The translations under genes were made by a program, and so were the position numbers. Below, piece after piece: positions 1 to 64,000 of a stretch of DNA of 64,000 nt. Where the stretch lies: NCBI GenBank assembly GCA_938083505.1, contig CALKCF010000007.1, positions 64,001 through 128,000 of the forward strand, in the 5' to 3' direction. The stretch is from an uncultured archaeon. Lineage in GTDB: Archaea > Thermoproteota > Nitrososphaeria_A > Caldarchaeales > Wolframiiraptoraceae. Position 1 is the first letter of the stretch. Each line of letters starts with the position of its first letter. Below the pieces are notes generated by a model. It saw only the letters and a program-made list of their open reading frames with translations. It had not been told where the DNA came from and ran no database searches.

Positions 1-148
1 ACTCGTAACCGGATGGGAAAAGCTCTGATATACGGGTAAATACGGGGTTTATCGAGAACTTTGGTAACACTTCGTTGATTTCGTCCCTAATCTTCGGATC
101 GCTGTATAGGGCATCAAACTTTTTTGGTATAACATCCTGCCAGCCCAT
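1..148 (-). CDS. 5' part of a gene following the decoration gene (possibly major capsid protein), truncated by the window edge
   Basis: ATG at 148 sits just after the TGA at 150-152 and the frame is open to the edge (MGWQDVIPKKFDALYSDPKIRDEINEVL...). Identity is inferred only from gene order. Confidence 0.3.
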   Translation of the reverse strand, partial: MGWQDVIPKKFDALYSDPKIRDEINEVLPKFSINPVFTRISELFPSGYE

Positions 149-149
149 A

Positions 150-579
150 TCATTTCACCACGAGGATTCTACCAACATCTCCAGGAGCTGCGAAGTTATC
201 AAGAGTTATGCCAAGCCTCCTTGCATAGTATATAGTGTATGCATCACTCCCACTTTCATCTACATTCTGGTCCGTTAGTGGAGGTACGCGTCGTGAAGCG
301 TCCGCACCGTACACCGCCTGGTTTATGCTTATGGCTGCGACAGCCACGACCTTCACGATACCAAATACGCATGCTGGTACATAATCACCTTCATAGGTAT
401 TCTCCAATGCTATTCCTATACAATTCGTCGAAGCTGTAGCTAGTACTATGGTATCTTGACCTACTAGGTATACGAGGGTCTCCTTTGGTTATTGTTGCAG
501 TGGCCTTGAAGCTTAACACAACACCCTCATCCCTTGGAGAAATTAAGTCCCTAACGTTTAAATCAGGCCACGTATCCAT
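150..579 (-). pseudogene. Capsid decoration/cement-like protein, frameshifted
   Basis: ORFs 391..579 and 150..407 join via a +1 nt insertion near 474 to give ...SFKATATITKGDP/VYLVGQD...CIGIALE...GDYVPACVFGIVKVVA..AISINQAV, a pattern typical of cement/decoration proteins. Confidence 0.55.
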
Positions 580-639
580 TTCCGCTCAAAATAATTTGTA
601 CAAATACTTTCCTAAAAATTAGGACATAAATTACGGAAC

Positions 640-897
640 GTAAAAATAATTGTCACGTTTTTCACAGACAAAGCTAACCCAGACGTTCAGTAACTTCTCT
701 ACCTTCTCGGTAAGCTCGTAAACTTTTGCACCAGCCCTTGCTTACCTATAAGTCATCATACCTTCGCTTACTGCGTAATCTAGTATACGCTTAAGTCTTT
801 GATAATTAATGCCCAAAAATCGTCCAATTCTGTAAGGTGTCACACCGCCAGCGTTCGCCAACTCAAGTATTTTTACAAACTACTCTAACTCTCTCAT
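640..897 (-). pseudogene. Winged-helix DNA-binding protein, disrupted
   Basis: MRELE*FVKILELANAGGVTPYRIGRFLGINYQ/RLKRILDYAVSEGMM..*..KVYELTEKVEKLL: a wHTH pattern with stops and a frameshift. The end coordinate is approximate. Confidence 0.5.
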
Positions 898-972
898 GCC
901 AAATAATTTTCACAAAACTTAGTCATAAATTTTTTACATATATATTCGTTCCATTTTCATGATATTTTTAGA

Positions 973-2240
973 ATGGAATTTTTATCCACGTTAAAATTAA
1001 CATTTTTTGAAATGTTCCTAGGAAGATTAATCGGAAAGGTATGTATCAGACCAATAACAGAATCTGTACAGAATCCAACAATTTACGCAATGTCCGGAAC
1101 AGTTGGATATCCAATCGTTTCATTTAAGCGATACGTAGATTACTATCTGAGCGACCCGCTAATCATGAGTGCAGCAGATTACATAGAGCAGGCAGTCGCA
1201 GGCATGGGTGGTTACACGACAGCTGATCTTAACTTTGCGAAGTACAGCGTTGATGAATTCAATGCAAAAATAAACCTTGACGAGCTCCATCTAAAAATAG
1301 CTAAGTGGAAGACGCTATGCGGCAACTTCTTCTTGAAAAAGGTTTACGATGACTACCGACGCTGAGACAGTTAGAGACCCTGCTGCTCGCACGGCCGATA
1401 CTATCGAGCTAAGTGGTAAGGGCTTCACATTTACCAACACCGCACCCTTTGCCGGTACCATGAGTTCCACGTTCACAGACGTCCTAGATGGAACGATTTT
1501 GTGGTACAACCGCTTGCATAGAGGTCAACAGACCAGGCTCTCATCCAGAATCATCGTCCATTATAGGTGGAACGTGGTTGACGAGCATACTTTCAGCACG
1601 AGTTGGCTTACGTCGATGCTCACGAAGGGCGTAGAATTTGTGATAAAGGGCAAGGTCAGGAAGTGTGAGCCGTTCGTTAAACTGAAAGAGAAGCTTGACG
1701 ATGCTTTAATGAAACTTGCTATAAAGGTGATACCGCGGCACGTTTACGTGTTTCCAGCGATGCCCCTCAACTTCCTGAAAGAGGCCCAATCATAGTTAGA
1801 GAAACTTGAACCAGAACAGAACTTCTTAACAAACAGCAAAGAGTTTAAGGTAAGGGAGGTGGGCGTCTCTTCTAGGGCGGTCTTAGAGTTCTTCTGGAAA
1901 AATATATTTGACCAATTCATAATGGGAACGCAGACGCATCATGTAAAGCTATTCACAACTCCTGAATTTACAGAGGCTTCTGCGAAAGTAGCTGATGCGG
2001 CGATGGAAAGGAAGCTCGTGGGGATTAGGAGGTCCATCAAGCGGTAACTAAGCGCGAGATATTCGACGAAACTGGGGCCTAAAAGAAGGGCCGAAGATAG
2101 ATATAGAACACCTCATAAAGTTTGCCAAGCTTCTAACACATGGTGTATAAGTCGTCAGACTTGATGAGTTATGGAAAATGCTGAAGAAGTTCGGATTCAT
2201 GCTAACCGAAGAGCCTAAGAAAGAGGAGGCAGTGAAGTAG
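973..2240 (+). pseudogene. Viral portal protein, disrupted
   Basis: YLSDPLIMSAAD..GNFF, VHYRWNVVD, LFTTPEFTEASA and NWG..KMLKKFG segments in portal order. In-frame TAG at 1793-1795, TAA at 2045-2047, further shifts and a probable internal inversion. Confidence 0.7.
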
Positions 2241-2241
2241 A

Positions 2242-3063
2242 ATGTCATGGGGAGGAAACTGAAGAATACATAAGGAGCGGTCATAGAAACACGGAAGAGT
2301 TTGAAGAAGGAACCTTCAGGACTGTAGACGTAGACCCAGAGCTGGGAATAAAGGCCATAATTGCCAAGCCAAAGGGAAAGGACAGTATGGAAGTCCAGAA
2401 TTACCTCTTCTCGAAATCTAAGGGTTGGACGCTCGAGAAAGCCGAGGAGCAAATTGATAAGCATGTCGCTAGTGCCGAGTCGTTCAAATGGACCCTTAAC
2501 GCATTCAAGGTTTACAAGGATTTAACAGAGTCAAAGGGTGCTAAGGTCTGGAAGGTCAGAGCGCTACATGTCGAAAAGACTAAGAATGGTACGCTTTTAC
2601 CGAGGAGGAGCTGAGGCTGGCGGCTAGGAGCCTTGCTATGAGACCTGTGAATATAAACTACTCGAAGATGCTACACTTTCCAGAGAATTTTGTGATTACT
2701 GCCGATTATGAGAACGGTGTTGTCGAAGCGCTTATCTGGATATCGGACCCGAACGCGAATCGAATGATAGAATTAGGCGAGAATAAGCGGGGCAAGCGTG
2801 GAGTGGGTAGCAATGAACGCATTACCTGTCAATGACATAAAGCCAAGAGGTCTTGTTTTACAGGTTTGGCACTACTCACAAAAAATGTAGAACCAGGCGA
2901 CCCGCTCGCAAGGATAATTAGGGAAGAATATGTTAAAGCAACCAAGGTTGGTTATGAGTGCTTGCTAAAGAGCCCTGTTGCTAGGGCTATCCTGTCGAAA
3001 TATGGATGTCCTAAATTGACAACGCTTTGTAGAAGAATTTCACAAAACATGGTCAAATATTAA
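2242..3063 (+). pseudogene. Prohead protease-like protein, disrupted
   Basis: MSW/EETEEYIRSGHR..GIKAIIAKPKG..EVQNYLFSKSKGWTLEKA, then KNG../FTEEELRLAARSLAMRPVNIN, then GLALLTKNVEPGDP. Several frameshifts; position directly after portal. Confidence 0.6.
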
Positions 3064-3071
3064 AAGGTTGA

Positions 3072-3189
3072 TAGCCCGGGCCGGATTCGAACCGGCGTCC
3101 GCGGGGCTCTCCTCCATCGATAAGATCCAGAGCCCGCGATCCTTAGCCCAGTATCTGACCGAGTGTTTTGGCCGCTAGACGACCGGGCT
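3072..3189 (-). tRNA. tRNA-Gln(CTG) with two introns (D-loop ~21/22, 25 nt, 3143-3167; canonical 37/38, 20 nt, 3107-3126)
   Basis: Acceptor AGCCCGG/CCGGGCT+A, T-arm GCCGG-TTCGAAT-CCGGC, anticodon stem GCGGG/CCCGC with CTG at 3130-3128. Removing both inserts leaves a 73-nt cloverleaf. CCA is not encoded. Confidence 0.92.
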
Positions 3190-3229
3190 ATCAAAATAGA
3201 AATTTTCCTCGTCCTATTTCAGTTTTCCG

Positions 3230-3787
3230 TCACACCGTCTTCTTAAATATCGGTAATATACCAAGATGAACGACATCGTCCCGCTTAATGCCCTCCAAGA
3301 GTATCGCCACCTTCTTCTCAACAATTCCGCCGACCTTTATAACAATCTCTTCCATGGCATTTAGAGTCTGACCAGTGCTAACTATATCATCTATTATGCC
3401 AACCCTCTTCCTAGCAATCCTTTCTTTGTATCTTCCGTCTATACAAAGAATCAACTCCTTATTGGACGTGATGGGTTTGTAAGACACGAATACTGGGTCA
3501 TGCATGAATTGTTTAATCTCTTTCCTGCAAACCACGTAAAAGCTGTGGTTTAACATGTTTGCCAGTTCATGAACGAGCGCTATGCCTTTGCTCTCGGACG
3601 TCATGAGAACATCGCACGTTAATAGATGTTTATAAAGCTCTTTAGCACAATGGTTTATGAATTCTTTATCGCCTAAGCTGTCAAAGTATGCAATCCAGGT
3701 GTCTGGAGATACTTGGACAAGGGGTAACCTTCTCTTGAACCCTTTTATCTCTAGCTCGTAGTATTCTTGCCCTTCATATTTCAACAT
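3230..3787 (-). CDS. Type I phosphoribosyltransferase (adenine PRT-like)
   Basis: PRPP-binding motif IIDDIVSTGQT and ESKG loop. ATG 3787 is preferred over the longer ORF start. Confidence 0.85.
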   Translation of the reverse strand: MLKYEGQEYYELEIKGFKRRLPLVQVSPDTWIAYFDSLGDKEFINHCAKELYKHLLTCDVLMTSESKGIALVHELANMLNHSFYVVCRKEIKQFMHDPVFVSYKPITSNKELILCIDGRYKERIARKRVGIIDDIVSTGQTLNAMEEIVIKVGGIVEKKVAILLEGIKRDDVVHLGILPIFKKTV

Positions 3788-3985
3788 ATACGCCAATTCT
3801 TCCACCAGTTGTTTCTGAGGAATGTATGTGTATAATAAATTTTTCAAGTAGGTCCCCGCCGCACACGATTTTCATACAGATAATCAAAATGGGTAAACAG
3901 ATTCCTCTATTGAGTACGTAAACGTGATGTAAGAATTATTTGTCTGTCTATGTAAACCTAACGGTTATAGCTCTGAATCAAAGCT

Positions 3986-5185
3986 GTGTGCCCCTTGATG
4001 GGAAATTATTCAGCGATCTTAAGCACAGATATACCTGACTCTTGGAAGTACGCAGGCGACGGCTGGGGCTCGAGCCTTCATAAGATATGTTCCAGAACCG
4101 GCTCGTTCCCTCCTGCCCTTGCCCACTATTTTGTAAAAAGGTACTCTAAATACGGTGACACAGTCCTTGACCCATTCTCCGGAAAGGGAACGGTACCACT
4201 CGAGGCATGCCTGAACGGAAGAATAGGTATAGGCAATGACCTGGCACCAGAAGCATACGTTATAACGAGAGCAAAGGTGAATCCAGTTACTTTGGATGAT
4301 GTAAAGGAATGGATATATAAGACAAGGGAAAAATGGAACCCAGAAAGCTACGACGTTGACGAAGTAAGCAATGATGTTCGCATATTTTTCAGCAAATATA
4401 CACTAAAGCAGATATTAGCAATAAGGGACATGTTGATGGATGACGACTCAGACCTTGTAAACTTTATAAAGGCACTCATGTGCGGAATACTCCACGGCCC
4501 CACTAGGATGCATCTAAGCATACCGTGCTCCCACGCCTTTTCGATGTCCCCAAAATATATACGGCGTTTTGTTAAAAAGAATGGCTTAAAGAAGCCCAAG
4601 AGGGATGTGCTAAAATGTCTACTTACAAAGGCTGAGAGGGTTCTAGCGGATGGTCTGCCGAGGGTTAGGGGCATAGCGACGTTAGAGGATGCTAGGAGGC
4701 TACCGCTTGAGGATGAGAGTGTCAACCTGATAGTTACGTCACCGCCCTACTTTAACATGCAGACTTATGCTTGGGACAACTGGCTGAGGTTGTGGTTTTT
4801 GGGATACGACTATTTAGAGGTGAAGAGTAAGTTATTCCAGTCAGAATCGAAGCAGAAGTTTAAAGCTTTTATGTTCGAATCCTTGAGGGAAATGTTTAGG
4901 GTATTAAAGGATAACTCAGCCTGCTTCGTAGTTGTTGGTGACGTGAAGCTGAACGGCCACTACATCAATATGGCAGATATGATAGCGCCGATAGCAGAAA
5001 GCATAGGCTTTACGGTTGCTAGGCTGATTTCAGACTCCATACCGAAGTCGAACAAGCACCTCATGTACATAAAAGTGGATGAAGGTGTTAGCCAGGAGAG
5101 AATACTTGAACTTCATAAAGGTAATCCCGTACTGAACAACGAGCCTGTTGCTTGGGCCAAGGTGCCCGCGGAGGTTTTTGTATGA
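3986..5185 (+). CDS. Site-specific DNA methyltransferase (SPPY, probably N4-cytosine)
   Basis: SAM motif LDPFSGKGT near the N-terminus; catalytic VTSPPY near the C-terminus. Confidence 0.88.
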   Translation: MCPLMGNYSAILSTDIPDSWKYAGDGWGSSLHKICSRTGSFPPALAHYFVKRYSKYGDTVLDPFSGKGTVPLEACLNGRIGIGNDLAPEAYVITRAKVNPVTLDDVKEWIYKTREKWNPESYDVDEVSNDVRIFFSKYTLKQILAIRDMLMDDDSDLVNFIKALMCGILHGPTRMHLSIPCSHAFSMSPKYIRRFVKKNGLKKPKRDVLKCLLTKAERVLADGLPRVRGIATLEDARRLPLEDESVNLIVTSPPYFNMQTYAWDNWLRLWFLGYDYLEVKSKLFQSESKQKFKAFMFESLREMFRVLKDNSACFVVVGDVKLNGHYINMADMIAPIAESIGFTVARLISDSIPKSNKHLMYIKVDEGVSQERILELHKGNPVLNNEPVAWAKVPAEVFV

Positions 5186-6279
5186 TTCTGGAAACGCATG
5201 GGGATGTTTGCAGGCTGGGTTACATGAGGCTCATAGCATGTCTAGCTGAGGATGACACACCAAAGAGCTTCGATTTCTTGGCATCCATACTTTACGACTT
5301 CGTGCACAGAATCGGGCCGCCGCAACTTCCAATAAAACCCGTAGGCATAATAACTAGGCCTGTAAACGCAAGGAATTACGTCTCAGTTGCTGCGGAGATG
5401 AACATACTGAATAGGAAAACTCAAACTTTAGGAGATGTTGGCAAGCTTTACGTGAGACTCGACTCAGCCGCTAAGTTTCTTGCTGAAAACAGACAAATTA
5501 CGCATGAAGAACTTTTGACACTAAATTCAGTTGAGAAAGTGTTGTTGTTCGTTACTTTAATCTTTGCAGACTTTCCGTTTTTATTGAATGTTATAATTTG
5601 GGCTTTAGAGCGTGAAGAGTTCACGAGAATGGAGGCGATGAACCACATGATGGAGGAGCTCTACCCTTCTGCTCTGAAGAACATTCTAACAAAGGTTGAT
5701 GCGAGGAAGAGGAGCCTGATAGAGAAGGATATAACTGAAGCGGAAAACTTCAGGACGAATAGGCTAAGCCTAAAGAATAAGAACGAATGGATAAAGAGCA
5801 GCCAGTACGCTAAATATAGACACATAGCCCCACCCAGATTGGAATGGCTTGTAGATCTTGGGATTCTCAAAAGAGCTGGTAGGGGTAAGTATTCCGCAGA
5901 TGAAGCATTCGTTAAATGTAAAGAGATGTTTGAGGGTTACTCTAAAGGTCCCATGAAGAGAATTGAGGAAGATATCATAAACGACATCGCACCGCTCTTG
6001 ATTCCCGGCTTGGTGAAAGCTAGTAGGCTTGATGTGGCGAACATGATAATCGAGGCCTACAGGAGGTTTGCAGGTAGGGATAATGCTGTAAGTCTTACCA
6101 TGCTAGAAAGGCTTTGCGTTTTCCTTTTATTAGAAAGGAAACTACTCTCAGCACCAAGTATGGTTCATGATGTATTCAACAACTTAGCCGTCAGATTTCC
6201 GGATAAGATGTTCGTACAAAAGGGGAAAACGGGCGGCGTAGAGGTTGTCATGATGAACATATCACCATCTGACCTATAA
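5182..6279 (+). CDS. Hypothetical protein translationally coupled to the methyltransferase; wHTH-like segments
   Basis: ATGA overlap with the MTase stop; PRLEWLVDLGILKRAGRGKYS is wHTH-like. No clear nuclease motif. Confidence 0.6.
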   Translation: MILETHGDVCRLGYMRLIACLAEDDTPKSFDFLASILYDFVHRIGPPQLPIKPVGIITRPVNARNYVSVAAEMNILNRKTQTLGDVGKLYVRLDSAAKFLAENRQITHEELLTLNSVEKVLLFVTLIFADFPFLLNVIIWALEREEFTRMEAMNHMMEELYPSALKNILTKVDARKRSLIEKDITEAENFRTNRLSLKNKNEWIKSSQYAKYRHIAPPRLEWLVDLGILKRAGRGKYSADEAFVKCKEMFEGYSKGPMKRIEEDIINDIAPLLIPGLVKASRLDVANMIIEAYRRFAGRDNAVSLTMLERLCVFLLLERKLLSAPSMVHDVFNNLAVRFPDKMFVQKGKTGGVEVVMMNISPSDL

Positions 6280-6381
6280 CACTGATGTTTTAGTGAGGGG
6301 TTAGAAGTAAATCCAAGACACGAAAAAGACTTATAACACTTAGCGATACACCTACGTTCCGATCTGGAGGGATGCGCGGAT

Positions 6382-7593
6382 TTGGATTTCGATTTTTCTG
6401 AGGAACAGGAACTCTTTAGAAAATCCCTCAGGGAATATTGTCAAAAGAACTTGGCCCCAAGAGTTTTGGAGATAGAAGAGGACGGTAGGATACCCAATGA
6501 TATAATCGAAGGTTTGGCAAACATAGGGGTACTTGTAATGACTGCATCATTAGAAAAAGGCGGTGCAGGTGCGGATGCCGTGACTGCAGGCATAGCAGGC
6601 GAGGAGATAGGTAGGGCTGACATATCCTGCGCCACGGCTGTCTTCTACCTAGTTCCAGCAGCATGGGGCTACATATTCGATAAGTATGGAGATCCCGAAC
6701 TTTCGAAGAAAGTCCTTTCAAAAGTTGCAAAAGGTAAGGCATTCATCGGAATAGCGACCACCGAGCCAGCAGCAGGTTCGGATCTTGCCAACATAAGGAT
6801 GACCGCCGTAAAGAAGGGTAGCACGTACATTCTCAATGGTGAGAAGCTGTACACATCTGGTGTGAGAGAGGTGATGGAATTCCTGCCCGAAGGTGGTGGC
6901 TTCCTCACTTTGGCAAAGACGGACCCGTCTAAAGGAACAAGGGGCATGTCGCTGTTCTACGTACCGCTAAAGGAAGTTTCCGGAGAAGTTAGCATTACTT
7001 ACCTCAAAGAGATGGGGAGGAAGGGTATATCGACCGGTGGTTTTTCATTAAAAGATGTAGAGATTCCCGAGGAGAATATGATAGGGTCGGAGAACAGAGG
7101 GTTCTACATCTGCATGGAGGGCTTTGACTTTGCTAGGTCAATAATCTCAGTAGTCTGCTGCGGTGTAGCCATGTCAGCCCTTGAGATGGTGATGGACTAC
7201 ATAAAGCAAAGGGACGTATTCGGCAACCCGTTGGCTAAATATGAAGGTGTACAGTTTAAGCTGGCGGAAAATTATGCAAAGCTGGACGCCGTGAGACTTT
7301 TGGGATACAAAGCATTATGGATGTTCGACAAGGAGCAGAAGGAGGGGAAGTTCACGAGGTTTGAGGTTACTAGGGTGGCGGCGGAGGCCAAGATGTTAGC
7401 ACCGTGGGTAGCGTTCGAGGCGATAAACGACGCCATGCAGTGGTACGGGGCATATGGTTACATGGCCGAGTGCCCACTTCAGATAGCATTAAGGGGTATA
7501 AGGTCGTACATGTGGGCCGAGGGGGCGACTGAGATAATGAAGATAATAGTGGCAAGGGAGCTGCTTGGCAGAGAGTACACAGCCTACAGGTAA
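6382..7593 (+). CDS. Acyl-CoA dehydrogenase
   Basis: TTEPAAGSD, LNGEKLY, ENRGF, R-x-VFG, YGAYGY and AEGATEI motifs. Confidence 0.95.
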   Translation: MDFDFSEEQELFRKSLREYCQKNLAPRVLEIEEDGRIPNDIIEGLANIGVLVMTASLEKGGAGADAVTAGIAGEEIGRADISCATAVFYLVPAAWGYIFDKYGDPELSKKVLSKVAKGKAFIGIATTEPAAGSDLANIRMTAVKKGSTYILNGEKLYTSGVREVMEFLPEGGGFLTLAKTDPSKGTRGMSLFYVPLKEVSGEVSITYLKEMGRKGISTGGFSLKDVEIPEENMIGSENRGFYICMEGFDFARSIISVVCCGVAMSALEMVMDYIKQRDVFGNPLAKYEGVQFKLAENYAKLDAVRLLGYKALWMFDKEQKEGKFTRFEVTRVAAEAKMLAPWVAFEAINDAMQWYGAYGYMAECPLQIALRGIRSYMWAEGATEIMKIIVARELLGREYTAYR

Positions 7594-7608
7594 AGTTAAG
7601 GATAAGGG

Positions 7609-8271
7609 TTGGATAAGGAAACTTTTGTTAGCATCATTAAATTATTATCTGAGCACTATTGTGTTCAGTCTCCTGGACATCTAAATGTGCCGGACCCATT
7701 CAAGGTACTCATAGGTACAATACTTTCACAAAGGACCCGTGATAAGGTGACGGACTTAGCCTTCAGCAGGTTCTTCTCGAAGTATAAGAATGTCGAGGAA
7801 GTTGCAAAAGCACCGCTTAATGATATAATACGTTTGATAAAACCCGTGGGTTTTTACAGACAGAAGGCTAAGAGGATAAAGAAGGTTACAAAAATAATAC
7901 TTGAACGCTACGGCGGACGAGTGCCAAGAAATAGAGAGCTCCTCATCGAACTTCCGGGCGTAGGTTACAAGACGGCCGATATCGTGTTATCACTCGCCTA
8001 CAACGAGCCGGTCGTGGCAGTAGATACGCATGTTGAGACAATCTCCAAGAGGCTTGGAATAGCTAGGTGGAACGCAAAGTACGAAGAGGTAAGAAAGAGT
8101 ATAGAGAGCGTCACACCACCGCATCTAAGAAGGATCGTAAACGGTGTGCTGGTTAAGTTTGGAAAGGAAATCTGTAAGAAACCGAGGCCGAAGTGCGAAC
8201 TCTGTCCTATAAAAGTTCATTGCGAATGGTATAAAAGTAGGCACCCACTAACTAACCTCAAAACTGCATAA
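7609..8271 (+). CDS. nth: Endonuclease III (HhH-GPD, 4Fe-4S)
   Basis: ILSQRTRD, LPGVGYKTA, VDTHV and C-x6-C-x2-C-x5-C. Confidence 0.93.
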   Translation: MDKETFVSIIKLLSEHYCVQSPGHLNVPDPFKVLIGTILSQRTRDKVTDLAFSRFFSKYKNVEEVAKAPLNDIIRLIKPVGFYRQKAKRIKKVTKIILERYGGRVPRNRELLIELPGVGYKTADIVLSLAYNEPVVAVDTHVETISKRLGIARWNAKYEEVRKSIESVTPPHLRRIVNGVLVKFGKEICKKPRPKCELCPIKVHCEWYKSRHPLTNLKTA

Positions 8272-8302
8272 ATTGCATGGATATTCAAGATATTAACATA
8301 AT

Positions 8303-9364
8303 TTGCCATCAAAGATATGTTTTAAGCTAACACGTTCTTTAGTCTATAAAATGATGAGACGGCTAAACATACTGATAATTGCAGTAGCCATTCTCGTAGC
8401 ACTCACAATTGGAATTTTCTCTTTTTACATACCTAAGGAAGAGACTAAATATAGCATCAAGATAGGCAACGTACCAGCAATAACATACGCACCGACTTAC
8501 ATAGCGATTAGTCTCTTCATGGACGATGTAGGTATAAATGCAACTTACGTAGCGTTCCCGAGCGGAACGAAGGCAAGAGAGGCTCTCATAACTGGCGAGA
8601 TAGACTTTGCCTCACTATCAACAGTACATGTGCCTATAGCTAGACTTAAGGACAGGCCGTTGAAGATAATAATGTCGTTACACTCTCGGGAGATATTTTC
8701 ATTAATGGTCAGGTCGGAGCTGAAGGGTGTTGTCAAAGAGGTTAAAGACTTGAAAGGTTTAAAGTTAGGCTTCTCAGCACCGGGCGCTGGAAGTTGGGCA
8801 TTTGCCGTTTACCTATTAAGAAAAGCCGGACTCGAGCCCGGAAAGGACGTGGAAATGGTAGCCGTCGGAGAACTTTCAACAATGTACTCGGCTCTAAAGG
8901 TCGGTAAGGTTGATGCGGTCGTAGCATGGGACCCGTTGACGACACAGTTGATGGAAACTGGTGAGGCTTACGCGCTAATCGATCTTTATGACGCAAAACA
9001 ACACACGGAGTTATTAGGTGAAGAAGCGATGTCTCAAGTATTGGTTACTAGGGAGGACATGATATCCAAGAACCCTGAACTGGTCGAGAGGGTCGTTAAG
9101 GCCCATAAGATGGCGTTAGAGTTCATAAAAAAAGAAGATGCTAAGAAGGTGGCTGAAGTTCTTCAGCCATACTTCAAAGGTATGGACATAGCACTTCTTG
9201 AGAAGGTTGTGAACAGGATAAAGGAAGTCATACCCGAAGATGGTAGCTTAAGCGAGTCGGCCTATTATGCTGATATCATGCCGTTAATCGAGACCGGCGT
9301 TCTTGAGAGGAGCGTAAGCTTTGAGGAAGCCGTAGATTGGAGGTTCGTCGGTAGGAGACCGTAA
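8303..9364 (+). CDS. ABC transporter substrate-binding protein, SsuA/TauA/NMT1 family
   Basis: N-terminal membrane anchor, DLKGLKLG and GKVDA..WDP. The true start may be ATG 8351. Confidence 0.85.
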   Translation: MPSKICFKLTRSLVYKMMRRLNILIIAVAILVALTIGIFSFYIPKEETKYSIKIGNVPAITYAPTYIAISLFMDDVGINATYVAFPSGTKAREALITGEIDFASLSTVHVPIARLKDRPLKIIMSLHSREIFSLMVRSELKGVVKEVKDLKGLKLGFSAPGAGSWAFAVYLLRKAGLEPGKDVEMVAVGELSTMYSALKVGKVDAVVAWDPLTTQLMETGEAYALIDLYDAKQHTELLGEEAMSQVLVTREDMISKNPELVERVVKAHKMALEFIKKEDAKKVAEVLQPYFKGMDIALLEKVVNRIKEVIPEDGSLSESAYYADIMPLIETGVLERSVSFEEAVDWRFVGRRP

Positions 9365-9366
9365 TT

Positions 9367-10122
9367 ATGAATGCAGAATGCGTATCGATCGAAGGGCTGA
9401 GTGTGTCTTATTTATCATCGACGGGAAGGATTGAGGCGCTCCGTGACATATCGTTTAAAGTATACGATGGTGAACTTATCACGATAGTTGGCCCTAGCGG
9501 CTGTGGAAAGACAACGCTACTTAACGCCATTGCGGGTCTGCTAAATTTTCGAAACGATGTGCTGATTAGCGGAAAGATATTCGTTAAGAACGCTAAGAGT
9601 ATAGGGTATGTTTTTCAGAGAGATGCACTCCTTCCTTGGAGGACGGTTATCGAGAATGTCGCGTTAGGTCTCGAGGTCAGGAACTTTCTAAAGAAAAAAA
9701 GAAAGGAGATAGCGCTAGACCTCTTAAAGATGATCGGGCTTGAGGATTACGGGAATAAGTATCCACACGAACTTTCTGTGGGCATGAGACAAAGGGTTGC
9801 GCTGGCGAGGGCGATTGCCTATGACCCAGAGCTCATACTTATGGATGAACCACTCGGCTCACTCGATGCTCAAACTAGGATGACCCTTCAGGATGAAATA
9901 CTGGCGATACATAAGAAGACGCGCAAGACTATGTTGATGGTTACGCATGATATAGCTGAAGCCATAATATTGGGCGACAGGATCCTTGTTATGAGCGGTA
10001 GGCCAGGTACTGTGAAGTCAGAGTATATTGTTAAATTACCAAAACCCAGGTCTGCATTCAGTTCTAGACTCGACCCAGAGTTTAGTAGACTTTATGGACT
10101 CATATTAGATGATCTAAAATGA
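9367..10122 (+). CDS. ABC transporter ATPase, TauB/SsuB type
   Basis: GPSGCGKTT, LSVGMRQR, LMDEPLGSLD and VTHD. Confidence 0.92.
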   Translation: MNAECVSIEGLSVSYLSSTGRIEALRDISFKVYDGELITIVGPSGCGKTTLLNAIAGLLNFRNDVLISGKIFVKNAKSIGYVFQRDALLPWRTVIENVALGLEVRNFLKKKRKEIALDLLKMIGLEDYGNKYPHELSVGMRQRVALARAIAYDPELILMDEPLGSLDAQTRMTLQDEILAIHKKTRKTMLMVTHDIAEAIILGDRILVMSGRPGTVKSEYIVKLPKPRSAFSSRLDPEFSRLYGLILDDLK

Positions 10123-10151
10123 AGATATGCAAATGAGTCAATCTGATCGCC

Positions 10152-10964
10152 TTGCCACGGAAGGCATGCATTATGAAGCACTCGAAAAATAATTGGAAGT
10201 TTCACATAATACGTTTAATACTTCTGATAGCATTCTTACTCCTTTGGGAAGCTTTAACCGGCGGACTGCACCCATCTTTTTCACTATTTGACCCGTTTTA
10301 TTCAAGCAGCCCGAGTCGTATTGGGTATGAGCTTTACATACTCTTCTTCCGAGAGAGCCTACTCAAGGATATGTTCATAACGCTTGGAGAGGCTTTTGCA
10401 GGCCTTGCCCTAGGTATGGTAAGCGGTGTTGTTTTAGGTCTGGTATTCGCTTACTCAAAGCTAATCTCTTTGCTGTTTGAACCGTTAATGTCGGCGCTGA
10501 ACTCCATTCCAAGGCCAGCCCTTGCACCGCTCGTCATCTTCTGGTTTGGCATCGGAATCTTCTCTAAGATATTCTTGGCATGGTCACTCACGTTCTTCGT
10601 GATATTCTACAACACCTACCTCGGCATAAAATCCATAGACCCGGATATACTGAACGTTATGAGGGTCATGAACGCTAGTAAGCTTCAGACTATACGGATG
10701 GTTATCTTACCATCTGTGATGTCGTGGATATTTGCAGGTCTAAGGCTAAGCGTATCTTACGCTCTCATAGGTGCGATAATAGGAGAATTCGTCGGCGCAA
10801 CTGCAGGCATTGGGTATCAACTCATATACGCCGAGGGGCTTTTGATGAGCGATAGACTCTATGCATTGGTTTTGGTAATTGCCGTCATAGGTGCTTCACT
10901 CGCGGAAATCGCCAAGAGAATAGAAAGCAAACTCTTAAGATGGAAAACAGAAATTATTCTTTAA
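10152..10964 (+). CDS. ABC transporter permease, SsuC/TauC type
   Basis: Hydrophobic helices; SIPRPALAPL..WFGIG and GAIIGEF..GIG. Confidence 0.9.
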   Translation: MPRKACIMKHSKNNWKFHIIRLILLIAFLLLWEALTGGLHPSFSLFDPFYSSSPSRIGYELYILFFRESLLKDMFITLGEAFAGLALGMVSGVVLGLVFAYSKLISLLFEPLMSALNSIPRPALAPLVIFWFGIGIFSKIFLAWSLTFFVIFYNTYLGIKSIDPDILNVMRVMNASKLQTIRMVILPSVMSWIFAGLRLSVSYALIGAIIGEFVGATAGIGYQLIYAEGLLMSDRLYALVLVIAVIGASLAEIAKRIESKLLRWKTEIIL

Positions 10965-11818
10965 ACTATTGGTTTAACTTCTAAGCTAATGTCTATTGAC
11001 CTAGCGGAGTGCGTAATCTCACCTATTGAGATTATGTCAACACCAGTTGTCGCGTAATCAACAACGTTCTCTTCAGTAATTCCACCCGAGGCTTCGAGTA
11101 ACACCCTTTCCCTTAACCCAGTTGCCTCCAGCATTCTGACTACTTCTTTAATCTCTGGCGGCTCCATATTGTCAAGCATGATTATGTCGGCCCCTGCCCT
11201 TGCAGCCTCGAGTGCATCCCTTACGCTAGAGACCTCAACCTCAACTTTTACGGCAAAACTTGCGAGCTTTTTTGCCATCTCGACCGCTAGCCTAACGTCA
11301 CCAATGACAGCTATGTGGTTATCCTTTATTAACACCATACTTGATAAATCATACCTATGAGTATCACCACCACCTACCTTTACAGCCTTCTTCTCGAAAA
11401 ACCGTAAGCCTGGCAACGTCTTTCTCGTAGCTGCAACCCTTACCCTTGGGTTTACTTGACGCACCTTCTCGACAACCCTTCGTGTATGCGTCGCCACACC
11501 GCACATATGTGCAATTAGGTTCAAGAGTACCCTTTCAATCGACAGCACTTTCCTTATACTACCCATGAGCTCTAGTAGGGCCTCGCCCTTTTCAAAAGAC
11601 TCCCCATCCTTTTTGATGAACTTAACATCGAGGCCCACCAGCTCGGCCAACCCCTTTGCTTCGTCACAACCGCACATCATACCCGACTCTTTTGTCACCA
11701 CGGTCCCTTTACCTATCACATCCTCTGGAATTAACAAATCGCTTGTTATATCGCCCCAACCTAAATCCTCCTCGAGGAATCTAAGCAACTGTCCCCTTAA
11801 ACTCATCATTGAGCTCAC
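10961..11818 (-). CDS. nadC: Quinolinate phosphoribosyltransferase
   Basis: EDLGWGDITS, TRKTLPG, HRYDLS..LIKDNH, EVEV, IMLDNM and EASGGI. Confidence 0.97.
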   Translation of the reverse strand: MSSMMSLRGQLLRFLEEDLGWGDITSDLLIPEDVIGKGTVVTKESGMMCGCDEAKGLAELVGLDVKFIKKDGESFEKGEALLELMGSIRKVLSIERVLLNLIAHMCGVATHTRRVVEKVRQVNPRVRVAATRKTLPGLRFFEKKAVKVGGGDTHRYDLSSMVLIKDNHIAVIGDVRLAVEMAKKLASFAVKVEVEVSSVRDALEAARAGADIIMLDNMEPPEIKEVVRMLEATGLRERVLLEASGGITEENVVDYATTGVDIISIGEITHSARSIDISLEVKPIV

Positions 11819-11875
11819 CTATCCCGTATGCCGTTAAACGAGAAAATAATTAAAAATTAAGCCTTTGTAGGTCCA

Positions 11876-13444
11876 TCAACCCTTGTTGCTTACTCCCCTG
11901 ACGTAAAAATCTTGACTCAGCTTTCTACCCGTGCGCCTCTCCCACTCAGGGATGGATATGCCGTAATTCGCTTGTATGCTATCTCTGTATATCTCTGGCA
12001 ATACGTTGAATGCGCAGAACGGAATGATGCGCCCGTCTGGCACGAGGTAATGAATGCTACACCTCTTAACCCTCTCTATGTCATAGTTATACTTGTCTTG
12101 GAAGTGCATCATACCAATGAAGAGGCTTTTCTTATGCCACTCACCAACACTTTCGTAATCGTGCTTTACAAGTATCTCGAAGAGAACTCTAGAGATGTTC
12201 AGCCCAGCAGGCTTTTTGCTCTCATTTATGAAGCTTTTTATCTTCATGAGCATGCTGAGTCCTACTATATACTTGCTCTTCCCTTGCCTTATCTCCTCTG
12301 CCTTCTCAGAGATATAGTTGAGCAAACCTTCAACATCAACGAAGTCCGTTATTGGTATAAGCTTATCTCCGTCTTTAAAAACGTACGTTCCAGCACCACA
12401 AACAAAGTGTGGCGTCAACTCATATTTTGGCTTGAGTGTTAAGGCTTCTATGAAGTGCGTTACCGGTGTGCATGTAGGAACCGTGAACCAAGCATCGGCT
12501 GGTATCTGCCCATACGTTTGCTCCTCTATGAGACGGATACAATCGGGTATTGTTATCCTGTACTTTTCCCTGTGTTTTTTTGGCATCAAACCAGTCAAAG
12601 AAACCGGCTGAAAGTTCACCGACCTGACTATATCGGCATTATTAAAACCGAACCTGATGATATCTCCTAGCTCATGGTCGTTAATAGACTTTATTATTGT
12701 AGGTACAAGAACGACGCCGATGTTGAGCTTCCTTGCGTTATCTAAGATTGCTGGTATCTCCCAATGATTCTTCAGATTTGTCTCATGCGTTACACCGTCA
12801 AAGCTTAAGTAAAGTGTACTCAAACCAGCCTCCTTAACCCTTTTGAAGAACTCGAAGTCCTTGGCGAGTCTTATACCGTTCGTGTTAAGCTGAACATGGT
12901 CGATGCCGTGCTTTTTTATTATACGGACTATCTCCGGGAGATCATCCCTCAAACACGGCTCCCCACCGGTCAATTGGACAGAGTTGCCTGCTACCGGCCT
13001 CTCCGCCCTAAGGACCCTTATCATTTCTTCTATCTGTTCCAATGTAGGTTCATAAACATATCCTACCTTCTCGCTATAAAAGAAGCAGTACCAGCACCTA
13101 ATGTCGCATCTGTTTGTCACAACAATGTTTGCGAGAGCTGTATGACTCAAATGCAGGTTACACAAACCACAATCCATTGGACAGATTGGCTCCTTGACTT
13201 GAACGTTTGGGTTCTCTATTCCCTTACCATTGTGTGCCCATTTACTAAACCTTCTGTACATATTCACATCGCCGAAATAGAGCTCCTCAACGTGACCATG
13301 TTCCGGACAGGATTTTCTCATTACGACCTTTCCATCAATTTCGACAAGATCTGCTGGTATTATCGCATTACATGTAGGGCAAATACTCTGAGTAGTGGTA
13401 ATGACGTTGACGTCCCTATTTAAAGATTTAACTGTTTGAGTCAA
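11876..13444 (-). CDS. tes: Tetraether lipid synthase (Tes/GDGT-MAS, MJ0619 family radical SAM)
   Basis: N-terminal SICPTC..KSCPEHG, CPMDCGLC..H, TNRCDIRCWYC, and C-terminal RC.IHY..PDGRIIPFCAFN. Confidence 0.88.
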   Translation of the reverse strand: MTQTVKSLNRDVNVITTTQSICPTCNAIIPADLVEIDGKVVMRKSCPEHGHVEELYFGDVNMYRRFSKWAHNGKGIENPNVQVKEPICPMDCGLCNLHLSHTALANIVVTNRCDIRCWYCFFYSEKVGYVYEPTLEQIEEMIRVLRAERPVAGNSVQLTGGEPCLRDDLPEIVRIIKKHGIDHVQLNTNGIRLAKDFEFFKRVKEAGLSTLYLSFDGVTHETNLKNHWEIPAILDNARKLNIGVVLVPTIIKSINDHELGDIIRFGFNNADIVRSVNFQPVSLTGLMPKKHREKYRITIPDCIRLIEEQTYGQIPADAWFTVPTCTPVTHFIEALTLKPKYELTPHFVCGAGTYVFKDGDKLIPITDFVDVEGLLNYISEKAEEIRQGKSKYIVGLSMLMKIKSFINESKKPAGLNISRVLFEILVKHDYESVGEWHKKSLFIGMMHFQDKYNYDIERVKRCSIHYLVPDGRIIPFCAFNVLPEIYRDSIQANYGISIPEWERRTGRKLSQDFYVRGVSNKG

Positions 13445-13687
13445 GAAATAGCACCGAACTTATTGCATAAAAACCTCTTGCAATTTTTAAACGTTTCTAA
13501 CCAAATACATGGATGAGTGGTGTTACTGTTTTCCACACGTATTATTGTTTTAAAGTAACATTATAACAACATTTACGTTAACTACCCGTCAAAATTCTGC
13601 GAGTTAGTGGTTAAAGGCTTCTTATACATCGCAACCTTATCTTTAAATTTTAGAACAAACGTCATAAGTTTGAGGGAACACACAGCT

Positions 13688-14371
13688 TTGTCAGAGAAAA
13701 TAGAGGTAATAGTGCCTGAGGAGGGCGAGGTTTTCGACATAGAACTCGAGGAAGACTTACTTGAGGCGAATAGAAGAATAGCTGAAGAAAATAAGCAACT
13801 TTTAGAAAAGCACGGCGTAAGGGCAATCGATGTAATGGGCTCGGTCGGTTCGGGGAAGACGACGCTTATTGAGAAGTTAATAGCTCTACTAAAGGACAAG
13901 CATAGAATTGCTGTATTCGGTGGCGATGTTACAACGACAATAGACGCCGAAAGATTAAGGAAGTCTGGTGCTAAGACGCTACAGATAAACACCGGCAAAG
14001 AATGTCACCTTGATGCCAACCTTGTGAGAAAGGCACTGAACAAAATGGACCTGAATAACATTGACGTGCTTTTTATAGAAAATGTCGGAAATCTGATATG
14101 TCCAGCTGAATTCCCACTCGGAACAGACAGCAGGGTGGTCGTCATAAGCGTGACTGAGGGCCCTTACACACCATTGAAGCATCCTTACATATTCATGGAG
14201 GCGGATGTTGCTGTTATCAATAAGATAGATTTAGCAGAAGCTATGGGTGTGGACGTTGATGAGCTGGAGGCTAAGATAAGAAAAGTTTCTCCAGACATCG
14301 TGGTCGTTAAGACGAGTTGCAAAACCGGTGAAGGTATAGAAAAAGTGGCCAAAGCGCTAGGTCTGTTGTAG
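13688..14371 (+). CDS. hypB: Hydrogenase nickel incorporation GTPase HypB
   Basis: GSVGSGKTT, ECHLDA, ENVGNLICPA and NKID. A TTG start after GAGGGA is inferred. Confidence 0.95.
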   Translation: MSEKIEVIVPEEGEVFDIELEEDLLEANRRIAEENKQLLEKHGVRAIDVMGSVGSGKTTLIEKLIALLKDKHRIAVFGGDVTTTIDAERLRKSGAKTLQINTGKECHLDANLVRKALNKMDLNNIDVLFIENVGNLICPAEFPLGTDSRVVVISVTEGPYTPLKHPYIFMEADVAVINKIDLAEAMGVDVDELEAKIRKVSPDIVVVKTSCKTGEGIEKVAKALGLL

Positions 14372-14373
14372 AA

Positions 14374-14745
14374 ATGCACGAGTTCTCCATAATGTCGCAG
14401 CTTGTGGAGAGAGTGGTTGAGGAAGCCAGAAAAAGAAATGCAAAGAGGGTTATAGAGGTTGAGCTATACGTTGGCCAACTATCCTTCCTTAATTCAGAAC
14501 AGATGCGCTTTGCATACAGTGTGCTTTCCAAGGGTACGATCCTAGAAAATTCTCATTTAATCATTAACATAATAGATGCTCGCGTTAAGTGTGAAGTCTG
14601 TGGGTTTGATGGTAAGCCAGACTACATCGATGATGCCTCTTATCACGTTTCAGCACCCCTCTTCTTATGTCCTGTATGCGGTAGCCCTGTAGAGGTTCTA
14701 GAGGGGAGGGGTTGCATTATAAGAAGGGTGAAACTCGAGATTTAG
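14374..14745 (+). CDS. hypA: Hydrogenase nickel metallochaperone HypA
   Basis: MHE N-terminus and two CxxC motifs. Confidence 0.95.
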   Translation: MHEFSIMSQLVERVVEEARKRNAKRVIEVELYVGQLSFLNSEQMRFAYSVLSKGTILENSHLIINIIDARVKCEVCGFDGKPDYIDDASYHVSAPLFLCPVCGSPVEVLEGRGCIIRRVKLEI

Positions 14746-14792
14746 GTATTATGAGTAGAGTTTATTAGTTAGAGCAGCGCAATTTTATAAAA

Positions 14793-15008
14793 ATGTGTTT
14801 GGCAGTACCTGCAAAGGTTGTAGAAAAAGTCGGCAATGTAGCTAAGGTAGATTTTGGCGATAATACACTTAGAGAGGTAGACGTGTCGCTCGTAGACGTT
14901 TCCGTAGGACAATACGTGCTTGTTCACGCAGGCTATGCCATACAGGTGCTTGACGAAGATGAGGCGCTCAAGACGATAGAGCTATTGTCAGAGATACTTA
15001 GCGAATAG
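14793..15008 (+). CDS. hypC: Hydrogenase chaperone HypC
   Basis: MCLAVPAKV and VLVHAGYA. Confidence 0.96.
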   Translation: MCLAVPAKVVEKVGNVAKVDFGDNTLREVDVSLVDVSVGQYVLVHAGYAIQVLDEDEALKTIELLSEILSE

Positions 15009-15032
15009 TGGTTACGTCATTGGTGACGTTAT

Positions 15033-16118
15033 TTGAGTTTTTTGAAGGAACTCAGGAATAGGGAGTTAGCATATGCGCTTGTGCGCAAAATTAAGGAGGT
15101 CTTCCCAAAGAAACCGATTAAGATATGTCATGTATGCGGCACGCACGAATGGACAATAGTCCATTATGGTTTACGTTCACTTCTTCCAGATAATATAGAG
15201 CTTATTGCCGGGCCTGGTTGTCCTGTATGCATAACCCCTGCGTTGGACATAGACCAAGCCGCCGAGCTAGCACTCGAGGGCAAGACTGTTACAGTATTCG
15301 GGGACGTGTCAAGATCAGTTGGCGTCAAATACTCCTTAGAGGCTGTGAGGTCAGAAGGTGGTAACGTGAAGATCGTTTATAGCATACTCGACGCTCTAAA
15401 GATAGCTAAATCGGACAAAAGCAAGGAGGTCGTATTCTTCGCAGTAGGGTTCGAGACTACTGCTCCACTCACCGCATTGCACATACTTCGGACACCACCA
15501 AAAAACTTCTCGATACTCAGCTCGCATAGATACGTGCCACCCGCAGTCATCACCCTTTACTCCCGTGGTAAGCTGGAAATGGATGGTGTAATAGCGCCAG
15601 GTCATGCCACGACGATAAGCGGCTTGAAGACTTACGAGCCCTTAGCTAAAGAGCACGGCATTCCCGTCGTTGCCTCCGGTTTCGAGCCTGTGGACGTTCT
15701 AATGTCCATAATCATGTTAGTTAAGCAGATATCAGAAGGCAAGGCAGAAGTACTGAACCAGTATTCAAGGTCTGTTACATGGGAAGGCAATGTTAAGGCG
15801 ATGCAGACGATTAACCGCGTCTTTGAACTAACTGACGCTCATTGGAGGGGCATAGGTACGATAGAGCACACGGGCTTCGTCTTGAGGAAGGAGTTTAAGG
15901 ATTACGATGCAAGATACAAGTACGGCCTGAAGAACGTGAACTATGCCAGCGAGATGCATCCAGGATGCAGGTGCGCTGAGATTATGCTTGGAAAGATTAA
16001 ACCTACGCAGTGCCCACTTTACATGAAAGTATGTAAGCCAAGTAAGCCCGTCGGGCCGTGTATGGTCTCAATCGAAGGCACGTGTAGAATTTGGGCAACT
16101 CATATTGCATTCTCATAA
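15033..16118 (+). CDS. hypD: Hydrogenase maturation protein HypD
   Basis: CGTH, GPGCPVC, GFETT, PGH and GPCMVSIEGTC. Confidence 0.96.
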   Translation: MSFLKELRNRELAYALVRKIKEVFPKKPIKICHVCGTHEWTIVHYGLRSLLPDNIELIAGPGCPVCITPALDIDQAAELALEGKTVTVFGDVSRSVGVKYSLEAVRSEGGNVKIVYSILDALKIAKSDKSKEVVFFAVGFETTAPLTALHILRTPPKNFSILSSHRYVPPAVITLYSRGKLEMDGVIAPGHATTISGLKTYEPLAKEHGIPVVASGFEPVDVLMSIIMLVKQISEGKAEVLNQYSRSVTWEGNVKAMQTINRVFELTDAHWRGIGTIEHTGFVLRKEFKDYDARYKYGLKNVNYASEMHPGCRCAEIMLGKIKPTQCPLYMKVCKPSKPVGPCMVSIEGTCRIWATHIAFS

Positions 16119-16124
16119 CGCATT

Positions 16125-16138
16125 GAAAAGTTATATAC
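16125..16138 (+). promoter_or_regulatory. BRE/TATA-like promoter upstream of the lipS1-like gene
   Basis: GAAAAG-TTATATA about 25 bp upstream of ATG 16161, consistent with a near-leaderless archaeal transcript. Confidence 0.45.
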
Positions 16139-16160
16139 AAAAGTTATTAGACTATAATTT

Positions 16161-17276
16161 ATGAATACACGACAAGAATCGCCAGATTACGTAAGAATAA
16201 GCCTTGCCGCAGCCATGACCTTAGGGTTGGTGAATGGTACGTTCTTCAGGGGTGCAACCCTTTATTGCGTTAACCTCCTCTTAACGTACAGTGATGGGTG
16301 TATAGGAAGGTGCGCATACTGTGGGCTTTCTAGAAGCAGGGCTTTAGAGAAAGACTGGACTGACTACAGCTTCATACGCGTTAATTGGCCGATGGTTAGC
16401 TTAGATGAGGTCATTGAAAGGATGGATTCATGTCCGCATGTTGAAAGGGTTTGCATCTCGATGGTGACGAATCGCAGGGCACCTAAGGACTGTCTAACTG
16501 TCGTCAAGAGATTGCGTGAAAAAACGGACTCGATATCCTGCCTGATAACGCCGACAATAATAGACCGTAACTGGCTTGAAGAAATGAAGAGGGCAGGAGC
16601 CGATAAGATAGGTATAGCGATAGATGCTGCGACACCAGAGCTTTTCGATAAGCTCAGGGGTAGATGGGTTGGAGGGCCTCACCGCTGGGAGAAATACTGG
16701 AATACAGTCAAAGAGGCTGTAGAAGTATTCGGTAGGTATAATGTCGGTATTCACTTGATAGTTGGCCTTGGTGAGACAGAAGAGGAGATGGTCAAGTGCA
16801 TACAAGCAGCTTACGATATTGGCGCATTAACACATCTCTTTTCATTCTTCCCGGAGGATGGGTCAGTTATGGAAAGGCACCCCCAACCTCCAATCGGACA
16901 ATATAGGCGCATACAACTTGCCCGTTACTTGATCAATAAGGGTCTAGCGGTCGTTGACGGCATGCGTTTTGACAGCTCTGGAAGATTGATAGATTTCGGC
17001 TTAGAAAAAGATGTGCTCGATGAGGTGATAGAGAGCGGACTTCCGTTTATGACGTCAGGATGTGCTAGCAAGAAAAGGGATAATGCGTGCAATAGACCCT
17101 TCTCGGACTATACACCATACCACGCCCTAATCGGTGAGATGCGCAATTATCCCTTCGTACCAACAAAGGATGACATTAAACTGATAAGAAGACAGCTACA
17201 GGATTATTCAAACATTCCAGTCAAAGTATGGGTGGAAGGGCTAGAAAGTCTATTAGGTTGTATTGAACATATTTAG
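16161..17276 (+). CDS. lipS1: Radical SAM lipoyl synthase subunit, LipS1-like
   Basis: SPDYVRISLAAAMTLG, LLLTYSDGCIGRCAYCGL and C-terminal FMTSGC..CNRP; context with a second radical SAM and a lipoate ligase. The S1 versus S2 label is from recollection. Confidence 0.78.
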   Translation: MNTRQESPDYVRISLAAAMTLGLVNGTFFRGATLYCVNLLLTYSDGCIGRCAYCGLSRSRALEKDWTDYSFIRVNWPMVSLDEVIERMDSCPHVERVCISMVTNRRAPKDCLTVVKRLREKTDSISCLITPTIIDRNWLEEMKRAGADKIGIAIDAATPELFDKLRGRWVGGPHRWEKYWNTVKEAVEVFGRYNVGIHLIVGLGETEEEMVKCIQAAYDIGALTHLFSFFPEDGSVMERHPQPPIGQYRRIQLARYLINKGLAVVDGMRFDSSGRLIDFGLEKDVLDEVIESGLPFMTSGCASKKRDNACNRPFSDYTPYHALIGEMRNYPFVPTKDDIKLIRRQLQDYSNIPVKVWVEGLESLLGCIEHI

Positions 17277-17305
17277 GTTAGGCGAATAACATCACTGGTG
17301 GTTGA

Positions 17306-18298
17306 ATGGATCAGTGCTTTGGCCTAAAATTTGACGAGCTTAAACCATTGATAGAAAAAGCGTGGACGATGACGCGTACAAACTTCCCAGAAGAGGTCCA
17401 TTTCTACTTTCCGGACATGGTGTACATTGAAACATCGTTCTATAGACCCACAAATGTTTTTCGCTTCCCTGGAATATCGATAACTGGCACAGTCTGCAGA
17501 TTACAATGTGATCATTGTAAGGGTGCGCTCTTGAAGAGTATGCTTCATGTAACCACACCCGATGCCTTATTTGATGTATGCTTTAGGGTAAAAGAGGCCG
17601 GTGGTGTTGGTTGCCTTGTGACTGGCGGTAGCCTTGAAGATGGAAGCGTTCCAATAAAGAAATTCATACCTGTGTTAAAGAGGATAAAAGATGAGCTAGG
17701 ACTTCATGTAGTAGTACACACAGGCTTGGTTGACGAGGAACTTGCTGAAGGTCTGGCTTATGCTGAAATTGATGCTGTTATGATAGATATAGTAGGCTCT
17801 GATGAAACTATAAATGGTGTGCTGAAGTTAAATAAAACAGTTGCAGACTACGAAAGGTCTTTGAAAAATCTGAAGAAATATGATGTACCTATGGTGCCGC
17901 ATATAGTTGCTGGCATACATTACGGTCAGATTCTGGGCGAGAAGAAAGCCGTAGAGATCGTTTCTAAATATAGACCAGAGGCTCTTGTGATAGTTGCTTT
18001 GATGCCTCTTGCCAACACACCTATGGAAAACGTCTCCCCTCTTAGCCCGATAGATGTCATACGTGTAATTCTTTTTGCTAGGTTTTTAATGCCAAATATT
18101 CCTATAACATTAGGCTGCGCCAGGCCAAGAGGTGCGTTAAGGTCTGCGACAGATGTTTTGGCATTAAAGGCTGGAGTTAACGCCATCGCCTATCCTAGCG
18201 AAGAAGCTTACAAGTTTGCAAGAAGACTAGGTCTGAACGTCGTCGTCCATGAGAGTTGTTGCTCATTGATCTATCGGAATATTGCTTTGAAGGTGTAG
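17306..18298 (+). CDS. lipS2: Radical SAM lipoyl synthase subunit, LipS2-like
   Basis: ISITGTVCRLQCDHC, GCLVTGG, LGCARPRG and ESCCS; adjacent to the lipoate ligase. Confidence 0.78.
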   Translation: MDQCFGLKFDELKPLIEKAWTMTRTNFPEEVHFYFPDMVYIETSFYRPTNVFRFPGISITGTVCRLQCDHCKGALLKSMLHVTTPDALFDVCFRVKEAGGVGCLVTGGSLEDGSVPIKKFIPVLKRIKDELGLHVVVHTGLVDEELAEGLAYAEIDAVMIDIVGSDETINGVLKLNKTVADYERSLKNLKKYDVPMVPHIVAGIHYGQILGEKKAVEIVSKYRPEALVIVALMPLANTPMENVSPLSPIDVIRVILFARFLMPNIPITLGCARPRGALRSATDVLALKAGVNAIAYPSEEAYKFARRLGLNVVVHESCCSLIYRNIALKV

Positions 18299-18302
18299 TG
18301 CA

Positions 18303-19883
18303 TTGCGTCAGTGGAGGCTTATTGATACGGGTCTTAGACCTGCATCTGAGAATATGACACTTGATGATGTGATATTGGAATGTAAAGCAAGGAACTTGGT
18401 GCCAGATACTGTAAGATTTCTGAGGTTCAGTCCACCAGCGGCCCTCGTTGGGTATCACCAAGACGTCTATCAAGAGGTCCGATTGGAGTATGCTAAAGAG
18501 AACGGAATAGATGTTAACAGGAGGCTAACAGGAGGTGGTGCTATATACTTTGATAGCTCTACTATTGGATGGGAGGTGATAGCATCAAAGCGATCACTAT
18601 GCACGAACTACTCCTTAGAATGGATCTTCAAGACGGTGTGCGAGTGTGTCGTAAATGCCCTAAAAGAGTTTGGTTTAGACGCTTGCTTCCGACCTAGGAA
18701 CGACATAGAGATAAATGGCAGGAAGATATCGGGTACGGGTGGTGTTGAGAGAGGGGATGCTTTTCTCTTCCAAGGTACACTTCTTGTAGACTTTGATGTC
18801 GAGACCATGATAAAGGTTCTAAAGATTCCGATAATAAAACTCAAGGGTAAGGAGCTCGAATCAGTGAAGAGGAGGGTAACCTGCCTTAAGTGGGAGTTAG
18901 GTTATACGCCAGATTATGAGGAGATCAGGAACGCATTAATCAAAGGTTTCAAAGAAGTTCTTAACATAGAACTCAAATTTGGTGACCTTACTGATTATGA
19001 GTTAGAACTTTTTGAAAAAAGTTTACCATGGTTTAGTTCTGAAGAATGGGTGTTCATGGATAGACGTTCACCAAAAGGTTCTACTATAGTGCATGCGGTT
19101 GATAAGAAGCCAGGTGGTGTCATTCGTGTATCATTGAATGTAGATAAGGATACAAACGTTATAAAAAGTGTGCTAATAACAGGTGATTTTTTTATATTCC
19201 CACAAAGAGCAATCATGGATCTGGAGGCTGCTCTTAAGTTCATCCCGGCAGATGCTGATAAGATAAGGGAAATAATTCACAGGGTATTTGAGGAAAAACA
19301 GGTTAGGACGCTCAGCTTAACTGAAGGTGACTTCGTGGAGCTTATACTCGAGGCCTTAGAGAAAACTGAGCTTGAATCTTACGGCATAGATGCTGATGAA
19401 ATTAACAATATATATCCAATAACAAATGATGTCAAGTCAACATTGAAGAACGGTTTTGATTATATGCTGTTACCATACTGCTCTAAAATGGTGTCATGTA
19501 TGTATAGAAAAATTGATGGGTGTATAAAATGTGGTGAGTGTACAGTTGGTGAGGCATACCGTTTAGCAGAAGAATTTGGTCTAAAGCCCATAACAATTCA
19601 TAACTTTGAACACCTAATAGAGGTTTTGAAGGTGATGAAGGTTAAAGGTGCAAGGGGCTTTATTGGGTGCTGTTGTGAAGCATTCTATGTAAAACATCGT
19701 GACGAGATGAGAGAGGTGGGTGTGCCAGGGATAATAATAGATATCGAGGACAAAACTTGCTATGACTTGGGAAAGGCAGAAGAGGCATATAGGGGCAACT
19801 TCGAGGCCCAGACTAGACTGAATCTGCCCCTCATCAAGAAGATCTTGGTAGCATCCTTAAAAATGGGTGGTAAAAATGCATAA
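18303..19883 (+). CDS. Lipoate-protein ligase LplA-LplB fused to a Cys-rich DUF116-like domain
   Basis: RRLTGGGAIY, NDI...RKISGTG, LplB-like GGVIRV..ITGDFF..LEAAL, then LPYCSK..C..CIKCGEC..GCCC..C. Confidence 0.88.
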   Translation: MRQWRLIDTGLRPASENMTLDDVILECKARNLVPDTVRFLRFSPPAALVGYHQDVYQEVRLEYAKENGIDVNRRLTGGGAIYFDSSTIGWEVIASKRSLCTNYSLEWIFKTVCECVVNALKEFGLDACFRPRNDIEINGRKISGTGGVERGDAFLFQGTLLVDFDVETMIKVLKIPIIKLKGKELESVKRRVTCLKWELGYTPDYEEIRNALIKGFKEVLNIELKFGDLTDYELELFEKSLPWFSSEEWVFMDRRSPKGSTIVHAVDKKPGGVIRVSLNVDKDTNVIKSVLITGDFFIFPQRAIMDLEAALKFIPADADKIREIIHRVFEEKQVRTLSLTEGDFVELILEALEKTELESYGIDADEINNIYPITNDVKSTLKNGFDYMLLPYCSKMVSCMYRKIDGCIKCGECTVGEAYRLAEEFGLKPITIHNFEHLIEVLKVMKVKGARGFIGCCCEAFYVKHRDEMREVGVPGIIIDIEDKTCYDLGKAEEAYRGNFEAQTRLNLPLIKKILVASLKMGGKNA

Positions 19884-20946
19884 GTTTGACGTGATAGTGG
19901 TTGGTGGTGGCCCTGCAGGTACTGCGTGTGCGATCAGATGTGCTAAAATGGGATTCAGGACAATGTTATTGGAAAAATCAACAAGTTACAGAAAGAAATT
20001 CTGCGGCGGCGTCACACCAACCGTAACAAGAAATTTGATAGAATTCGAGCTAGGGTTGAGAATACCTCAATCGGTGCTGTCTGTCCCAGAAAGTTTAGGA
20101 CTTTTCTACGTACCTCCCAGTGGGAAGTGCAACGGTGGTACAATGAAGAATTATAAATTACTTAATTTGCGTAGGGTTGACTTTGACGAATGGTTAAGGG
20201 AAGAGGTTAAGACACATAACGTCGACCTTTTATACCGTGCAGAATTTCTCGAGTTGAAGTTAGGAAAGGATAACCTGTTAAAGGTGAATGTGAATGGTAG
20301 TCTGGAGGTCTTTGAAGCTACTTATGTGGTTGGTGCTGACGGGGCTATTTCAAAAGTTCGTTCTTGCCTGTTTCCAAACTATAGGTCTAAAATACTCACT
20401 GTTGTACAAGAAGTTTGGGAGGGGGAAGGAGACTTTAAAGATAATTTTTACATAATTCTTAACAGCAAAATCGTGCCAACTTATGGTTACGTAATTCCTA
20501 AAGACGGAAAAATTCTTGTAGGTTTTGGCTTTGAAAGTGGAAGGATTAACTTGCAGCTTTGTATGACCAAACTTTTGAGTTTACTAAAAGATGAGTTTTC
20601 GTTCAAACCTGTGGAGATGAGTGCAAGAGAAATCGCACCCGTACCGTTCGCTATTTCACCTATAGGTCTCGAGAATGTCGTACTCGTTGGAGATGCCTGT
20701 GGGTTATGTAACCCCTTCTCAGGAGAAGGTATAAGATTTGCGATCGAGAGTGGTGTGGCCGCTGCGGAATCTATTAAGATATCACAAGAAGAGAACGCAA
20801 AGTTGACATCGGTTTATGAATCAAAAATAGATGGGTTAAGGGATTTTTTGCTCAGAATGTATGCATTCGTAAACGAGCTTGATGATGAAAAGAGAGAGGA
20901 TTTCGTCAGGAAGGAACTGTCACGCCTTAACGTATTCGGTATATAA
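19876..20946 (+). CDS. FAD-dependent geranylgeranyl-reductase-family oxidoreductase (LipT-like by context)
   Basis: GGGPAG, KFCGG, GADG and GDACG..PFSGEGI; overlaps the ligase stop. Confidence 0.75.
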   Translation: MHKFDVIVVGGGPAGTACAIRCAKMGFRTMLLEKSTSYRKKFCGGVTPTVTRNLIEFELGLRIPQSVLSVPESLGLFYVPPSGKCNGGTMKNYKLLNLRRVDFDEWLREEVKTHNVDLLYRAEFLELKLGKDNLLKVNVNGSLEVFEATYVVGADGAISKVRSCLFPNYRSKILTVVQEVWEGEGDFKDNFYIILNSKIVPTYGYVIPKDGKILVGFGFESGRINLQLCMTKLLSLLKDEFSFKPVEMSAREIAPVPFAISPIGLENVVLVGDACGLCNPFSGEGIRFAIESGVAAAESIKISQEENAKLTSVYESKIDGLRDFLLRMYAFVNELDDEKREDFVRKELSRLNVFGI

Positions 20947-20947
20947 C

Positions 20948-21994
20948 TCAGCAAATCCTCGGAACCGGGTCACCGATCGGTGGGGGTAGGAGCCTCCTAC
21001 CCCCTATTACCGTCTCAAGTACAACATGTTCGTACTTATCGGTGGCCTCACCTATTATCTCGGCATCCTTACCTTCTGGCGTCTCGCGTATGGCTTCTAA
21101 TACTGCCTCGGCCATTTGAGGCACCACAGCGATTATAACTTTTCCTTCGTTTCCTACCTCAAGCGGATCTATGCCCAGCATCTCGCAAGCAGCTCTAACA
21201 CCTTCCCTTATCGGTATTTTCTCTTCTTTTATGTAAATTCCGACTCCTGACTTTTGAGACCATTCATTAAGAGCATTTGATAGGCCGCCCCTTGTCGGGT
21301 CCTTCATAGCAACAATTCCGCCAACCTCTAAAGCCCTCTTTATCATTTTGTTAAGGGGTGCGACGTCAGACTTTACGAGAGTATCGAACCCGTAACCCTC
21401 CCTCGAGGAAAGTACGGCTATGCCGTGATCGCCGATAGTCCCAGAAACTATTATCTTGTCACCCGGCCTGACGTTAGAATCAAGTAACCATCTTGTCTCT
21501 ATGTTCCTGTAACGCTTAACGACACTAAGATTGTGGTCTAATGCTGCCTGCCTCCTTCCGATACCGGACGAGTTTATGATGAATTTGTCTAAAGCACCCC
21601 TTTCCACAACTTTTGTGTCGCCGGTTGCTACAAATACGTCGGCTTCTATGCAAGTCTGTCTTATGCTTAAAATTATGCTCTCAAAATCTGACAGCGAAAA
21701 CCCCTCCTCTAAAACAAAACCCATCGCGAGCGCAACGGGCTCTGCCCCCAGCACAGATATGTCGTTTACTGTTCCTGAGACCGCCAACCTCCCTATATCG
21801 CCGCCTGGAAAGAATAACGGCTTAACAGTATAAGAATCTGACTTTATTACAGTATCATTCACAACGGCGGCATCGTCCAGCGCCTCTAAGGGTACTTCAG
21901 CATTCCCCCATGCAAGGTTCTTGATTATGAAGTCCTTAATCAGAGACTGCATCACGACGCCCCCTGCACCATGAGCCATCGTTATCCTATCCAA
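20948..21994 (-). CDS. hypE: Hydrogenase maturation protein HypE
   Basis: ITMAHGAGG, FFPGGDIG, DPTRGG and C-terminal PRIC. Confidence 0.97.
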   Translation of the reverse strand: MDRITMAHGAGGVVMQSLIKDFIIKNLAWGNAEVPLEALDDAAVVNDTVIKSDSYTVKPLFFPGGDIGRLAVSGTVNDISVLGAEPVALAMGFVLEEGFSLSDFESIILSIRQTCIEADVFVATGDTKVVERGALDKFIINSSGIGRRQAALDHNLSVVKRYRNIETRWLLDSNVRPGDKIIVSGTIGDHGIAVLSSREGYGFDTLVKSDVAPLNKMIKRALEVGGIVAMKDPTRGGLSNALNEWSQKSGVGIYIKEEKIPIREGVRAACEMLGIDPLEVGNEGKVIIAVVPQMAEAVLEAIRETPEGKDAEIIGEATDKYEHVVLETVIGGRRLLPPPIGDPVPRIC

Positions 21995-22141
21995 AGGGCA
22001 TCAACCTCCCTGTGTTAACATAAACAACACTACTATTTTATTTCATACATAGGCAAGGTCGAAATCTTTAAAGCACCCTCTTGCTACCTAGTTTTATTTT
22101 ATTTTGTATATACGAGCATAATACGGAATGCGTCAATTAAA

Positions 22142-23202
22142 ATGCGCCCACATCTCCGTAAGGTCATAAAGCTGGTAGGTCTGCCCTAGCCGTGACGTTG
22201 CCCAAAGAGTGGGTATCCTTAATCAAGCTAAAAGAGGGCGATTATGTCATCATAGAGGATACCGAAGAAAGCCGCGTCAAAATAAAGAAAGCTGATAGTG
22301 AATTTGGGATTCCACCTACTGTCTGTGTCATTAATGCGGATGTTTGCACATCGCAAAATATGCTGCGGAGGATCATAATCGGCGCATACTTGGTTGGTCA
22401 CAAAATCATTTGGGTACAGACGGAGAGTGGTTTCAAACCTAACGACATCGAAGGAATAAGAGCTCTGACAGAGATTCTTGTAGGACTTCACGTAACGGAT
22501 CAGACTGATAACATAATCATACTCCAGAGTCTTGCTGACCCTTCTAGACCAATGATCGATAGCTCTATCCGTAGACTCTACTTAATATCTTCTAGCATGT
22601 ACGAGGTGGCGCTTGGCATCCTTTTAGGCGAGGAGGATCCAAAACGTCTTGAAGACATCAAGGCGCTTGAGATAGAGTGTGACAAAATTTATTGGCTTGT
22701 AACAAGACAACTACTTTTATCGGTCAATGATAGGGCTTTAGCAGAGGAGCTAGGCATAAGGTCTAACCTTTGGCTTTTAGGAAATAGGACAGTTATTAGG
22801 ATGTTAAAAAGTATAGTTGCAGATAGTGAGTGTATATCTAGATATGTTGAAAACTTACTGAAGCTTGGCTATAAACTCGACGCGGAGACCGCACGTTGGT
22901 TTACCAACATACGTGAGGAGATCAGAAAGTTATCGAATATGGCAATTGATTCTCTTATTACGAGAGACTTGATGGGTGGCAATAATGCTGTTGAATCTGC
23001 GAACAAGCTTGCGAAACTTCTTGAGGCAGCGGAGATGGTGGCTCCAAAAAAATATAATGTTAACGTCTGCCCATCAATATCAGGCATAGTCAGGTCTTTA
23101 AGAAATATCGTTCTAAACTATAGATACGTAGGGGAGGTTGCAATTAACAGGTCAGTTGAAGAATCTGGTGAATACATGAATATAGACACCGGTGATTTTT
23201 AG
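22142..23202 (+). CDS. AbrB-PhoU domain transcriptional regulator; 1-nt frameshift near 22174
   Basis: MRPHLRKVIKL/GRSALAVTLPKEW (AbrB) joins the 22192 ORF; IIGAYLVG and ECDKIYWL..RQL (PhoU). Confidence 0.75.
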
Positions 23203-23253
23203 GAGAAAACTTAGAGCATCATATTTAAATAGAGTATAAAAACATAAAACCGT

Positions 23254-23709
23254 ATGAATAATGAGGCCAACATAAACTCCTTAATTTTTAACGTAAAGTT
23301 ACAATGGGACCATTCCACAGGTGTTGAGGCCTTTACTAAAAGGGGCATAATTTATCTAGATATGCCTAAGGAGTTTGGTGGTCTGGGAAGACATCCTTGC
23401 CCAGATGAAGTGTTTCTTTCTGCTTTGGGAGGGTGCATGATAACTACGTTAATTTACTTCCAGCGACGAATGGGTGCAAAGATAGAAGGCATAGAAGTTA
23501 ATGTTGATGGAGAGATCAAGCTGGATAATGGAGGATACAGAATCACTAATATAAAAATTAAGTTAAGGGTTCTAGTAGAAGAACCAGAACTTGAAAAGGC
23601 TGCAAGATGCGCAAAGTTAGCTATAAAGTATTGCCATTTAACTAGGTCTATAGAACCAGCTATTGCTGTAACTACGGAGTACGAGATCGTTAGTCCAAAT
23701 CATTCCTGA
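23254..23709 (+). CDS. OsmC/Ohr family protein
   Basis: DMPKEFGG..PCPDEVFLSALGGC and KYCHLTRSI; both catalytic-type Cys present. Confidence 0.85.
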   Translation: MNNEANINSLIFNVKLQWDHSTGVEAFTKRGIIYLDMPKEFGGLGRHPCPDEVFLSALGGCMITTLIYFQRRMGAKIEGIEVNVDGEIKLDNGGYRITNIKIKLRVLVEEPELEKAARCAKLAIKYCHLTRSIEPAIAVTTEYEIVSPNHS

Positions 23710-23794
23710 AACACAAGCTAATTATTTTTAAAGAATTTTAAAAAATAAGTTAATGTTTATTTGTAATTAGGTTTGATAAAAAAATGTGGTAGTT

Positions 23795-24223
23795 ATGGTG
23801 AAGTTGTTTGACAAGTACGAGTTTCCAGAAGGTTTGTACTACTCTAAGGACCATCTCTGGTTAAAAATTGAGGGTGATGTTGTAAGAGTTGGCGTTACAG
23901 ACCTAGCACAACAAGCGGCTGGTCCGATAGTGTATGTAAGACTCGTACCAAAGGGTAAGGTTGTGGAGGCGGGTAAGCCTTTAGGGACTATGGAAACCGG
24001 GAAATGGGTTGGACCTTTGAAGTCTCCCGTATCCGGAACGATAGTTGAGGTTAATGAAGCCCTTAAATCTCAGCCTAAACTTTTGAATGAAGACCCGTAC
24101 GGAAAGGGGTGGTTAGCAGTTATAAAACCCTCAAAACTTGAGGAAGAACTGAAGGGGTTATTCTCGAAAGTTGAAGATATGATTCCATGGTTACAGGAGG
24201 AGTTACCGAAACTTATCAAATAA
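23795..24223 (+). CDS. Lipoyl-carrier protein (GcvH/LbpA-like) with intact lipoyl lysine
   Basis: YYSKDHLW, VGVTD, ETGKWVGPLKSPVSG (Lys codon 24002-24004) and NEDPYGKGW. Confidence 0.9.
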   Translation: MVKLFDKYEFPEGLYYSKDHLWLKIEGDVVRVGVTDLAQQAAGPIVYVRLVPKGKVVEAGKPLGTMETGKWVGPLKSPVSGTIVEVNEALKSQPKLLNEDPYGKGWLAVIKPSKLEEELKGLFSKVEDMIPWLQEELPKLIK

Positions 24224-24262
24224 CCAACTTGGTTGCTAATTGTTTAAAATAAAACTTTTTTG

Positions 24263-25432
24263 CTATATTAAACTCAGTTGTTCCGCTATCAGCTGTGATA
24301 TGTCAATAACGCGCTTACCGTCTTGCATTGTGGTGGCTGTTTGAGTGAATGTTTGAACGCATGCAGGACATGCCGAGACAATAATATCAGCATTCGTGGA
24401 TGTTAATATTTCATATCTTCTTTGGGCGAGATTATCGGCCAAGTATGGATTGACTAACTTCAGGAGACCTCCAGAACCACAACATATTGATTCCCTACCA
24501 AAATACTTAGGCTCTATGAATGTATCTGTAATACTTTGTAAAACCATTCTAGGCTCTTGAATGATGCCGGATATTCTTCCGAGCTCACATGGATCATGAT
24601 AGGTTAATTTTACGTCTGCCTTAGGAACTGCAAGCTTTCCAGAAGTTATGTATGAGTTGAGAAGTTGAGTTGAATGTAGTACTTCGAATCCAGGTTTTTT
24701 ACCCAAGAGTTTCGGATATTCATGCTTAAGCGCAATGTAACAGCCTGGGCAACCTGTCACAACTTTCTTTGCACCAATAGACTCTATCATCTCAACATTA
24801 TGGAGTGCAAAGGTTCTGGCCTCTTTAATACCACCGGAGAGAACGAGTGGATGGCCACAACACCATTCGTCCTTTAACAACGTCCAATCTTCATTCATAG
24901 AATTTAAAATCGACGAAAACGCCTGCGCAATTGACTGAACCCTACCGGAGAACGATGTTATACAGCCAACAAAGTAAACGACTTCTGCCGAATCCTTAAA
25001 ATTTACGTCAGCACTGGTGTAAGTAACCCAATCCGTCCTTGATACATTGTCCATCATGTAGATGTTCTTTGATTGTTGTATTATTTCAGATAATTTGATA
25101 ACGCCCTGAGGCACTAACCTATGTTCATATAATATCTCCCTAATTTTTAACCATATTTCTAAAACATCGATCTCTGTATGACAAACTTCTTTGCATAATC
25201 CACACAATGTACAGTTAAAAATCCTCGTAGACAATGGTTTTCCAAGTTTACGTAGCTTTTGTTCATCTAGTTTACCACCATTTCCTAAAAATTCTTTAAG
25301 AGCGAATATTTTGCCCCTTGGCGATGCCGACTCCCATCCCAAAAAGTAATAAGTAGGGCACTTCTTCACACAATAACCGCACTGAGCACATGCGAAGACA
25401 TTCTCTAAATGCAATTTTGGTAAGATGAACAT
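24263..25432 (-). CDS. HdrD/GlpC-like Fe-S oxidoreductase (2x4Fe-4S plus two CCG domains)
   Basis: CAQCGYC..CP, CTLCGLC..C, GC..WCCG..CPGC and HDPC..CCG..CPAC. Confidence 0.9.
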   Translation of the reverse strand: MFILPKLHLENVFACAQCGYCVKKCPTYYFLGWESASPRGKIFALKEFLGNGGKLDEQKLRKLGKPLSTRIFNCTLCGLCKEVCHTEIDVLEIWLKIREILYEHRLVPQGVIKLSEIIQQSKNIYMMDNVSRTDWVTYTSADVNFKDSAEVVYFVGCITSFSGRVQSIAQAFSSILNSMNEDWTLLKDEWCCGHPLVLSGGIKEARTFALHNVEMIESIGAKKVVTGCPGCYIALKHEYPKLLGKKPGFEVLHSTQLLNSYITSGKLAVPKADVKLTYHDPCELGRISGIIQEPRMVLQSITDTFIEPKYFGRESICCGSGGLLKLVNPYLADNLAQRRYEILTSTNADIIVSACPACVQTFTQTATTMQDGKRVIDISQLIAEQLSLI

Positions 25433-25433
25433 C

Positions 25434-26864
25434 TTACATCACTCTTCTTAAAAACCACATACCATCCATGAACATGCTATACAGCTTCCCAGGGAGGGGG
25501 AAACCCAACCTGAGTCTAACCTCTATCATTTTGCCCGGGTTTAGCACGTTCCATGGATCTAGCATGCGTTTAATTCTTTTAAGTTCGCGCTTTTTCTCCG
25601 GTTCTGCTCTCTCCATAAATTGGAAGTTCCATAATCCATAACCGTAAGGTTTACCTCCAGCCTTTATGGCAGCATCAAGTACTTTTTTTGTTATTGCCGC
25701 ACTCATAAGATATCTGAGAGATTTTCTTTCATCACAAAGGAATAGCTGGAACATTAGAGCTTTGTATCTCGATATAAACATGACCTCAACTTCTACATCT
25801 AAATGTGCTTGGTTACCCAGCTGCCAACAGTATTTCACCATGTCCAATATTTTATGTGTTGGTATTATGAACTCATTGCCTAGGATACTTGGTCCCCACT
25901 TCTTAATCTTCAGCGTATAAAATCTTTCTTCCCATTCACGTCTTGCCTCATCTTCTGGAACAAGATATCCCCGATATCGGTTTACTATGTTGTCCAATGT
26001 AAGGTACTGCTTATAAACCTCATACCTATTACCATCAACGCATCCAAAGAAATACGTGTCAGACTCAACGTAATCCTTTGTCCTGACAAATCCGAAGGCT
26101 TTTAGGACAAGGGAATGCGGACTTGTTAGTCTCAGGACTTCTTGAGCTGACATCAAAGCGTTGGCAAAATTGCTGAAGTTCGCCATAAACGGCACCTCCA
26201 CATCGCTTTTCGGAATTAGCTTCAAAGTTAAATCAGCAAATATGCATAAGATCCCTTCAGATCCGAAAAGTTGTGATAGGTTAGGGTTGCTTTTGTCATC
26301 AACCACAACGATCCTTCCAGACGGAAGGACTACGGTTGCTTTGACAACGTTCTTGAGGAATGGACCGTACTTAAGAGAACCATAACCTATCCCACCAGTT
26401 GCCGCCCAGCCACCAACGGTTGAGCTTAACGCACTTGAAGGGTATGTTGGTAGCTTCCAACGCGTCTCTCGCAGAAAATGCATGATGTCTTCCCATACGG
26501 CTCCACATTCAACGGTCAGTAACCCATTTTTTTCGTCGAAATGAACGATCCTGTTAAGCCCCGTCAAGTCTAAAATTATGCCACCCTTTACAGGTATTGT
26601 GCCCCCGAATCCCCATGTAGCGCCACCCCGAGGTATAACGGGGATCCTGTATTCATTTGCTAATCTCATAATTTCTGCTATATGTTCTGTAGTCTTCGGT
26701 CGTACTATTGCGACAGGTGTTGTGTCAAAGAGTGGCTTTACAAATTTGGGTAAAACTGCCAAGTCGTGAGAATAAACTAGCTTTTCAAGTAGATCTACAG
26801 ATACGTATTCTTGTCCTAACTTGTTAATAACTTCGTTCAAAAAATCACTAGAAGTGCTCATCAC
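25434..26864 (-). CDS. FAD-linked oxidase, GlcD/D-lactate dehydrogenase fold
   Basis: PRGGAT..GG, STVGGW, GSEGIL and DPWNVLNPGK. Confidence 0.88.
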   Translation of the reverse strand: MMSTSSDFLNEVINKLGQEYVSVDLLEKLVYSHDLAVLPKFVKPLFDTTPVAIVRPKTTEHIAEIMRLANEYRIPVIPRGGATWGFGGTIPVKGGIILDLTGLNRIVHFDEKNGLLTVECGAVWEDIMHFLRETRWKLPTYPSSALSSTVGGWAATGGIGYGSLKYGPFLKNVVKATVVLPSGRIVVVDDKSNPNLSQLFGSEGILCIFADLTLKLIPKSDVEVPFMANFSNFANALMSAQEVLRLTSPHSLVLKAFGFVRTKDYVESDTYFFGCVDGNRYEVYKQYLTLDNIVNRYRGYLVPEDEARREWEERFYTLKIKKWGPSILGNEFIIPTHKILDMVKYCWQLGNQAHLDVEVEVMFISRYKALMFQLFLCDERKSLRYLMSAAITKKVLDAAIKAGGKPYGYGLWNFQFMERAEPEKKRELKRIKRMLDPWNVLNPGKMIEVRLRLGFPLPGKLYSMFMDGMWFLRRVM

Positions 26865-26874
26865 GTCCTCATGC

Positions 26875-27294
26875 CTATTTTGTTAGTTCGTCAAAGTACT
26901 TTAGGTCTTCTTCATAATTGATCGGCTTAAGCACGGCGATCCAGCCTTCGCCGTAGGGGTCCTCATTTATAAGCTCAGGCTTTTCTCTCAGCTTCTCATT
27001 GAGCTCAACTATCCAGCCGGATACTGGACTTCTTAATAGCACCACACGCATGCCATGTTCAACAGAGCCGAAAGGATGCCCCCTAGTGATTAGACGCCCC
27101 TTCGGAAGGGCTCTAACGAATTCTATCGTGCCCACAAAGTCTGCAATGTCCTTTCTAAGACCAACCCGTACAAGAATCTCAGAGTAATCGGTTACTTGCT
27201 CAAGCCTCGCCCACATACCGTGGCTAACCTTCGAGACGAACAACTTTCCTACGAGCGCGGAAATGGGCATTACCATTTTCTTAAACCACCTCAA
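26875..27294 (-). CDS. GcvH-like protein lacking the lipoyl lysine
   Basis: HGMW, VRVG, GSVEHGMRVVLLRSPVSG (Met at the Lys site) and INEDPYGEGW. Confidence 0.85.
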   Translation of the reverse strand: MRWFKKMVMPISALVGKLFVSKVSHGMWARLEQVTDYSEILVRVGLRKDIADFVGTIEFVRALPKGRLITRGHPFGSVEHGMRVVLLRSPVSGWIVELNEKLREKPELINEDPYGEGWIAVLKPINYEEDLKYFDELTK

Positions 27295-27386
27295 AATAGT
27301 GCTTAATTACAGTGCTATATCATTCGTAACTTATTGTTTCATATAGCTGACAAATATCACGTATACGCTATATATAAATATCAGGC

Positions 27387-28493
27387 TTGCCGTTTTCACA
27401 TAGAGAATTGAATACAGAAAGCAGTCGTTTTTATGGCCGCACACTAAGAAAGGTAATAAAGCTTGGTCGATCGGCGTTATGTGTTACTTTACCAAAAGCT
27501 TGGGTTGATGCTGTTGGGATAAAGGAGAATGATTATTTAGTTGTAAGACAGAGTGGTGATTCGTTAGAATTAAGCAAAGTTGAACAAGAGGAGGGTGTTG
27601 GACCACCGGTTTGTATAATAAACGTGGATGCATGTGTAGAACCTTATTCTATCACTAGAGTTTTGATAGGAGCTTATATAGCTGGTCACGAAACGATCTG
27701 GCTACAATCTAAAAGACCATTCACACAGAAACAGATCGAGGAAGTTAACACAATAACAAGAAAACTTATTGGAGTTCACGTCGTGGATAGTTCTGAAAAT
27801 ATCATAATTATTCAGAACCTTTCGAACCCCATAAGACCTTCTATGGATAGTTCCATCAGGAGGTTCCATAGCCTTGTAGCGCATATGCTTGATAGTGCGG
27901 TAAGTATGCTATCAAGCAGCAACCAAGATGCTATTAAGCACATTATGAGTATAAGTGAAGAATGTGATAGGCTTTACTGGTTAACGGTAAGGCAACTTAT
28001 AAGGGCAGTCAGCGACCCAAGTGTACGAGAAGCCCTTGGGATAAAGTCAACTCTATGGTTGCTTGGCAATAGGCTAGTCTTACTTTTGCTTAAAAGAGCA
28101 GTCAATTTATGCGAGTCGATTGCTCTCTCAGTATATGAAATATTTACGAGTGGGTGTGGCATTGAGAAACGCATCGTAGATTGGTGCATAGATTTTTGCA
28201 CAACGCTAAAGCATACGTCTCAAGGTGCGATGGACTCTCTCCTATCAAGGGACCTTTTGCTAGCAAACAAAGTAATATCACAAATCGACGCCTTAGTTAA
28301 AGAGAAAATAGAGATTGGTGAAAAGTTGACCAGTAACAGTAAATCGTTCAGACATTACCTTTTCCGAATAATACATGCTCTTAAAGAAATTGGTTTATGC
28401 TATCGTCAGATTGCAGAAGTGGCAATAAATAGGTCACTAGAGGAATCTGGAAAATTTGTTACTATTGAATGCCCACTCAAGGACTTCGACTAA
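27387..28493 (+). CDS. AbrB-PhoU domain transcriptional regulator (second paralogue)
   Basis: RKVIKLGRSALCVTLPKAW, IGAYIAG and ECDRLYWL..RQL; close paralogue of 22142..23202. Confidence 0.82.
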   Translation: MPFSHRELNTESSRFYGRTLRKVIKLGRSALCVTLPKAWVDAVGIKENDYLVVRQSGDSLELSKVEQEEGVGPPVCIINVDACVEPYSITRVLIGAYIAGHETIWLQSKRPFTQKQIEEVNTITRKLIGVHVVDSSENIIIIQNLSNPIRPSMDSSIRRFHSLVAHMLDSAVSMLSSSNQDAIKHIMSISEECDRLYWLTVRQLIRAVSDPSVREALGIKSTLWLLGNRLVLLLLKRAVNLCESIALSVYEIFTSGCGIEKRIVDWCIDFCTTLKHTSQGAMDSLLSRDLLLANKVISQIDALVKEKIEIGEKLTSNSKSFRHYLFRIIHALKEIGLCYRQIAEVAINRSLEESGKFVTIECPLKDFD

Positions 28494-28501
28494 AGTTAAA
28501 T

Positions 28502-29689
28502 CTATAGCAGGTTGTTCTGCTGAACAATCAGCTGGCTCATGTCTAACACTTTGGGGCCTTTTTCAATTTTTGGTTCAACGGATGCGAAGGTTTGCACGCA
28601 TGTCGGACATGCTGAGAGCATATATTCAGAACCCGTGTCCTTCAAAATTCTCAACCTTTGAATGGCGAGCTGCTTCGAAAGTTCTGAGTTTAACATTTTT
28701 AGCATACCACCAGAGCCATAGCACACACCTTCCATACTATGGCCATATGGTTTAACAAACTCTCGTGTTACTTGCCTAATAACGTTCCTAGGTTCTTCGA
28801 TAACGTCCTTGAGTCTACCCAATTCACAAAGATCATGATACGTAACTCTAGCTTCTAAAATTGGCATCCTTAATTTATCATCAGCTATATATCTGTTGAG
28901 CAGTTCTGTGAAATGGAGCACCTCAAACTCTAACTTATAAACCCGTCACAACGGCCTTTAGCACTAACGGACGTTAGCTGTTTTATGTTGCGCTTTACTA
29001 ACTTTATAGCCTTACCAATTCCACTGCTAACTGTGAGAGGATGACCACAACAAGCCTCATCCTTCAAAAGGGTCCAATCCTCACCCAAACAGTTCAATAT
29101 CGAAGTTATGACTGCAGGTATGTCTTGCGCTCTACCCTGATAAGACGAGATACAACCAACAAAATATACTATGGTAGCACTATCTTTAACTTTGACATCC
29201 ACTCCTGTGTATAGCGACCAGTTGGTTCTTGCAGAATTATCCACACTAAAAACGTTCTTCGTCCCGTTAATCATATCATGGAGATTATTTAAGAAGTCAA
29301 CAGCGCAATGGACGTTGCCAAGAAATCCCCATGAAATATTCTTTCATGGAGGTTATAAGCGATGGTGTGTCTATACTGATTGGGCAGAATACGCTACACC
29401 TACCGCATAGCGAACAGTTTAGAAATAGAGCATCGGCCAGTTCCCAAACCTCTTCATCTGATGGGGACCTTAATCCAAAAAGTTTTGCTTTAAAACTATG
29501 GTCTTTACGAACCAGAGATCTAAATCGTCTGATAATTCCGCCACAACTCGTGGGAAAGCCCAATGGATGTGAATTAGAGTTCAGAGGCCTGTATAGCGAG
29601 CACTCTTCTCTACATATCTCGCACCTGACACAACCATCAAGCTCGACAATCTGCTTAACACTTAACGGTATCCTTTTCGCTTTTGCCAT
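28502..29689 (-). pseudogene. HdrD-like Fe-S oxidoreductase, fragmented
   Basis: Three consecutive ORF pieces carry CxxCxxC motifs, VGC..CCG and HDLC..CYG..CPTC. Frameshifts are present and the first CPGC segment is lost. Confidence 0.85.
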
Positions 29690-29692
29690 ACC

Positions 29693-30313
29693 TTAATTCA
29701 CGTCTCTCACAGTTTTAGGTACGGAGTTGACCAACATGACCATAGGACCAGCTAATGCGTGCCAGAGCCTACCTGAGTAAGGTATAGCGCCCACGAAAAC
29801 ACCGAGGAAAAATCCGGAGGTTGGCCATAGAACGTTATAGAACAATTCAATTTGGTAGGACTTAGACCTACCATGAGCTGAGCTATGGCGTATGCTATGA
29901 ACATAAACCTACTTGAATCTGGAAAGCCAAATTTCACAATTGTTGTAGCTTCAGCCATGTATCTAAAGAAGAACCATATCACGGGCATAAAAAAGGTCAA
30001 TAGCATCAGTTATTGAATACTCAAAACACATCCTGCTATATCCGCGGCTATATGGTTCGAAAGTATTAACAAAACGTAAAAAGAAACAAAGAATGCTTTT
30101 TCTAATCTTCTCGATCGTTCATATTTGTAGAACCTACGCTTACCAAAGACATTGATGATGAATGTCTTAATAACAGCAACTAAAGAACGAGGGTTCATGA
30201 TCATTAACAGAGCTTTCTTAATTGTTCCAAATATTCCATAATATTCCGATGAGTGGGGCTATTGTCCCTATCAGAGAAAATATTGAGGCAAAAAAGATTG
30301 CGTCTGGTGTCAT
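29693..30313 (-). pseudogene. NarI/HdrE-like membrane cytochrome b, fragmented
   Basis: ATG 30313 starts a TM helix (MTPDAIFFASIFSLIG..); internal stops; C-terminal IPYSGRLWHALAGP resembles the NarI-family IPFSKLFH motif. Confidence 0.6.
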
Positions 30314-30340
30314 GTGCTTCCACCACGAAAGTATGTTTAC

Positions 30341-30723
30341 AGCAGAGGAGGTTATCAAAAACCCGCAACTGATAAACGAAAACCCTTATGGTAGATGTTG
30401 GATGGCCGTCCTGAAACTAAGCAACATTGAAGAACTGGATACGTTACTTTGAAGATGAAGTTTACTTCAACTATCAAACCCGTGATGGGACTGCGTAGTA
30501 TGAGTATCTTTCTTCCGTGCTTTATTGATTCGAACGTGTATCCTTTATTTATACATCTACCCTTTAGTAAGACCCTGAAGCTTTCTATTCGTCCTAACGT
30601 TTTGATAACAAAATCCTTTAACTCCATCCTTATCACCGACGATGTCAAAGATTGCTGCTCAACTTTAACACAGAAATATTCATATGTTAATAGCCGCTCC
30701 CGAAGTATACCTTTCTCTGACAT
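30341..30723 (-). pseudogene. Lysine-less GcvH-like protein with its 3' third inverted
   Basis: The minus strand reads ..SIKHGRKILILRSPITGLIVEVN and breaks at 30460. The missing EEVIKNPQLINENPYGRCW.. lies on the plus strand at 30345-30452. Confidence 0.75.
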
Positions 30724-30867
30724 GCTTGTTCTCCTCAGATATCGCGAGAATGCAGTAGAGTATAACCTACGTCGTATAAAGACTTAGCATGATATGCTGA
30801 GTTATGTATGTGTCAGTTTAACAGGAAGTGCAATATCTTAAAATAAAAACAAAAACCTTAGAAAATT

Positions 30868-32085
30868 CTATAATAGGCCGAGTTGTCTAGCAAACAATTC
30901 CGCTACGTCTAGGACTTGCATCTTTATACCAATCTTCTTTAACCCATCCATTAGCGTTATCTTGCAGGCTGGACATGCGGAGGTAAGGATTTCAGCTCCT
31001 AGGACTTGAGCTTGTTTCACCCTCTTTTCAGCTATGTTTAACCTTAGCTCGTCGTTCACAGCTTGGAGAATGCCCCCGCCCCCACAACAGCGCACGTCCC
31101 TTTTGTTCTCGGGCATCTCCTTGAAGAAAGATGCTACTGTAGTAATTACACGCCTCGGCTCGTCTATCACGCCGCTGAGTCTTGCAAGCTCGCATGGGTC
31201 GTGGTAAGTTACAATGGCAGACTCTTTTTCTAATCCTTTGAGGGGTATATGTTCCTTTTTGATGTATAGATCAAGAAATTCCATGAGATGCATAACATCA
31301 AACCTTAGAGCCCTGCCTATCAAAAAAGGATACTTTTGCTTAATCATCCTCACACATCCTGGACATGCTGATATCACCAGCCTGGCACCCAAGTTTTCTA
31401 TTGCCCTAACGTTATGTTCAGCCATATTCCTAGCACCATCTTCATCTCCTATCATAAGCAGCGGTGCACCACAGCACCACTCATCCTCACCTAGGAGTGT
31501 CCAATTTACTCCTGCATGGTTTAAGATCAGAGATGTTGCGTATGCTATTTCTTGTGTGACCGCCTTGTATGAAGATGTGCACCCAACAAAATACACAACA
31601 TCAGAACATTCGTTCATCTTAACGTTCTCAAGACCTAAGTAATCAACCCACATCGCTCTTGCATCATTCCCCACACCGTAGGTGTTGCAAGTATTAAGTA
31701 TGAATTTATCAACCTCCTTAAGTACTGACGGGTGTTTGTTAAATCTATAAACAATTTTCCTGAATAGTTCCCAAAGCGTATCTGTTTGTATTCCGAACGG
31801 ACATACGGCCATGCATCTACCACAAAGGGCGCACTCGTAGACGCTTTCAACATACTTCTCAATTTCATTTAACTTCTCTATCTTTAATCGAGAGAACGTA
31901 AGGAATGGGCTCATGCCGCTCTTTATTATTTTAAGCATAACAGAGGCCCTACCTCCTGGCATAATCTGTGGTTTTTTCAGAACCTCATAAGTTGGGCAAT
32001 ACTCTGCGCAATGGGCACACTTTGTGCACGTCTCAAGCTGCAACATAATAAATGGTGACACTTCTTTGAGAATCTCTAACCTCAT
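30868..32085 (-). CDS. HdrD-like Fe-S oxidoreductase (2x4Fe-4S plus two CCG domains)
   Basis: CTKCAHC..CP, CALCGRC..CP, GC..WCCG..CPGC and HDPC..CCG..CPAC. Confidence 0.9.
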   Translation of the reverse strand: MRLEILKEVSPFIMLQLETCTKCAHCAEYCPTYEVLKKPQIMPGGRASVMLKIIKSGMSPFLTFSRLKIEKLNEIEKYVESVYECALCGRCMAVCPFGIQTDTLWELFRKIVYRFNKHPSVLKEVDKFILNTCNTYGVGNDARAMWVDYLGLENVKMNECSDVVYFVGCTSSYKAVTQEIAYATSLILNHAGVNWTLLGEDEWCCGAPLLMIGDEDGARNMAEHNVRAIENLGARLVISACPGCVRMIKQKYPFLIGRALRFDVMHLMEFLDLYIKKEHIPLKGLEKESAIVTYHDPCELARLSGVIDEPRRVITTVASFFKEMPENKRDVRCCGGGGILQAVNDELRLNIAEKRVKQAQVLGAEILTSACPACKITLMDGLKKIGIKMQVLDVAELFARQLGLL

Positions 32086-32849
32086 CTTTTCACACTCCTA
32101 TAAATTCTACTATGCCTAATGCTATAAAGGATAACGGTAAATGATGATGCTATAATATGGAACAACTTACTGAATGGTATGTACATTATCAGAATCTGGG
32201 CCGCAATCCCGTGCACGGCAAGCCAAACTAATGATGGTGTTTCCTTAAGTTGCATCACTATGCCTGGTGATATTATAAGCATAAAGGGCTCATGAATATA
32301 AGGAGATATGCGCATCATGTTTCCAGCGAGAAATATTGTTATTAAAATGACAAGTGAAAAATAATCGTCAAAACCAGATATGCTTCTCACAGATCTATCA
32401 ATTATTCTCCTCACTAATAGTAGACTAAAACCTCCGAGCAAGACCCAGCCAAGATAGAACGGTAGATCTCTTACCAAAAATTGCTCGGGTGCTAACCATG
32501 CAAACCATGATGCTGACCAAACTCCAACGGGCCTCAGATGTCCAAACAGTATCAAAAATAACGAGATATGCGCTGAAAAAGACACGAGCCAGAGCGCAAA
32601 GGATTTGATCTTAGGTTTTATGAAACGACCTTGAAACAATAGCAAATATACAAACTCTCCTATTATAAGTCCTATTGATCTAGCAGAAATTGGGGTTTTG
32701 GAATGTGTCTCCGTTCTTGTGTAATGGTATGTTGAGAACCACGTGTACAGCTTTAAAGATATTCCGAATAAAAATACTGCATAAGTAACCCAAGGTAGTG
32801 TTCCAAAGGTAAACCCCATCAGCGATGTTAAAGTAGCGTCCAAACCCAC
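32082..32849 (-). CDS. NarI/HdrE/DsrM-like membrane di-heme cytochrome b
   Basis: About 5-6 TM helices; His pairs AHISLFLILFGH and VHG..IPFSKLFH; RR...R.IS..DD loop. Overlaps the hdrD-like start. Confidence 0.85.
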   Translation of the reverse strand: MGLDATLTSLMGFTFGTLPWVTYAVFLFGISLKLYTWFSTYHYTRTETHSKTPISARSIGLIIGEFVYLLLFQGRFIKPKIKSFALWLVSFSAHISLFLILFGHLRPVGVWSASWFAWLAPEQFLVRDLPFYLGWVLLGGFSLLLVRRIIDRSVRSISGFDDYFSLVILITIFLAGNMMRISPYIHEPFMLIISPGIVMQLKETPSLVWLAVHGIAAQILIMYIPFSKLFHIIASSFTVILYSIRHSRIYRSVKR

Positions 32850-33011
32850 CCACCTATTATTCGTATAGTCGACCTAACTTAACTCTAGTACACATATATT
32901 CTAAACAGAGCAATATAATAGTTTTTTGCTTGTATGGACTAGATACATTTGCGTTTATGTCAAGATGAAGGTTAAGTGCGTTATCTATGAATAATGATCA
33001 AGTGTTAAAAA

Positions 33012-33482
33012 TTAAAGCCCGCATTCTTTTTCAATGATCTTAACACATTTTGGTACAGCAGCTTTCACACTCTCGCTTAACCCCTCTTGGTAGCAGCCCG
33101 GTTTTTGAATAGTTATCCCAAAAATCACTACTTCGTCCGGAAAAGATTCTCTATCAATAGCTTTAACGAGCTCGAGAGATGTTGCGAGGTCCATATCGTG
33201 AAAACCGATGAATCTTTTAGGTGTTGCTTTTAAGTCTTCAAGTGTCAATCTTAGGATTTTTCCAGGGGCAGTATCTTCTTCAACTAAAGCGTCTATAATT
33301 ATTGCTTTCTTATAACCAAGCATAGACTCTGCCACAGTTAAACCTCCAACGCATAGTTCTATGATGTCAACAAAGTCACCTAACCACCTCTTTAACTCGG
33401 ATGCGACAATTAAGCCTACGGCATCATCGCCAAGTATCGGATTACCAAGTCCTATTATGACTATCTCTCGCCTTCCCTTCAA
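33012..33482 (-). CDS. Hydrogenase maturation endopeptidase
   Basis: IGLGNPILGDDAVG, IIIDA and FHD. Confidence 0.93.
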   Translation of the reverse strand: MKGRREIVIIGLGNPILGDDAVGLIVASELKRWLGDFVDIIELCVGGLTVAESMLGYKKAIIIDALVEEDTAPGKILRLTLEDLKATPKRFIGFHDMDLATSLELVKAIDRESFPDEVVIFGITIQKPGCYQEGLSESVKAAVPKCVKIIEKECGL

Positions 33483-34939
33483 GGACGCTTTATCTCAGCT
33501 ACGAGCCTTCCATTCGTATCATATATGCGTACATCAAGTGGTATTTGACCTGGCAATGCGTGCGTTCCACAAGCCAAACATGGATCGTAGGCTCTAAATG
33601 CCATCTCTATCATGTTAAGTAAACCGTCGCTTATCTTACCGTAACTTATGAGCTGTTGTGCAGCCTTCTTCACAGACATACATATACCTGCGTTGTTGTG
33701 GGTCGTTGCAACTATTAGGTTAACGTTGGTTAATATGCCGTCTTGGTCGGTCTTGTAATGGTGTATAAGCGTACCCCTTGGTGCCTCAACGACACCGACC
33801 CCCTCGCTTGGGGTGTCTGTTAGAGGAACCCTGAAGTCCTTTCCGGTTATGTCAGGGTCTCTGCTTAACTCAAGCACCCTTTCAGCGGCATTAAGTATCT
33901 CTATAACCCTCGCCCAATGGTATCCAAGCGTCGCATGAGCTGGCTTACCCAGGGTTTCTTTGAAGTTTTCGTAGGCTTCTTGTGCAAGTGGTGTTGCAAA
34001 TCCATCAGCTACATTAAGTCTACCAAGAGGTCCTACTCTATACACACCGGACGCTTCGCCGTCAACTATTCCTTTCCAACCCAAATTCTTTAAGTATGGG
34101 AACTTAAGATAGGTCCATGGTTCTACATGCTCGCCTATATAATTGAGATAGTCTTTTGGATGGAATTCTGCGTAGATTCTTCCCTTAGGATCTACAATCC
34201 TGATCTTTCCGTCATAATAGTTTACTAGACCCTTTCCGTCAACCAAGCCCATATAGTAGGTCGCATGCTTATACACGTCGCCCATAATTAGGTCAAGGTA
34301 CTTCTGGTTCTTAAGAACGGCATCCTCGAGTATCTTTAGTGTAAATTGGCCGAATTCCACGAGTTTTTTCGCTCCTTCTTCTATTTCTTTTCTGTCATCT
34401 TCTGTCAAAAGTTTAGAGACACCACCCGGAACGGCGCAATTCGGTATTATTGCCCTACCGGCAAGTTTTTCCAAAAGCCTCGTGGCAATCATCCTGGCAT
34501 TTATTACCTTCTTTCCAGTCTCTAGACCAATCTTTCCAATAAGACCAAGAATGTTCCTTTCAGCCCTGGGTGCATCAGGTCCAACAACGAAGTCCGGTGC
34601 AGAAAGTGTATAGAATACTGCTGAGTGGTCATGTATGTAAAATATATTGTAGGCCATTTCCCGTATCTTCTTAGCGGTCTCTGGCAAATTAGCACCGTAA
34701 ACAGCATCCACTGCCTTCGCTGATGCCATATGGTGTGCCCACGGGCAGACACCGCAGATCCTTGGTGTTATTATTGGCATCTCTTCCACGGGCCTTCCTA
34801 TGCAGAACCTTTCGAAGCCTCTGAACTCGACTACTTGGTAATAGGCATCCTTAACATTGCCGACCTCGTCCAAAAATATTGAAATCTTTCCGTGCCCTTC
34901 AAGCCTAGTTATAGGTTGAATCGTTACAACCTTCTTCAT
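33479..34939 (-). CDS. mvhA: F420-non-reducing [NiFe]-hydrogenase large subunit (group 3c)
   Basis: TRLEGH, L1 RICGVC, EAPRG, and L2 DPCLACGTH followed by a cleavable extension. Confidence 0.95.
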   Translation of the reverse strand: MKKVVTIQPITRLEGHGKISIFLDEVGNVKDAYYQVVEFRGFERFCIGRPVEEMPIITPRICGVCPWAHHMASAKAVDAVYGANLPETAKKIREMAYNIFYIHDHSAVFYTLSAPDFVVGPDAPRAERNILGLIGKIGLETGKKVINARMIATRLLEKLAGRAIIPNCAVPGGVSKLLTEDDRKEIEEGAKKLVEFGQFTLKILEDAVLKNQKYLDLIMGDVYKHATYYMGLVDGKGLVNYYDGKIRIVDPKGRIYAEFHPKDYLNYIGEHVEPWTYLKFPYLKNLGWKGIVDGEASGVYRVGPLGRLNVADGFATPLAQEAYENFKETLGKPAHATLGYHWARVIEILNAAERVLELSRDPDITGKDFRVPLTDTPSEGVGVVEAPRGTLIHHYKTDQDGILTNVNLIVATTHNNAGICMSVKKAAQQLISYGKISDGLLNMIEMAFRAYDPCLACGTHALPGQIPLDVRIYDTNGRLVAEIKRP

Positions 34940-35913
34940 TCTCTAACACCCCATACCCTGCGCAGTATTGATCTTGGTAAACTATATCTGTAAAAGATTC
35001 CTAACGGGTCCTTTATCTGTAATATGATTTTTCTGATCTCTTCATCACTCATGCCTGTTTCAACCTCTAGCCCTATCACAGAAGACAGGGCGGATAACAT
35101 CCTAGCACCTTGGTCTTGGGACTCTGGTGTCGGTCCCATGCAACCCCTACAAGGAACGTTCACTGTTAGACATACGGCATCACAACCACCTCTAGTCGCA
35201 GGACCCATACAGATTATACCCTGCTCAAGGAGGCATTTCTCTGGATCTGGGATGGACTGGTGATAACGCTTTATTTCTGTTATCCTTTTCTCCTCACGGA
35301 TATGTTTACACTCATCACAGACAGACTTCATCGAACCGAACACTGTCCCTTTTGGTGGGAGCTTTCCAGAAAGTGCAGCAGTTAATACTTCATCCACCAA
35401 CTTAAGGGGTGGTGGGCAACCTGGTAGGTAATAATCTACATCAACCACTTGATTAAGCGACTTAACGGTCTCAAGAAGTTCCGGTATCGTTAGCTCTTCA
35501 CCATCAAGCCTTGTCAGCTTACAGGGTACCGTTCCCTGCTGATTAATGGTGCTTAAACTCTTTACGTATGCTTTTTGAAGAAGACCATCTTTTGAGGCGA
35601 AATTTGCAAGTCCGGGTATACCACCAAAACAAGCACAAGCTCCAAACGCTATGAGGTTTTTTGCCTTTCTCCTTGCAAGTTTGGCCATCTCTTTCGTCTC
35701 GTCATTGTTCACGGCTCCCTCAAAGAGTACAATGTCTATAGAGCCATCTGGTAACCTCTCTAAGTCCTCTAACTTTAGGTCAACAGCAGTTGGCCAATAA
35801 GCTACCTCCACAGACATTAAGACTTCGATAATTTTCTCACCCAAGTCTAAGAGCGAATAATCACAACCAGCACAGTTTGCCCCAGGTATTATGGCCAGCT
35901 TTGGCTTGTTCAA
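34936..35913 (-). CDS. mvhG: [NiFe]-hydrogenase small subunit
   Basis: CAGC, GACACFGG, PGCPP, VCDEC, ICMGPATRGGC and CRGC. Confidence 0.93.
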   Translation of the reverse strand: MNKPKLAIIPGANCAGCDYSLLDLGEKIIEVLMSVEVAYWPTAVDLKLEDLERLPDGSIDIVLFEGAVNNDETKEMAKLARRKAKNLIAFGACACFGGIPGLANFASKDGLLQKAYVKSLSTINQQGTVPCKLTRLDGEELTIPELLETVKSLNQVVDVDYYLPGCPPPLKLVDEVLTAALSGKLPPKGTVFGSMKSVCDECKHIREEKRITEIKRYHQSIPDPEKCLLEQGIICMGPATRGGCDAVCLTVNVPCRGCMGPTPESQDQGARMLSALSSVIGLEVETGMSDEEIRKIILQIKDPLGIFYRYSLPRSILRRVWGVRE

Positions 35914-36359
35914 ACTACTTCTACCTCCTCCTTTAGTTTTTCTGCAATACGGTTTGGCCCTAACTTCTTTATCTGCTCGACAAATTCTTTCGCAATGTTA
36001 GCAAACCTTTCTCCTTCTGGTGCGGAAATCCATTCTAGCCTCACCCTACCTTTCTCAATACCAAATTGTTCAAGCAACTTATCCAGCAACAACATCCTTT
36101 TTCTGGTTTTATAATTTCCGGATATGTAATGACAATCGCCGGGGTGACAACCAGTCACGAGGACGCCGTCAGCACCGTTCGCGAGAGCCTCTAGTATATA
36201 TACTGGATTAATCCTACCGGAGCACATCACCCTTATTACTTTGAGGTTGTGGGGATACTGTACCCGACTTGTTCCGGCTAAGTCAATTCCAGCATAAGAA
36301 CACCAGTTACATGCAAAAACCACTATATTTGGTTCAAAATTCTCTACCATTTTAATCAC
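35910..36359 (-). CDS. mvhD: [2Fe-2S] hydrogenase delta subunit
   Basis: FACNWCSY, RVMCSGR and GCHPGDCHY. Confidence 0.95.
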   Translation of the reverse strand: MIKMVENFEPNIVVFACNWCSYAGIDLAGTSRVQYPHNLKVIRVMCSGRINPVYILEALANGADGVLVTGCHPGDCHYISGNYKTRKRMLLLDKLLEQFGIEKGRVRLEWISAPEGERFANIAKEFVEQIKKLGPNRIAEKLKEEVEVV

Positions 36360-38335
36360 CTCGTAAGTGCCCTTACCATCGCTAAAATCTGATCATCACT
36401 GAACCCGAGCTGTTGGGCGGCTCCGGATGGACATGCGGCCGCACATACTCCACAACCTTTGCACTTGCTTATATCAACACTTGCAACTTGCTTTCCATCC
36501 TCTTTCTTAACCAAAGATATAGCATCGAAAGCACACAAGGGTTGACATATGCCACAACCGCTGCACAAGTCTTCATTAATCGAGGCCACGTAAGGTACGG
36601 TTTCTACATAACCCTTTGACATCAGCGCTATGGCTGAAGACGCTGCAGCACCTGCCTGAGCCACAGTATCGGGTATGTCCTTTGGTCCTTGCACCGCACC
36701 GGCTAGGAATACTCCATCAACAGATGTCTCTGTAGGTCTAAGCTTTGGATGCAACTCTAACGCAAAACCATCTGGACCTATCGAACATTTTAGCAGTTTA
36801 GCCAATTCTTTGAATGTCGTGTGGGGGACTACACCAGTCTCAAGGACAACTAGGTCTGGCCTGAGTGTTACGACCCTATTTGTGTTTGCATCGAATACAT
36901 CAAAATAGAGGCTTCCATCAGCGTCTTGCAGTATCTCCATCGGGCTACCTCTTATAAACTTAACATTTTCATAATTCCTAATTCTTTCGTAGAACTCTTC
37001 GTAACCTTTCCCGAAGGTCCTAATGTCCCTATAACATATGTAGACTTCCGCATCCGGTATGTAACTTACTATATAGTAAGCATGTTTTATTCCTGCTACA
37101 CATCCAAACCTGCAACAGTATCTAAGGTGTTTTTCATCCCTTGAACCAACACAAAGAATTATCGCAACCTTCTTCGGCTCCTTTCCATCACTTGGTCTTA
37201 CTATGTGACCTTTCGTTGGTCCTGAAGCCGAGACTAACCTTTCTAATTCTAATCCAGTAATCACGTCTTTATACTTACGGTAACCATATTCCGGCATGGT
37301 CTTTGCGACATCGTATAAACTATAGCCGGTGGCTAAAATTATCACACCAACTTCCAGTTCCACTTCTTCTGGTTTCTGGTTAAAATCTATAGCTTTAGTG
37401 GGACAGAACCTCTCGCAGGCTCTACACGTCCCCTTCTGGAAATACATACAGTGTTCAGGGTCAATTACAGGAATAAGCGGTACGGCCTGTGGAAATTCAA
37501 AGTATATTGCCTTTCTTTTCCCAAGCCCCAACTCGAACTCGCTCGGTGCAGTCCATGGACATTTTGTGACACATACGCCACAACCAGTGCATTTTGTCGC
37601 ATCCACGTATCTTGGTTTCTTCAATAATTTAACCTTAAAGTTCCCAACAGAACCACTGATGTCCACAACATCTGTATAGGTGCGAAGTATGATGTTTGGG
37701 TGTCTGCTTACTTCCACCATCAAAGGTGTTAGTATACATTGGGAGCAGTCGAGCGTTGGAAAAGTCTTATCCAATCTTGCCATGTTCCCTCCTATGCTAG
37801 GTCTCGTCTCGACCAGGTGAACTTGGAAACCAGCATTTGCTATGTCAAGTGAGGCCCTAATACCGGCTATTCCACCGCCTATAACAAGTGCTTTTGGTAT
37901 TACCTTTACTTTCTCCACATTCAGCGGTTTTAAAAGCCTAGCTTTGGCGATTGCTGCATTAACTAGTTTAATGGCCTTATCTGTTGCTGCATCTTTTTCC
38001 TTTTCGTGAACCCAAGAACAGTGTTCCCTTATATTAGCCATCTCAAAAAGGTAGGGATTAAGACCGCCCTCTTCAACAGCTTTTTGGAAAGTTGGTTCAT
38101 GCATTCTTGGTGAGCAAGCAGCTACGACGACCCTGTTGAGGTGGCGCTGTTTTATGTCTTCGATTATCATATTCTGACCTGGCTGAGAGCACATGAATTG
38201 ATACTCCTTTGCAACCACGACGTTCGGCACTTTTGATACCTCTTCAATAACTTTATTTATGTCAACTACAGATGCTATGTTTAGACCACAGTGGCATACA
38301 TAAACACCTATCCTGATTTCTTCACTTTCAACCAT
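36356..38335 (-). CDS. hdrA: Heterodisulfide reductase flavoprotein subunit A
   Basis: VCHCG, CSPRMHE, NIREHCSWVH, GGGIAG, KTFPTLDC, inserted and C-terminal ferredoxin domains, GPKDIPD. Confidence 0.97.
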   Translation of the reverse strand: MVESEEIRIGVYVCHCGLNIASVVDINKVIEEVSKVPNVVVAKEYQFMCSQPGQNMIIEDIKQRHLNRVVVAACSPRMHEPTFQKAVEEGGLNPYLFEMANIREHCSWVHEKEKDAATDKAIKLVNAAIAKARLLKPLNVEKVKVIPKALVIGGGIAGIRASLDIANAGFQVHLVETRPSIGGNMARLDKTFPTLDCSQCILTPLMVEVSRHPNIILRTYTDVVDISGSVGNFKVKLLKKPRYVDATKCTGCGVCVTKCPWTAPSEFELGLGKRKAIYFEFPQAVPLIPVIDPEHCMYFQKGTCRACERFCPTKAIDFNQKPEEVELEVGVIILATGYSLYDVAKTMPEYGYRKYKDVITGLELERLVSASGPTKGHIVRPSDGKEPKKVAIILCVGSRDEKHLRYCCRFGCVAGIKHAYYIVSYIPDAEVYICYRDIRTFGKGYEEFYERIRNYENVKFIRGSPMEILQDADGSLYFDVFDANTNRVVTLRPDLVVLETGVVPHTTFKELAKLLKCSIGPDGFALELHPKLRPTETSVDGVFLAGAVQGPKDIPDTVAQAGAAASSAIALMSKGYVETVPYVASINEDLCSGCGICQPLCAFDAISLVKKEDGKQVASVDISKCKGCGVCAAACPSGAAQQLGFSDDQILAMVRALTR

Positions 38336-39210
38336 TAGACCTTCACCTCCTCGAGTAAAACTTCAACCGGACTCATGTTTAGATTTATTCCTAGTTCCTT
38401 TTTATCTAAACCTAAAGCAAGACCTAATAATTGCGTATAGTAAAGTGCCGGAATCGAAATACTCTGGTCACCGGTTATCGTCTTAGCAGCATCTTGCTTT
38501 CCATCAAACATATCTATACAATATGGACATAGACTGGTTATTGCTCTTGAGCCCACAGCCAATGTCCTTTTTATCCTCGTTGCCACAACTCTTATTGCCG
38601 CCTCCGGCGAGTAGGGAAGAATAGCTGCTCCGCAACATTCATATTTTTCAGGATAATCTCTTGCCTTAAGACCTATGGCCTCTATTAATCTATCTAATTT
38701 TAGCGGACCGTTTCTTGTCTCTGGCCTCGGGAACTCTGTCGGTCTAACCAGATGACAGCCGGGATGAGAGGAAACCGGCATTTCCGGCAACTTTCTCTTT
38801 ATCGCGGATGCTATCTTCTCGACGCCTATCCTATCATGTAAAACTTCTACCGGATGATAAACTGTTGCTCTGCCTGTGTACTCTAATCCCTCATCTTTAA
38901 GAAGCTCGTTCACAGCACTCATAAGAGGCGGATTCAACTTTAGCATGTATATCGTTTCCGTTAAGTTTAAATGACAACCGTTACATGGTGCAATAATATC
39001 TAAACCTTGCGACTCAGCCAACGCCATAATCCTTGCACAAGCATAATACGGATAAAACTTACTTATGCCCTTCATTGGAACTCCACAACAGTTCATATCT
39101 TTAGGATACTCTAATTCTACACCTAACAATGGTAACGTAGCCCTTAGAGACAACTCGTAACCATACTGCTTCGTTGCGGTAGTACAACCTAAATAAAGCA
39201 AAAATTTCAT
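38335..39210 (-). CDS. hdrB: Heterodisulfide reductase subunit B
   Basis: Two intact CCG domains: GC..CCG..CNGC and GCH..CCG..CPYC. Confidence 0.93.
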   Translation of the reverse strand: MKFLLYLGCTTATKQYGYELSLRATLPLLGVELEYPKDMNCCGVPMKGISKFYPYYACARIMALAESQGLDIIAPCNGCHLNLTETIYMLKLNPPLMSAVNELLKDEGLEYTGRATVYHPVEVLHDRIGVEKIASAIKRKLPEMPVSSHPGCHLVRPTEFPRPETRNGPLKLDRLIEAIGLKARDYPEKYECCGAAILPYSPEAAIRVVATRIKRTLAVGSRAITSLCPYCIDMFDGKQDAAKTITGDQSISIPALYYTQLLGLALGLDKKELGINLNMSPVEVLLEEVKV

Positions 39211-39731
39211 TAAACAATCCCCTTTAGCTTTTCAAAACCTACTAATAAGACGTGTTGCTTGAATTTCTCAATATCTTTCGGTTTTGGCATCTCAGGTAAG
39301 CCCAGCTCTGTCCTAGAAACTTCTTCAAAATCCTTAGACATTATATACATGGGTTTCTGAATGTGGCCGAGCTCTAGTATGGATTTTGCCATTTCTACAA
39401 AGGATTTTGGAGGCGCTCTTCCCCTTACGATAGCCTCATTCCTGAGTGCCATTACTACTTCAAACGGTGAGAGTCTTTGAGGGCAATATTCCGCACACTT
39501 TAAGCATGCCGAGCATGCCCATATCACGTCACTATTTATAAGCTCGTCAGAGTAGCCTGCCTTCACCAAGGCTACTATCTCGTGAGGTCTATACTTGTCA
39601 ACGACCTTTGCAGCCGTGCATCCGCTGGAACACTTCATGCATTGATAGCATAATTGTGGCCTAAGCTCCTTTACTGTATCTTCCAAGGAGAATTTGAACG
39701 TAAGAATCAGCCTCCTACTCAAAATAAACAT
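39210..39731 (-). CDS. hdrC: Heterodisulfide reductase subunit C
   Basis: CYQCMKCSSGC and WACSACLKCAEYCP. The start codon is uncertain. Confidence 0.92.
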   Translation of the reverse strand: MFILSRRLILTFKFSLEDTVKELRPQLCYQCMKCSSGCTAAKVVDKYRPHEIVALVKAGYSDELINSDVIWACSACLKCAEYCPQRLSPFEVVMALRNEAIVRGRAPPKSFVEMAKSILELGHIQKPMYIMSKDFEEVSRTELGLPEMPKPKDIEKFKQHVLLVGFEKLKGIV

Positions 39732-39889
39732 AACTTCTTAAATTTAAATTTCAAGTATATTTATAATAAGCTTTATTAAAAAACTAATAATGTAAATACT
39801 TTAATTATCAAAAAAAGCTCTGGTCTGGTATTGATTAACATCGTTAGGTAGGTATATATTTATTAGATTGATGTTGAAGATGGGTGTAG
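39732..39889. promoter_or_regulatory. AT-rich divergent promoter region hdrC/hypF
   Basis: Several TTTA(T/A)A-like boxes between divergently oriented genes. Confidence 0.45.
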
Positions 39890-42184
39890 TTGATGAAAAA
39901 TATTAGAGCAGAAATCAGGGTTTCGGGCATAGTCCAAGGAGTAGGCTTTAGACCGTTCGTTTATAGAATCGCTGTTAATAGGGGGCTTAAAGGATTCGTC
40001 CAGAACCTAAAGGACGCGTCGGTTAGGATAATCGTAGAAGGACCTGAATCAGACATAAAGTCATTCTTAGAAGCTCTGGTTAAGGAGAAACCACCTTTAG
40101 CTCGTATAACCAAGAGTGACGTGAGCTACTTAGAGTCAAATAATGAGTTCGTGGAGTTTAAGATACTAGAGAGCTCAAAGCAAAGTTTAGTCGCAGGCTC
40201 TGTGATACCGGCAGATGTGGCAATATGCGACGATTGTGTTAGAGAGCTCCTAGATCCTGTTGATAGACGATTCGGCTACTTCTTTATAACATGTACAAAT
40301 TGTGGACCAAGATTCACTATAATATTGGACACACCATACGACAGGCAAAATACATCCATGAGAGATTTTCCGATGTGTGAAGTGTGTATTTCTGAATATG
40401 AGGATCCCTTAAACAGGAGGTTTCATGCACAAACGATTGCGTGTTCCAAATGCGGTCCAAAAGTTTATCTAACAACCAATGATGGGGAGTTAGTTACATG
40501 TAAAGAACCGATAAAGGAAGCCGCTAAGCTTATTGACGAAGGATACATAGTAGCAATAAAGGGGAACGGTGGCTTTCATGTGGCAACAGCAACGACAATC
40601 TCAGAGCCCATAATAAGGCTTAGGAAGGCTAAGCATAGACGACAGAAACCTTTTGCAATAATGGCTAAAGATTTGAAGACCATAAGATCTTTTGCTATTG
40701 TTAGTGAGCAAGAGGAAGAACTGCTCACGTCCCTAGCGCGCCCTATCGTTTTATTACGCAAAAGCGAGGACTACTATCTATCTAAAGAGATAGCACCAGG
40801 TCTCCATAACATAGGCGTAATGCTACCATATACAGGCTTGCATCTTCTATTGCTACTTAATAGTAAGGAGCCAGCGTACGTGATGACAAGCGCAAACCCG
40901 TCAGGTGAGCCGATAGTTATACAAAATCAAGAAGCCTATGTAAGAATCAAAAGGGACGTTGACTACATGCTCCTTCATGATCGGGAAATTGTTAACAGAT
41001 GCGATGATTCCGTTGTAAGGGTTGTTGACGGCTCTATAAGCTTTATACGCCGTTCAAGGGGTTATGCGCCAGAACCAATTATTTTATCATATGAATATAA
41101 CAAAAATATCTTTGCTTTAGGAGGTGAACTTAACGTTACTGCTTGTATCCTTATGGGCGATAAGGCGTTCTTAACGCAACATATTGGTGACATAGAATGT
41201 GTAGAAACTTATGAGTTTTTGAAGTCGGCAATTCACCACCTTGCTAAGCTTACCAGAGCGCAGCCAGAAGTGATAGCTCACGATCTACATCCAAGTTTTC
41301 ATACAACCAGACTCGCAGAGGAACTAGCTGAAAAGTTTAAGATACCAGCGTTACCTGTCCAGCATCACCACGCGCACGTTGCCTCAGTAATGGCAGAATA
41401 CGGATTAGAAGAAGTTATAGGAATAGCGTGCGACGGGTTCGGTTATGGTAGCGATGGCTTAGCGTGGGGTGGTGAAGTTCTTTTATGCGATGATAACGGT
41501 TATCGTCGTATGGGACATCTGGAGAATCATCCAATGCCAGGTGGTGATCTTGCGACAAAGTATCCAATAAGGATGGCCGCGGGAATACTATTTGGGTCAA
41601 ATTTATGTGAGGAATGGTTATTTTTGAATGCTGATAAACTTCCAAGAGGAAGATACGAAGCAGAATTAATATTAAAACAGCTCAAGAATGGAAAAAATAT
41701 AAAGACTTCGAGCGTTGGTAGGATTTTGGATAGTGTTGCAGCCATATTAGGTATATGTTACGAGAGAACCTACGAAGGTGAACCTCCCATGAAGCTCGAG
41801 TCCGCAGCAATAGGTGGCTCGGACATCTTGAGGCTTAAACCAGAAATAAAAGGCAGGGTCTTGAACACAAAATGCTTGGTAGAATCAATTGCGGAAATAG
41901 CGATAAAAGGATTGGATCCAAAGAAGGTAAGAGACCTTGCTTTCTCAGCCCAGAATTATCTGGCAGTAGGCTTAGCTGAGCTTGCATTGGAAATAGCAAT
42001 CAGTGAAGGTGTGAAGAACATTGCTTTCACGGGTGGTGTGGCATACAACGAACAAATAATGGCGACGGTACGGCGAATTGTTGAGGTTAGAGGTTTTAGG
42101 TTCTATACAAATACGAGGGCTCCACCCGGTGATGGTGGGCTCTCGCTCGGTCAAGCAGCAATCGCAGCTAAATTGAGCAATTAG
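39890..42184 (+). CDS. hypF: Carbamoyltransferase HypF
   Basis: GIVQGVGFRPF, CxxC zinc fingers, QHHHAH and PPGDGGLSLGQ. Confidence 0.97.
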   Translation: MMKNIRAEIRVSGIVQGVGFRPFVYRIAVNRGLKGFVQNLKDASVRIIVEGPESDIKSFLEALVKEKPPLARITKSDVSYLESNNEFVEFKILESSKQSLVAGSVIPADVAICDDCVRELLDPVDRRFGYFFITCTNCGPRFTIILDTPYDRQNTSMRDFPMCEVCISEYEDPLNRRFHAQTIACSKCGPKVYLTTNDGELVTCKEPIKEAAKLIDEGYIVAIKGNGGFHVATATTISEPIIRLRKAKHRRQKPFAIMAKDLKTIRSFAIVSEQEEELLTSLARPIVLLRKSEDYYLSKEIAPGLHNIGVMLPYTGLHLLLLLNSKEPAYVMTSANPSGEPIVIQNQEAYVRIKRDVDYMLLHDREIVNRCDDSVVRVVDGSISFIRRSRGYAPEPIILSYEYNKNIFALGGELNVTACILMGDKAFLTQHIGDIECVETYEFLKSAIHHLAKLTRAQPEVIAHDLHPSFHTTRLAEELAEKFKIPALPVQHHHAHVASVMAEYGLEEVIGIACDGFGYGSDGLAWGGEVLLCDDNGYRRMGHLENHPMPGGDLATKYPIRMAAGILFGSNLCEEWLFLNADKLPRGRYEAELILKQLKNGKNIKTSSVGRILDSVAAILGICYERTYEGEPPMKLESAAIGGSDILRLKPEIKGRVLNTKCLVESIAEIAIKGLDPKKVRDLAFSAQNYLAVGLAELALEIAISEGVKNIAFTGGVAYNEQIMATVRRIVEVRGFRFYTNTRAPPGDGGLSLGQAAIAAKLSN

Positions 42185-42323
42185 TGCTATAATTTTTTAA
42201 TGTTAGGTTATTTTATAGACTCTAGATAATAAATAGCGTTATAAACGTTATAGAGTATCTCGAAGGGTTATTCAATAACTGAGAAGCAGATATAAGGCAC
42301 CGCTGATTTAAATCTATGAACAT

Positions 42324-43121
42324 ATGGTCTGGTCTGAAAAGACGGACAACACTATAACCGTCAGTGAAAGAGTTAAAAAGGCCATGCAAAACCTAGGTCT
42401 TACTGATTACGAGGTTAGGGCATATCTTCCACTTATCCAAATAGGTCCATTGACCGCTAGCGAGTTGAGCAGCATAGCTGAAATACCTTATTCAAAGATT
42501 TATGAGGTATTAGGAAGCCTGGAGGAGAAAGGATGGATCGAGGTAGAGGGCGGAAGGCCTGCAAGATATCACGCAAAATCTCCAATTACAGCTGTCGAGA
42601 CTATGAAATTAAAGCTTGAGGAAAAAATCCAACAAAATAGCAATATAATAATATCCGAACTTATGCCAATATTTGAGAATAGGTGGGCCAAGGAAAAGCC
42701 AGACATCTGGATATTAAGAGGGGAGCAGAATATTTTAGCTAAGCTGAAAGAGCTTATCACTAATTGCGAGCGGGAACTTTTATTGGCAACACCAACTCTT
42801 TCTAAAGAGCTTTTACATATGTTGTTACCGTTTTTTATAACAATCAAGGGGAAGAATGGTAGAGTACAAATAATGCTCACGTCAGATATTGAACAACAAA
42901 CGTTGAAGAAGTTAGCCGAAGTTGCAGAAGTCAGGGTCAGAGAACATATGTTTGGCTGCGGTGCGATTCGTGATTTGAAGGAGGTTATGATAATGTTTGT
43001 AGCAGAAAACGGAAAGAGACCAGCTATAGCTATATGGTCAGAGCATGCGAGTTTAGCAAAGTTTGCCAGGGACTACTTTGACTACCTTTGGAACAGCGCA
43101 TATCCTATAAAAAAAGTTTAA
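42324..43121 (+). CDS. TrmB family transcriptional regulator
   Basis: LGLTDYEVRAY..IPYSKIYEVL..LEEKGW..GRPARY and a C-terminal PLD-like domain. Confidence 0.9.
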   Translation: MVWSEKTDNTITVSERVKKAMQNLGLTDYEVRAYLPLIQIGPLTASELSSIAEIPYSKIYEVLGSLEEKGWIEVEGGRPARYHAKSPITAVETMKLKLEEKIQQNSNIIISELMPIFENRWAKEKPDIWILRGEQNILAKLKELITNCERELLLATPTLSKELLHMLLPFFITIKGKNGRVQIMLTSDIEQQTLKKLAEVAEVRVREHMFGCGAIRDLKEVMIMFVAENGKRPAIAIWSEHASLAKFARDYFDYLWNSAYPIKKV

Positions 43122-43148
43122 AGTCACCATTAAATAAATTCGAATCGT

Positions 43149-45959
43149 ATGCGGACCACATACCACCCAAATAGAAAGTCACTCTCAAGAAGATGGGCAA
43201 TTAGGATAATGGCGGCGATAATAATCTTATTAATGTTTTTTATAATCGGCAGTCAGACAGTCAACATATTCCTAAATTTCATAGAGTTCGGCGAACTTTT
43301 CATAAGACCCTTTTACTATGCGTTGATTGGTGGTCTAACACTTTCGGCAATAGCTTTTTTTAGAGTCGATTTTAAGAATAGAAGGTCGCTCATTTTTTGG
43401 TTCCTCAAGTTATTCGTAACTGTTGTTAGAAGTCCTGGTATAATCCATATTGATCTAATGGATTTTTCAAACTTTAAGATGAGTGTGCGTAATTTTGTAG
43501 TTTGGCAGATAACGAAAACAATATTGGGAATGGTATTTTTCACAAACACACTCTTCGGTATGTCAGTGTTATCTATGCTGAATGGGTGGGACCCAGGGTT
43601 GGGTGAGATTTGGAGGATATTCCTCTTACCGTTCATCACACCACCCATTAACGAGTCTTTCGCCCAAACTATGGTAATGCCGACACTTCCAGCATTGTTG
43701 CTTATCGTACCCCTAATACTCAACGCGCTAGGGGTTAGGATTGTCGTTTTAGTAGGCCTCACACAGTTAATTAAGAGCATTACTACGTCATTCATAAAGT
43801 ATTTAGAGGAAGGTAAACTCATAATACCTATTGCTACAATAGAAGCGTTAATAGCTGTTGGACTCTTTTGGACTGCTTTTAATTCGTTCTTTACGACGTA
43901 CATAGATTATAACACGAAAGTAACCCTCATAGCAACGATAACTGTTGCGACGTTATTTGCGGTTTACGCATATATTGACTCTCGTAAATTAAGCAGTCTG
44001 GGAAACATTTATGTGAGAATCGGTGCTATAGTACTTGTCGCCTTACTAGCGGGCTCTATTATCGCCATACAAAATAGCATAGCGGATGCGAGAAAAGTAG
44101 AGTGGTTGGGCCCTTATGTCGTCCAAGAAATATCTGTAAATCGCTATTTTGCAGAACTTGATAAGATTAAGGAATTACCGTATAATTTTTCTATAAAAGA
44201 GGTACGTCAAGAAGTAATACCTCTGTATGTTGAAAAAAATAAAAACCTATTATCAAAGATTAGGTTATGGGATTGGGATGCGGCATTCACAAAGCTTAAG
44301 CCGGAGATAGGCCTTATACCATATGTTGATTTTGAAGATTCTGACATAATAAGGTTCAACGGTACACTTTACTGGAGCGCATCTATGAAACCTATACTAC
44401 CAGCGTTCGTGAGACCTGAAGATCGTTGGTTCAACGAACACATGGTTTATACACATGTACCAAACGGTTTCCTTTTACTGAATGCACATAACGGAACAAT
44501 TGAAGATTCTAGCAAATTTTTTAAACAGCGTAGAGTCTATTACGGGGAAGGTGGGTTACTTTCAACTACATGGTCAGCTTATGTGGTTGGTGAAGAAGTA
44601 AGTAAAGAGGTTGGCGGAAACTTCTATTCAGGAAAAGGCGGTGTAGATACTCATCCACCGTTGAGCTGGTTATTTGATGTAACGTTCATGTTATCATATC
44701 CCGACAAAATAGTTCACATAATGAGGTACAAAGACGTATATGATCGAATGAAACTTCTATTCCCTTACTTCTCGTATGAGTGGGAGAATCAACGAATTGA
44801 TATGTTTCCAGTAACGGATGGTGAAAGGACCTATTGGTTAATGCCACTCATCTTTAGGATAGCTGCTGAGAATGTGCCATGGAGTAAGGGCGCGTTCTTT
44901 ACACGCTTTGTTGGTTACTCGTTGATAGATGTCTACGATGGGACAGTACAACTTATAGTAATAGGTGATGATTTCTTCAGCGAGCTGTTCAAAAACCTTT
45001 ATGCCGAATATGTTAGCGCAGAAATACCTGTTTGGTTATATAAACAAACCAGGTATCCTGTTGAGTTATTTGAATGGAGGATTGGTATGTACAACAAGTA
45101 TCATGTCAGGAATCCTGCTACATTTATAGGTGCAAGGGAGTTTTTCGAAATCCCTGAAGGGGTCGAAACGTACTTCGTATACGCACAACCGCCTGGTTTC
45201 GAGGACATCGAGTTCATTGGCATACTTTCTTTACAACTTAAAGGCGCTTTAGGAAGGAATCTCGCAGGTTATGCTATTGTAAGAAATGACTATCCCCATC
45301 TTGGTGAAGTAATCGTCTATAAAGTCCCCTTAGAGTCCGCAGTTAAGCTTTTAGGTCCAACGGCAGCACTTGAAGCCTTAAAAAGGGACCCGGTCTTTAA
45401 GCAGATGGAGACCCTGCTTAGAAATCCAAGGATAGGTGACGTTATATTATACCAAATCGGTGAATACCCAGTTTACTTTATTCCAGTATATACGGCACCG
45501 GCAGAGGGTGTCGTAACAACGATTGGTACTGTAGCAGTTGTAGGTGCCACTTTTACCGGTGAATACTACGTGGGCCTTGGATCTACGCCTGAGAGCGCAT
45601 TCAGGACGTTCATTTCAAAGTTGGCAGGGTTAGAGACGTTACCTCCTGAGATTACGGGGAGAGAACAAAGAATTTCCGACGTTAAGGAGTTTATTTCGAC
45701 ACTATTCGAGCACGCAAACGTCACAGTGAGGAGGCCCGAAAAGATAAACGCACATTTGGTTTTCCTCGAAGGTAAGGTAAGTGTAAAGTCGCTCGAAGAT
45801 TATAAAAAAGTGGAAGAGCTAGTTCAGATGTTTATAAAAAGATGGGTAGAAAAGAGGGTTTTAGAGTGGTTAGAGGATAATGTTATTAACTACGGTGTTA
45901 TTATAATAGAAAATGGGATAATAGAATTGCATTATGTATCCGTCGTTTTAGAAGAGTAG
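43149..45959 (+). CDS. UPF0182 family membrane protein
   Basis: N-terminal TM bundle; IRLWDW, HMVYTH, R.YYGE, DVYDG and RYP..LF motifs. Confidence 0.85.
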   Translation: MRTTYHPNRKSLSRRWAIRIMAAIIILLMFFIIGSQTVNIFLNFIEFGELFIRPFYYALIGGLTLSAIAFFRVDFKNRRSLIFWFLKLFVTVVRSPGIIHIDLMDFSNFKMSVRNFVVWQITKTILGMVFFTNTLFGMSVLSMLNGWDPGLGEIWRIFLLPFITPPINESFAQTMVMPTLPALLLIVPLILNALGVRIVVLVGLTQLIKSITTSFIKYLEEGKLIIPIATIEALIAVGLFWTAFNSFFTTYIDYNTKVTLIATITVATLFAVYAYIDSRKLSSLGNIYVRIGAIVLVALLAGSIIAIQNSIADARKVEWLGPYVVQEISVNRYFAELDKIKELPYNFSIKEVRQEVIPLYVEKNKNLLSKIRLWDWDAAFTKLKPEIGLIPYVDFEDSDIIRFNGTLYWSASMKPILPAFVRPEDRWFNEHMVYTHVPNGFLLLNAHNGTIEDSSKFFKQRRVYYGEGGLLSTTWSAYVVGEEVSKEVGGNFYSGKGGVDTHPPLSWLFDVTFMLSYPDKIVHIMRYKDVYDRMKLLFPYFSYEWENQRIDMFPVTDGERTYWLMPLIFRIAAENVPWSKGAFFTRFVGYSLIDVYDGTVQLIVIGDDFFSELFKNLYAEYVSAEIPVWLYKQTRYPVELFEWRIGMYNKYHVRNPATFIGAREFFEIPEGVETYFVYAQPPGFEDIEFIGILSLQLKGALGRNLAGYAIVRNDYPHLGEVIVYKVPLESAVKLLGPTAALEALKRDPVFKQMETLLRNPRIGDVILYQIGEYPVYFIPVYTAPAEGVVTTIGTVAVVGATFTGEYYVGLGSTPESAFRTFISKLAGLETLPPEITGREQRISDVKEFISTLFEHANVTVRRPEKINAHLVFLEGKVSVKSLEDYKKVEELVQMFIKRWVEKRVLEWLEDNVINYGVIIIENGIIELHYVSVVLEE

Positions 45960-45971
45960 TCGGTGTAAAGT

Positions 45972-46394
45972 ATGCAGACCAGCAAGAATCACAAAGTTCA
46001 GGAGTTTAGGCCCTTGATGGTAGTGCTTTTGACAGTGCTTATGATTGTAGTTATCGTATTTGCCCTTAGAATGCATAGAGGGTTTATAGGAATAGTATTG
46101 ACATTACTTGTAATATTTATACTATTTTACTGGATAAAAGAGATTCGTAAGATGCTCAAAAAATCAGGACTGAAAGATTTTATATACGAAGTATTAGATG
46201 AGGGAAATTACGTAAGCATAATTGCACAAGTTCCAGGCCCTGAAGACGATGTAAAGGTATTGATGTTAGGTAAGCGTGTAATCATAAAAGGTGGGGACGG
46301 TTTTAGAAAGACTGTAACTTTGCCCTATAATGTGGAGCTGGTAAATAAAACATACAAAAATGGGATTTTAACAATAAAAATGCAAAAATTGTAG
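45972..46394 (+). CDS. Hsp20/alpha-crystallin-like protein with two N-terminal TM helices
   Basis: Two hydrophobic helices followed by IIAQVPGP..F.K.V.LP..TYKNGILTI. Confidence 0.7.
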   Translation: MQTSKNHKVQEFRPLMVVLLTVLMIVVIVFALRMHRGFIGIVLTLLVIFILFYWIKEIRKMLKKSGLKDFIYEVLDEGNYVSIIAQVPGPEDDVKVLMLGKRVIIKGGDGFRKTVTLPYNVELVNKTYKNGILTIKMQKL

Positions 46395-46416
46395 GATTTT
46401 TAACATTTGATTTTTG

Positions 46417-48054
46417 CTAAAGTTCGCTCTTCTTCTCCTCTTCGCTCTTCTTCTCTGTAAACTTCTTCCTTGAAGCAGCGACAACGTCATCGATACGCAA
46501 TATCATCGCAGCTGCCTCTAAAGATGACTTCAACGCATTCTCTTTGACTCTTAGCGGCTCTAGGACGCCCAGCTTTAACATATCTTCGACCTTACCGTTG
46601 AAGAGGTTAATGCCATAACTCTTGCCATTATTCTCATGGGCATGTCGTAACGAGGCCATTATCTCAACAGGCTCAAGACCTGCATTCTCCGCAAGGGTTC
46701 TCGGTACGACTTCTATGGCATCGGCGAAAGCAAGGAAGGCCAACTGTTCCTTGCCCGTTAGCTTACCCATCTCTTTTCGTATAGCCTTAGCTATTTCTAT
46801 TTCTGTTGCACCACCACCCGGTACTATTTTGTTGTTTTCAACAAGGTTGATGACGTTCATGATAGCATCGTTTAAAGCCCTCTCGGCCTCATCCATCTGT
46901 CTCTCCAGACCTGCGCGAATCATTATGGAAACCGCACCAGGATTCTCGCATTTTTCAACGAACACTAGTCTATCCTCGCCTATTTTCCTCTCCTCTACCA
47001 GCCCAGCACTTCCTAAATCTTTCTCAATGAGACTTTCGATGTTTGTGACGATTCTCCCTCCTGTAGCTTTTGCCAACTTTTCCATGTCGGACCTCTTAAC
47101 GCGTCTTACGGCGAGTATGCCGGCCTTCGCTAAGAAGAACTGGGCGGCATCATCTATACCCTTCTGACATACCACGACGTTTGCACCGACAGAAACTATC
47201 TTATCAACCATTTCTTTGAGTATGTTTGTCTCTTCGTCCAAGAACGCCTTTATCTTAGATGGATCTCTGATCCTGATTTCGGCGCTGAATTCTGTCTTTT
47301 CTATCTCAAGCGGCGTGTCAAGTAGCGCTATCTTAGCATTCTCTACTCTCTTTGGCATTGCGGGATGGACAACCTCTTTATCAATTACAATGCCTCTTAC
47401 AAGCTCGGACTCCATGAGACTCTTACCAACTTTCTTCACGATTTGTATGTCGTCTTTATCAGCTACCAATTTGCCATCTCTTTCCTTTACGACCGAAAGT
47501 ACAGCCTCTATCGCTAAGTCAGCTATATGGTCCAATGCATATCCTAGCGATTTGCTACCAAGCGCAGTCTTTACAACGTTCTTGATCGTATTCTTGTCTT
47601 TCAGGTCTACGGTTAACGTTATATCTTGGAGAGTCTTATATGCAATGTCCAGTGCCTTTCTATAACCACTAATTATGGTGCTTGGGTGGATTTTCTGCTC
47701 CATGAGTTCCTCGGCCTTTTTAAGAAGCTCACCCGCCAAGATGACTGCTGTAGTTGTACCATCACCAACCGTTTCATCTTGCGCTTTAGCGACCTCTACC
47801 ATCATCTTAGCAGCAGGGTGCTCGACGTCTATCTTCTTGAGAATAGTTGCACCGTCATTCGTGACAACGACGTCGCCTAGACTATCTACTAACATTTTAT
47901 CCATTCCTTTCGGCCCAAGCGTACTCTTGACCATTTCCGCGACTATCTTGGCTGCCAAGATATTGTTATGCTGGGCCGGTCTACCTCTTGTCCTTTGAGT
48001 CCCTTCTTTTAATATTAAGATAGGCTGCTTTACCATAGACATGTTTAATATCAC
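46417..48054 (-). CDS. Thermosome (group II chaperonin) subunit
   Basis: [29 protein letters not shown] and LRIDD. Confidence 0.97.
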
Positions 48055-48200
48055 CTCTCAGCAGTTTTCGAGAAATTCACTGTATCAAGCAAAATATTAA
48101 GGTTTAGTCATAATTGTGTCATATTCGGACGATTTCGCTTTTTTAATTTTTTAATATGAGGAAATGCTTAATTTGTGGAGGTTTATAAAATATTTTTGCC

Positions 48201-48275
48201 GCTCCGGTAGTATAGTCCGGTTAAGTATACGGGCCTCTCGAGCCCGGGACCCGGGTTCAAATCCCGGCCGGAGCA
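48201..48275 (+). tRNA. tRNA-Glu(CTC), intronless
   Basis: GCTCCGG/CCGGAGC+A acceptor, CGGGC-CTCTCGA-GCCCG anticodon arm and CCGGG-TTCAAAT-CCCGG T-arm. Confidence 0.95.
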
Positions 48276-48399
48276 TCATTCAACGCTTAACTAATTCGGG
48301 TCTGATACAGAAAAGAGTAGCATTGCGTTTGAATGTTTATACGTTAGGTATTACATCTAAACTTTGCCCCAATGAAGAGTCCAAAAGCTCACACGGAGC

Positions 48400-49170
48400 T
48401 TATGAAGAACCATAGGGTCGCTGAGGGGTAACTTCCTTCTTCTGTTCAAACAACGCCTCCAAACCGGAGCCGACCTTCACCTTTATACGCTCAAGCTCAT
48501 ACTTTATCTCCGGTAACTTTTCGATAAAATTTCCCAAAAGATCAATAGGCACAATCGCCACGCCACTCTCGATCTGTTTGTTTGAATCGTAAAGTGTCAA
48601 TATTGCTGGGATTATCTCGACTGTCATTTCACCTTTTCCGAGGATGCTTGATAAATATTCTGCAAACACATGAGCCCTATCTATCTGGTTCTTTATTATA
48701 AATAACAATCTTTTTCCACTTAAAACAGCATTCCATCTTTTACAGTCAAGGAGCAAGACTATAGAACTCTTTGTGGCCAGAACATCTATCTCATACCTCT
48801 TTTTTAACAACCGCAGCCTTAGGTTTGTCAGAACGTTAAATCCACATTCGCTCAGAACCTTTGCAGAAAGCGCCTCGAAATCCTTCCAAGATATGTGTCT
48901 GGCGAGAATTTCAGCAGGGGCACCATTCCTAATGCATTTCAAAACTACTGATAACCTTTCATCGCCGGTAACTTCGATATTATTCGTATTGAAGCTTTTG
49001 CCGAGCACTCTTGAGACGATTTCGAACGCAACGTCCTTTGAGACTATGCTACGCTCAGTCAACATATCTATTGTTGTCCCACTACCGTGTGACGTAAGCT
49101 TAAGCAGATTTTCAACAACCCTAGTAACTATTTCAGGTTTAAGGTTTAGGTCAGATAAAGAGTTCTTCAT
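48400..49170 (-). CDS. PD-(D/E)xK nuclease-domain protein (Mrr-cat/NERD-like)
   Basis: WKDFE..YEIDVLA..LLDCKRW..Q. Confidence 0.75.
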   Translation of the reverse strand: MKNSLSDLNLKPEIVTRVVENLLKLTSHGSGTTIDMLTERSIVSKDVAFEIVSRVLGKSFNTNNIEVTGDERLSVVLKCIRNGAPAEILARHISWKDFEALSAKVLSECGFNVLTNLRLRLLKKRYEIDVLATKSSIVLLLDCKRWNAVLSGKRLLFIIKNQIDRAHVFAEYLSSILGKGEMTVEIIPAILTLYDSNKQIESGVAIVPIDLLGNFIEKLPEIKYELERIKVKVGSGLEALFEQKKEVTPQRPYGSS

Positions 49171-49909
49171 GTTTTTCCCTTAATATGACAGATGCGGGTA
49201 CATCATCTCTTATGTACTTATAACCTCTAATTATAGCCACAGGTATACCTTCAGCAGCCTGTCCTATCACGAGTTCGGCGGCACTACATAGCTCGTCTGC
49301 GACGCATGTAATCTTTGACCGCAACATCCTCCCAAAAAGATCCACTTCACCCCTTCTATCCCACAGTGGTTGTATGCCACTACACCCTATTGCCACATTA
49401 ATCAAGCCTCTACGGAAAGGCCTACCTTGAGTATCTGATATAATAACGGCAACTCGCGAGCCTGTAAGCCTTTCTATATCTTCTCTTATCTTTTTAGCTG
49501 ACAAATCAGGGTCATCTGGTAGCGTGACGACACTGTTATCCTCGGATACATTAGACACGTCCACGCCGGCGTTAGCACAAATAATCCCGTGTTTTGTCCT
49601 AGATATTATTATTCCGTTGTATATCCTTAATATGCTTTTTGATTCCCTCAGTATAACCTCAACATGTCTGGGATCCTTTCCAACCTCTTCAGCTATACGC
49701 TTTGCTAACTCGGATGGTTCAACTTCCTCAAGATTTATTATTTTTCCTTCAGCTCTAGCCACGGCAACATGTGTAATAATAATTATATCACCGTCCTTTA
49801 TACCAACGCCCATTTTTTTAGCATTCTCAACTATTATGCTAGCTAGGTCGTCGCCAGGTCTAATAATTGGCATACCTCTTATACCTATGACCTCTATTTT
49901 GTAACTCAA
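49151..49909 (-). CDS. cofE: Coenzyme F420-0:L-glutamate ligase
   Basis: GDDL, ANAGVD.SN, LPDDPD.SA, DTQGRPFRRG and ADELCSAA..GQ..EG.P. Confidence 0.9.
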   Translation of the reverse strand: MSYKIEVIGIRGMPIIRPGDDLASIIVENAKKMGVGIKDGDIIIITHVAVARAEGKIINLEEVEPSELAKRIAEEVGKDPRHVEVILRESKSILRIYNGIIISRTKHGIICANAGVDVSNVSEDNSVVTLPDDPDLSAKKIREDIERLTGSRVAVIISDTQGRPFRRGLINVAIGCSGIQPLWDRRGEVDLFGRMLRSKITCVADELCSAAELVIGQAAEGIPVAIIRGYKYIRDDVPASVILREKHEELFI

Positions 49910-49953
49910 ACCTGTCTATTGGATTTCATCGGTAAAATATATAAGTGAACGTG

Positions 49954-50253
49954 TTATGCGCCGAACTTCTCCAGTCTTTTCTTAGCCCTAATAGTAACAT
50001 CAGCTCCAAACTTTATCTCTGGCTCGCCCGTCTCAGCTGTCTTCCGCTTAACGAATAAGCCACATCTTCCATCAGAGAGCAGCTTGACCTGTACACAACT
50101 TGCATATGGACAGCGGTGACCTGTGCAAATTCCGCCTACCCAATCACATAATGGAGGGTTTTGTTTATAGTTCAGGACCTTTTTGATACATCTAAAAAAC
50201 CTACAAAGAGGATTGCATACCGGAGTTGGTTCCCTACTAGAGGTTTGACTCAA
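49954..50253 (-). CDS. Small Cys-rich hypothetical protein
   Basis: Eight Cys in about 55 aa (CNPLC..C..CDW..C..C..C..C); likely metal binding. Confidence 0.65.
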   Translation of the reverse strand: MSQTSSREPTPVCNPLCRFFRCIKKVLNYKQNPPLCDWVGGICTGHRCPYASCVQVKLLSDGRCGLFVKRKTAETGEPEIKFGADVTIRAKKRLEKFGA

Positions 50254-50390
50254 CCTTTACCCCCTACCTGTCGGCACAGCCAACGACAATTCTCAAATTT
50301 TAATATAAATAAATTAATGTTAACATATTAATATTTTGGACTCTTTTTTACACAGGAGTAGCGTACTAGTCTTATATAGGGGTTACATTA

Positions 50391-51776
50391 GTGACATTAA
50401 ACACGAGTGCTGATAACTCAGGTCGATGGTTACTTGAGACACCTCCTGAGATATTAGGTGCTGCGCTAAAAGCCGTGTTACAAGCACATAGTAGACATAG
50501 AAACACAAAACGTTCGCTTAAATCATGCCTCTATGAGGTTATAAGCGAAAAAAAGTACCCTATAAAATCCGTGGAAATTGCAAGAAGGTTAATCTGGGAG
50601 CACGGTACAAAGAGGAACCTTTTGGCAAAAATGGTCAACAAAGTATTAAAAGATGAGCCGATTTTGCCCGATCGTAGGATTCTTCTTGAACTTTTTGCTA
50701 ATCAAGTGCTCGTAAAAAGTTGTAGTAGACTCGAGGCCACAAAATTTGCCCAGGCAGCAAGGATTGCTTTTGGAAAAGACTGGATGATGCCATTAGAACC
50801 ATTACTCGGTAGAATATATGCTTTAAAGCTTAAGAATAAGATAATAGAAAGCAAAGATGAGCTAGAATACTTAAGCCTTCTATATGGACATCCTAAATGG
50901 TTCGTTGAATATCTTTTTAACATTTTGGGTAAAGCCGAGGCTATTGAGCTAATGCATGCTAGTAATGAAAATCCGCCGACCTATTTTGTTCTCAACACAT
51001 TGAAGGCAACCGAGGACGAAATATTAAAGACACTCGAAAGCGATGGGGTGAAGTTTGAAAGGGATAAGAGGGCACCATTGCTTTATAAGATAATTTCATC
51101 TAAAGCAATAAAGAGTTTAACAGCATACAAACTTGGGCTTATAGCGGTTCAAGATTTTTCAAGTGTATTCTCCATAATTTCTGCTCAACCAAAGAGCGGT
51201 ATGAGGCTTTTAGATATATGCGCAGCTCCTGGCATAAAAACCTCATTATTTGCAATCTATACACAAAACAAAGCTAGAATTCTTTCGGTTGATATATCAC
51301 CACATAGGTTGAAGACCTATATTTCATACACGCGGCATTTAGGTGTTGAGAATGCTGATGCGATTCTTTGTGATGCTACTATGGATTTACCGACACATCT
51401 GAGTGCCGACATCGTGCTACTCGATCCTCCATGCAGCTCTACTGGTCTGTTTTGGCGTGAGCCATCTTATAGGTGGGTTGTCAGACCAGCAACTATAAGG
51501 AAATTTTCAACATTACAGAAAAAAATGCTGAAGAATGCTGTAAAATATGTAAAGAGTTGCGGCCTACTCGTATACTGTACTTGCAGCATCACTATCGAAG
51601 AAAATGAGGGTTTAATTAAGGACTTTTTAACATCAAACCCTGACTTTCAACTTGAAGAAATTCCAATAAAATCAGGTTCACCGGGGCTCTTGGGACTAGA
51701 GAAGTGTAGAAGGTTCTATCCACATCGCGATATGTGCAACGGTTTCTTTGTAGCTCTCCTCAGAAAAGTAAGTTGA
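50391..51776 (+). CDS. RsmB/NOP2 family RNA m5C methyltransferase
   Basis: DICAAPGIKT, DPPCS, YCTCS..EENE and PH..GFF. Confidence 0.92.
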   Translation: MTLNTSADNSGRWLLETPPEILGAALKAVLQAHSRHRNTKRSLKSCLYEVISEKKYPIKSVEIARRLIWEHGTKRNLLAKMVNKVLKDEPILPDRRILLELFANQVLVKSCSRLEATKFAQAARIAFGKDWMMPLEPLLGRIYALKLKNKIIESKDELEYLSLLYGHPKWFVEYLFNILGKAEAIELMHASNENPPTYFVLNTLKATEDEILKTLESDGVKFERDKRAPLLYKIISSKAIKSLTAYKLGLIAVQDFSSVFSIISAQPKSGMRLLDICAAPGIKTSLFAIYTQNKARILSVDISPHRLKTYISYTRHLGVENADAILCDATMDLPTHLSADIVLLDPPCSSTGLFWREPSYRWVVRPATIRKFSTLQKKMLKNAVKYVKSCGLLVYCTCSITIEENEGLIKDFLTSNPDFQLEEIPIKSGSPGLLGLEKCRRFYPHRDMCNGFFVALLRKVS

Positions 51777-51906
51777 TTACATACGTTATCTACGATGCTC
51801 AAGCCTGTTAGATTATTATGAGCATTTCGTCTACCTATCACAGTTAAATCTAAACTTACGCATAGTTTATAATGCCCTTCTCTAACAAACCGGTTTAGAT
51901 AACGGG

Positions 51907-52791
51907 GTGAAATTTACCATGAGTAGACCACTCATAACTAACATTTATAGTAGAGAAGAGTCGAATGTCATCGCCTTTGGTGTAATTTTAGGAAGAAAAG
52001 CTGCAGAATCTGTTAACGCGATAAGGGATGCTAGCTGGTTTATAGAAACATTTGATATAATATCTAAAAGAAATCTTCTCAATAAGGCAAAGGTTTACGA
52101 TATTGGTGACATAAAGCTAACATCTTATGATGATTTGGAGAATGTTACAAAGATAACATCTTCAATATTGTCTGAAGGTAAGCTTACGTTGATGCTAGGC
52201 GGCGGTCATCTTGCAACATATTATGTACTCAAGGCTATGCCAAAGGATGTGATCCTAATAGTTTTTGATGCGCATTGTGACCTACGAGAGAGCTACATAG
52301 ACGAGAAGATTATCGATCTTGACTACATTAATGAAAGTGTAATTGTAGATAAAAGGTTGAATGATGCAACGTGGCTTAGATGGGCTTCAGAGGAAACGTT
52401 GTTTAAAAAAGCTACGATTTTGGGTGTGAGGTCAGGCGATGAGGAACAATTGGTTTATGCAAAGAAAAAGGGCATACTTCTGATCACTTCTGAGAAATTG
52501 TTATCACAAAATGGATTAAATGCTGCTACTAAAACTCTCTCAACATTGACGAGGGGTAAGAAAGTATACTTATCTTTGGACATAGACACATTCGATCCCT
52601 CAATAGCGCCTGCTGTTGATCATCCTGAACCTTCCGGTATAGGTTTTAGAGAATTCGTAAAACTCCTTAGGAGCATAAAGGGAAGAATAATCGGTTGTGA
52701 TGTGGTATGTCTTCGTAAGATCCCGAATAATGAGGTAACAGAGTTTCTAGCTGCAAGGGCTATATTCGAAATATTATATTACGCTACATAA
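51907..52791 (+). CDS. Arginase/agmatinase (ureohydrolase) family protein
   Basis: GGGH, DAHCD and DIDTFDP..PEPSG. Confidence 0.82.
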   Translation: MKFTMSRPLITNIYSREESNVIAFGVILGRKAAESVNAIRDASWFIETFDIISKRNLLNKAKVYDIGDIKLTSYDDLENVTKITSSILSEGKLTLMLGGGHLATYYVLKAMPKDVILIVFDAHCDLRESYIDEKIIDLDYINESVIVDKRLNDATWLRWASEETLFKKATILGVRSGDEEQLVYAKKKGILLITSEKLLSQNGLNAATKTLSTLTRGKKVYLSLDIDTFDPSIAPAVDHPEPSGIGFREFVKLLRSIKGRIIGCDVVCLRKIPNNEVTEFLAARAIFEILYYAT

Positions 52792-52834
52792 TGAAACTTT
52801 TCACGTATAAAGACGAATCCAAAAAGGTGACGGC

Positions 52835-55102
52835 ATGAACAAAAGGCTTCTAGCTATAGTTCTAGTCAGCTTGGCGATACGATTGGCTGTTGCACCATTT
52901 TTCGGTCATCCTATAGACATGTTTACCTGGCTTAAAGCGGGAGAGATGACAGCACAGCATGGTATAAACGTATATCAGGTTGAAGAGATACCGGACTATC
53001 CTTGGGGCTTTTACGCCTATCCCCCAATCTGGTTATACTGGATTTCGTTATCCTCACTGTTTTACGAATTTACACAAAATCTGAACATGTTTGTGTTTTT
53101 TGTGAAACTACCTATAATAACCTCCGATATACTCATCGGCCTCATTCTTTACAGATTTGTTATGTTGCTTAAGGATGATAAACATTTAGCCACAAAAATT
53201 TCAGCTTTGTGGTTCCTAAACCCACTCCCAATTTTTATTTCATCGGTGTGGGGTATGTTCGATTCCTTTGCAGCCTTATTTGGTTTAGCGTCATTATATC
53301 ATATGTTTAAAGTAAGGTATAAGTTAAGCGCATTGTTATTAGGCATCGGTACAAGTGTGAAAATTTTCCCAGGATTGCTTATCTTGCCAATGTTGTTCTA
53401 TATCAAAAGGACTCAGAATAATGTTTTTAAGAGAAGAATGTTGGAATACGTCCTATATGCAGCCATAATGCCGATTATATCTTCAATTCCTTTCCTTTAT
53501 GATCCAGCTTCTTATTTTAGTAAGCTTCTTTTCCATTTCAGTAACACAGGCCAATTCACCTATTGGATTGTGATTTCTGGGTTTATAGGTCCCACAAGTT
53601 TAGGGTACATAAGCGTGGCAATTTTCATCGGAATCCTCGTATTGCTCTTTGTTAAAATTTTGACCCGTGAAGTATACCCAAGCGAAATATTAATTAAAGG
53701 TTCAACGTTAACGTTATTAGCATTTCTTGCTACATCGACGAAGGTAAATGTCCAGTACATAATTTGGGTTCTACCGTTTTTGCTGATTTACGTTTTGTAC
53801 TTTAACATAAAAGATTATAAATTAAACCTGCTTATGTTGAACATTGCTACGTATGCTTTTCTTATTGGGAGTATAGGACTGTGCAACGGATACGACTTAG
53901 CCTATATTGGAAACCTTACAACTTTAGATTTTAAAGAAATCAACGTATATGGTGCCATAATATTTGTGGCAGGAATTTTCGGTTCTAGTAGGATAGTAGC
54001 CCTTGTTTTTGACCTATTAAAACTTCAAAGGATTAACTTATGCATAACAACAAAATGGACACTCATAACAATTGTAATACTTTTTTTGGTCATCATGGCA
54101 ACGTTTCCGACACCTGTTGGTATTAGTACCCCGGCCTTACCAATAAGGGTCGGCGTAGTCGAAAGTCCAGACTCAGCTTTTGTTTTGAAAGAAGGTTATG
54201 GTGTTGATGGGTTCTTAAACAGATATAATATAACACATATCGTTATACCGTTTGGCATAGATTTCGTTAACACATATAGAGGCTACAATGAACGTGTACG
54301 TATAGCAGAGTACTTTAAGTTCAGGATATCTTCTTTCAGCTGGTCTATGCATGACTTAAAGTGTCTGGTGAACGAACTAAAGAAGGGGGGCGTTTCTGTC
54401 ATGCTAGGTGTGTATCTTGAACCAGAAAAGTTAAGTATGCGCTATGGTGTACATGGTTATAGGTCTACTTGGTTAAAAGAGCTTCATGAAGAGGTACTGA
54501 ATGAATTTGAAAAAATAGAGTTCCAGAGAAGATTAAAACAAGATGGTATGTATGTGTTTTTTGAGCAAACGTATGCAGAGTACTTTACGTCAAAAGTGTT
54601 AATGATCATTGAGGACCTTAACTTTGATGGTGTATATTTGTTATACAATTTTAGAGACAATGATAAAACACAGATGGAAAGTATCCTATTTCTTTTGGAT
54701 GCACTTTCACCTGCTCTTAGAACACATTCAAAACAAGTAATGTTAGGAGATTTGAATGTTAGAATAGAGCCACAATATGTGGAGACTCTTGCTAAGAATG
54801 TTGACTATTTTACGATTAGAACATCTTCATGGTTAGACATACTTTACCCTGACAACTTTAATAATGTCACGTTTAACAATTATAAAGAACGTTTACCCGA
54901 ACTACTGTCCTCTATACCAGAGGATGTAAAACATAAGGTGCTTTTTAGTATTAACGCCATAGATATCGCAGATGGTTGGATGACTCCAGCAATAGCGCTT
55001 CAAGAAGATATAGATGCTTCATCAAAGTTTAAAATGAACGGGTATGTGATATATCACACAAACAAGTACTTACCATATAGAATAACTCCTTCAACTAAGT
55101 AA
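52835..55102 (+). CDS. GT-C membrane glycosyltransferase (GT87/PIG-M-like) fused to a soluble TIM-barrel-like domain
   Basis: HPID, YAYPP, KLP..D, NP...WGMFD and KIFP within about 12 TM helices; C-terminal ~320 aa hydrophilic with FDGVYL. Confidence 0.7.
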   Translation: MNKRLLAIVLVSLAIRLAVAPFFGHPIDMFTWLKAGEMTAQHGINVYQVEEIPDYPWGFYAYPPIWLYWISLSSLFYEFTQNLNMFVFFVKLPIITSDILIGLILYRFVMLLKDDKHLATKISALWFLNPLPIFISSVWGMFDSFAALFGLASLYHMFKVRYKLSALLLGIGTSVKIFPGLLILPMLFYIKRTQNNVFKRRMLEYVLYAAIMPIISSIPFLYDPASYFSKLLFHFSNTGQFTYWIVISGFIGPTSLGYISVAIFIGILVLLFVKILTREVYPSEILIKGSTLTLLAFLATSTKVNVQYIIWVLPFLLIYVLYFNIKDYKLNLLMLNIATYAFLIGSIGLCNGYDLAYIGNLTTLDFKEINVYGAIIFVAGIFGSSRIVALVFDLLKLQRINLCITTKWTLITIVILFLVIMATFPTPVGISTPALPIRVGVVESPDSAFVLKEGYGVDGFLNRYNITHIVIPFGIDFVNTYRGYNERVRIAEYFKFRISSFSWSMHDLKCLVNELKKGGVSVMLGVYLEPEKLSMRYGVHGYRSTWLKELHEEVLNEFEKIEFQRRLKQDGMYVFFEQTYAEYFTSKVLMIIEDLNFDGVYLLYNFRDNDKTQMESILFLLDALSPALRTHSKQVMLGDLNVRIEPQYVETLAKNVDYFTIRTSSWLDILYPDNFNNVTFNNYKERLPELLSSIPEDVKHKVLFSINAIDIADGWMTPAIALQEDIDASSKFKMNGYVIYHTNKYLPYRITPSTK

Positions 55103-55118
55103 AGAATGTTCAAACTTA

Positions 55119-55583
55119 TTACTGCTGTAGCCTCCTCCACTTAGGCACATGGGGATATATCTTTCCGTCTACCGAAACCCGTCCGCATCCTAAACACAGA
55201 TCCTTATAAAACGCAACAACATACCTTGCCGTGATAAACTTCTCAAGTTGTAGTGGTGCTCCCTCCATCCAGAGCTTACTCTGCTCTTTAGTTAGTTCTA
55301 TTCGGTTCTTCTTAATTCTGTTACAGAGAAGCTGTGAACCTTCAATCGAAAGCACAACGTCATTCCCCTTAACTTTTGCTACATATAAACCCAATGAATG
55401 TACACCTTGCATTTTTTCCGCGACCCTTATCGTATCATTCGTCGTCAGTCTAATTTTACCTTCACCAACTTGAATCAAAACTTTATCTGAAAAATCTTCA
55501 GCATCATAACACCTCTTGAGCATTGCTTGGAAGGCTGACTTTTTTGAAGAGTTTAACAAAACTATTTTTTCATCAACTATCAC
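55119..55583 (-). CDS. PUA/pre-PUA domain partner of the NOP2/RsmF methyltransferase
   Basis: GLYVAK..LSIEGSQ..W..G..LGCG; overlaps the upstream methyltransferase. Confidence 0.7.
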   Translation of the reverse strand: MIVDEKIVLLNSSKKSAFQAMLKRCYDAEDFSDKVLIQVGEGKIRLTTNDTIRVAEKMQGVHSLGLYVAKVKGNDVVLSIEGSQLLCNRIKKNRIELTKEQSKLWMEGAPLQLEKFITARYVVAFYKDLCLGCGRVSVDGKIYPHVPKWRRLQQ

Positions 55584-56514
55584 CTTCTTTTACTATCTTT
55601 GCTATAAAGAACCCCTCAGCTTCATGTTCATATGGATAAACTCTTACACATCGTTCGAGCTCAGGGTTGTACTTATTGTGTTGCCATTCCAGAAGTCCTT
55701 TGTTTATTTTTAACCCCTCAAGTCGTATGTTCTCTAAGCGCGCATTAGGTTTATTTGCAAGAAGACGATCTATGACCCATTCGTTCTCCTGCGGGCTGAG
55801 CGTGCATGTGGCGTAGATCATTATGCCACCAACCTTCAAACATTCAAAGCCAGAGATAGCTAGGCTGAGCTGAAGTTTAGACAATCGCTCGGAAGTCCGA
55901 AAGCTCCATTTTTTTGCAGCACTCCAATCTTTGCTTACTATACCGAGTGATGTACACGGCGCGTCAACAAGAACTTTGTCAAAAAATCCTTTGGCCCATA
56001 ATGGAAATTTCCTACCATCGACCTGCGTGATAATACAGTTTATAACCCCGCACCTTTGAACATTAGAAGAGAGCGCCCTTATCCTCTTAATGTTCACATC
56101 ATTTGCGACTATTACACCCTCTCCTTGTAAAGCTTGTGCTATCTGTGTAGTTTTGCTACCTGGAGCGGCACAAAGGTCTAGAACGAGTTCACCAGGTTTA
56201 GGTGATAGTACCTCAACCGGAGCCATGGATACTGCGCCTTGAATGTATATTAGACCAAGCATATGCTCGAGCGTGTTTGAGACATTAACGTCGTTTACGA
56301 CCCAATACCCATATCTTGCCCAAGGTATCTTTTTAAGCTCTATACTCCTTTCTCTTAGCATGCTTAGCACATACTCCTCTCTGGCCTTTAATGTGTTGAT
56401 TCTAATGGATTGTCGTATCGGTTTTTGATAACTTTCTAGCAAACTTTTAACATCTATATCCGGTATGCTGTACAAAAGGTTTCTGAGGTCCTCACTTATA
56501 TTAATGGTGCTCAA
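55573..56514 (-). CDS. NOL1/NOP2/RsmF family RNA m5C methyltransferase
   Basis: IRINTLK, DLCAAPGSKT, DAPC and YATCT..ENE. Confidence 0.92.
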   Translation of the reverse strand: MSTINISEDLRNLLYSIPDIDVKSLLESYQKPIRQSIRINTLKAREEYVLSMLRERSIELKKIPWARYGYWVVNDVNVSNTLEHMLGLIYIQGAVSMAPVEVLSPKPGELVLDLCAAPGSKTTQIAQALQGEGVIVANDVNIKRIRALSSNVQRCGVINCIITQVDGRKFPLWAKGFFDKVLVDAPCTSLGIVSKDWSAAKKWSFRTSERLSKLQLSLAISGFECLKVGGIMIYATCTLSPQENEWVIDRLLANKPNARLENIRLEGLKINKGLLEWQHNKYNPELERCVRVYPYEHEAEGFFIAKIVKEGDS

Positions 56515-56538
56515 TGTTCATCACACGAGTTATTGCAC

Positions 56539-57162
56539 CTACTTGAATACTTCTCCAGTTTTGTCGGCCCATATTACGAGATCAAGGACCTCTGGCCTCA
56601 TATTCAAATCCTTAGCAAATTCTATAAACTTCTTTTCAAGTTTCAGGTACGTTCTTTTTGTTAAAATTTTTGGAACTTCTTCTACAATCCCAGCCTCTTT
56701 CATACCTCTCAGTATGTGTCTATCCAAAACAGACAATCCTTCATAACCAATGTTCCTCAAAAAATGGCTCGCCTCTTTATAACCCAAGCCCTTTATGTTT
56801 TTAACGAGCCACTCTCTTGCCTTAAAACCATCTGGAGGTAAATTCCTTAACGACTTCAAATAATTCCTTGCAGCAATTATATATTTAGCCTTTGACCTGG
56901 GAAATCGAACACCAGTCTTCCTTAATACGGATGTTATACTATCTTCGTCACCATAAAGTAGTAATGATTCTTTCTTTAGGATTGATATTGCCGCGTCTGC
57001 AGCCCTCGCTCTAGTCTGAGGAGTACACAGACAAAAACAAAGCTCCGCAAATATTTCCTCATCGCTTTTTTGTAAAACATCTTTAAATTCCCTAAGCCTG
57101 TCCTCTATCTCTTCACGCCTCTCTTCGTAAATCTTCAAATACCTGCTAGCAGCATCATTCAT
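56539..57162 (-). CDS. ogg: 8-oxoguanine N-glycosylase/DNA lyase (Ogg2 type)
   Basis: ELCFCLCTPQ, KGLGYKEASHFLRN, LDRHI and C-terminal GEVFK. Start taken at ATG 57162. Confidence 0.92.
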   Translation of the reverse strand: MNDAASRYLKIYEERREEIEDRLREFKDVLQKSDEEIFAELCFCLCTPQTRARAADAAISILKKESLLLYGDEDSITSVLRKTGVRFPRSKAKYIIAARNYLKSLRNLPPDGFKAREWLVKNIKGLGYKEASHFLRNIGYEGLSVLDRHILRGMKEAGIVEEVPKILTKRTYLKLEKKFIEFAKDLNMRPEVLDLVIWADKTGEVFK

Positions 57163-57163
57163 G

Positions 57164-58648
57164 CTATTTGTTTTTCTCAACTCTTGGTATATGTAGTTGT
57201 TTATCGGAAAGTTCGAAAAATAGCCTAGTTTTGCCCATCGTCTCCACATCGACTTCCCTAACCTTGACAACGACTGGTATGTCCCTGACCAAATATCCTA
57301 TAAGTAAGCAGTAACGCGGAGGTAGGGATGCTGCCATTATCTTCACACTTTCAGAATCTATGCGTGAAGTTTTTGCTATCGCTTCTAAATCAGCTTCGTT
57401 AGTGAAGTTAAAAAGAATTATGTTATCCGCCTGTCTGTATATTGTTTCAGGGATAGAATCGGGCTGATTCGTCACAAAGATTGGTGATAAACCTAAATGT
57501 CTCATTCTTGTCACTATGTCATCCCAGTACGTGTCCCTTAAATAAAGATGTGCCTCTTCAGCCACAAGGAATATTGGGGGCAACTTCTTTGCTTGCAATA
57601 ATTCAGTAAGTTTACTAACTAAATATTCGACAACCATCCTTCTCGTCGGAGGTAGCAGGTCTCTTAGGTTAACTACGAGCATTTTACCGTCAATACATTT
57701 GATAATTTTCTCAAAAGACGTTACGCAATCCTCATCATCTGTAATAATGCCTGTAGCCTCTATTGCCATAAGCCTACTCATCAATGCCTCTTTTACGGAC
57801 TCATGTAGCTGTGTCTTTTGAATAACATCTATTAAATCTCTAAGGGTAACCTTACCCTTATTCCTTTTCAGAACGTTCCATATCCTAAAGAATTCCCGAC
57901 TACTACTTGATGGTGTATCGTAGACGTGAATTAGTATATCCATAAAGGTCCTAAGGCCAACATCCTCCGTCCTAACTTTGAAGTTCTTACCAGGCTCCAG
58001 CACTTCATGCCGAAGGGCTATATTGCTCTGACTTCCATCAACCTTTCTCTTCAGATTTACGTATTCTCCGTTAATATCAAGCACTATAACCAAGGCCCCA
58101 TACTCAACCAATGTAGTTGATATTAGCTTCGTTATGTGAGATTTTCCGGTTTCTTTCTTCCCAGTTATTATGGTCAATCTACCATCGAAGGATTCTGCAT
58201 CAACCCAAAAGTCTTCCCCTCCTACTGTTCCAATGTGTACTTTTCGCTTACCCAGTAACTTCATTACGTTCCTTAATAAGTCGGCTTTCGCGACGGAGAT
58301 GTTTGACCTAAATCTTGAAGGGAGCCATGAACTATTATTCGCAATTCTATCTCCATCTACAATGCACCTTATCTTACACCTTATCATTCTCGCTTCCTTT
58401 ATCATAATTGTCAGCGAGCCTGTATCAAATGGGTCGAAGATGTTTTCATGATTCACGATTTCTAGCGAAACTTCGCGTAACATGTCTTCTAGTATGCCAG
58501 GAATATCTGCATAGTTTACATCTATCACTTGAGCAAGTATAAACTTATCTCCTTCGCTTAGTAAAAGATACTGACCTTTTTCCACCAGAATTTCTTGAGG
58601 AAATGCCAATACATCCAACGTGTCTTTTTGCTTAGAAAAAATCTTCAT
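57164..58648 (-). CDS. HerA/DUF87-like ATPase
   Basis: Walker A GKKETGKS, DINGEY, Walker B AEEAH and RMRHLG..TNQP. Confidence 0.85.
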   Translation of the reverse strand: MKIFSKQKDTLDVLAFPQEILVEKGQYLLLSEGDKFILAQVIDVNYADIPGILEDMLREVSLEIVNHENIFDPFDTGSLTIMIKEARMIRCKIRCIVDGDRIANNSSWLPSRFRSNISVAKADLLRNVMKLLGKRKVHIGTVGGEDFWVDAESFDGRLTIITGKKETGKSHITKLISTTLVEYGALVIVLDINGEYVNLKRKVDGSQSNIALRHEVLEPGKNFKVRTEDVGLRTFMDILIHVYDTPSSSSREFFRIWNVLKRNKGKVTLRDLIDVIQKTQLHESVKEALMSRLMAIEATGIITDDEDCVTSFEKIIKCIDGKMLVVNLRDLLPPTRRMVVEYLVSKLTELLQAKKLPPIFLVAEEAHLYLRDTYWDDIVTRMRHLGLSPIFVTNQPDSIPETIYRQADNIILFNFTNEADLEAIAKTSRIDSESVKIMAASLPPRYCLLIGYLVRDIPVVVKVREVDVETMGKTRLFFELSDKQLHIPRVEKNK

Positions 58649-58650
58649 AT

Positions 58651-59712
58651 CTAATGCCCGTCTAACGGATTGAAAAGGCTACTCCTTACATCGCCCATGT
58701 TAAAAGAATCTATATTGAGCTTCTGCTTTAACAATTTCTGCAAAACTAACACGTCTACCTTATTAAATGTGCAATAATTGTGAGCTAACAATAGCGTCTC
58801 CGGATATCCGTATATTATAGCATCGCTGCTGAGAAGATTATCAATTATGCACAAGGCATCATCCATTTCCCTTTCACTTACATCAAGCCTATAAGGAAAG
58901 AAAGTCCTAGATAGATGTGATACTAATATCCTGCCGAATTTATGAATTTTAAGAGAAGAACATACAGCATCGCTTACATCAATAACGCACGGGGGGTCTA
59001 TATTCGGCACTAGTGATGTTATCCTAGTTCCCAGATAGGACAAGTATGTCGATTTCGAGAAAGCAAGCACAACGTTGCCGTTTCGTTCAGCCTCATTAAG
59101 CGCCTCACGAATTAATTGTAAGGAGTTGTCAGCTGGTCCAGCAGTTAACGAACCATCAAACAGTAGTATCGAGTCGGAAAACGCTGATGCTAAAGAACGC
59201 TGAAGCCATTTTTCAAGTAAGCTGCCTATGCTTCTATGTATCGTCTCAAAGCTTTCATTGAACGGCTGACCCTCGACGAGCTCTGACATAAAGGTGAACA
59301 AAGGCAGGTTATCTTCAAAAGATACGAAAAAGATGATGGGGCCAATTATCCATGACTCGATGCTTCCGGATCTTTTTCTCCTTACTACAGAACCCCTTAA
59401 AGCAGCGAAGTAACCAAAAGGCCCCTCAGACAGCTTTATAACCGAAGTATCACATGCGATCACGTCGCACATCCTACCGGAAGGTCTCACTTTGTAAGCC
59501 TTAAGTGGCGGTATCTTGTCAAACTCTACTATGACATCATGGCCAATATGATGGTAAAACCCATCAATACTAATGGTTAGTAAGGTCTTTCTTAGGTTTT
59601 CTATAGAACCCATCCCCATTTTAGAAAATGCTTTAAATACCTCTAAGAAGTTCTCAACAATGGGGGTCTCAATGTTTATGAATATGTTCATCCGCTCCTT
59701 CAATACTAACAC
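58651..59712 (-). CDS. NurA-like nuclease
   Basis: ACDTS, FDGSL, FSKS and GYPETLLLAH. Confidence 0.82.
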   Translation of the reverse strand: MLVLKERMNIFINIETPIVENFLEVFKAFSKMGMGSIENLRKTLLTISIDGFYHHIGHDVIVEFDKIPPLKAYKVRPSGRMCDVIACDTSVIKLSEGPFGYFAALRGSVVRRKRSGSIESWIIGPIIFFVSFEDNLPLFTFMSELVEGQPFNESFETIHRSIGSLLEKWLQRSLASAFSDSILLFDGSLTAGPADNSLQLIREALNEAERNGNVVLAFSKSTYLSYLGTRITSLVPNIDPPCVIDVSDAVCSSLKIHKFGRILVSHLSRTFFPYRLDVSEREMDDALCIIDNLLSSDAIIYGYPETLLLAHNYCTFNKVDVLVLQKLLKQKLNIDSFNMGDVRSSLFNPLDGH

Positions 59713-59759
59713 TACAAATCTATGTGCTTATAAATTTTGCGCAATTTGGGTAATTTGCT

Positions 59760-60192
59760 CATGTCACAAGAAAGGATAAAGGTTAAGATAACCATAGGAA
59801 AGGCGAACGTGGAGATAGAAGCACCTCCCGATTTGCTAGAGAGATCTATAAAGGAGGTTATGGCTGCCCTCGGTGTCTCAAATACGTTAGAACCTGAGCC
59901 TGAATCCCAAAGGCGCACAAGGTCAGCCGAGACGTCCACCTGCAGGGGGTTGGTGGAAAGTATACTTAAAGAAGGGTGGTTCTCCACGCCGAGACAGTTG
60001 TCGGAGGTTGTGGCAGAGTTGGCCAGAAGAGGACACCATTACGATCCCACCGCTGTAGCCCACGTTTTATTGGATATGGTAAGGGAGGGTGGCCTAGTTA
60101 GAACAGGCCGTCCCAGAAGGTATTTGTATTCAGAACGGCCCGTATCAGCGGCTAAAGTGGAAACCGAAGAAAGCGAACCCAGAAGCGAGTAG
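59760..60192 (+). CDS. Hypothetical protein: N-terminal beta-hairpin/helix domain plus C-terminal wHTH
   Basis: KVKITIGKANVEIEA..; EGWFSTPRQLSEV..L..LVRTGRPRRYLY. Probable start ATG ~59761. Confidence 0.7.
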
Positions 60193-60684
60193 TTATGCTT
60201 TTTCGACTTTGCCTTCCACAAACTCCTTAATGCCTAACATTGTTATAACATAGTCCCCTCTATCTAAGCGTCTGATGTAGCCCTTCCGCAAAAGCAGGCT
60301 TAGCTTTCCCGATATAGTCTTCTCAGGCTTAGCTATACTTTTCGCAAGCTCAGAAGCATTTATGGAGGGCGACTCCGTCAGACCTAGTCCATGTTCGAGA
60401 TACCTCTTTGTGCATAAAAGCATTATCGCCTCTGAAACCGATAAAGTGTTTAGAGGTTTAAGTAAAAAGAAACCTTCTGCCTGATTATAAGCTAGGTACT
60501 CTTTCAATTTTTCGATTAAATCTTGAATACCTACAGAGTAGCTTATCTTACTTGCAAGCGAGTACGAGGGCATTACCTTCTCCATAAAGAATATTATGCT
60601 TTTGTAGACATCCTCAGGTTTTCCCTCAAAATCTGCCCGGACATCTTTATACTGTATTGAGACCTTCATAAAATCTTCGCCCAT
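60193..60684 (-). CDS. Hypothetical protein: same N-terminal domain plus wHTH
   Basis: KVSIQYKDVRADFEG..; SELAK..KTISGKLS.L..KGYI..GDYVIT..G. Confidence 0.75.
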   Translation of the reverse strand: MGEDFMKVSIQYKDVRADFEGKPEDVYKSIIFFMEKVMPSYSLASKISYSVGIQDLIEKLKEYLAYNQAEGFFLLKPLNTLSVSEAIMLLCTKRYLEHGLGLTESPSINASELAKSIAKPEKTISGKLSLLLRKGYIRRLDRGDYVITMLGIKEFVEGKVEKA

Positions 60685-60686
60685 GA

Positions 60687-61157
60687 TCAGACCTCCTCTA
60701 CCAGCATGTTGATGGCGGATGTATTAAAAATATACCTTCCACTGTTAACCTTTATGACAAGACCAGACTTTCTCATATCGCTTAGCCTAGCTCTCGTAAC
60801 CCTTTCCTCTAAACCCGTGGCTGCCGAAATCTCCTTAGGAGAAAGCGCGTCATTTTCCAGAAGCCCAAGCACCCTACCCACGTATGCGGCCGCAAGACAT
60901 AGGAGTATTTTTTTCTTTGCGTCCGCCCGGGTTGAGACGATTATCCTACCATTTGTTATCTGAACATTTCCCGAAAGCAATAAGGCGATGTGGGAAACGT
61001 CGGCAGTTCCCATAAATTTCTTTAATATGGATAGAGACGGATAAAGCTCTGAAAGATACTTGTTAACGCTCATCCATACCTCTTCATAATTTCCGTCAAA
61101 CTCGACGGAAATGTCGTCATGTTGTATTCTTATCTTAAGACCTTTCGCATTTTGCAA
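60687..61157 (-). CDS. Hypothetical protein: same N-terminal domain plus wHTH
   Basis: KIRIQHDDISVEFDG..; LSPKEI..TG..RARLSDMRKSGLV..GRY. Confidence 0.75.
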   Translation of the reverse strand: MQNAKGLKIRIQHDDISVEFDGNYEEVWMSVNKYLSELYPSLSILKKFMGTADVSHIALLLSGNVQITNGRIIVSTRADAKKKILLCLAAAYVGRVLGLLENDALSPKEISAATGLEERVTRARLSDMRKSGLVIKVNSGRYIFNTSAINMLVEEV

Positions 61158-61224
61158 AGTCTTTAACCAATATATGAATTAAGAAATACATACATTAAAA
61201 TTTATCGTTGTTAAATAGTTTTTA

Positions 61225-63141
61225 TTAAAGAGTGTCGGATTTGAGTTCCTGAATCGCCTTTAATAGCATGCTGTTTATGAGTGCGCCATTAACCCTGCCC
61301 CTGTAATCTTTCATAAGCTTACCCATCAGCTTAGCCACGGCTTTCCTTTCGTCATTAAGAATCTCTTGTTTATGTTCTTTAACGAGTGTCTTAATCTTAT
61401 CCTCCACCTCTGAAGTCGGAGGAGACCAAAGACGGAGCTCCTCTATAATTTGCTCAACATTTTGTCCTTTTTGGGCTACGGCCGTTAAGACATCCCTAAC
61501 AGCTTCCTTCGCGACCTTACCACATGACACGAGTTCAAAGAATCTCATCATGTGCGCTTTGGTTATCTTCTCAATATTAATTCCATCCCTCCTTAAACTT
61601 CTGAGCAGTTCCGTCAACGTAGAGGCCACAAGAGTGGGGGGTGCTCCGGTTTTTGAGACGATGTCCTCGAAATCTTCAACCACCTCACTGTCTATAAGGT
61701 CATTTGCAAGCTGCTTGCTAAGCCCATACCTCTCTACGAGTTGTTGAGCCGTCGTGTCCAAAGTGGGTGGAAGCCTTGCTTTTAGAGACTCAATATAATC
61801 TTGTGAAATTACAATTGGTGGTATGTCAGTCTCTGGATACATCCTTGCTGAGCCCGGCCTCGGCCTCATATAAACGGTTGTCCCATCAGGTCTTGCTGCC
61901 CTAGTTTCTTCAGGCACACCGTCCAAGGCTTCCACAGCTCTTTCTTTAATAACATTTATTGCATCTAATGCTTTGCCTTCTTCAGCTGCCACTATGACCA
62001 CAGCATCGGATTCTCCAGCATGCGTTACATCTCTGAGAACCTTGACTTCCTCAACTGTTATTCCATAATTAGGGAGCTCATCCGTATGGAATATACCTTC
62101 TACTTCGCTCCATACCTTTACCCTTCCTGCAATCTCTGCACCGAGTCTTATACCGGGCGAGGGGTGTAGAGCCAACAATCCAGCAAATCCCTTTAATACT
62201 ATTGCGTATACAACGCCGCCCGCCTCGATCTGTCTTTTGATTACCCTGCTGGAAGTTTTAGAAAATATGGAGGTAACATCAACTGGTTTTGCGCCCCAGA
62301 TATCTTCTTTTTTAACACCACGCTTCAACAATTCCTCTTTTATCCACAAAAGATGCATCTGCCGCTTAACTTCGTTTTCCACAACCTTCTGGATGAGCTC
62401 AAGTTCTTGGACACCTTTTATCTCAACTGGTGCTCCACCTCGGATTGATATATTCAAATCTTGTCTGACGGTCCCTATACCTCTCTTAACTTTACCCGTT
62501 GCCCTTAATATCCTCCCTATGGCATAAGCTACTTCTATGGCCTCTTCAGGTGATTCAATGACGGGTTCTGTCGAAACTTCTATCAATGGTATGCCGAGTC
62601 TTGATAGGTCGTAATGAACCTCGTCCTTTCTAACCTCTATTATCCTAGCGGCATCTTCCTCGAGCGTTATTGCTTGTATGGGTATTATTTTGTTCTTTAT
62701 CTTTATTTGTCCTCCTATTGCGACTACACACGTGCGCTGGAACCCTGTCGTGTTAGAACCGTCTATGACTATCTTACGCATTACATGCACCTCATCAACC
62801 GGTTTAGAGTCAAGTAAAAGAGCAACTGTAAGGGCCACTTCAAGAGCCTCAGGATTTAAGTTATGCGGAGGTTCCTCGTCCATCTCGACCAGGCAAACAT
62901 TTTTGAGATCTGCATGGTAGATTATCGTCTTTCTTTTTCTTGATTCAAACATTGCAGCTGCGTCTACCATACCCAATTCGCTTTGAACTTCTCTCAGCCT
63001 TCTCATGAAAGTTATGCTTTCTGCACCTTCAACAGCCTCCGTAGGACAGTCGCAAAACAACTTCTTTTTTGTGTTTAGTTGCCTATGTATCTCCAGACCG
63101 ACTTTTAACCCTACTTTCGAGTAATCCTCCATATTCACCAC
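61225..63141 (-). CDS. gatE: Glu-tRNA(Gln) amidotransferase subunit E
   Basis: GLEIHRQL, DGSNTTGFQRT, LEEDA, RQDLN, HTDELP and RMYPETD. Confidence 0.97.
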   Translation of the reverse strand: MVNMEDYSKVGLKVGLEIHRQLNTKKKLFCDCPTEAVEGAESITFMRRLREVQSELGMVDAAAMFESRKRKTIIYHADLKNVCLVEMDEEPPHNLNPEALEVALTVALLLDSKPVDEVHVMRKIVIDGSNTTGFQRTCVVAIGGQIKIKNKIIPIQAITLEEDAARIIEVRKDEVHYDLSRLGIPLIEVSTEPVIESPEEAIEVAYAIGRILRATGKVKRGIGTVRQDLNISIRGGAPVEIKGVQELELIQKVVENEVKRQMHLLWIKEELLKRGVKKEDIWGAKPVDVTSIFSKTSSRVIKRQIEAGGVVYAIVLKGFAGLLALHPSPGIRLGAEIAGRVKVWSEVEGIFHTDELPNYGITVEEVKVLRDVTHAGESDAVVIVAAEEGKALDAINVIKERAVEALDGVPEETRAARPDGTTVYMRPRPGSARMYPETDIPPIVISQDYIESLKARLPPTLDTTAQQLVERYGLSKQLANDLIDSEVVEDFEDIVSKTGAPPTLVASTLTELLRSLRRDGINIEKITKAHMMRFFELVSCGKVAKEAVRDVLTAVAQKGQNVEQIIEELRLWSPPTSEVEDKIKTLVKEHKQEILNDERKAVAKLMGKLMKDYRGRVNGALINSMLLKAIQELKSDTL

Positions 63142-64000
63142 GAGCCAGTATTGGGCAAACTTCTCGAATAAATCTCTCCGGCGATATTCGTCAGCATAAG
63201 TTTTTTAACTTCATCCAATTCGGCACCGTCAGCAAGGTTGCCGAATGTCCACATAAGCTTAACGAGTGCAACCTCGGATAGCATGTCATCAAGCGGAACC
63301 ACACCTGCTTTTTGTAAATCCCTGCCACTATCATATACATTCATATTGACCCTTCCGAACTTACACTGAGATGTCATACCTATGAATATGCCATCCTTCG
63401 TTAGCTCCCTTATAACTGGTACCCAATCTGAGGAAACATGCCCTAATCCTGTCCCCTCTATTATGAAACCCTTTGTTCCCTTCTCGGCTAGAATTGTTAG
63501 TATGTCGGGTTTCATGGATGGGAAGAACTTAATGAGAAATGCTCTCTCATCAAACTTTGGTTTATAGATATACTCACTAGACCCCCTTGGGTTTAGATCG
63601 TTAGCCACTATCTTAAGCTCACCATGCTGATAGTAAGCAATTGGTTGCGAATTTACTGAACGGAAGGCATCCCTGCTACTTGTATGTAGCTTGATGACCC
63701 TAGTACCCCTATGTATGGCTATAACGTCGTCGGAGTGCCATTTATGCATAGCAACAACAACTTCACCGAAAGGCGCTCTGGCTGCTGTTGCGACAGCTGC
63801 AATTAAGTTAGTAGCAGCATCGCTTGAAGGTCTGTCCGAAGACCTTTGCGCACCAACAAGAACGATTGGAATAGGTGGCCTCTGGAGTGCGAAGCTAAGT
63901 GCCGCAGCCGTATATCCCATAGTATCTGTGCCATGCGTTAAGACCACACCATCTATGCTTTTACGAATAAAGCGGTCTATAGCTTCGGCCATTCCGATCC
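63135..64000 (-). CDS. gatD: Glu-tRNA(Gln) amidotransferase subunit D (3' part; 5' end beyond window)
   Basis: HGTDTM, QRSSDRPSSD, KLHTSSRDAF and GTGLGH; upstream of gatE. Confidence 0.95.
   Translation of the reverse strand, partial: IGMAEAIDRFIRKSIDGVVLTHGTDTMGYTAAALSFALQRPPIPIVLVGAQRSSDRPSSDAATNLIAAVATAARAPFGEVVVAMHKWHSDDVIAIHRGTRVIKLHTSSRDAFRSVNSQPIAYYQHGELKIVANDLNPRGSSEYIYKPKFDERAFLIKFFPSMKPDILTILAEKGTKGFIIEGTGLGHVSSDWVPVIRELTKDGIFIGMTSQCKFGRVNMNVYDSGRDLQKAGVVPLDDMLSEVALVKLMWTFGNLADGAELDEVKKLMLTNIAGEIYSRSLPNTGSW

Follow-up and report, generated by a model that had tools for sequence, protein, structure and literature searches.

Which disulfide do MvhADG-HdrABC complexes use outside methanogens? 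The question is raised by a gene island within the 64 000-nucleotide stretch of DNA analysed here (the window) from Ca. Terraquivivens, a hot-spring archaeon (genome 98.5% complete) described as an anaerobic fermenter and not a sulfur oxidiser (PMC9246946). Judged from its sequence, the island encodes one dedicated lipoylated H-type protein, GcvH1, predicted to be built by the island's own route (LipS1/LipS2, Lpl(AB)-DUF116 and LipT) and surrounded by thiol/disulfide-handling enzymes, i.e. MvhADG-HdrABC, GlcD-HdrD1, NarI-HdrD3 (a membrane HdrDE/DsrMK-like pair) and OsmC. We give an even chance to the reading that lipoyl-GcvH1 is a dithiol/disulfide shuttle, reduced by Hdr-type modules including Mvh-HdrABC and oxidised by OsmC; its place among these enzymes makes GcvH1 a candidate for the disulfide that such Hdr enzymes use outside methanogens.

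Gene content of the island

Gene identities across the island are backed by Pfam, NCBIfam and PDB searches, which counts in favour of the shuttle. The gene content given in the preliminary description is real, with four corrections concerning the GcvH paralogues, the HdrD2 module, a genomic LpdA and an orphan GcvH. The [NiFe] maturation genes hypB, hypA, hypC and hypD (13607..16118, + strand; Pfam cobW, HypA, HupF_HypC and HypD) are co-directional with the lipoate genes, with gaps of no more than 47 nt. The latter encode LipS2-type (16161..17276, +; NCBIfam NF053743, 226 bits, below the cut-off of 270) and LipS1-type (17306..18298, +; NF053742, 235.5 bits, above the cut-off of 230) radical-SAM lipoyl synthase subunits, an Lpl(AB) lipoate-protein ligase fused to a C-terminal Cys-rich DUF116 domain (18303..19883, +; Pfam LplA-B_cat, Lip_prot_lig_C and DUF116, with CxxCxxC in the translation) and a LipT-like FAD oxidoreductase of the geranylgeranyl-reductase family (19867..20946, +; FAD_binding_3; TIGR02032, 153 bits). 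Also encoded are hypE (20948..21994, −; AIRS and AIRS_C) and hypF (39890..42184, +; Pfam search).

An AbrB/SpoVT-type regulator (22192..23202, +; MazE_antitoxin/AbrB N-domain) lies upstream of osmC and gcvH1. The OsmC-family thiol peroxidase (23254..23709, +; Pfam OsmC) keeps both catalytic cysteines when aligned to 2onf and 1ml8. GcvH1 (23786..24223, +; GCV_H, 133 bits) contains no cysteine and carries the hairpin ETGKWVGP, whose lysine aligns with the lipoyl lysine of 1onl. It is the only lipoylatable H-type carrier of the island: several 'GcvH-like carriers' had been listed earlier, of which GcvH1 has the lipoyl lysine but GcvH2 has methionine and GcvH3 is broken. GcvH2 (26875..27294, −; GCV_H, 80 bits) has the H-protein fold without the lipoyl lysine (EHGMR), and since alignments show that the methionine at this position is conserved in congeners, it is not a carrier. 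Divergent from it is an AbrB-PhoU regulator (27387..28493, +; PhoU plus AbrB domain) sharing 36% identity with the island's other AbrB-type regulator; the pairing of this gene with gcvH2 is seen in other lineages too. Sequence comparison resolved the GcvH3 remnant (30345..30666) into two pieces (30460-30666, −, and 30345-30434, +), with a 5′ part on the − strand followed by a terminal 111 bp (30345-30455) in inverted orientation, while intact orthologues have 122 amino acids and the motif EHGRK. That two of the three supposed carriers have no canonical lipoylation site counts against the shuttle; GcvH2 and GcvH3, as lysine-less H-fold proteins, might perhaps serve the HdrD modules as subunits for docking or regulation.

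Profile searches identified HdrD1 (24263..25432, −; GlcF/TfrB-like, with two [4Fe-4S] and two CCG domains), next to a GlcD-like FAD oxidase of the VAO family (25434..26864, −; FAD_binding_4 and FAD-oxidase_C), and the DsrK/HdrD-like HdrD3 (30868..32085, −), next to a NarI/DsrM/HdrE-like membrane cytochrome b (32082..32849, −; Nitrate_red_gam; DsrM, 42 bits). These are two of the three hdrD-like genes previously reported; the third, HdrD2 (28502..29689, −), is a pseudogene split into three ORFs by indels (+1 at 29322, +1 at 28959 and −50 nt at about 28937) relative to intact orthologues of 394-411 amino acids. Beside it is the remnant of a membrane protein gene (30204..29693 on the − strand, i.e. 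29693..30204; intact form 280 amino acids) with a deletion of ~190 bp and a frameshift; it had been taken for a second NarI-like gene, an assignment we drop because even the intact form has no Pfam match. Both genes are intact in congeners, and an assembly made independently from the probable source run shows the same eroded sequence. The HdrD2 module, which spans 28502-30666 and comprises HdrD2, the membrane protein and GcvH3, has eroded here, and its decay implies that parts of the network are dispensable, a point against the shuttle.

The remaining genes comprise a HycI-type hydrogenase maturation protease (33012..33482, −; profile search), mvhA, mvhG and mvhD (33479..36359, −; MvhA 421 bits against 5odc_F; VhuA/G/D as best NCBIfam matches; FlpD) and hdrA, hdrB and hdrC (36356..39731, −; profile and PDB searches), hdrB encoding both CCG motifs. 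The complex had been called canonical, and this description is borne out by the full-length, near-canonical HdrA (659 amino acids; 764 bits against 5odc_A) and the attached MvhA, MvhG and MvhD. The substrate side scores far below the CoB-CoM equivalog cut-offs (HdrB 186 vs 345, HdrC 79 vs 160), which counts in favour of the shuttle.

Partners in the genome and inheritance of the island

McrA, ComA and DsrC were not found in the genome, leaving no known Hdr substrate system, and neither were GcvT, GcvP and E2, leaving no classical lipoate user; both results favour the shuttle, and GcvT was likewise not found in five congeners. The earlier statement that GcvP/T, dihydrolipoamide dehydrogenase, 2-oxoacid dehydrogenase, mcr, dsrC and TusA/DsrE are absent holds for the window, but elsewhere the genome encodes four TusA and two DsrE proteins, on contigs other than the window's, and LpdA (dihydrolipoyl dehydrogenase; TIGR01350, 516 bits, cut-off 409). 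The lpdA gene forms an operon with lipA and lipB (order lipA-lpdA-lipB; C7:43.2-46.3 kb), which lies 18.5 kb upstream of the window. LpdA is ancestral: unlike the island genes it occurs in 37 of the 41 relatives, including some without the island. With LpdA, lipA and lipB in the genome, a lipoyl H protein could be reduced without any Hdr, which weighs against the shuttle. The genus also has a separate canonical orphan GcvH, which in this genome probably sits in an assembly gap.

The island is kept in four of six congeners (G003-G006) and missing whole from the other two, which supports the shuttle; orthologues of HdrB, LipS2, OsmC and GcvH1 occur together in five species of the genus and are absent together in G001 and G002. 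On these gene distributions the island behaves as one unit in inheritance and in loss, and it is probably a self-contained accessory island subject to horizontal transfer. The linkage recurs in distant lineages as well as in congeners. The same cluster is found in a different lineage (L039 and L040; identities of 78% for GcvH1, 74% for HdrA and 66% for LipS2), and among the 10 distant GcvH1-subfamily members looked up (50-67% identity; hairpin E-T/S-G-K-W-V-G-P), nine had HdrB/HdrD-type CCG genes within 8-10 kb. Loci L125 and L126 have the single-strand order hdrC-hdrB-hdrA-gcvH-osmC-lpl, the hdrA stop is overlapped by the gcvH start in L136, and L123 repeats the order hypFED-lpl-gcvH-hdrD-osmC-hdrCBA-mvhDGA. 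Mvh/Hdr genes were near only 2 of ~45 canonical-hairpin GcvH loci. A tree built without the hairpin columns puts GcvH1 on the side of an sHdr-linked carrier (L014/L034) and apart from canonical GcvH, the orphan GcvH of the family among them, which counts for the shuttle. Congener G003 has lost every HdrD module and has a frameshifted OsmC, yet it retains GcvH1, GcvH2, the complete set of lip genes and Mvh-HdrABC, which ties the carrier more tightly to Mvh-HdrABC than to OsmC.

Other contexts count against the shuttle. In a related family (f3) with the same carrier subfamily, tblastn with the window's proteins found no window-type Hdr/Mvh gene within ~20 kb in four genomes, and in the one annotated, G032, the next protein encoded after the carrier is AhpC/Redoxin-like. 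A Freyarchaeota contig has a same-subfamily carrier between Mbh/Nuo-like genes, and the Aquificae members with this hairpin type are found in housekeeping surroundings. Gene neighbourhood does not discriminate between a direct substrate and co-regulation.

A proposed lipoyl shuttle and its rivals

Recurrent linkage, inheritance of the whole island and the absence of Mcr, CoM synthesis, DsrC and glycine cleavage enzymes together make GcvH1 a legitimate candidate substrate for Hdr. Its lipoyl/dihydrolipoyl arm would act as a shared two-electron shuttle: Mvh-HdrABC would reduce GcvH1 with H2, reducing ferredoxin alongside, the HdrD modules would provide links from the shuttle to the membrane and to a 2-hydroxy/2-oxo acid couple, and OsmC would re-oxidise the arm while reducing hydroperoxides; the ancestral LpdA could connect it to NAD(H). 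The midpoint potential of protein-bound lipoamide (~ −0.29 V) is far below that of CoM-S-S-CoB (−0.14 V), so H2-driven bifurcation to ferredoxin would be close to equilibrium with little driving force, which counts against the shuttle; with potentials this close, Mvh-HdrABC may instead operate in reverse, producing H2 by confurcation. Precedents are the essential role of LbpA in sHdr (PMC6067878) and the proposal, in a preprint (10.64898/2026.10.01.755906, citing Nyvltova 2016), that GcvH-like proteins are OsmC donors.

The main rival, which we consider unlikely though the strongest of the three, is that the island provides peroxide defence of a known type only, as in Trichomonas hydrogenosomes, where an incomplete glycine decarboxylase complex is paired with OsmC: LpdA and NAD(P)H would reduce lipoyl-GcvH1, which would donate to OsmC, the Hdr/Mvh genes being neighbours through co-regulation or island packaging. 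It would account for the adjacent, co-directional osmC and gcvH1 behind a regulator, the two catalytic cysteines kept by OsmC, the equivalog-level LpdA in an operon with lipA and lipB, and the recurrence of OsmC beside the carrier (L039/L040, L122, L123, L125 and L126), and the f3 genomes and the preprint cited above fit it too. However, LpdA also occurs where the island is missing, whereas OsmC and GcvH1 are inherited along with Mvh-Hdr, the hdrCBA operons of L125, L126 and L136 contain gcvH, and G003 retains carrier, maturation genes and Mvh-HdrABC despite its frameshifted OsmC; moreover, the genus' canonical orphan GcvH and LipB/LipA route would suffice for an L protein-H protein-OsmC pathway.

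It is less probable still that the Hdr modules use another low-molecular-weight thiol/disulfide, with GcvH1 and its maturation genes as an unrelated passenger, e.g. a lipoyl relay or cofactor store. The textbook lipoyl potential, unfavourable for bifurcation, speaks for this, as does the statement that the disulfide of non-methanogen Hdr is unknown (PMC9723716), but the recurrence of Hdr-type genes in nine of the 10 distant contexts and the co-inheritance of the island do not, and a search for a further lipoyl acceptor or lipoate-dependent enzyme that would require a relay found none. Least probable in our view is LbpA-like sulfur handling, in which the Hdr modules would act on sulfane sulfur (persulfide/polysulfide) via the lipoyl arm in H2-dependent sulfur reduction or in sulfur oxidation. 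GcvH1 does group with the sHdr-linked carrier, its LipS1/S2-Lpl-LipT maturation set is typical of LbpA (PMC10332631), tusA-dsrEFH lies directly upstream of hdrCBA-gcvH-lpl in L136, L125 and L126 have a DsrE gene, and the genome has its own TusA and DsrE copies; yet these last lie outside the window, the sHdr architecture is missing (HdrA is long and canonical, B/C are unduplicated and Mvh is attached) and the cysteine-free GcvH1 has no two-Cys LbpA signature.

Comparison with known systems

The 'third dithiol currency' announced in the preliminary description overstated the novelty of the lipoyl shuttle, given that LbpA-sHdr is known and that Kohtz et al. (2022; PMC9723716) have in passing already suggested that GcvH provides the disulfide for HdrB. 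In the sHdr-LbpA system (Cao et al., 2018, PMC6067878; Tanabe et al., 2023, PMC10332631), too, Hdr-type Fe-S/CCG proteins are encoded alongside a single-domain lipoyl H-like protein and dedicated LipS1/LipS2/Lpl/LipT genes, and GcvH1 shares its side of the tree with an sHdr-linked carrier. The system differs in its hdrC1B1A-hyp-C2B2 arrangement, whereas here a canonical long HdrA in HdrABC is accompanied by MvhADG and hyp genes, in LbpA's two conserved cysteines and in TusA/DsrE, missing from the cluster here; OsmC and HdrD modules are extra here, and the host is a fermenter (PMC9246946). Methanogen MvhADG-HdrABC (PDB 5odc and related) shares the full-length HdrA, both CCG motifs of HdrB and the adjacent MvhA/G/D, but here Mcr and ComA were not found in the genome and HdrB and HdrC fall below the CoB-CoM cut-offs. 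NarI/DsrM-like plus HdrD3 resembles HdrDE/DsrMK, and GlcD plus HdrD1, a flavoprotein coupled to a CCG subunit with TfrB as best NCBIfam match, resembles TfrAB (thiol:fumarate reductase), although no island score comes near the equivalog cut-offs and the CoM/CoB and DsrC partners are absent. Systems of H protein, L protein and OsmC (Trichomonas hydrogenosome, Nyvltova 2016; Hyphomicrobium Hden_1299/1301, 10.64898/2026.10.01.755906) share the orphan lipoyl H protein adjoining OsmC, the presence of LpdA and the lack of P/T protein; here, Hdr/Mvh and a second lipoylation route surround this pair and are inherited with it, and LpdA is encoded outside the island. Another related case is the Ehe/HdrB cluster of Culexarchaeia (PMC9723716), where GcvH was suggested as the HdrB disulfide carrier in an archaeon without CoM/CoB; its hydrogenase is a membrane group-4 enzyme, whereas the island encodes cytoplasmic Mvh-HdrABC together with lipoylation genes, OsmC, HdrD modules and lysine-less H-fold paralogues.

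Gene content of the island and its lipoyl carrier

The gene map proposed in the preliminary description for the region between hypB and hypF was borne out, apart from the corrections given below, by the ORF listing together with Pfam, NCBIfam and PDB searches. The genes hypB-A-C-D, lipS2, lipS1, lpl and lipT form a single co-directional string with gaps of at most 47 nt, the last pair (lpl/lipT) overlapping by 17 nt. LipS1 scored above its model cut-off, and LipS2, Lpl and LipT each scored below their own. The gene directly 5′ of hypB (11876–13444), a placement kept in congeners, encodes a radical-SAM protein whose N-terminal zinc ribbon is of the HMPTM type (methanopterin-type pterin methyltransferase family). 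The lipoate-protein ligase (18303–19883) ends in a fused DUF116 domain that has CxxCxxC and CCC motifs and probably binds metal or Fe-S. This fusion is kept in congeners (seemingly frameshifted in G006) and in two loci from another Nitrososphaeria lineage (L039 and L040), but in other lineages Lpl is unfused and 360–380 amino acids long.

The GcvH-like proteins had all been taken for carriers, an assignment that stands for GcvH1 (23786–24223), which has the conserved lipoyl lysine K73 within the motif ETGKW, but fails for GcvH2 (26875–27294), where methionine occupies that position. GcvH1 does not pass the gcvH equivalog model TIGR00527 (111.7 bits, cut-off 115.85; GcvH2, 62 bits) and does pass the subfamily model NF002270 (136 versus 117). 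Its subfamily hairpin, E-T/S-G-K-W-V-G-P, is nearly invariant in an alignment of 53 sequences. We show that only one predicted lipoylatable carrier is encoded in the island, together with a maturation route dedicated to it.

The mvhD, mvhG and mvhA genes are encoded together with hdrABC, MvhA matching the Mvh large subunit with 421 bits. HdrA is full length with all domains (residues 5–656 versus 2–648 of 5odc_A, 764 bits), and HdrB, aligned to 9sfi_C, has two CCG motifs (non-cubane cluster ligands), with C41, C42, C76, C79, C192, C193, C228 and C231 invariant among 50 homologues. HdrB and HdrC fall far below the CoB–CoM equivalog cut-offs beside a near-canonical HdrA, a divergence that hints weakly at an altered substrate. 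A co-fold of HdrB (alignment A3) with GcvH1 (A4) scored 0.00 against a mark of 0.32 and counts for neither side. Elsewhere, the genome has four more HdrD-like or GlcD–HdrD genes (C6:181893–183014, C1:33898–35019, C4:779–3394 and C3:13902–16853), including a 983-amino-acid GlcD–HdrD fusion and a contig-end copy with 53% identity to HdrD1, and a second [NiFe] hydrogenase, probably Mbh, at C4:41685–43707.

Lysine-less paralogues and an eroded HdrD module

GcvH2 reads EHGMR at the lipoyl site (EYGTR in one congener) and is kept at 74–81% identity in congeners, and is therefore a maintained lysine-less H-fold protein. Such proteins, in which M or R stands in place of the lipoyl lysine, occur in the window (26875–27294) and at L039, L040, L041, L042, L051, L056, L061, L072, L121 and L122. 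Their genes adjoin HdrD/GlcD or MvhD–HdrA genes, and every lysine-less form seen has a divergently transcribed AbrB(-PhoU) regulator as partner (27387–28493 in the window). They may mimic the carrier in docking or in regulation. The GcvH2 type is rare, with five clusters at 50% identity among 1.8 billion representatives.

The preliminary description lists three hdrD-like and two narI-like genes, but the module comprising HdrD2, a membrane protein and GcvH3 (30345–30666) has decayed in this genome. The HdrD2 gene is broken by indels of +1, +1 and −50 nt, the adjacent membrane gene has suffered a deletion of ~190 bp and a frameshift, and the last 111 bp of gcvH3 (30345–30455) are inverted exactly relative to congeners, with only chance-level inverted-repeat matches of 8–9 nt at the ends of the inversion. 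The congener orthologues are intact (411, 280 and 122 amino acids respectively), and the run from which the genome probably derives, when assembled independently, gives the identical sequence from 27000 to 33000. Micro-introns were ruled out as the cause of the HdrD2 split, the breaks being these indels relative to intact orthologues and not inserts. As for selenocysteine, a question posed by TGA in the GcvH3 matches, the intact orthologues are plain ORFs.

In a quick, midpoint-rooted maximum-likelihood tree (77 sequences, 112 columns, hairpin columns removed), one side held GcvH1, the lysine-less GcvH2/GcvH3 group as a single clade and the sHdr-linked carrier of L034, with an SH-aLRT value of 93 for the split, and the other held canonical GcvH proteins including the family's orphan GcvH. 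The L034 locus is a true sHdr operon (lpl, carrier, hdrC1-B1, short hdrA, hdrC2). Lysine-less forms of Bathyarchaeia that adjoin Mvh/Hdr genes branched with the canonical side, and lysine loss beside Hdr has therefore taken place at least twice.

Distribution within and beyond the genus

The island is found in the same gene order in four of the six other species of the genus. Orthologues of HdrB, LipS2, OsmC and GcvH1 occur together in five species, and were not found in two congeners (93–95% complete) or in the family's other genera, whereas LpdA is encoded in 37 of 41 relatives. This joint presence or absence, set against the wide distribution of LpdA, identifies the island as an accessory unit, and LpdA, LipA, LipB and canonical GcvH as an older, separate set. 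The congener G003 is without GlcD–HdrD1, HdrD2, GcvH3 and NarI–HdrD3 but keeps intact GcvH1, GcvH2, lip genes and Mvh-HdrABC at 83–91% identity. In its osmC (L022:19440–19999), one nucleotide has been lost and one gained, so that the region of the first catalytic cysteine is out of frame; the gcvH1 beside it is intact. By its gene content, G003 has a natural minimal version of the island.

Linkage of a lipoyl carrier with Mvh/Hdr genes recurs in congeners and in distant lineages, and so is not unique to this genome. Species-representative genomes were scanned for distant clusters with the GcvH2/GcvH3 alignment. L039 and L040, which belong to another Nitrososphaeria lineage, have the whole cluster (GcvH1 78%, HdrA 74% and LipS2 66% identical), and L041 and one Geoarchaeota contig have parts of it only. 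Of ten distant members of the GcvH1 subfamily that were inspected (50–67% identity), nine have HdrB/HdrD-type genes within 8–10 kb of the carrier, the sole exception being a Freyarchaeota contig with gcvH-lpl between Mbh/Nuo-like genes. Arrangements include hdrC-hdrB-hdrA-gcvH-osmC-lpl on one strand (L125 and L126), narI-hdrD-gcvH (L138) and hypFED-lpl-gcvH-hdrD-osmC-hdrCBA-mvhDGA-hycI (L123). In an uncultured genome (L136:584–9562), tusA-dsrE-dsrE-dsrE-dsrH-asnC-hdrC-hdrB-hdrA-gcvH-lpl lie on one strand, a hybrid of a sulfur-relay system and a canonical Hdr with lipoyl carrier, in which hdrA encodes 1267 amino acids with NfnB-like and MvhD parts fused. Only two of ~45 loci with the canonical hairpin (K-A, K-S or K-T) have Mvh/Hdr nearby, one in a Bathyarchaeum and one in a Hadarchaeota genome.

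In four genomes of the related family f3, no Hdr or Mvh gene turned up within ~20 kb of the carrier when the proteins of the window were used as tblastn queries. The one f3 genome annotated (G032; L029:2–1000) encodes a carrier with the K-W hairpin followed 7 nt on by an AhpC/Redoxin-like protein, a putative second type of thiol-peroxidase partner. The K-W hairpin was ruled out as diagnostic of Hdr linkage, since Aquificae K-W proteins are encoded amid the housekeeping genes rnhB, fucA and lpxK. The island is co-inherited, and its carrier repeatedly neighbours CCG-type enzymes and thiol peroxidases.

Lipoamide as a candidate disulfide substrate

The assembly (1.15 Mb, 10 contigs, with the window at C7:64001–128000) is 98.5% complete, and searches of it for GcvT, GcvP, an E2 catalytic domain, McrA, ComA and DsrC found none; GcvT was not found in five congeners either. 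The reported absence of a dihydrolipoamide dehydrogenase holds within the window but not genome-wide, LpdA being encoded 18.5 kb upstream in a lipA-lpdA-lipB operon (C7:43225–46253; L127:7226–10253) of overlapping or nearly abutting genes. All three products pass equivalog cut-offs (LpdA, TIGR01350, 516 bits versus 409), which points to a second, canonical lipoylation route and a dihydrolipoyl dehydrogenase in an organism with no detected 2-oxoacid dehydrogenase or glycine cleavage enzymes. Likewise, TusA and DsrE are absent from the window but present on other contigs (four and two copies respectively).

Every GCV_H and Biotin_lipoyl match of the assembly falls in the window. Congeners, in addition, encode an orphan canonical GcvH (TIESVKV; L133:8251–8688 in G004 and L134:8049–8486 in G001), next to ADP-forming acetyl-CoA synthetases (ACS), fused pyrF-pyrE and tldD. 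The 13.8-kb block that holds these genes corresponds to the stretch just before the start of contig C7. As the essential pyrF/E and trpA genes of this block are missing from the assembly, we take it for an assembly gap. The organism probably has the orphan GcvH as a second lipoyl acceptor, and the proposal that GcvH1 is its only one was withdrawn.

According to the published account of Wolframiiraptoraceae (PMC9246946), which mentions neither Hdr nor lipoate, these archaea are thermophilic anaerobes that live by tungsten-dependent fermentation and have a membrane-bound hydrogenase, Mbh. The preliminary description proposed an H2-driven Mvh-Hdr that reduces protein-bound lipoamide. Both its observations and this interpretation hold in part, the linkage being neither unique nor proven. 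Cooperation between a lipoyl carrier and Hdr-type enzymes is already known, and the island would be a variant offering a candidate link only: sHdr-LbpA is a precedent for an Hdr-type complex requiring a lipoyl protein (PMC6067878), and GcvH has been suggested as HdrB's disulfide carrier in Culexarchaeia (Kohtz et al., 2022; PMC9723716). Our literature search found no single paper with both LbpA and MvhADG.

The lipoyl arm of GcvH1 would serve as the dithiol/disulfide common to the island's modules, with OsmC as its best-precedented partner. The locus would be an ordinary lipoyl-dependent antioxidant system if OsmC and LpdA were the carrier's sole partners. The wider reading, that canonical bifurcating HdrABC and HdrD-type modules of non-methanogenic archaea (e.g. 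Caldarchaeales and Bathyarchaeia) generally have lipoamide on a dedicated E-T/S-G-K-W-V-G-P carrier as their physiological disulfide, with lysine-less H-fold paralogues as built-in docking/regulatory subunits, we put forward tentatively and consider somewhat doubtful. Lipoamide has a midpoint potential near −0.29 V, and because of this 2 H2 + Fd(ox) + lipoyl-S2 is just slightly exergonic. Mvh-HdrABC with a lipoyl carrier may be reversible, and in a ferredoxin-producing fermenter the complex could equally act as a confurcating, H2-evolving enzyme, with NADH supplied via LpdA and the carrier.

HdrABC and HdrD enzymes are widespread in anaerobes that neither make methane nor reduce sulfate, and the question of their substrate there has long stood open in anaerobic bioenergetics. 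Were the wider reading true, carrier-bound lipoamide would be the counterpart of CoM-S-S-CoB in methanogens and DsrC in sulfate reducers. Were the link to Hdr confirmed, the roles of lipoate, so far 2-oxoacid metabolism, glycine metabolism and sulfur oxidation, would reach H2-linked electron bifurcation/confurcation and anaerobic peroxide defence. The island lends itself well to experiments on this question, being a compact, expressible set (a single carrier with its own maturation genes, a canonical Mvh-HdrABC, a peroxidase and the two HdrD modules that are intact), with congeners as natural 'deletion variants' (G003 pared down to the carrier and Mvh-HdrABC core, and two species without the island).

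Among known systems, the classical glycine cleavage H protein differs from GcvH1 in that the latter's genome has no detected GcvT or GcvP, and methanogen MvhADG-HdrABC differs in its use of CoM-S-S-CoB, neither McrA nor ComA having been found here. The sHdr system resembles the island in the dedicated sLpl(AB)-LipS1/LipS2-LipT genes beside the carrier, but has the order hdrC1B1A-hyp-C2B2 and a short HdrA, whereas the island has one hdrABC and a HdrA of 659 amino acids that sHdrA (6tjr) matches only at residues 328–571. LbpA, moreover, has two conserved cysteines, one N-terminal and one C-terminal, some archaeal LbpAs excepted (Cao, 2018; PMC6067878), unlike GcvH1 and GcvH2, which are without any cysteine. 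The pairing of a NarI/DsrM/HdrE-type cytochrome b gene (32082–32849) with a HdrD/DsrK-type CCG gene, that of HdrD3 (30868–32085), is like HdrDE/DsrMK; these genes overlap by 4 nt, with every equivalog score below its cut-off. Lipoyl proteins have been proposed as reductants of Ohr/OsmC, with the H-L-OsmC system of Trichomonas as an example, in a preprint (10.64898/2026.10.01.755906, citing Nyvltova, 2016). The island's predicted OsmC, with both catalytic cysteines and adjoining lipoylatable GcvH1, is like that lipoyl peroxidase system, as is the presence of a dihydrolipoyl dehydrogenase in the genome, although LpdA here is not co-inherited with the island.
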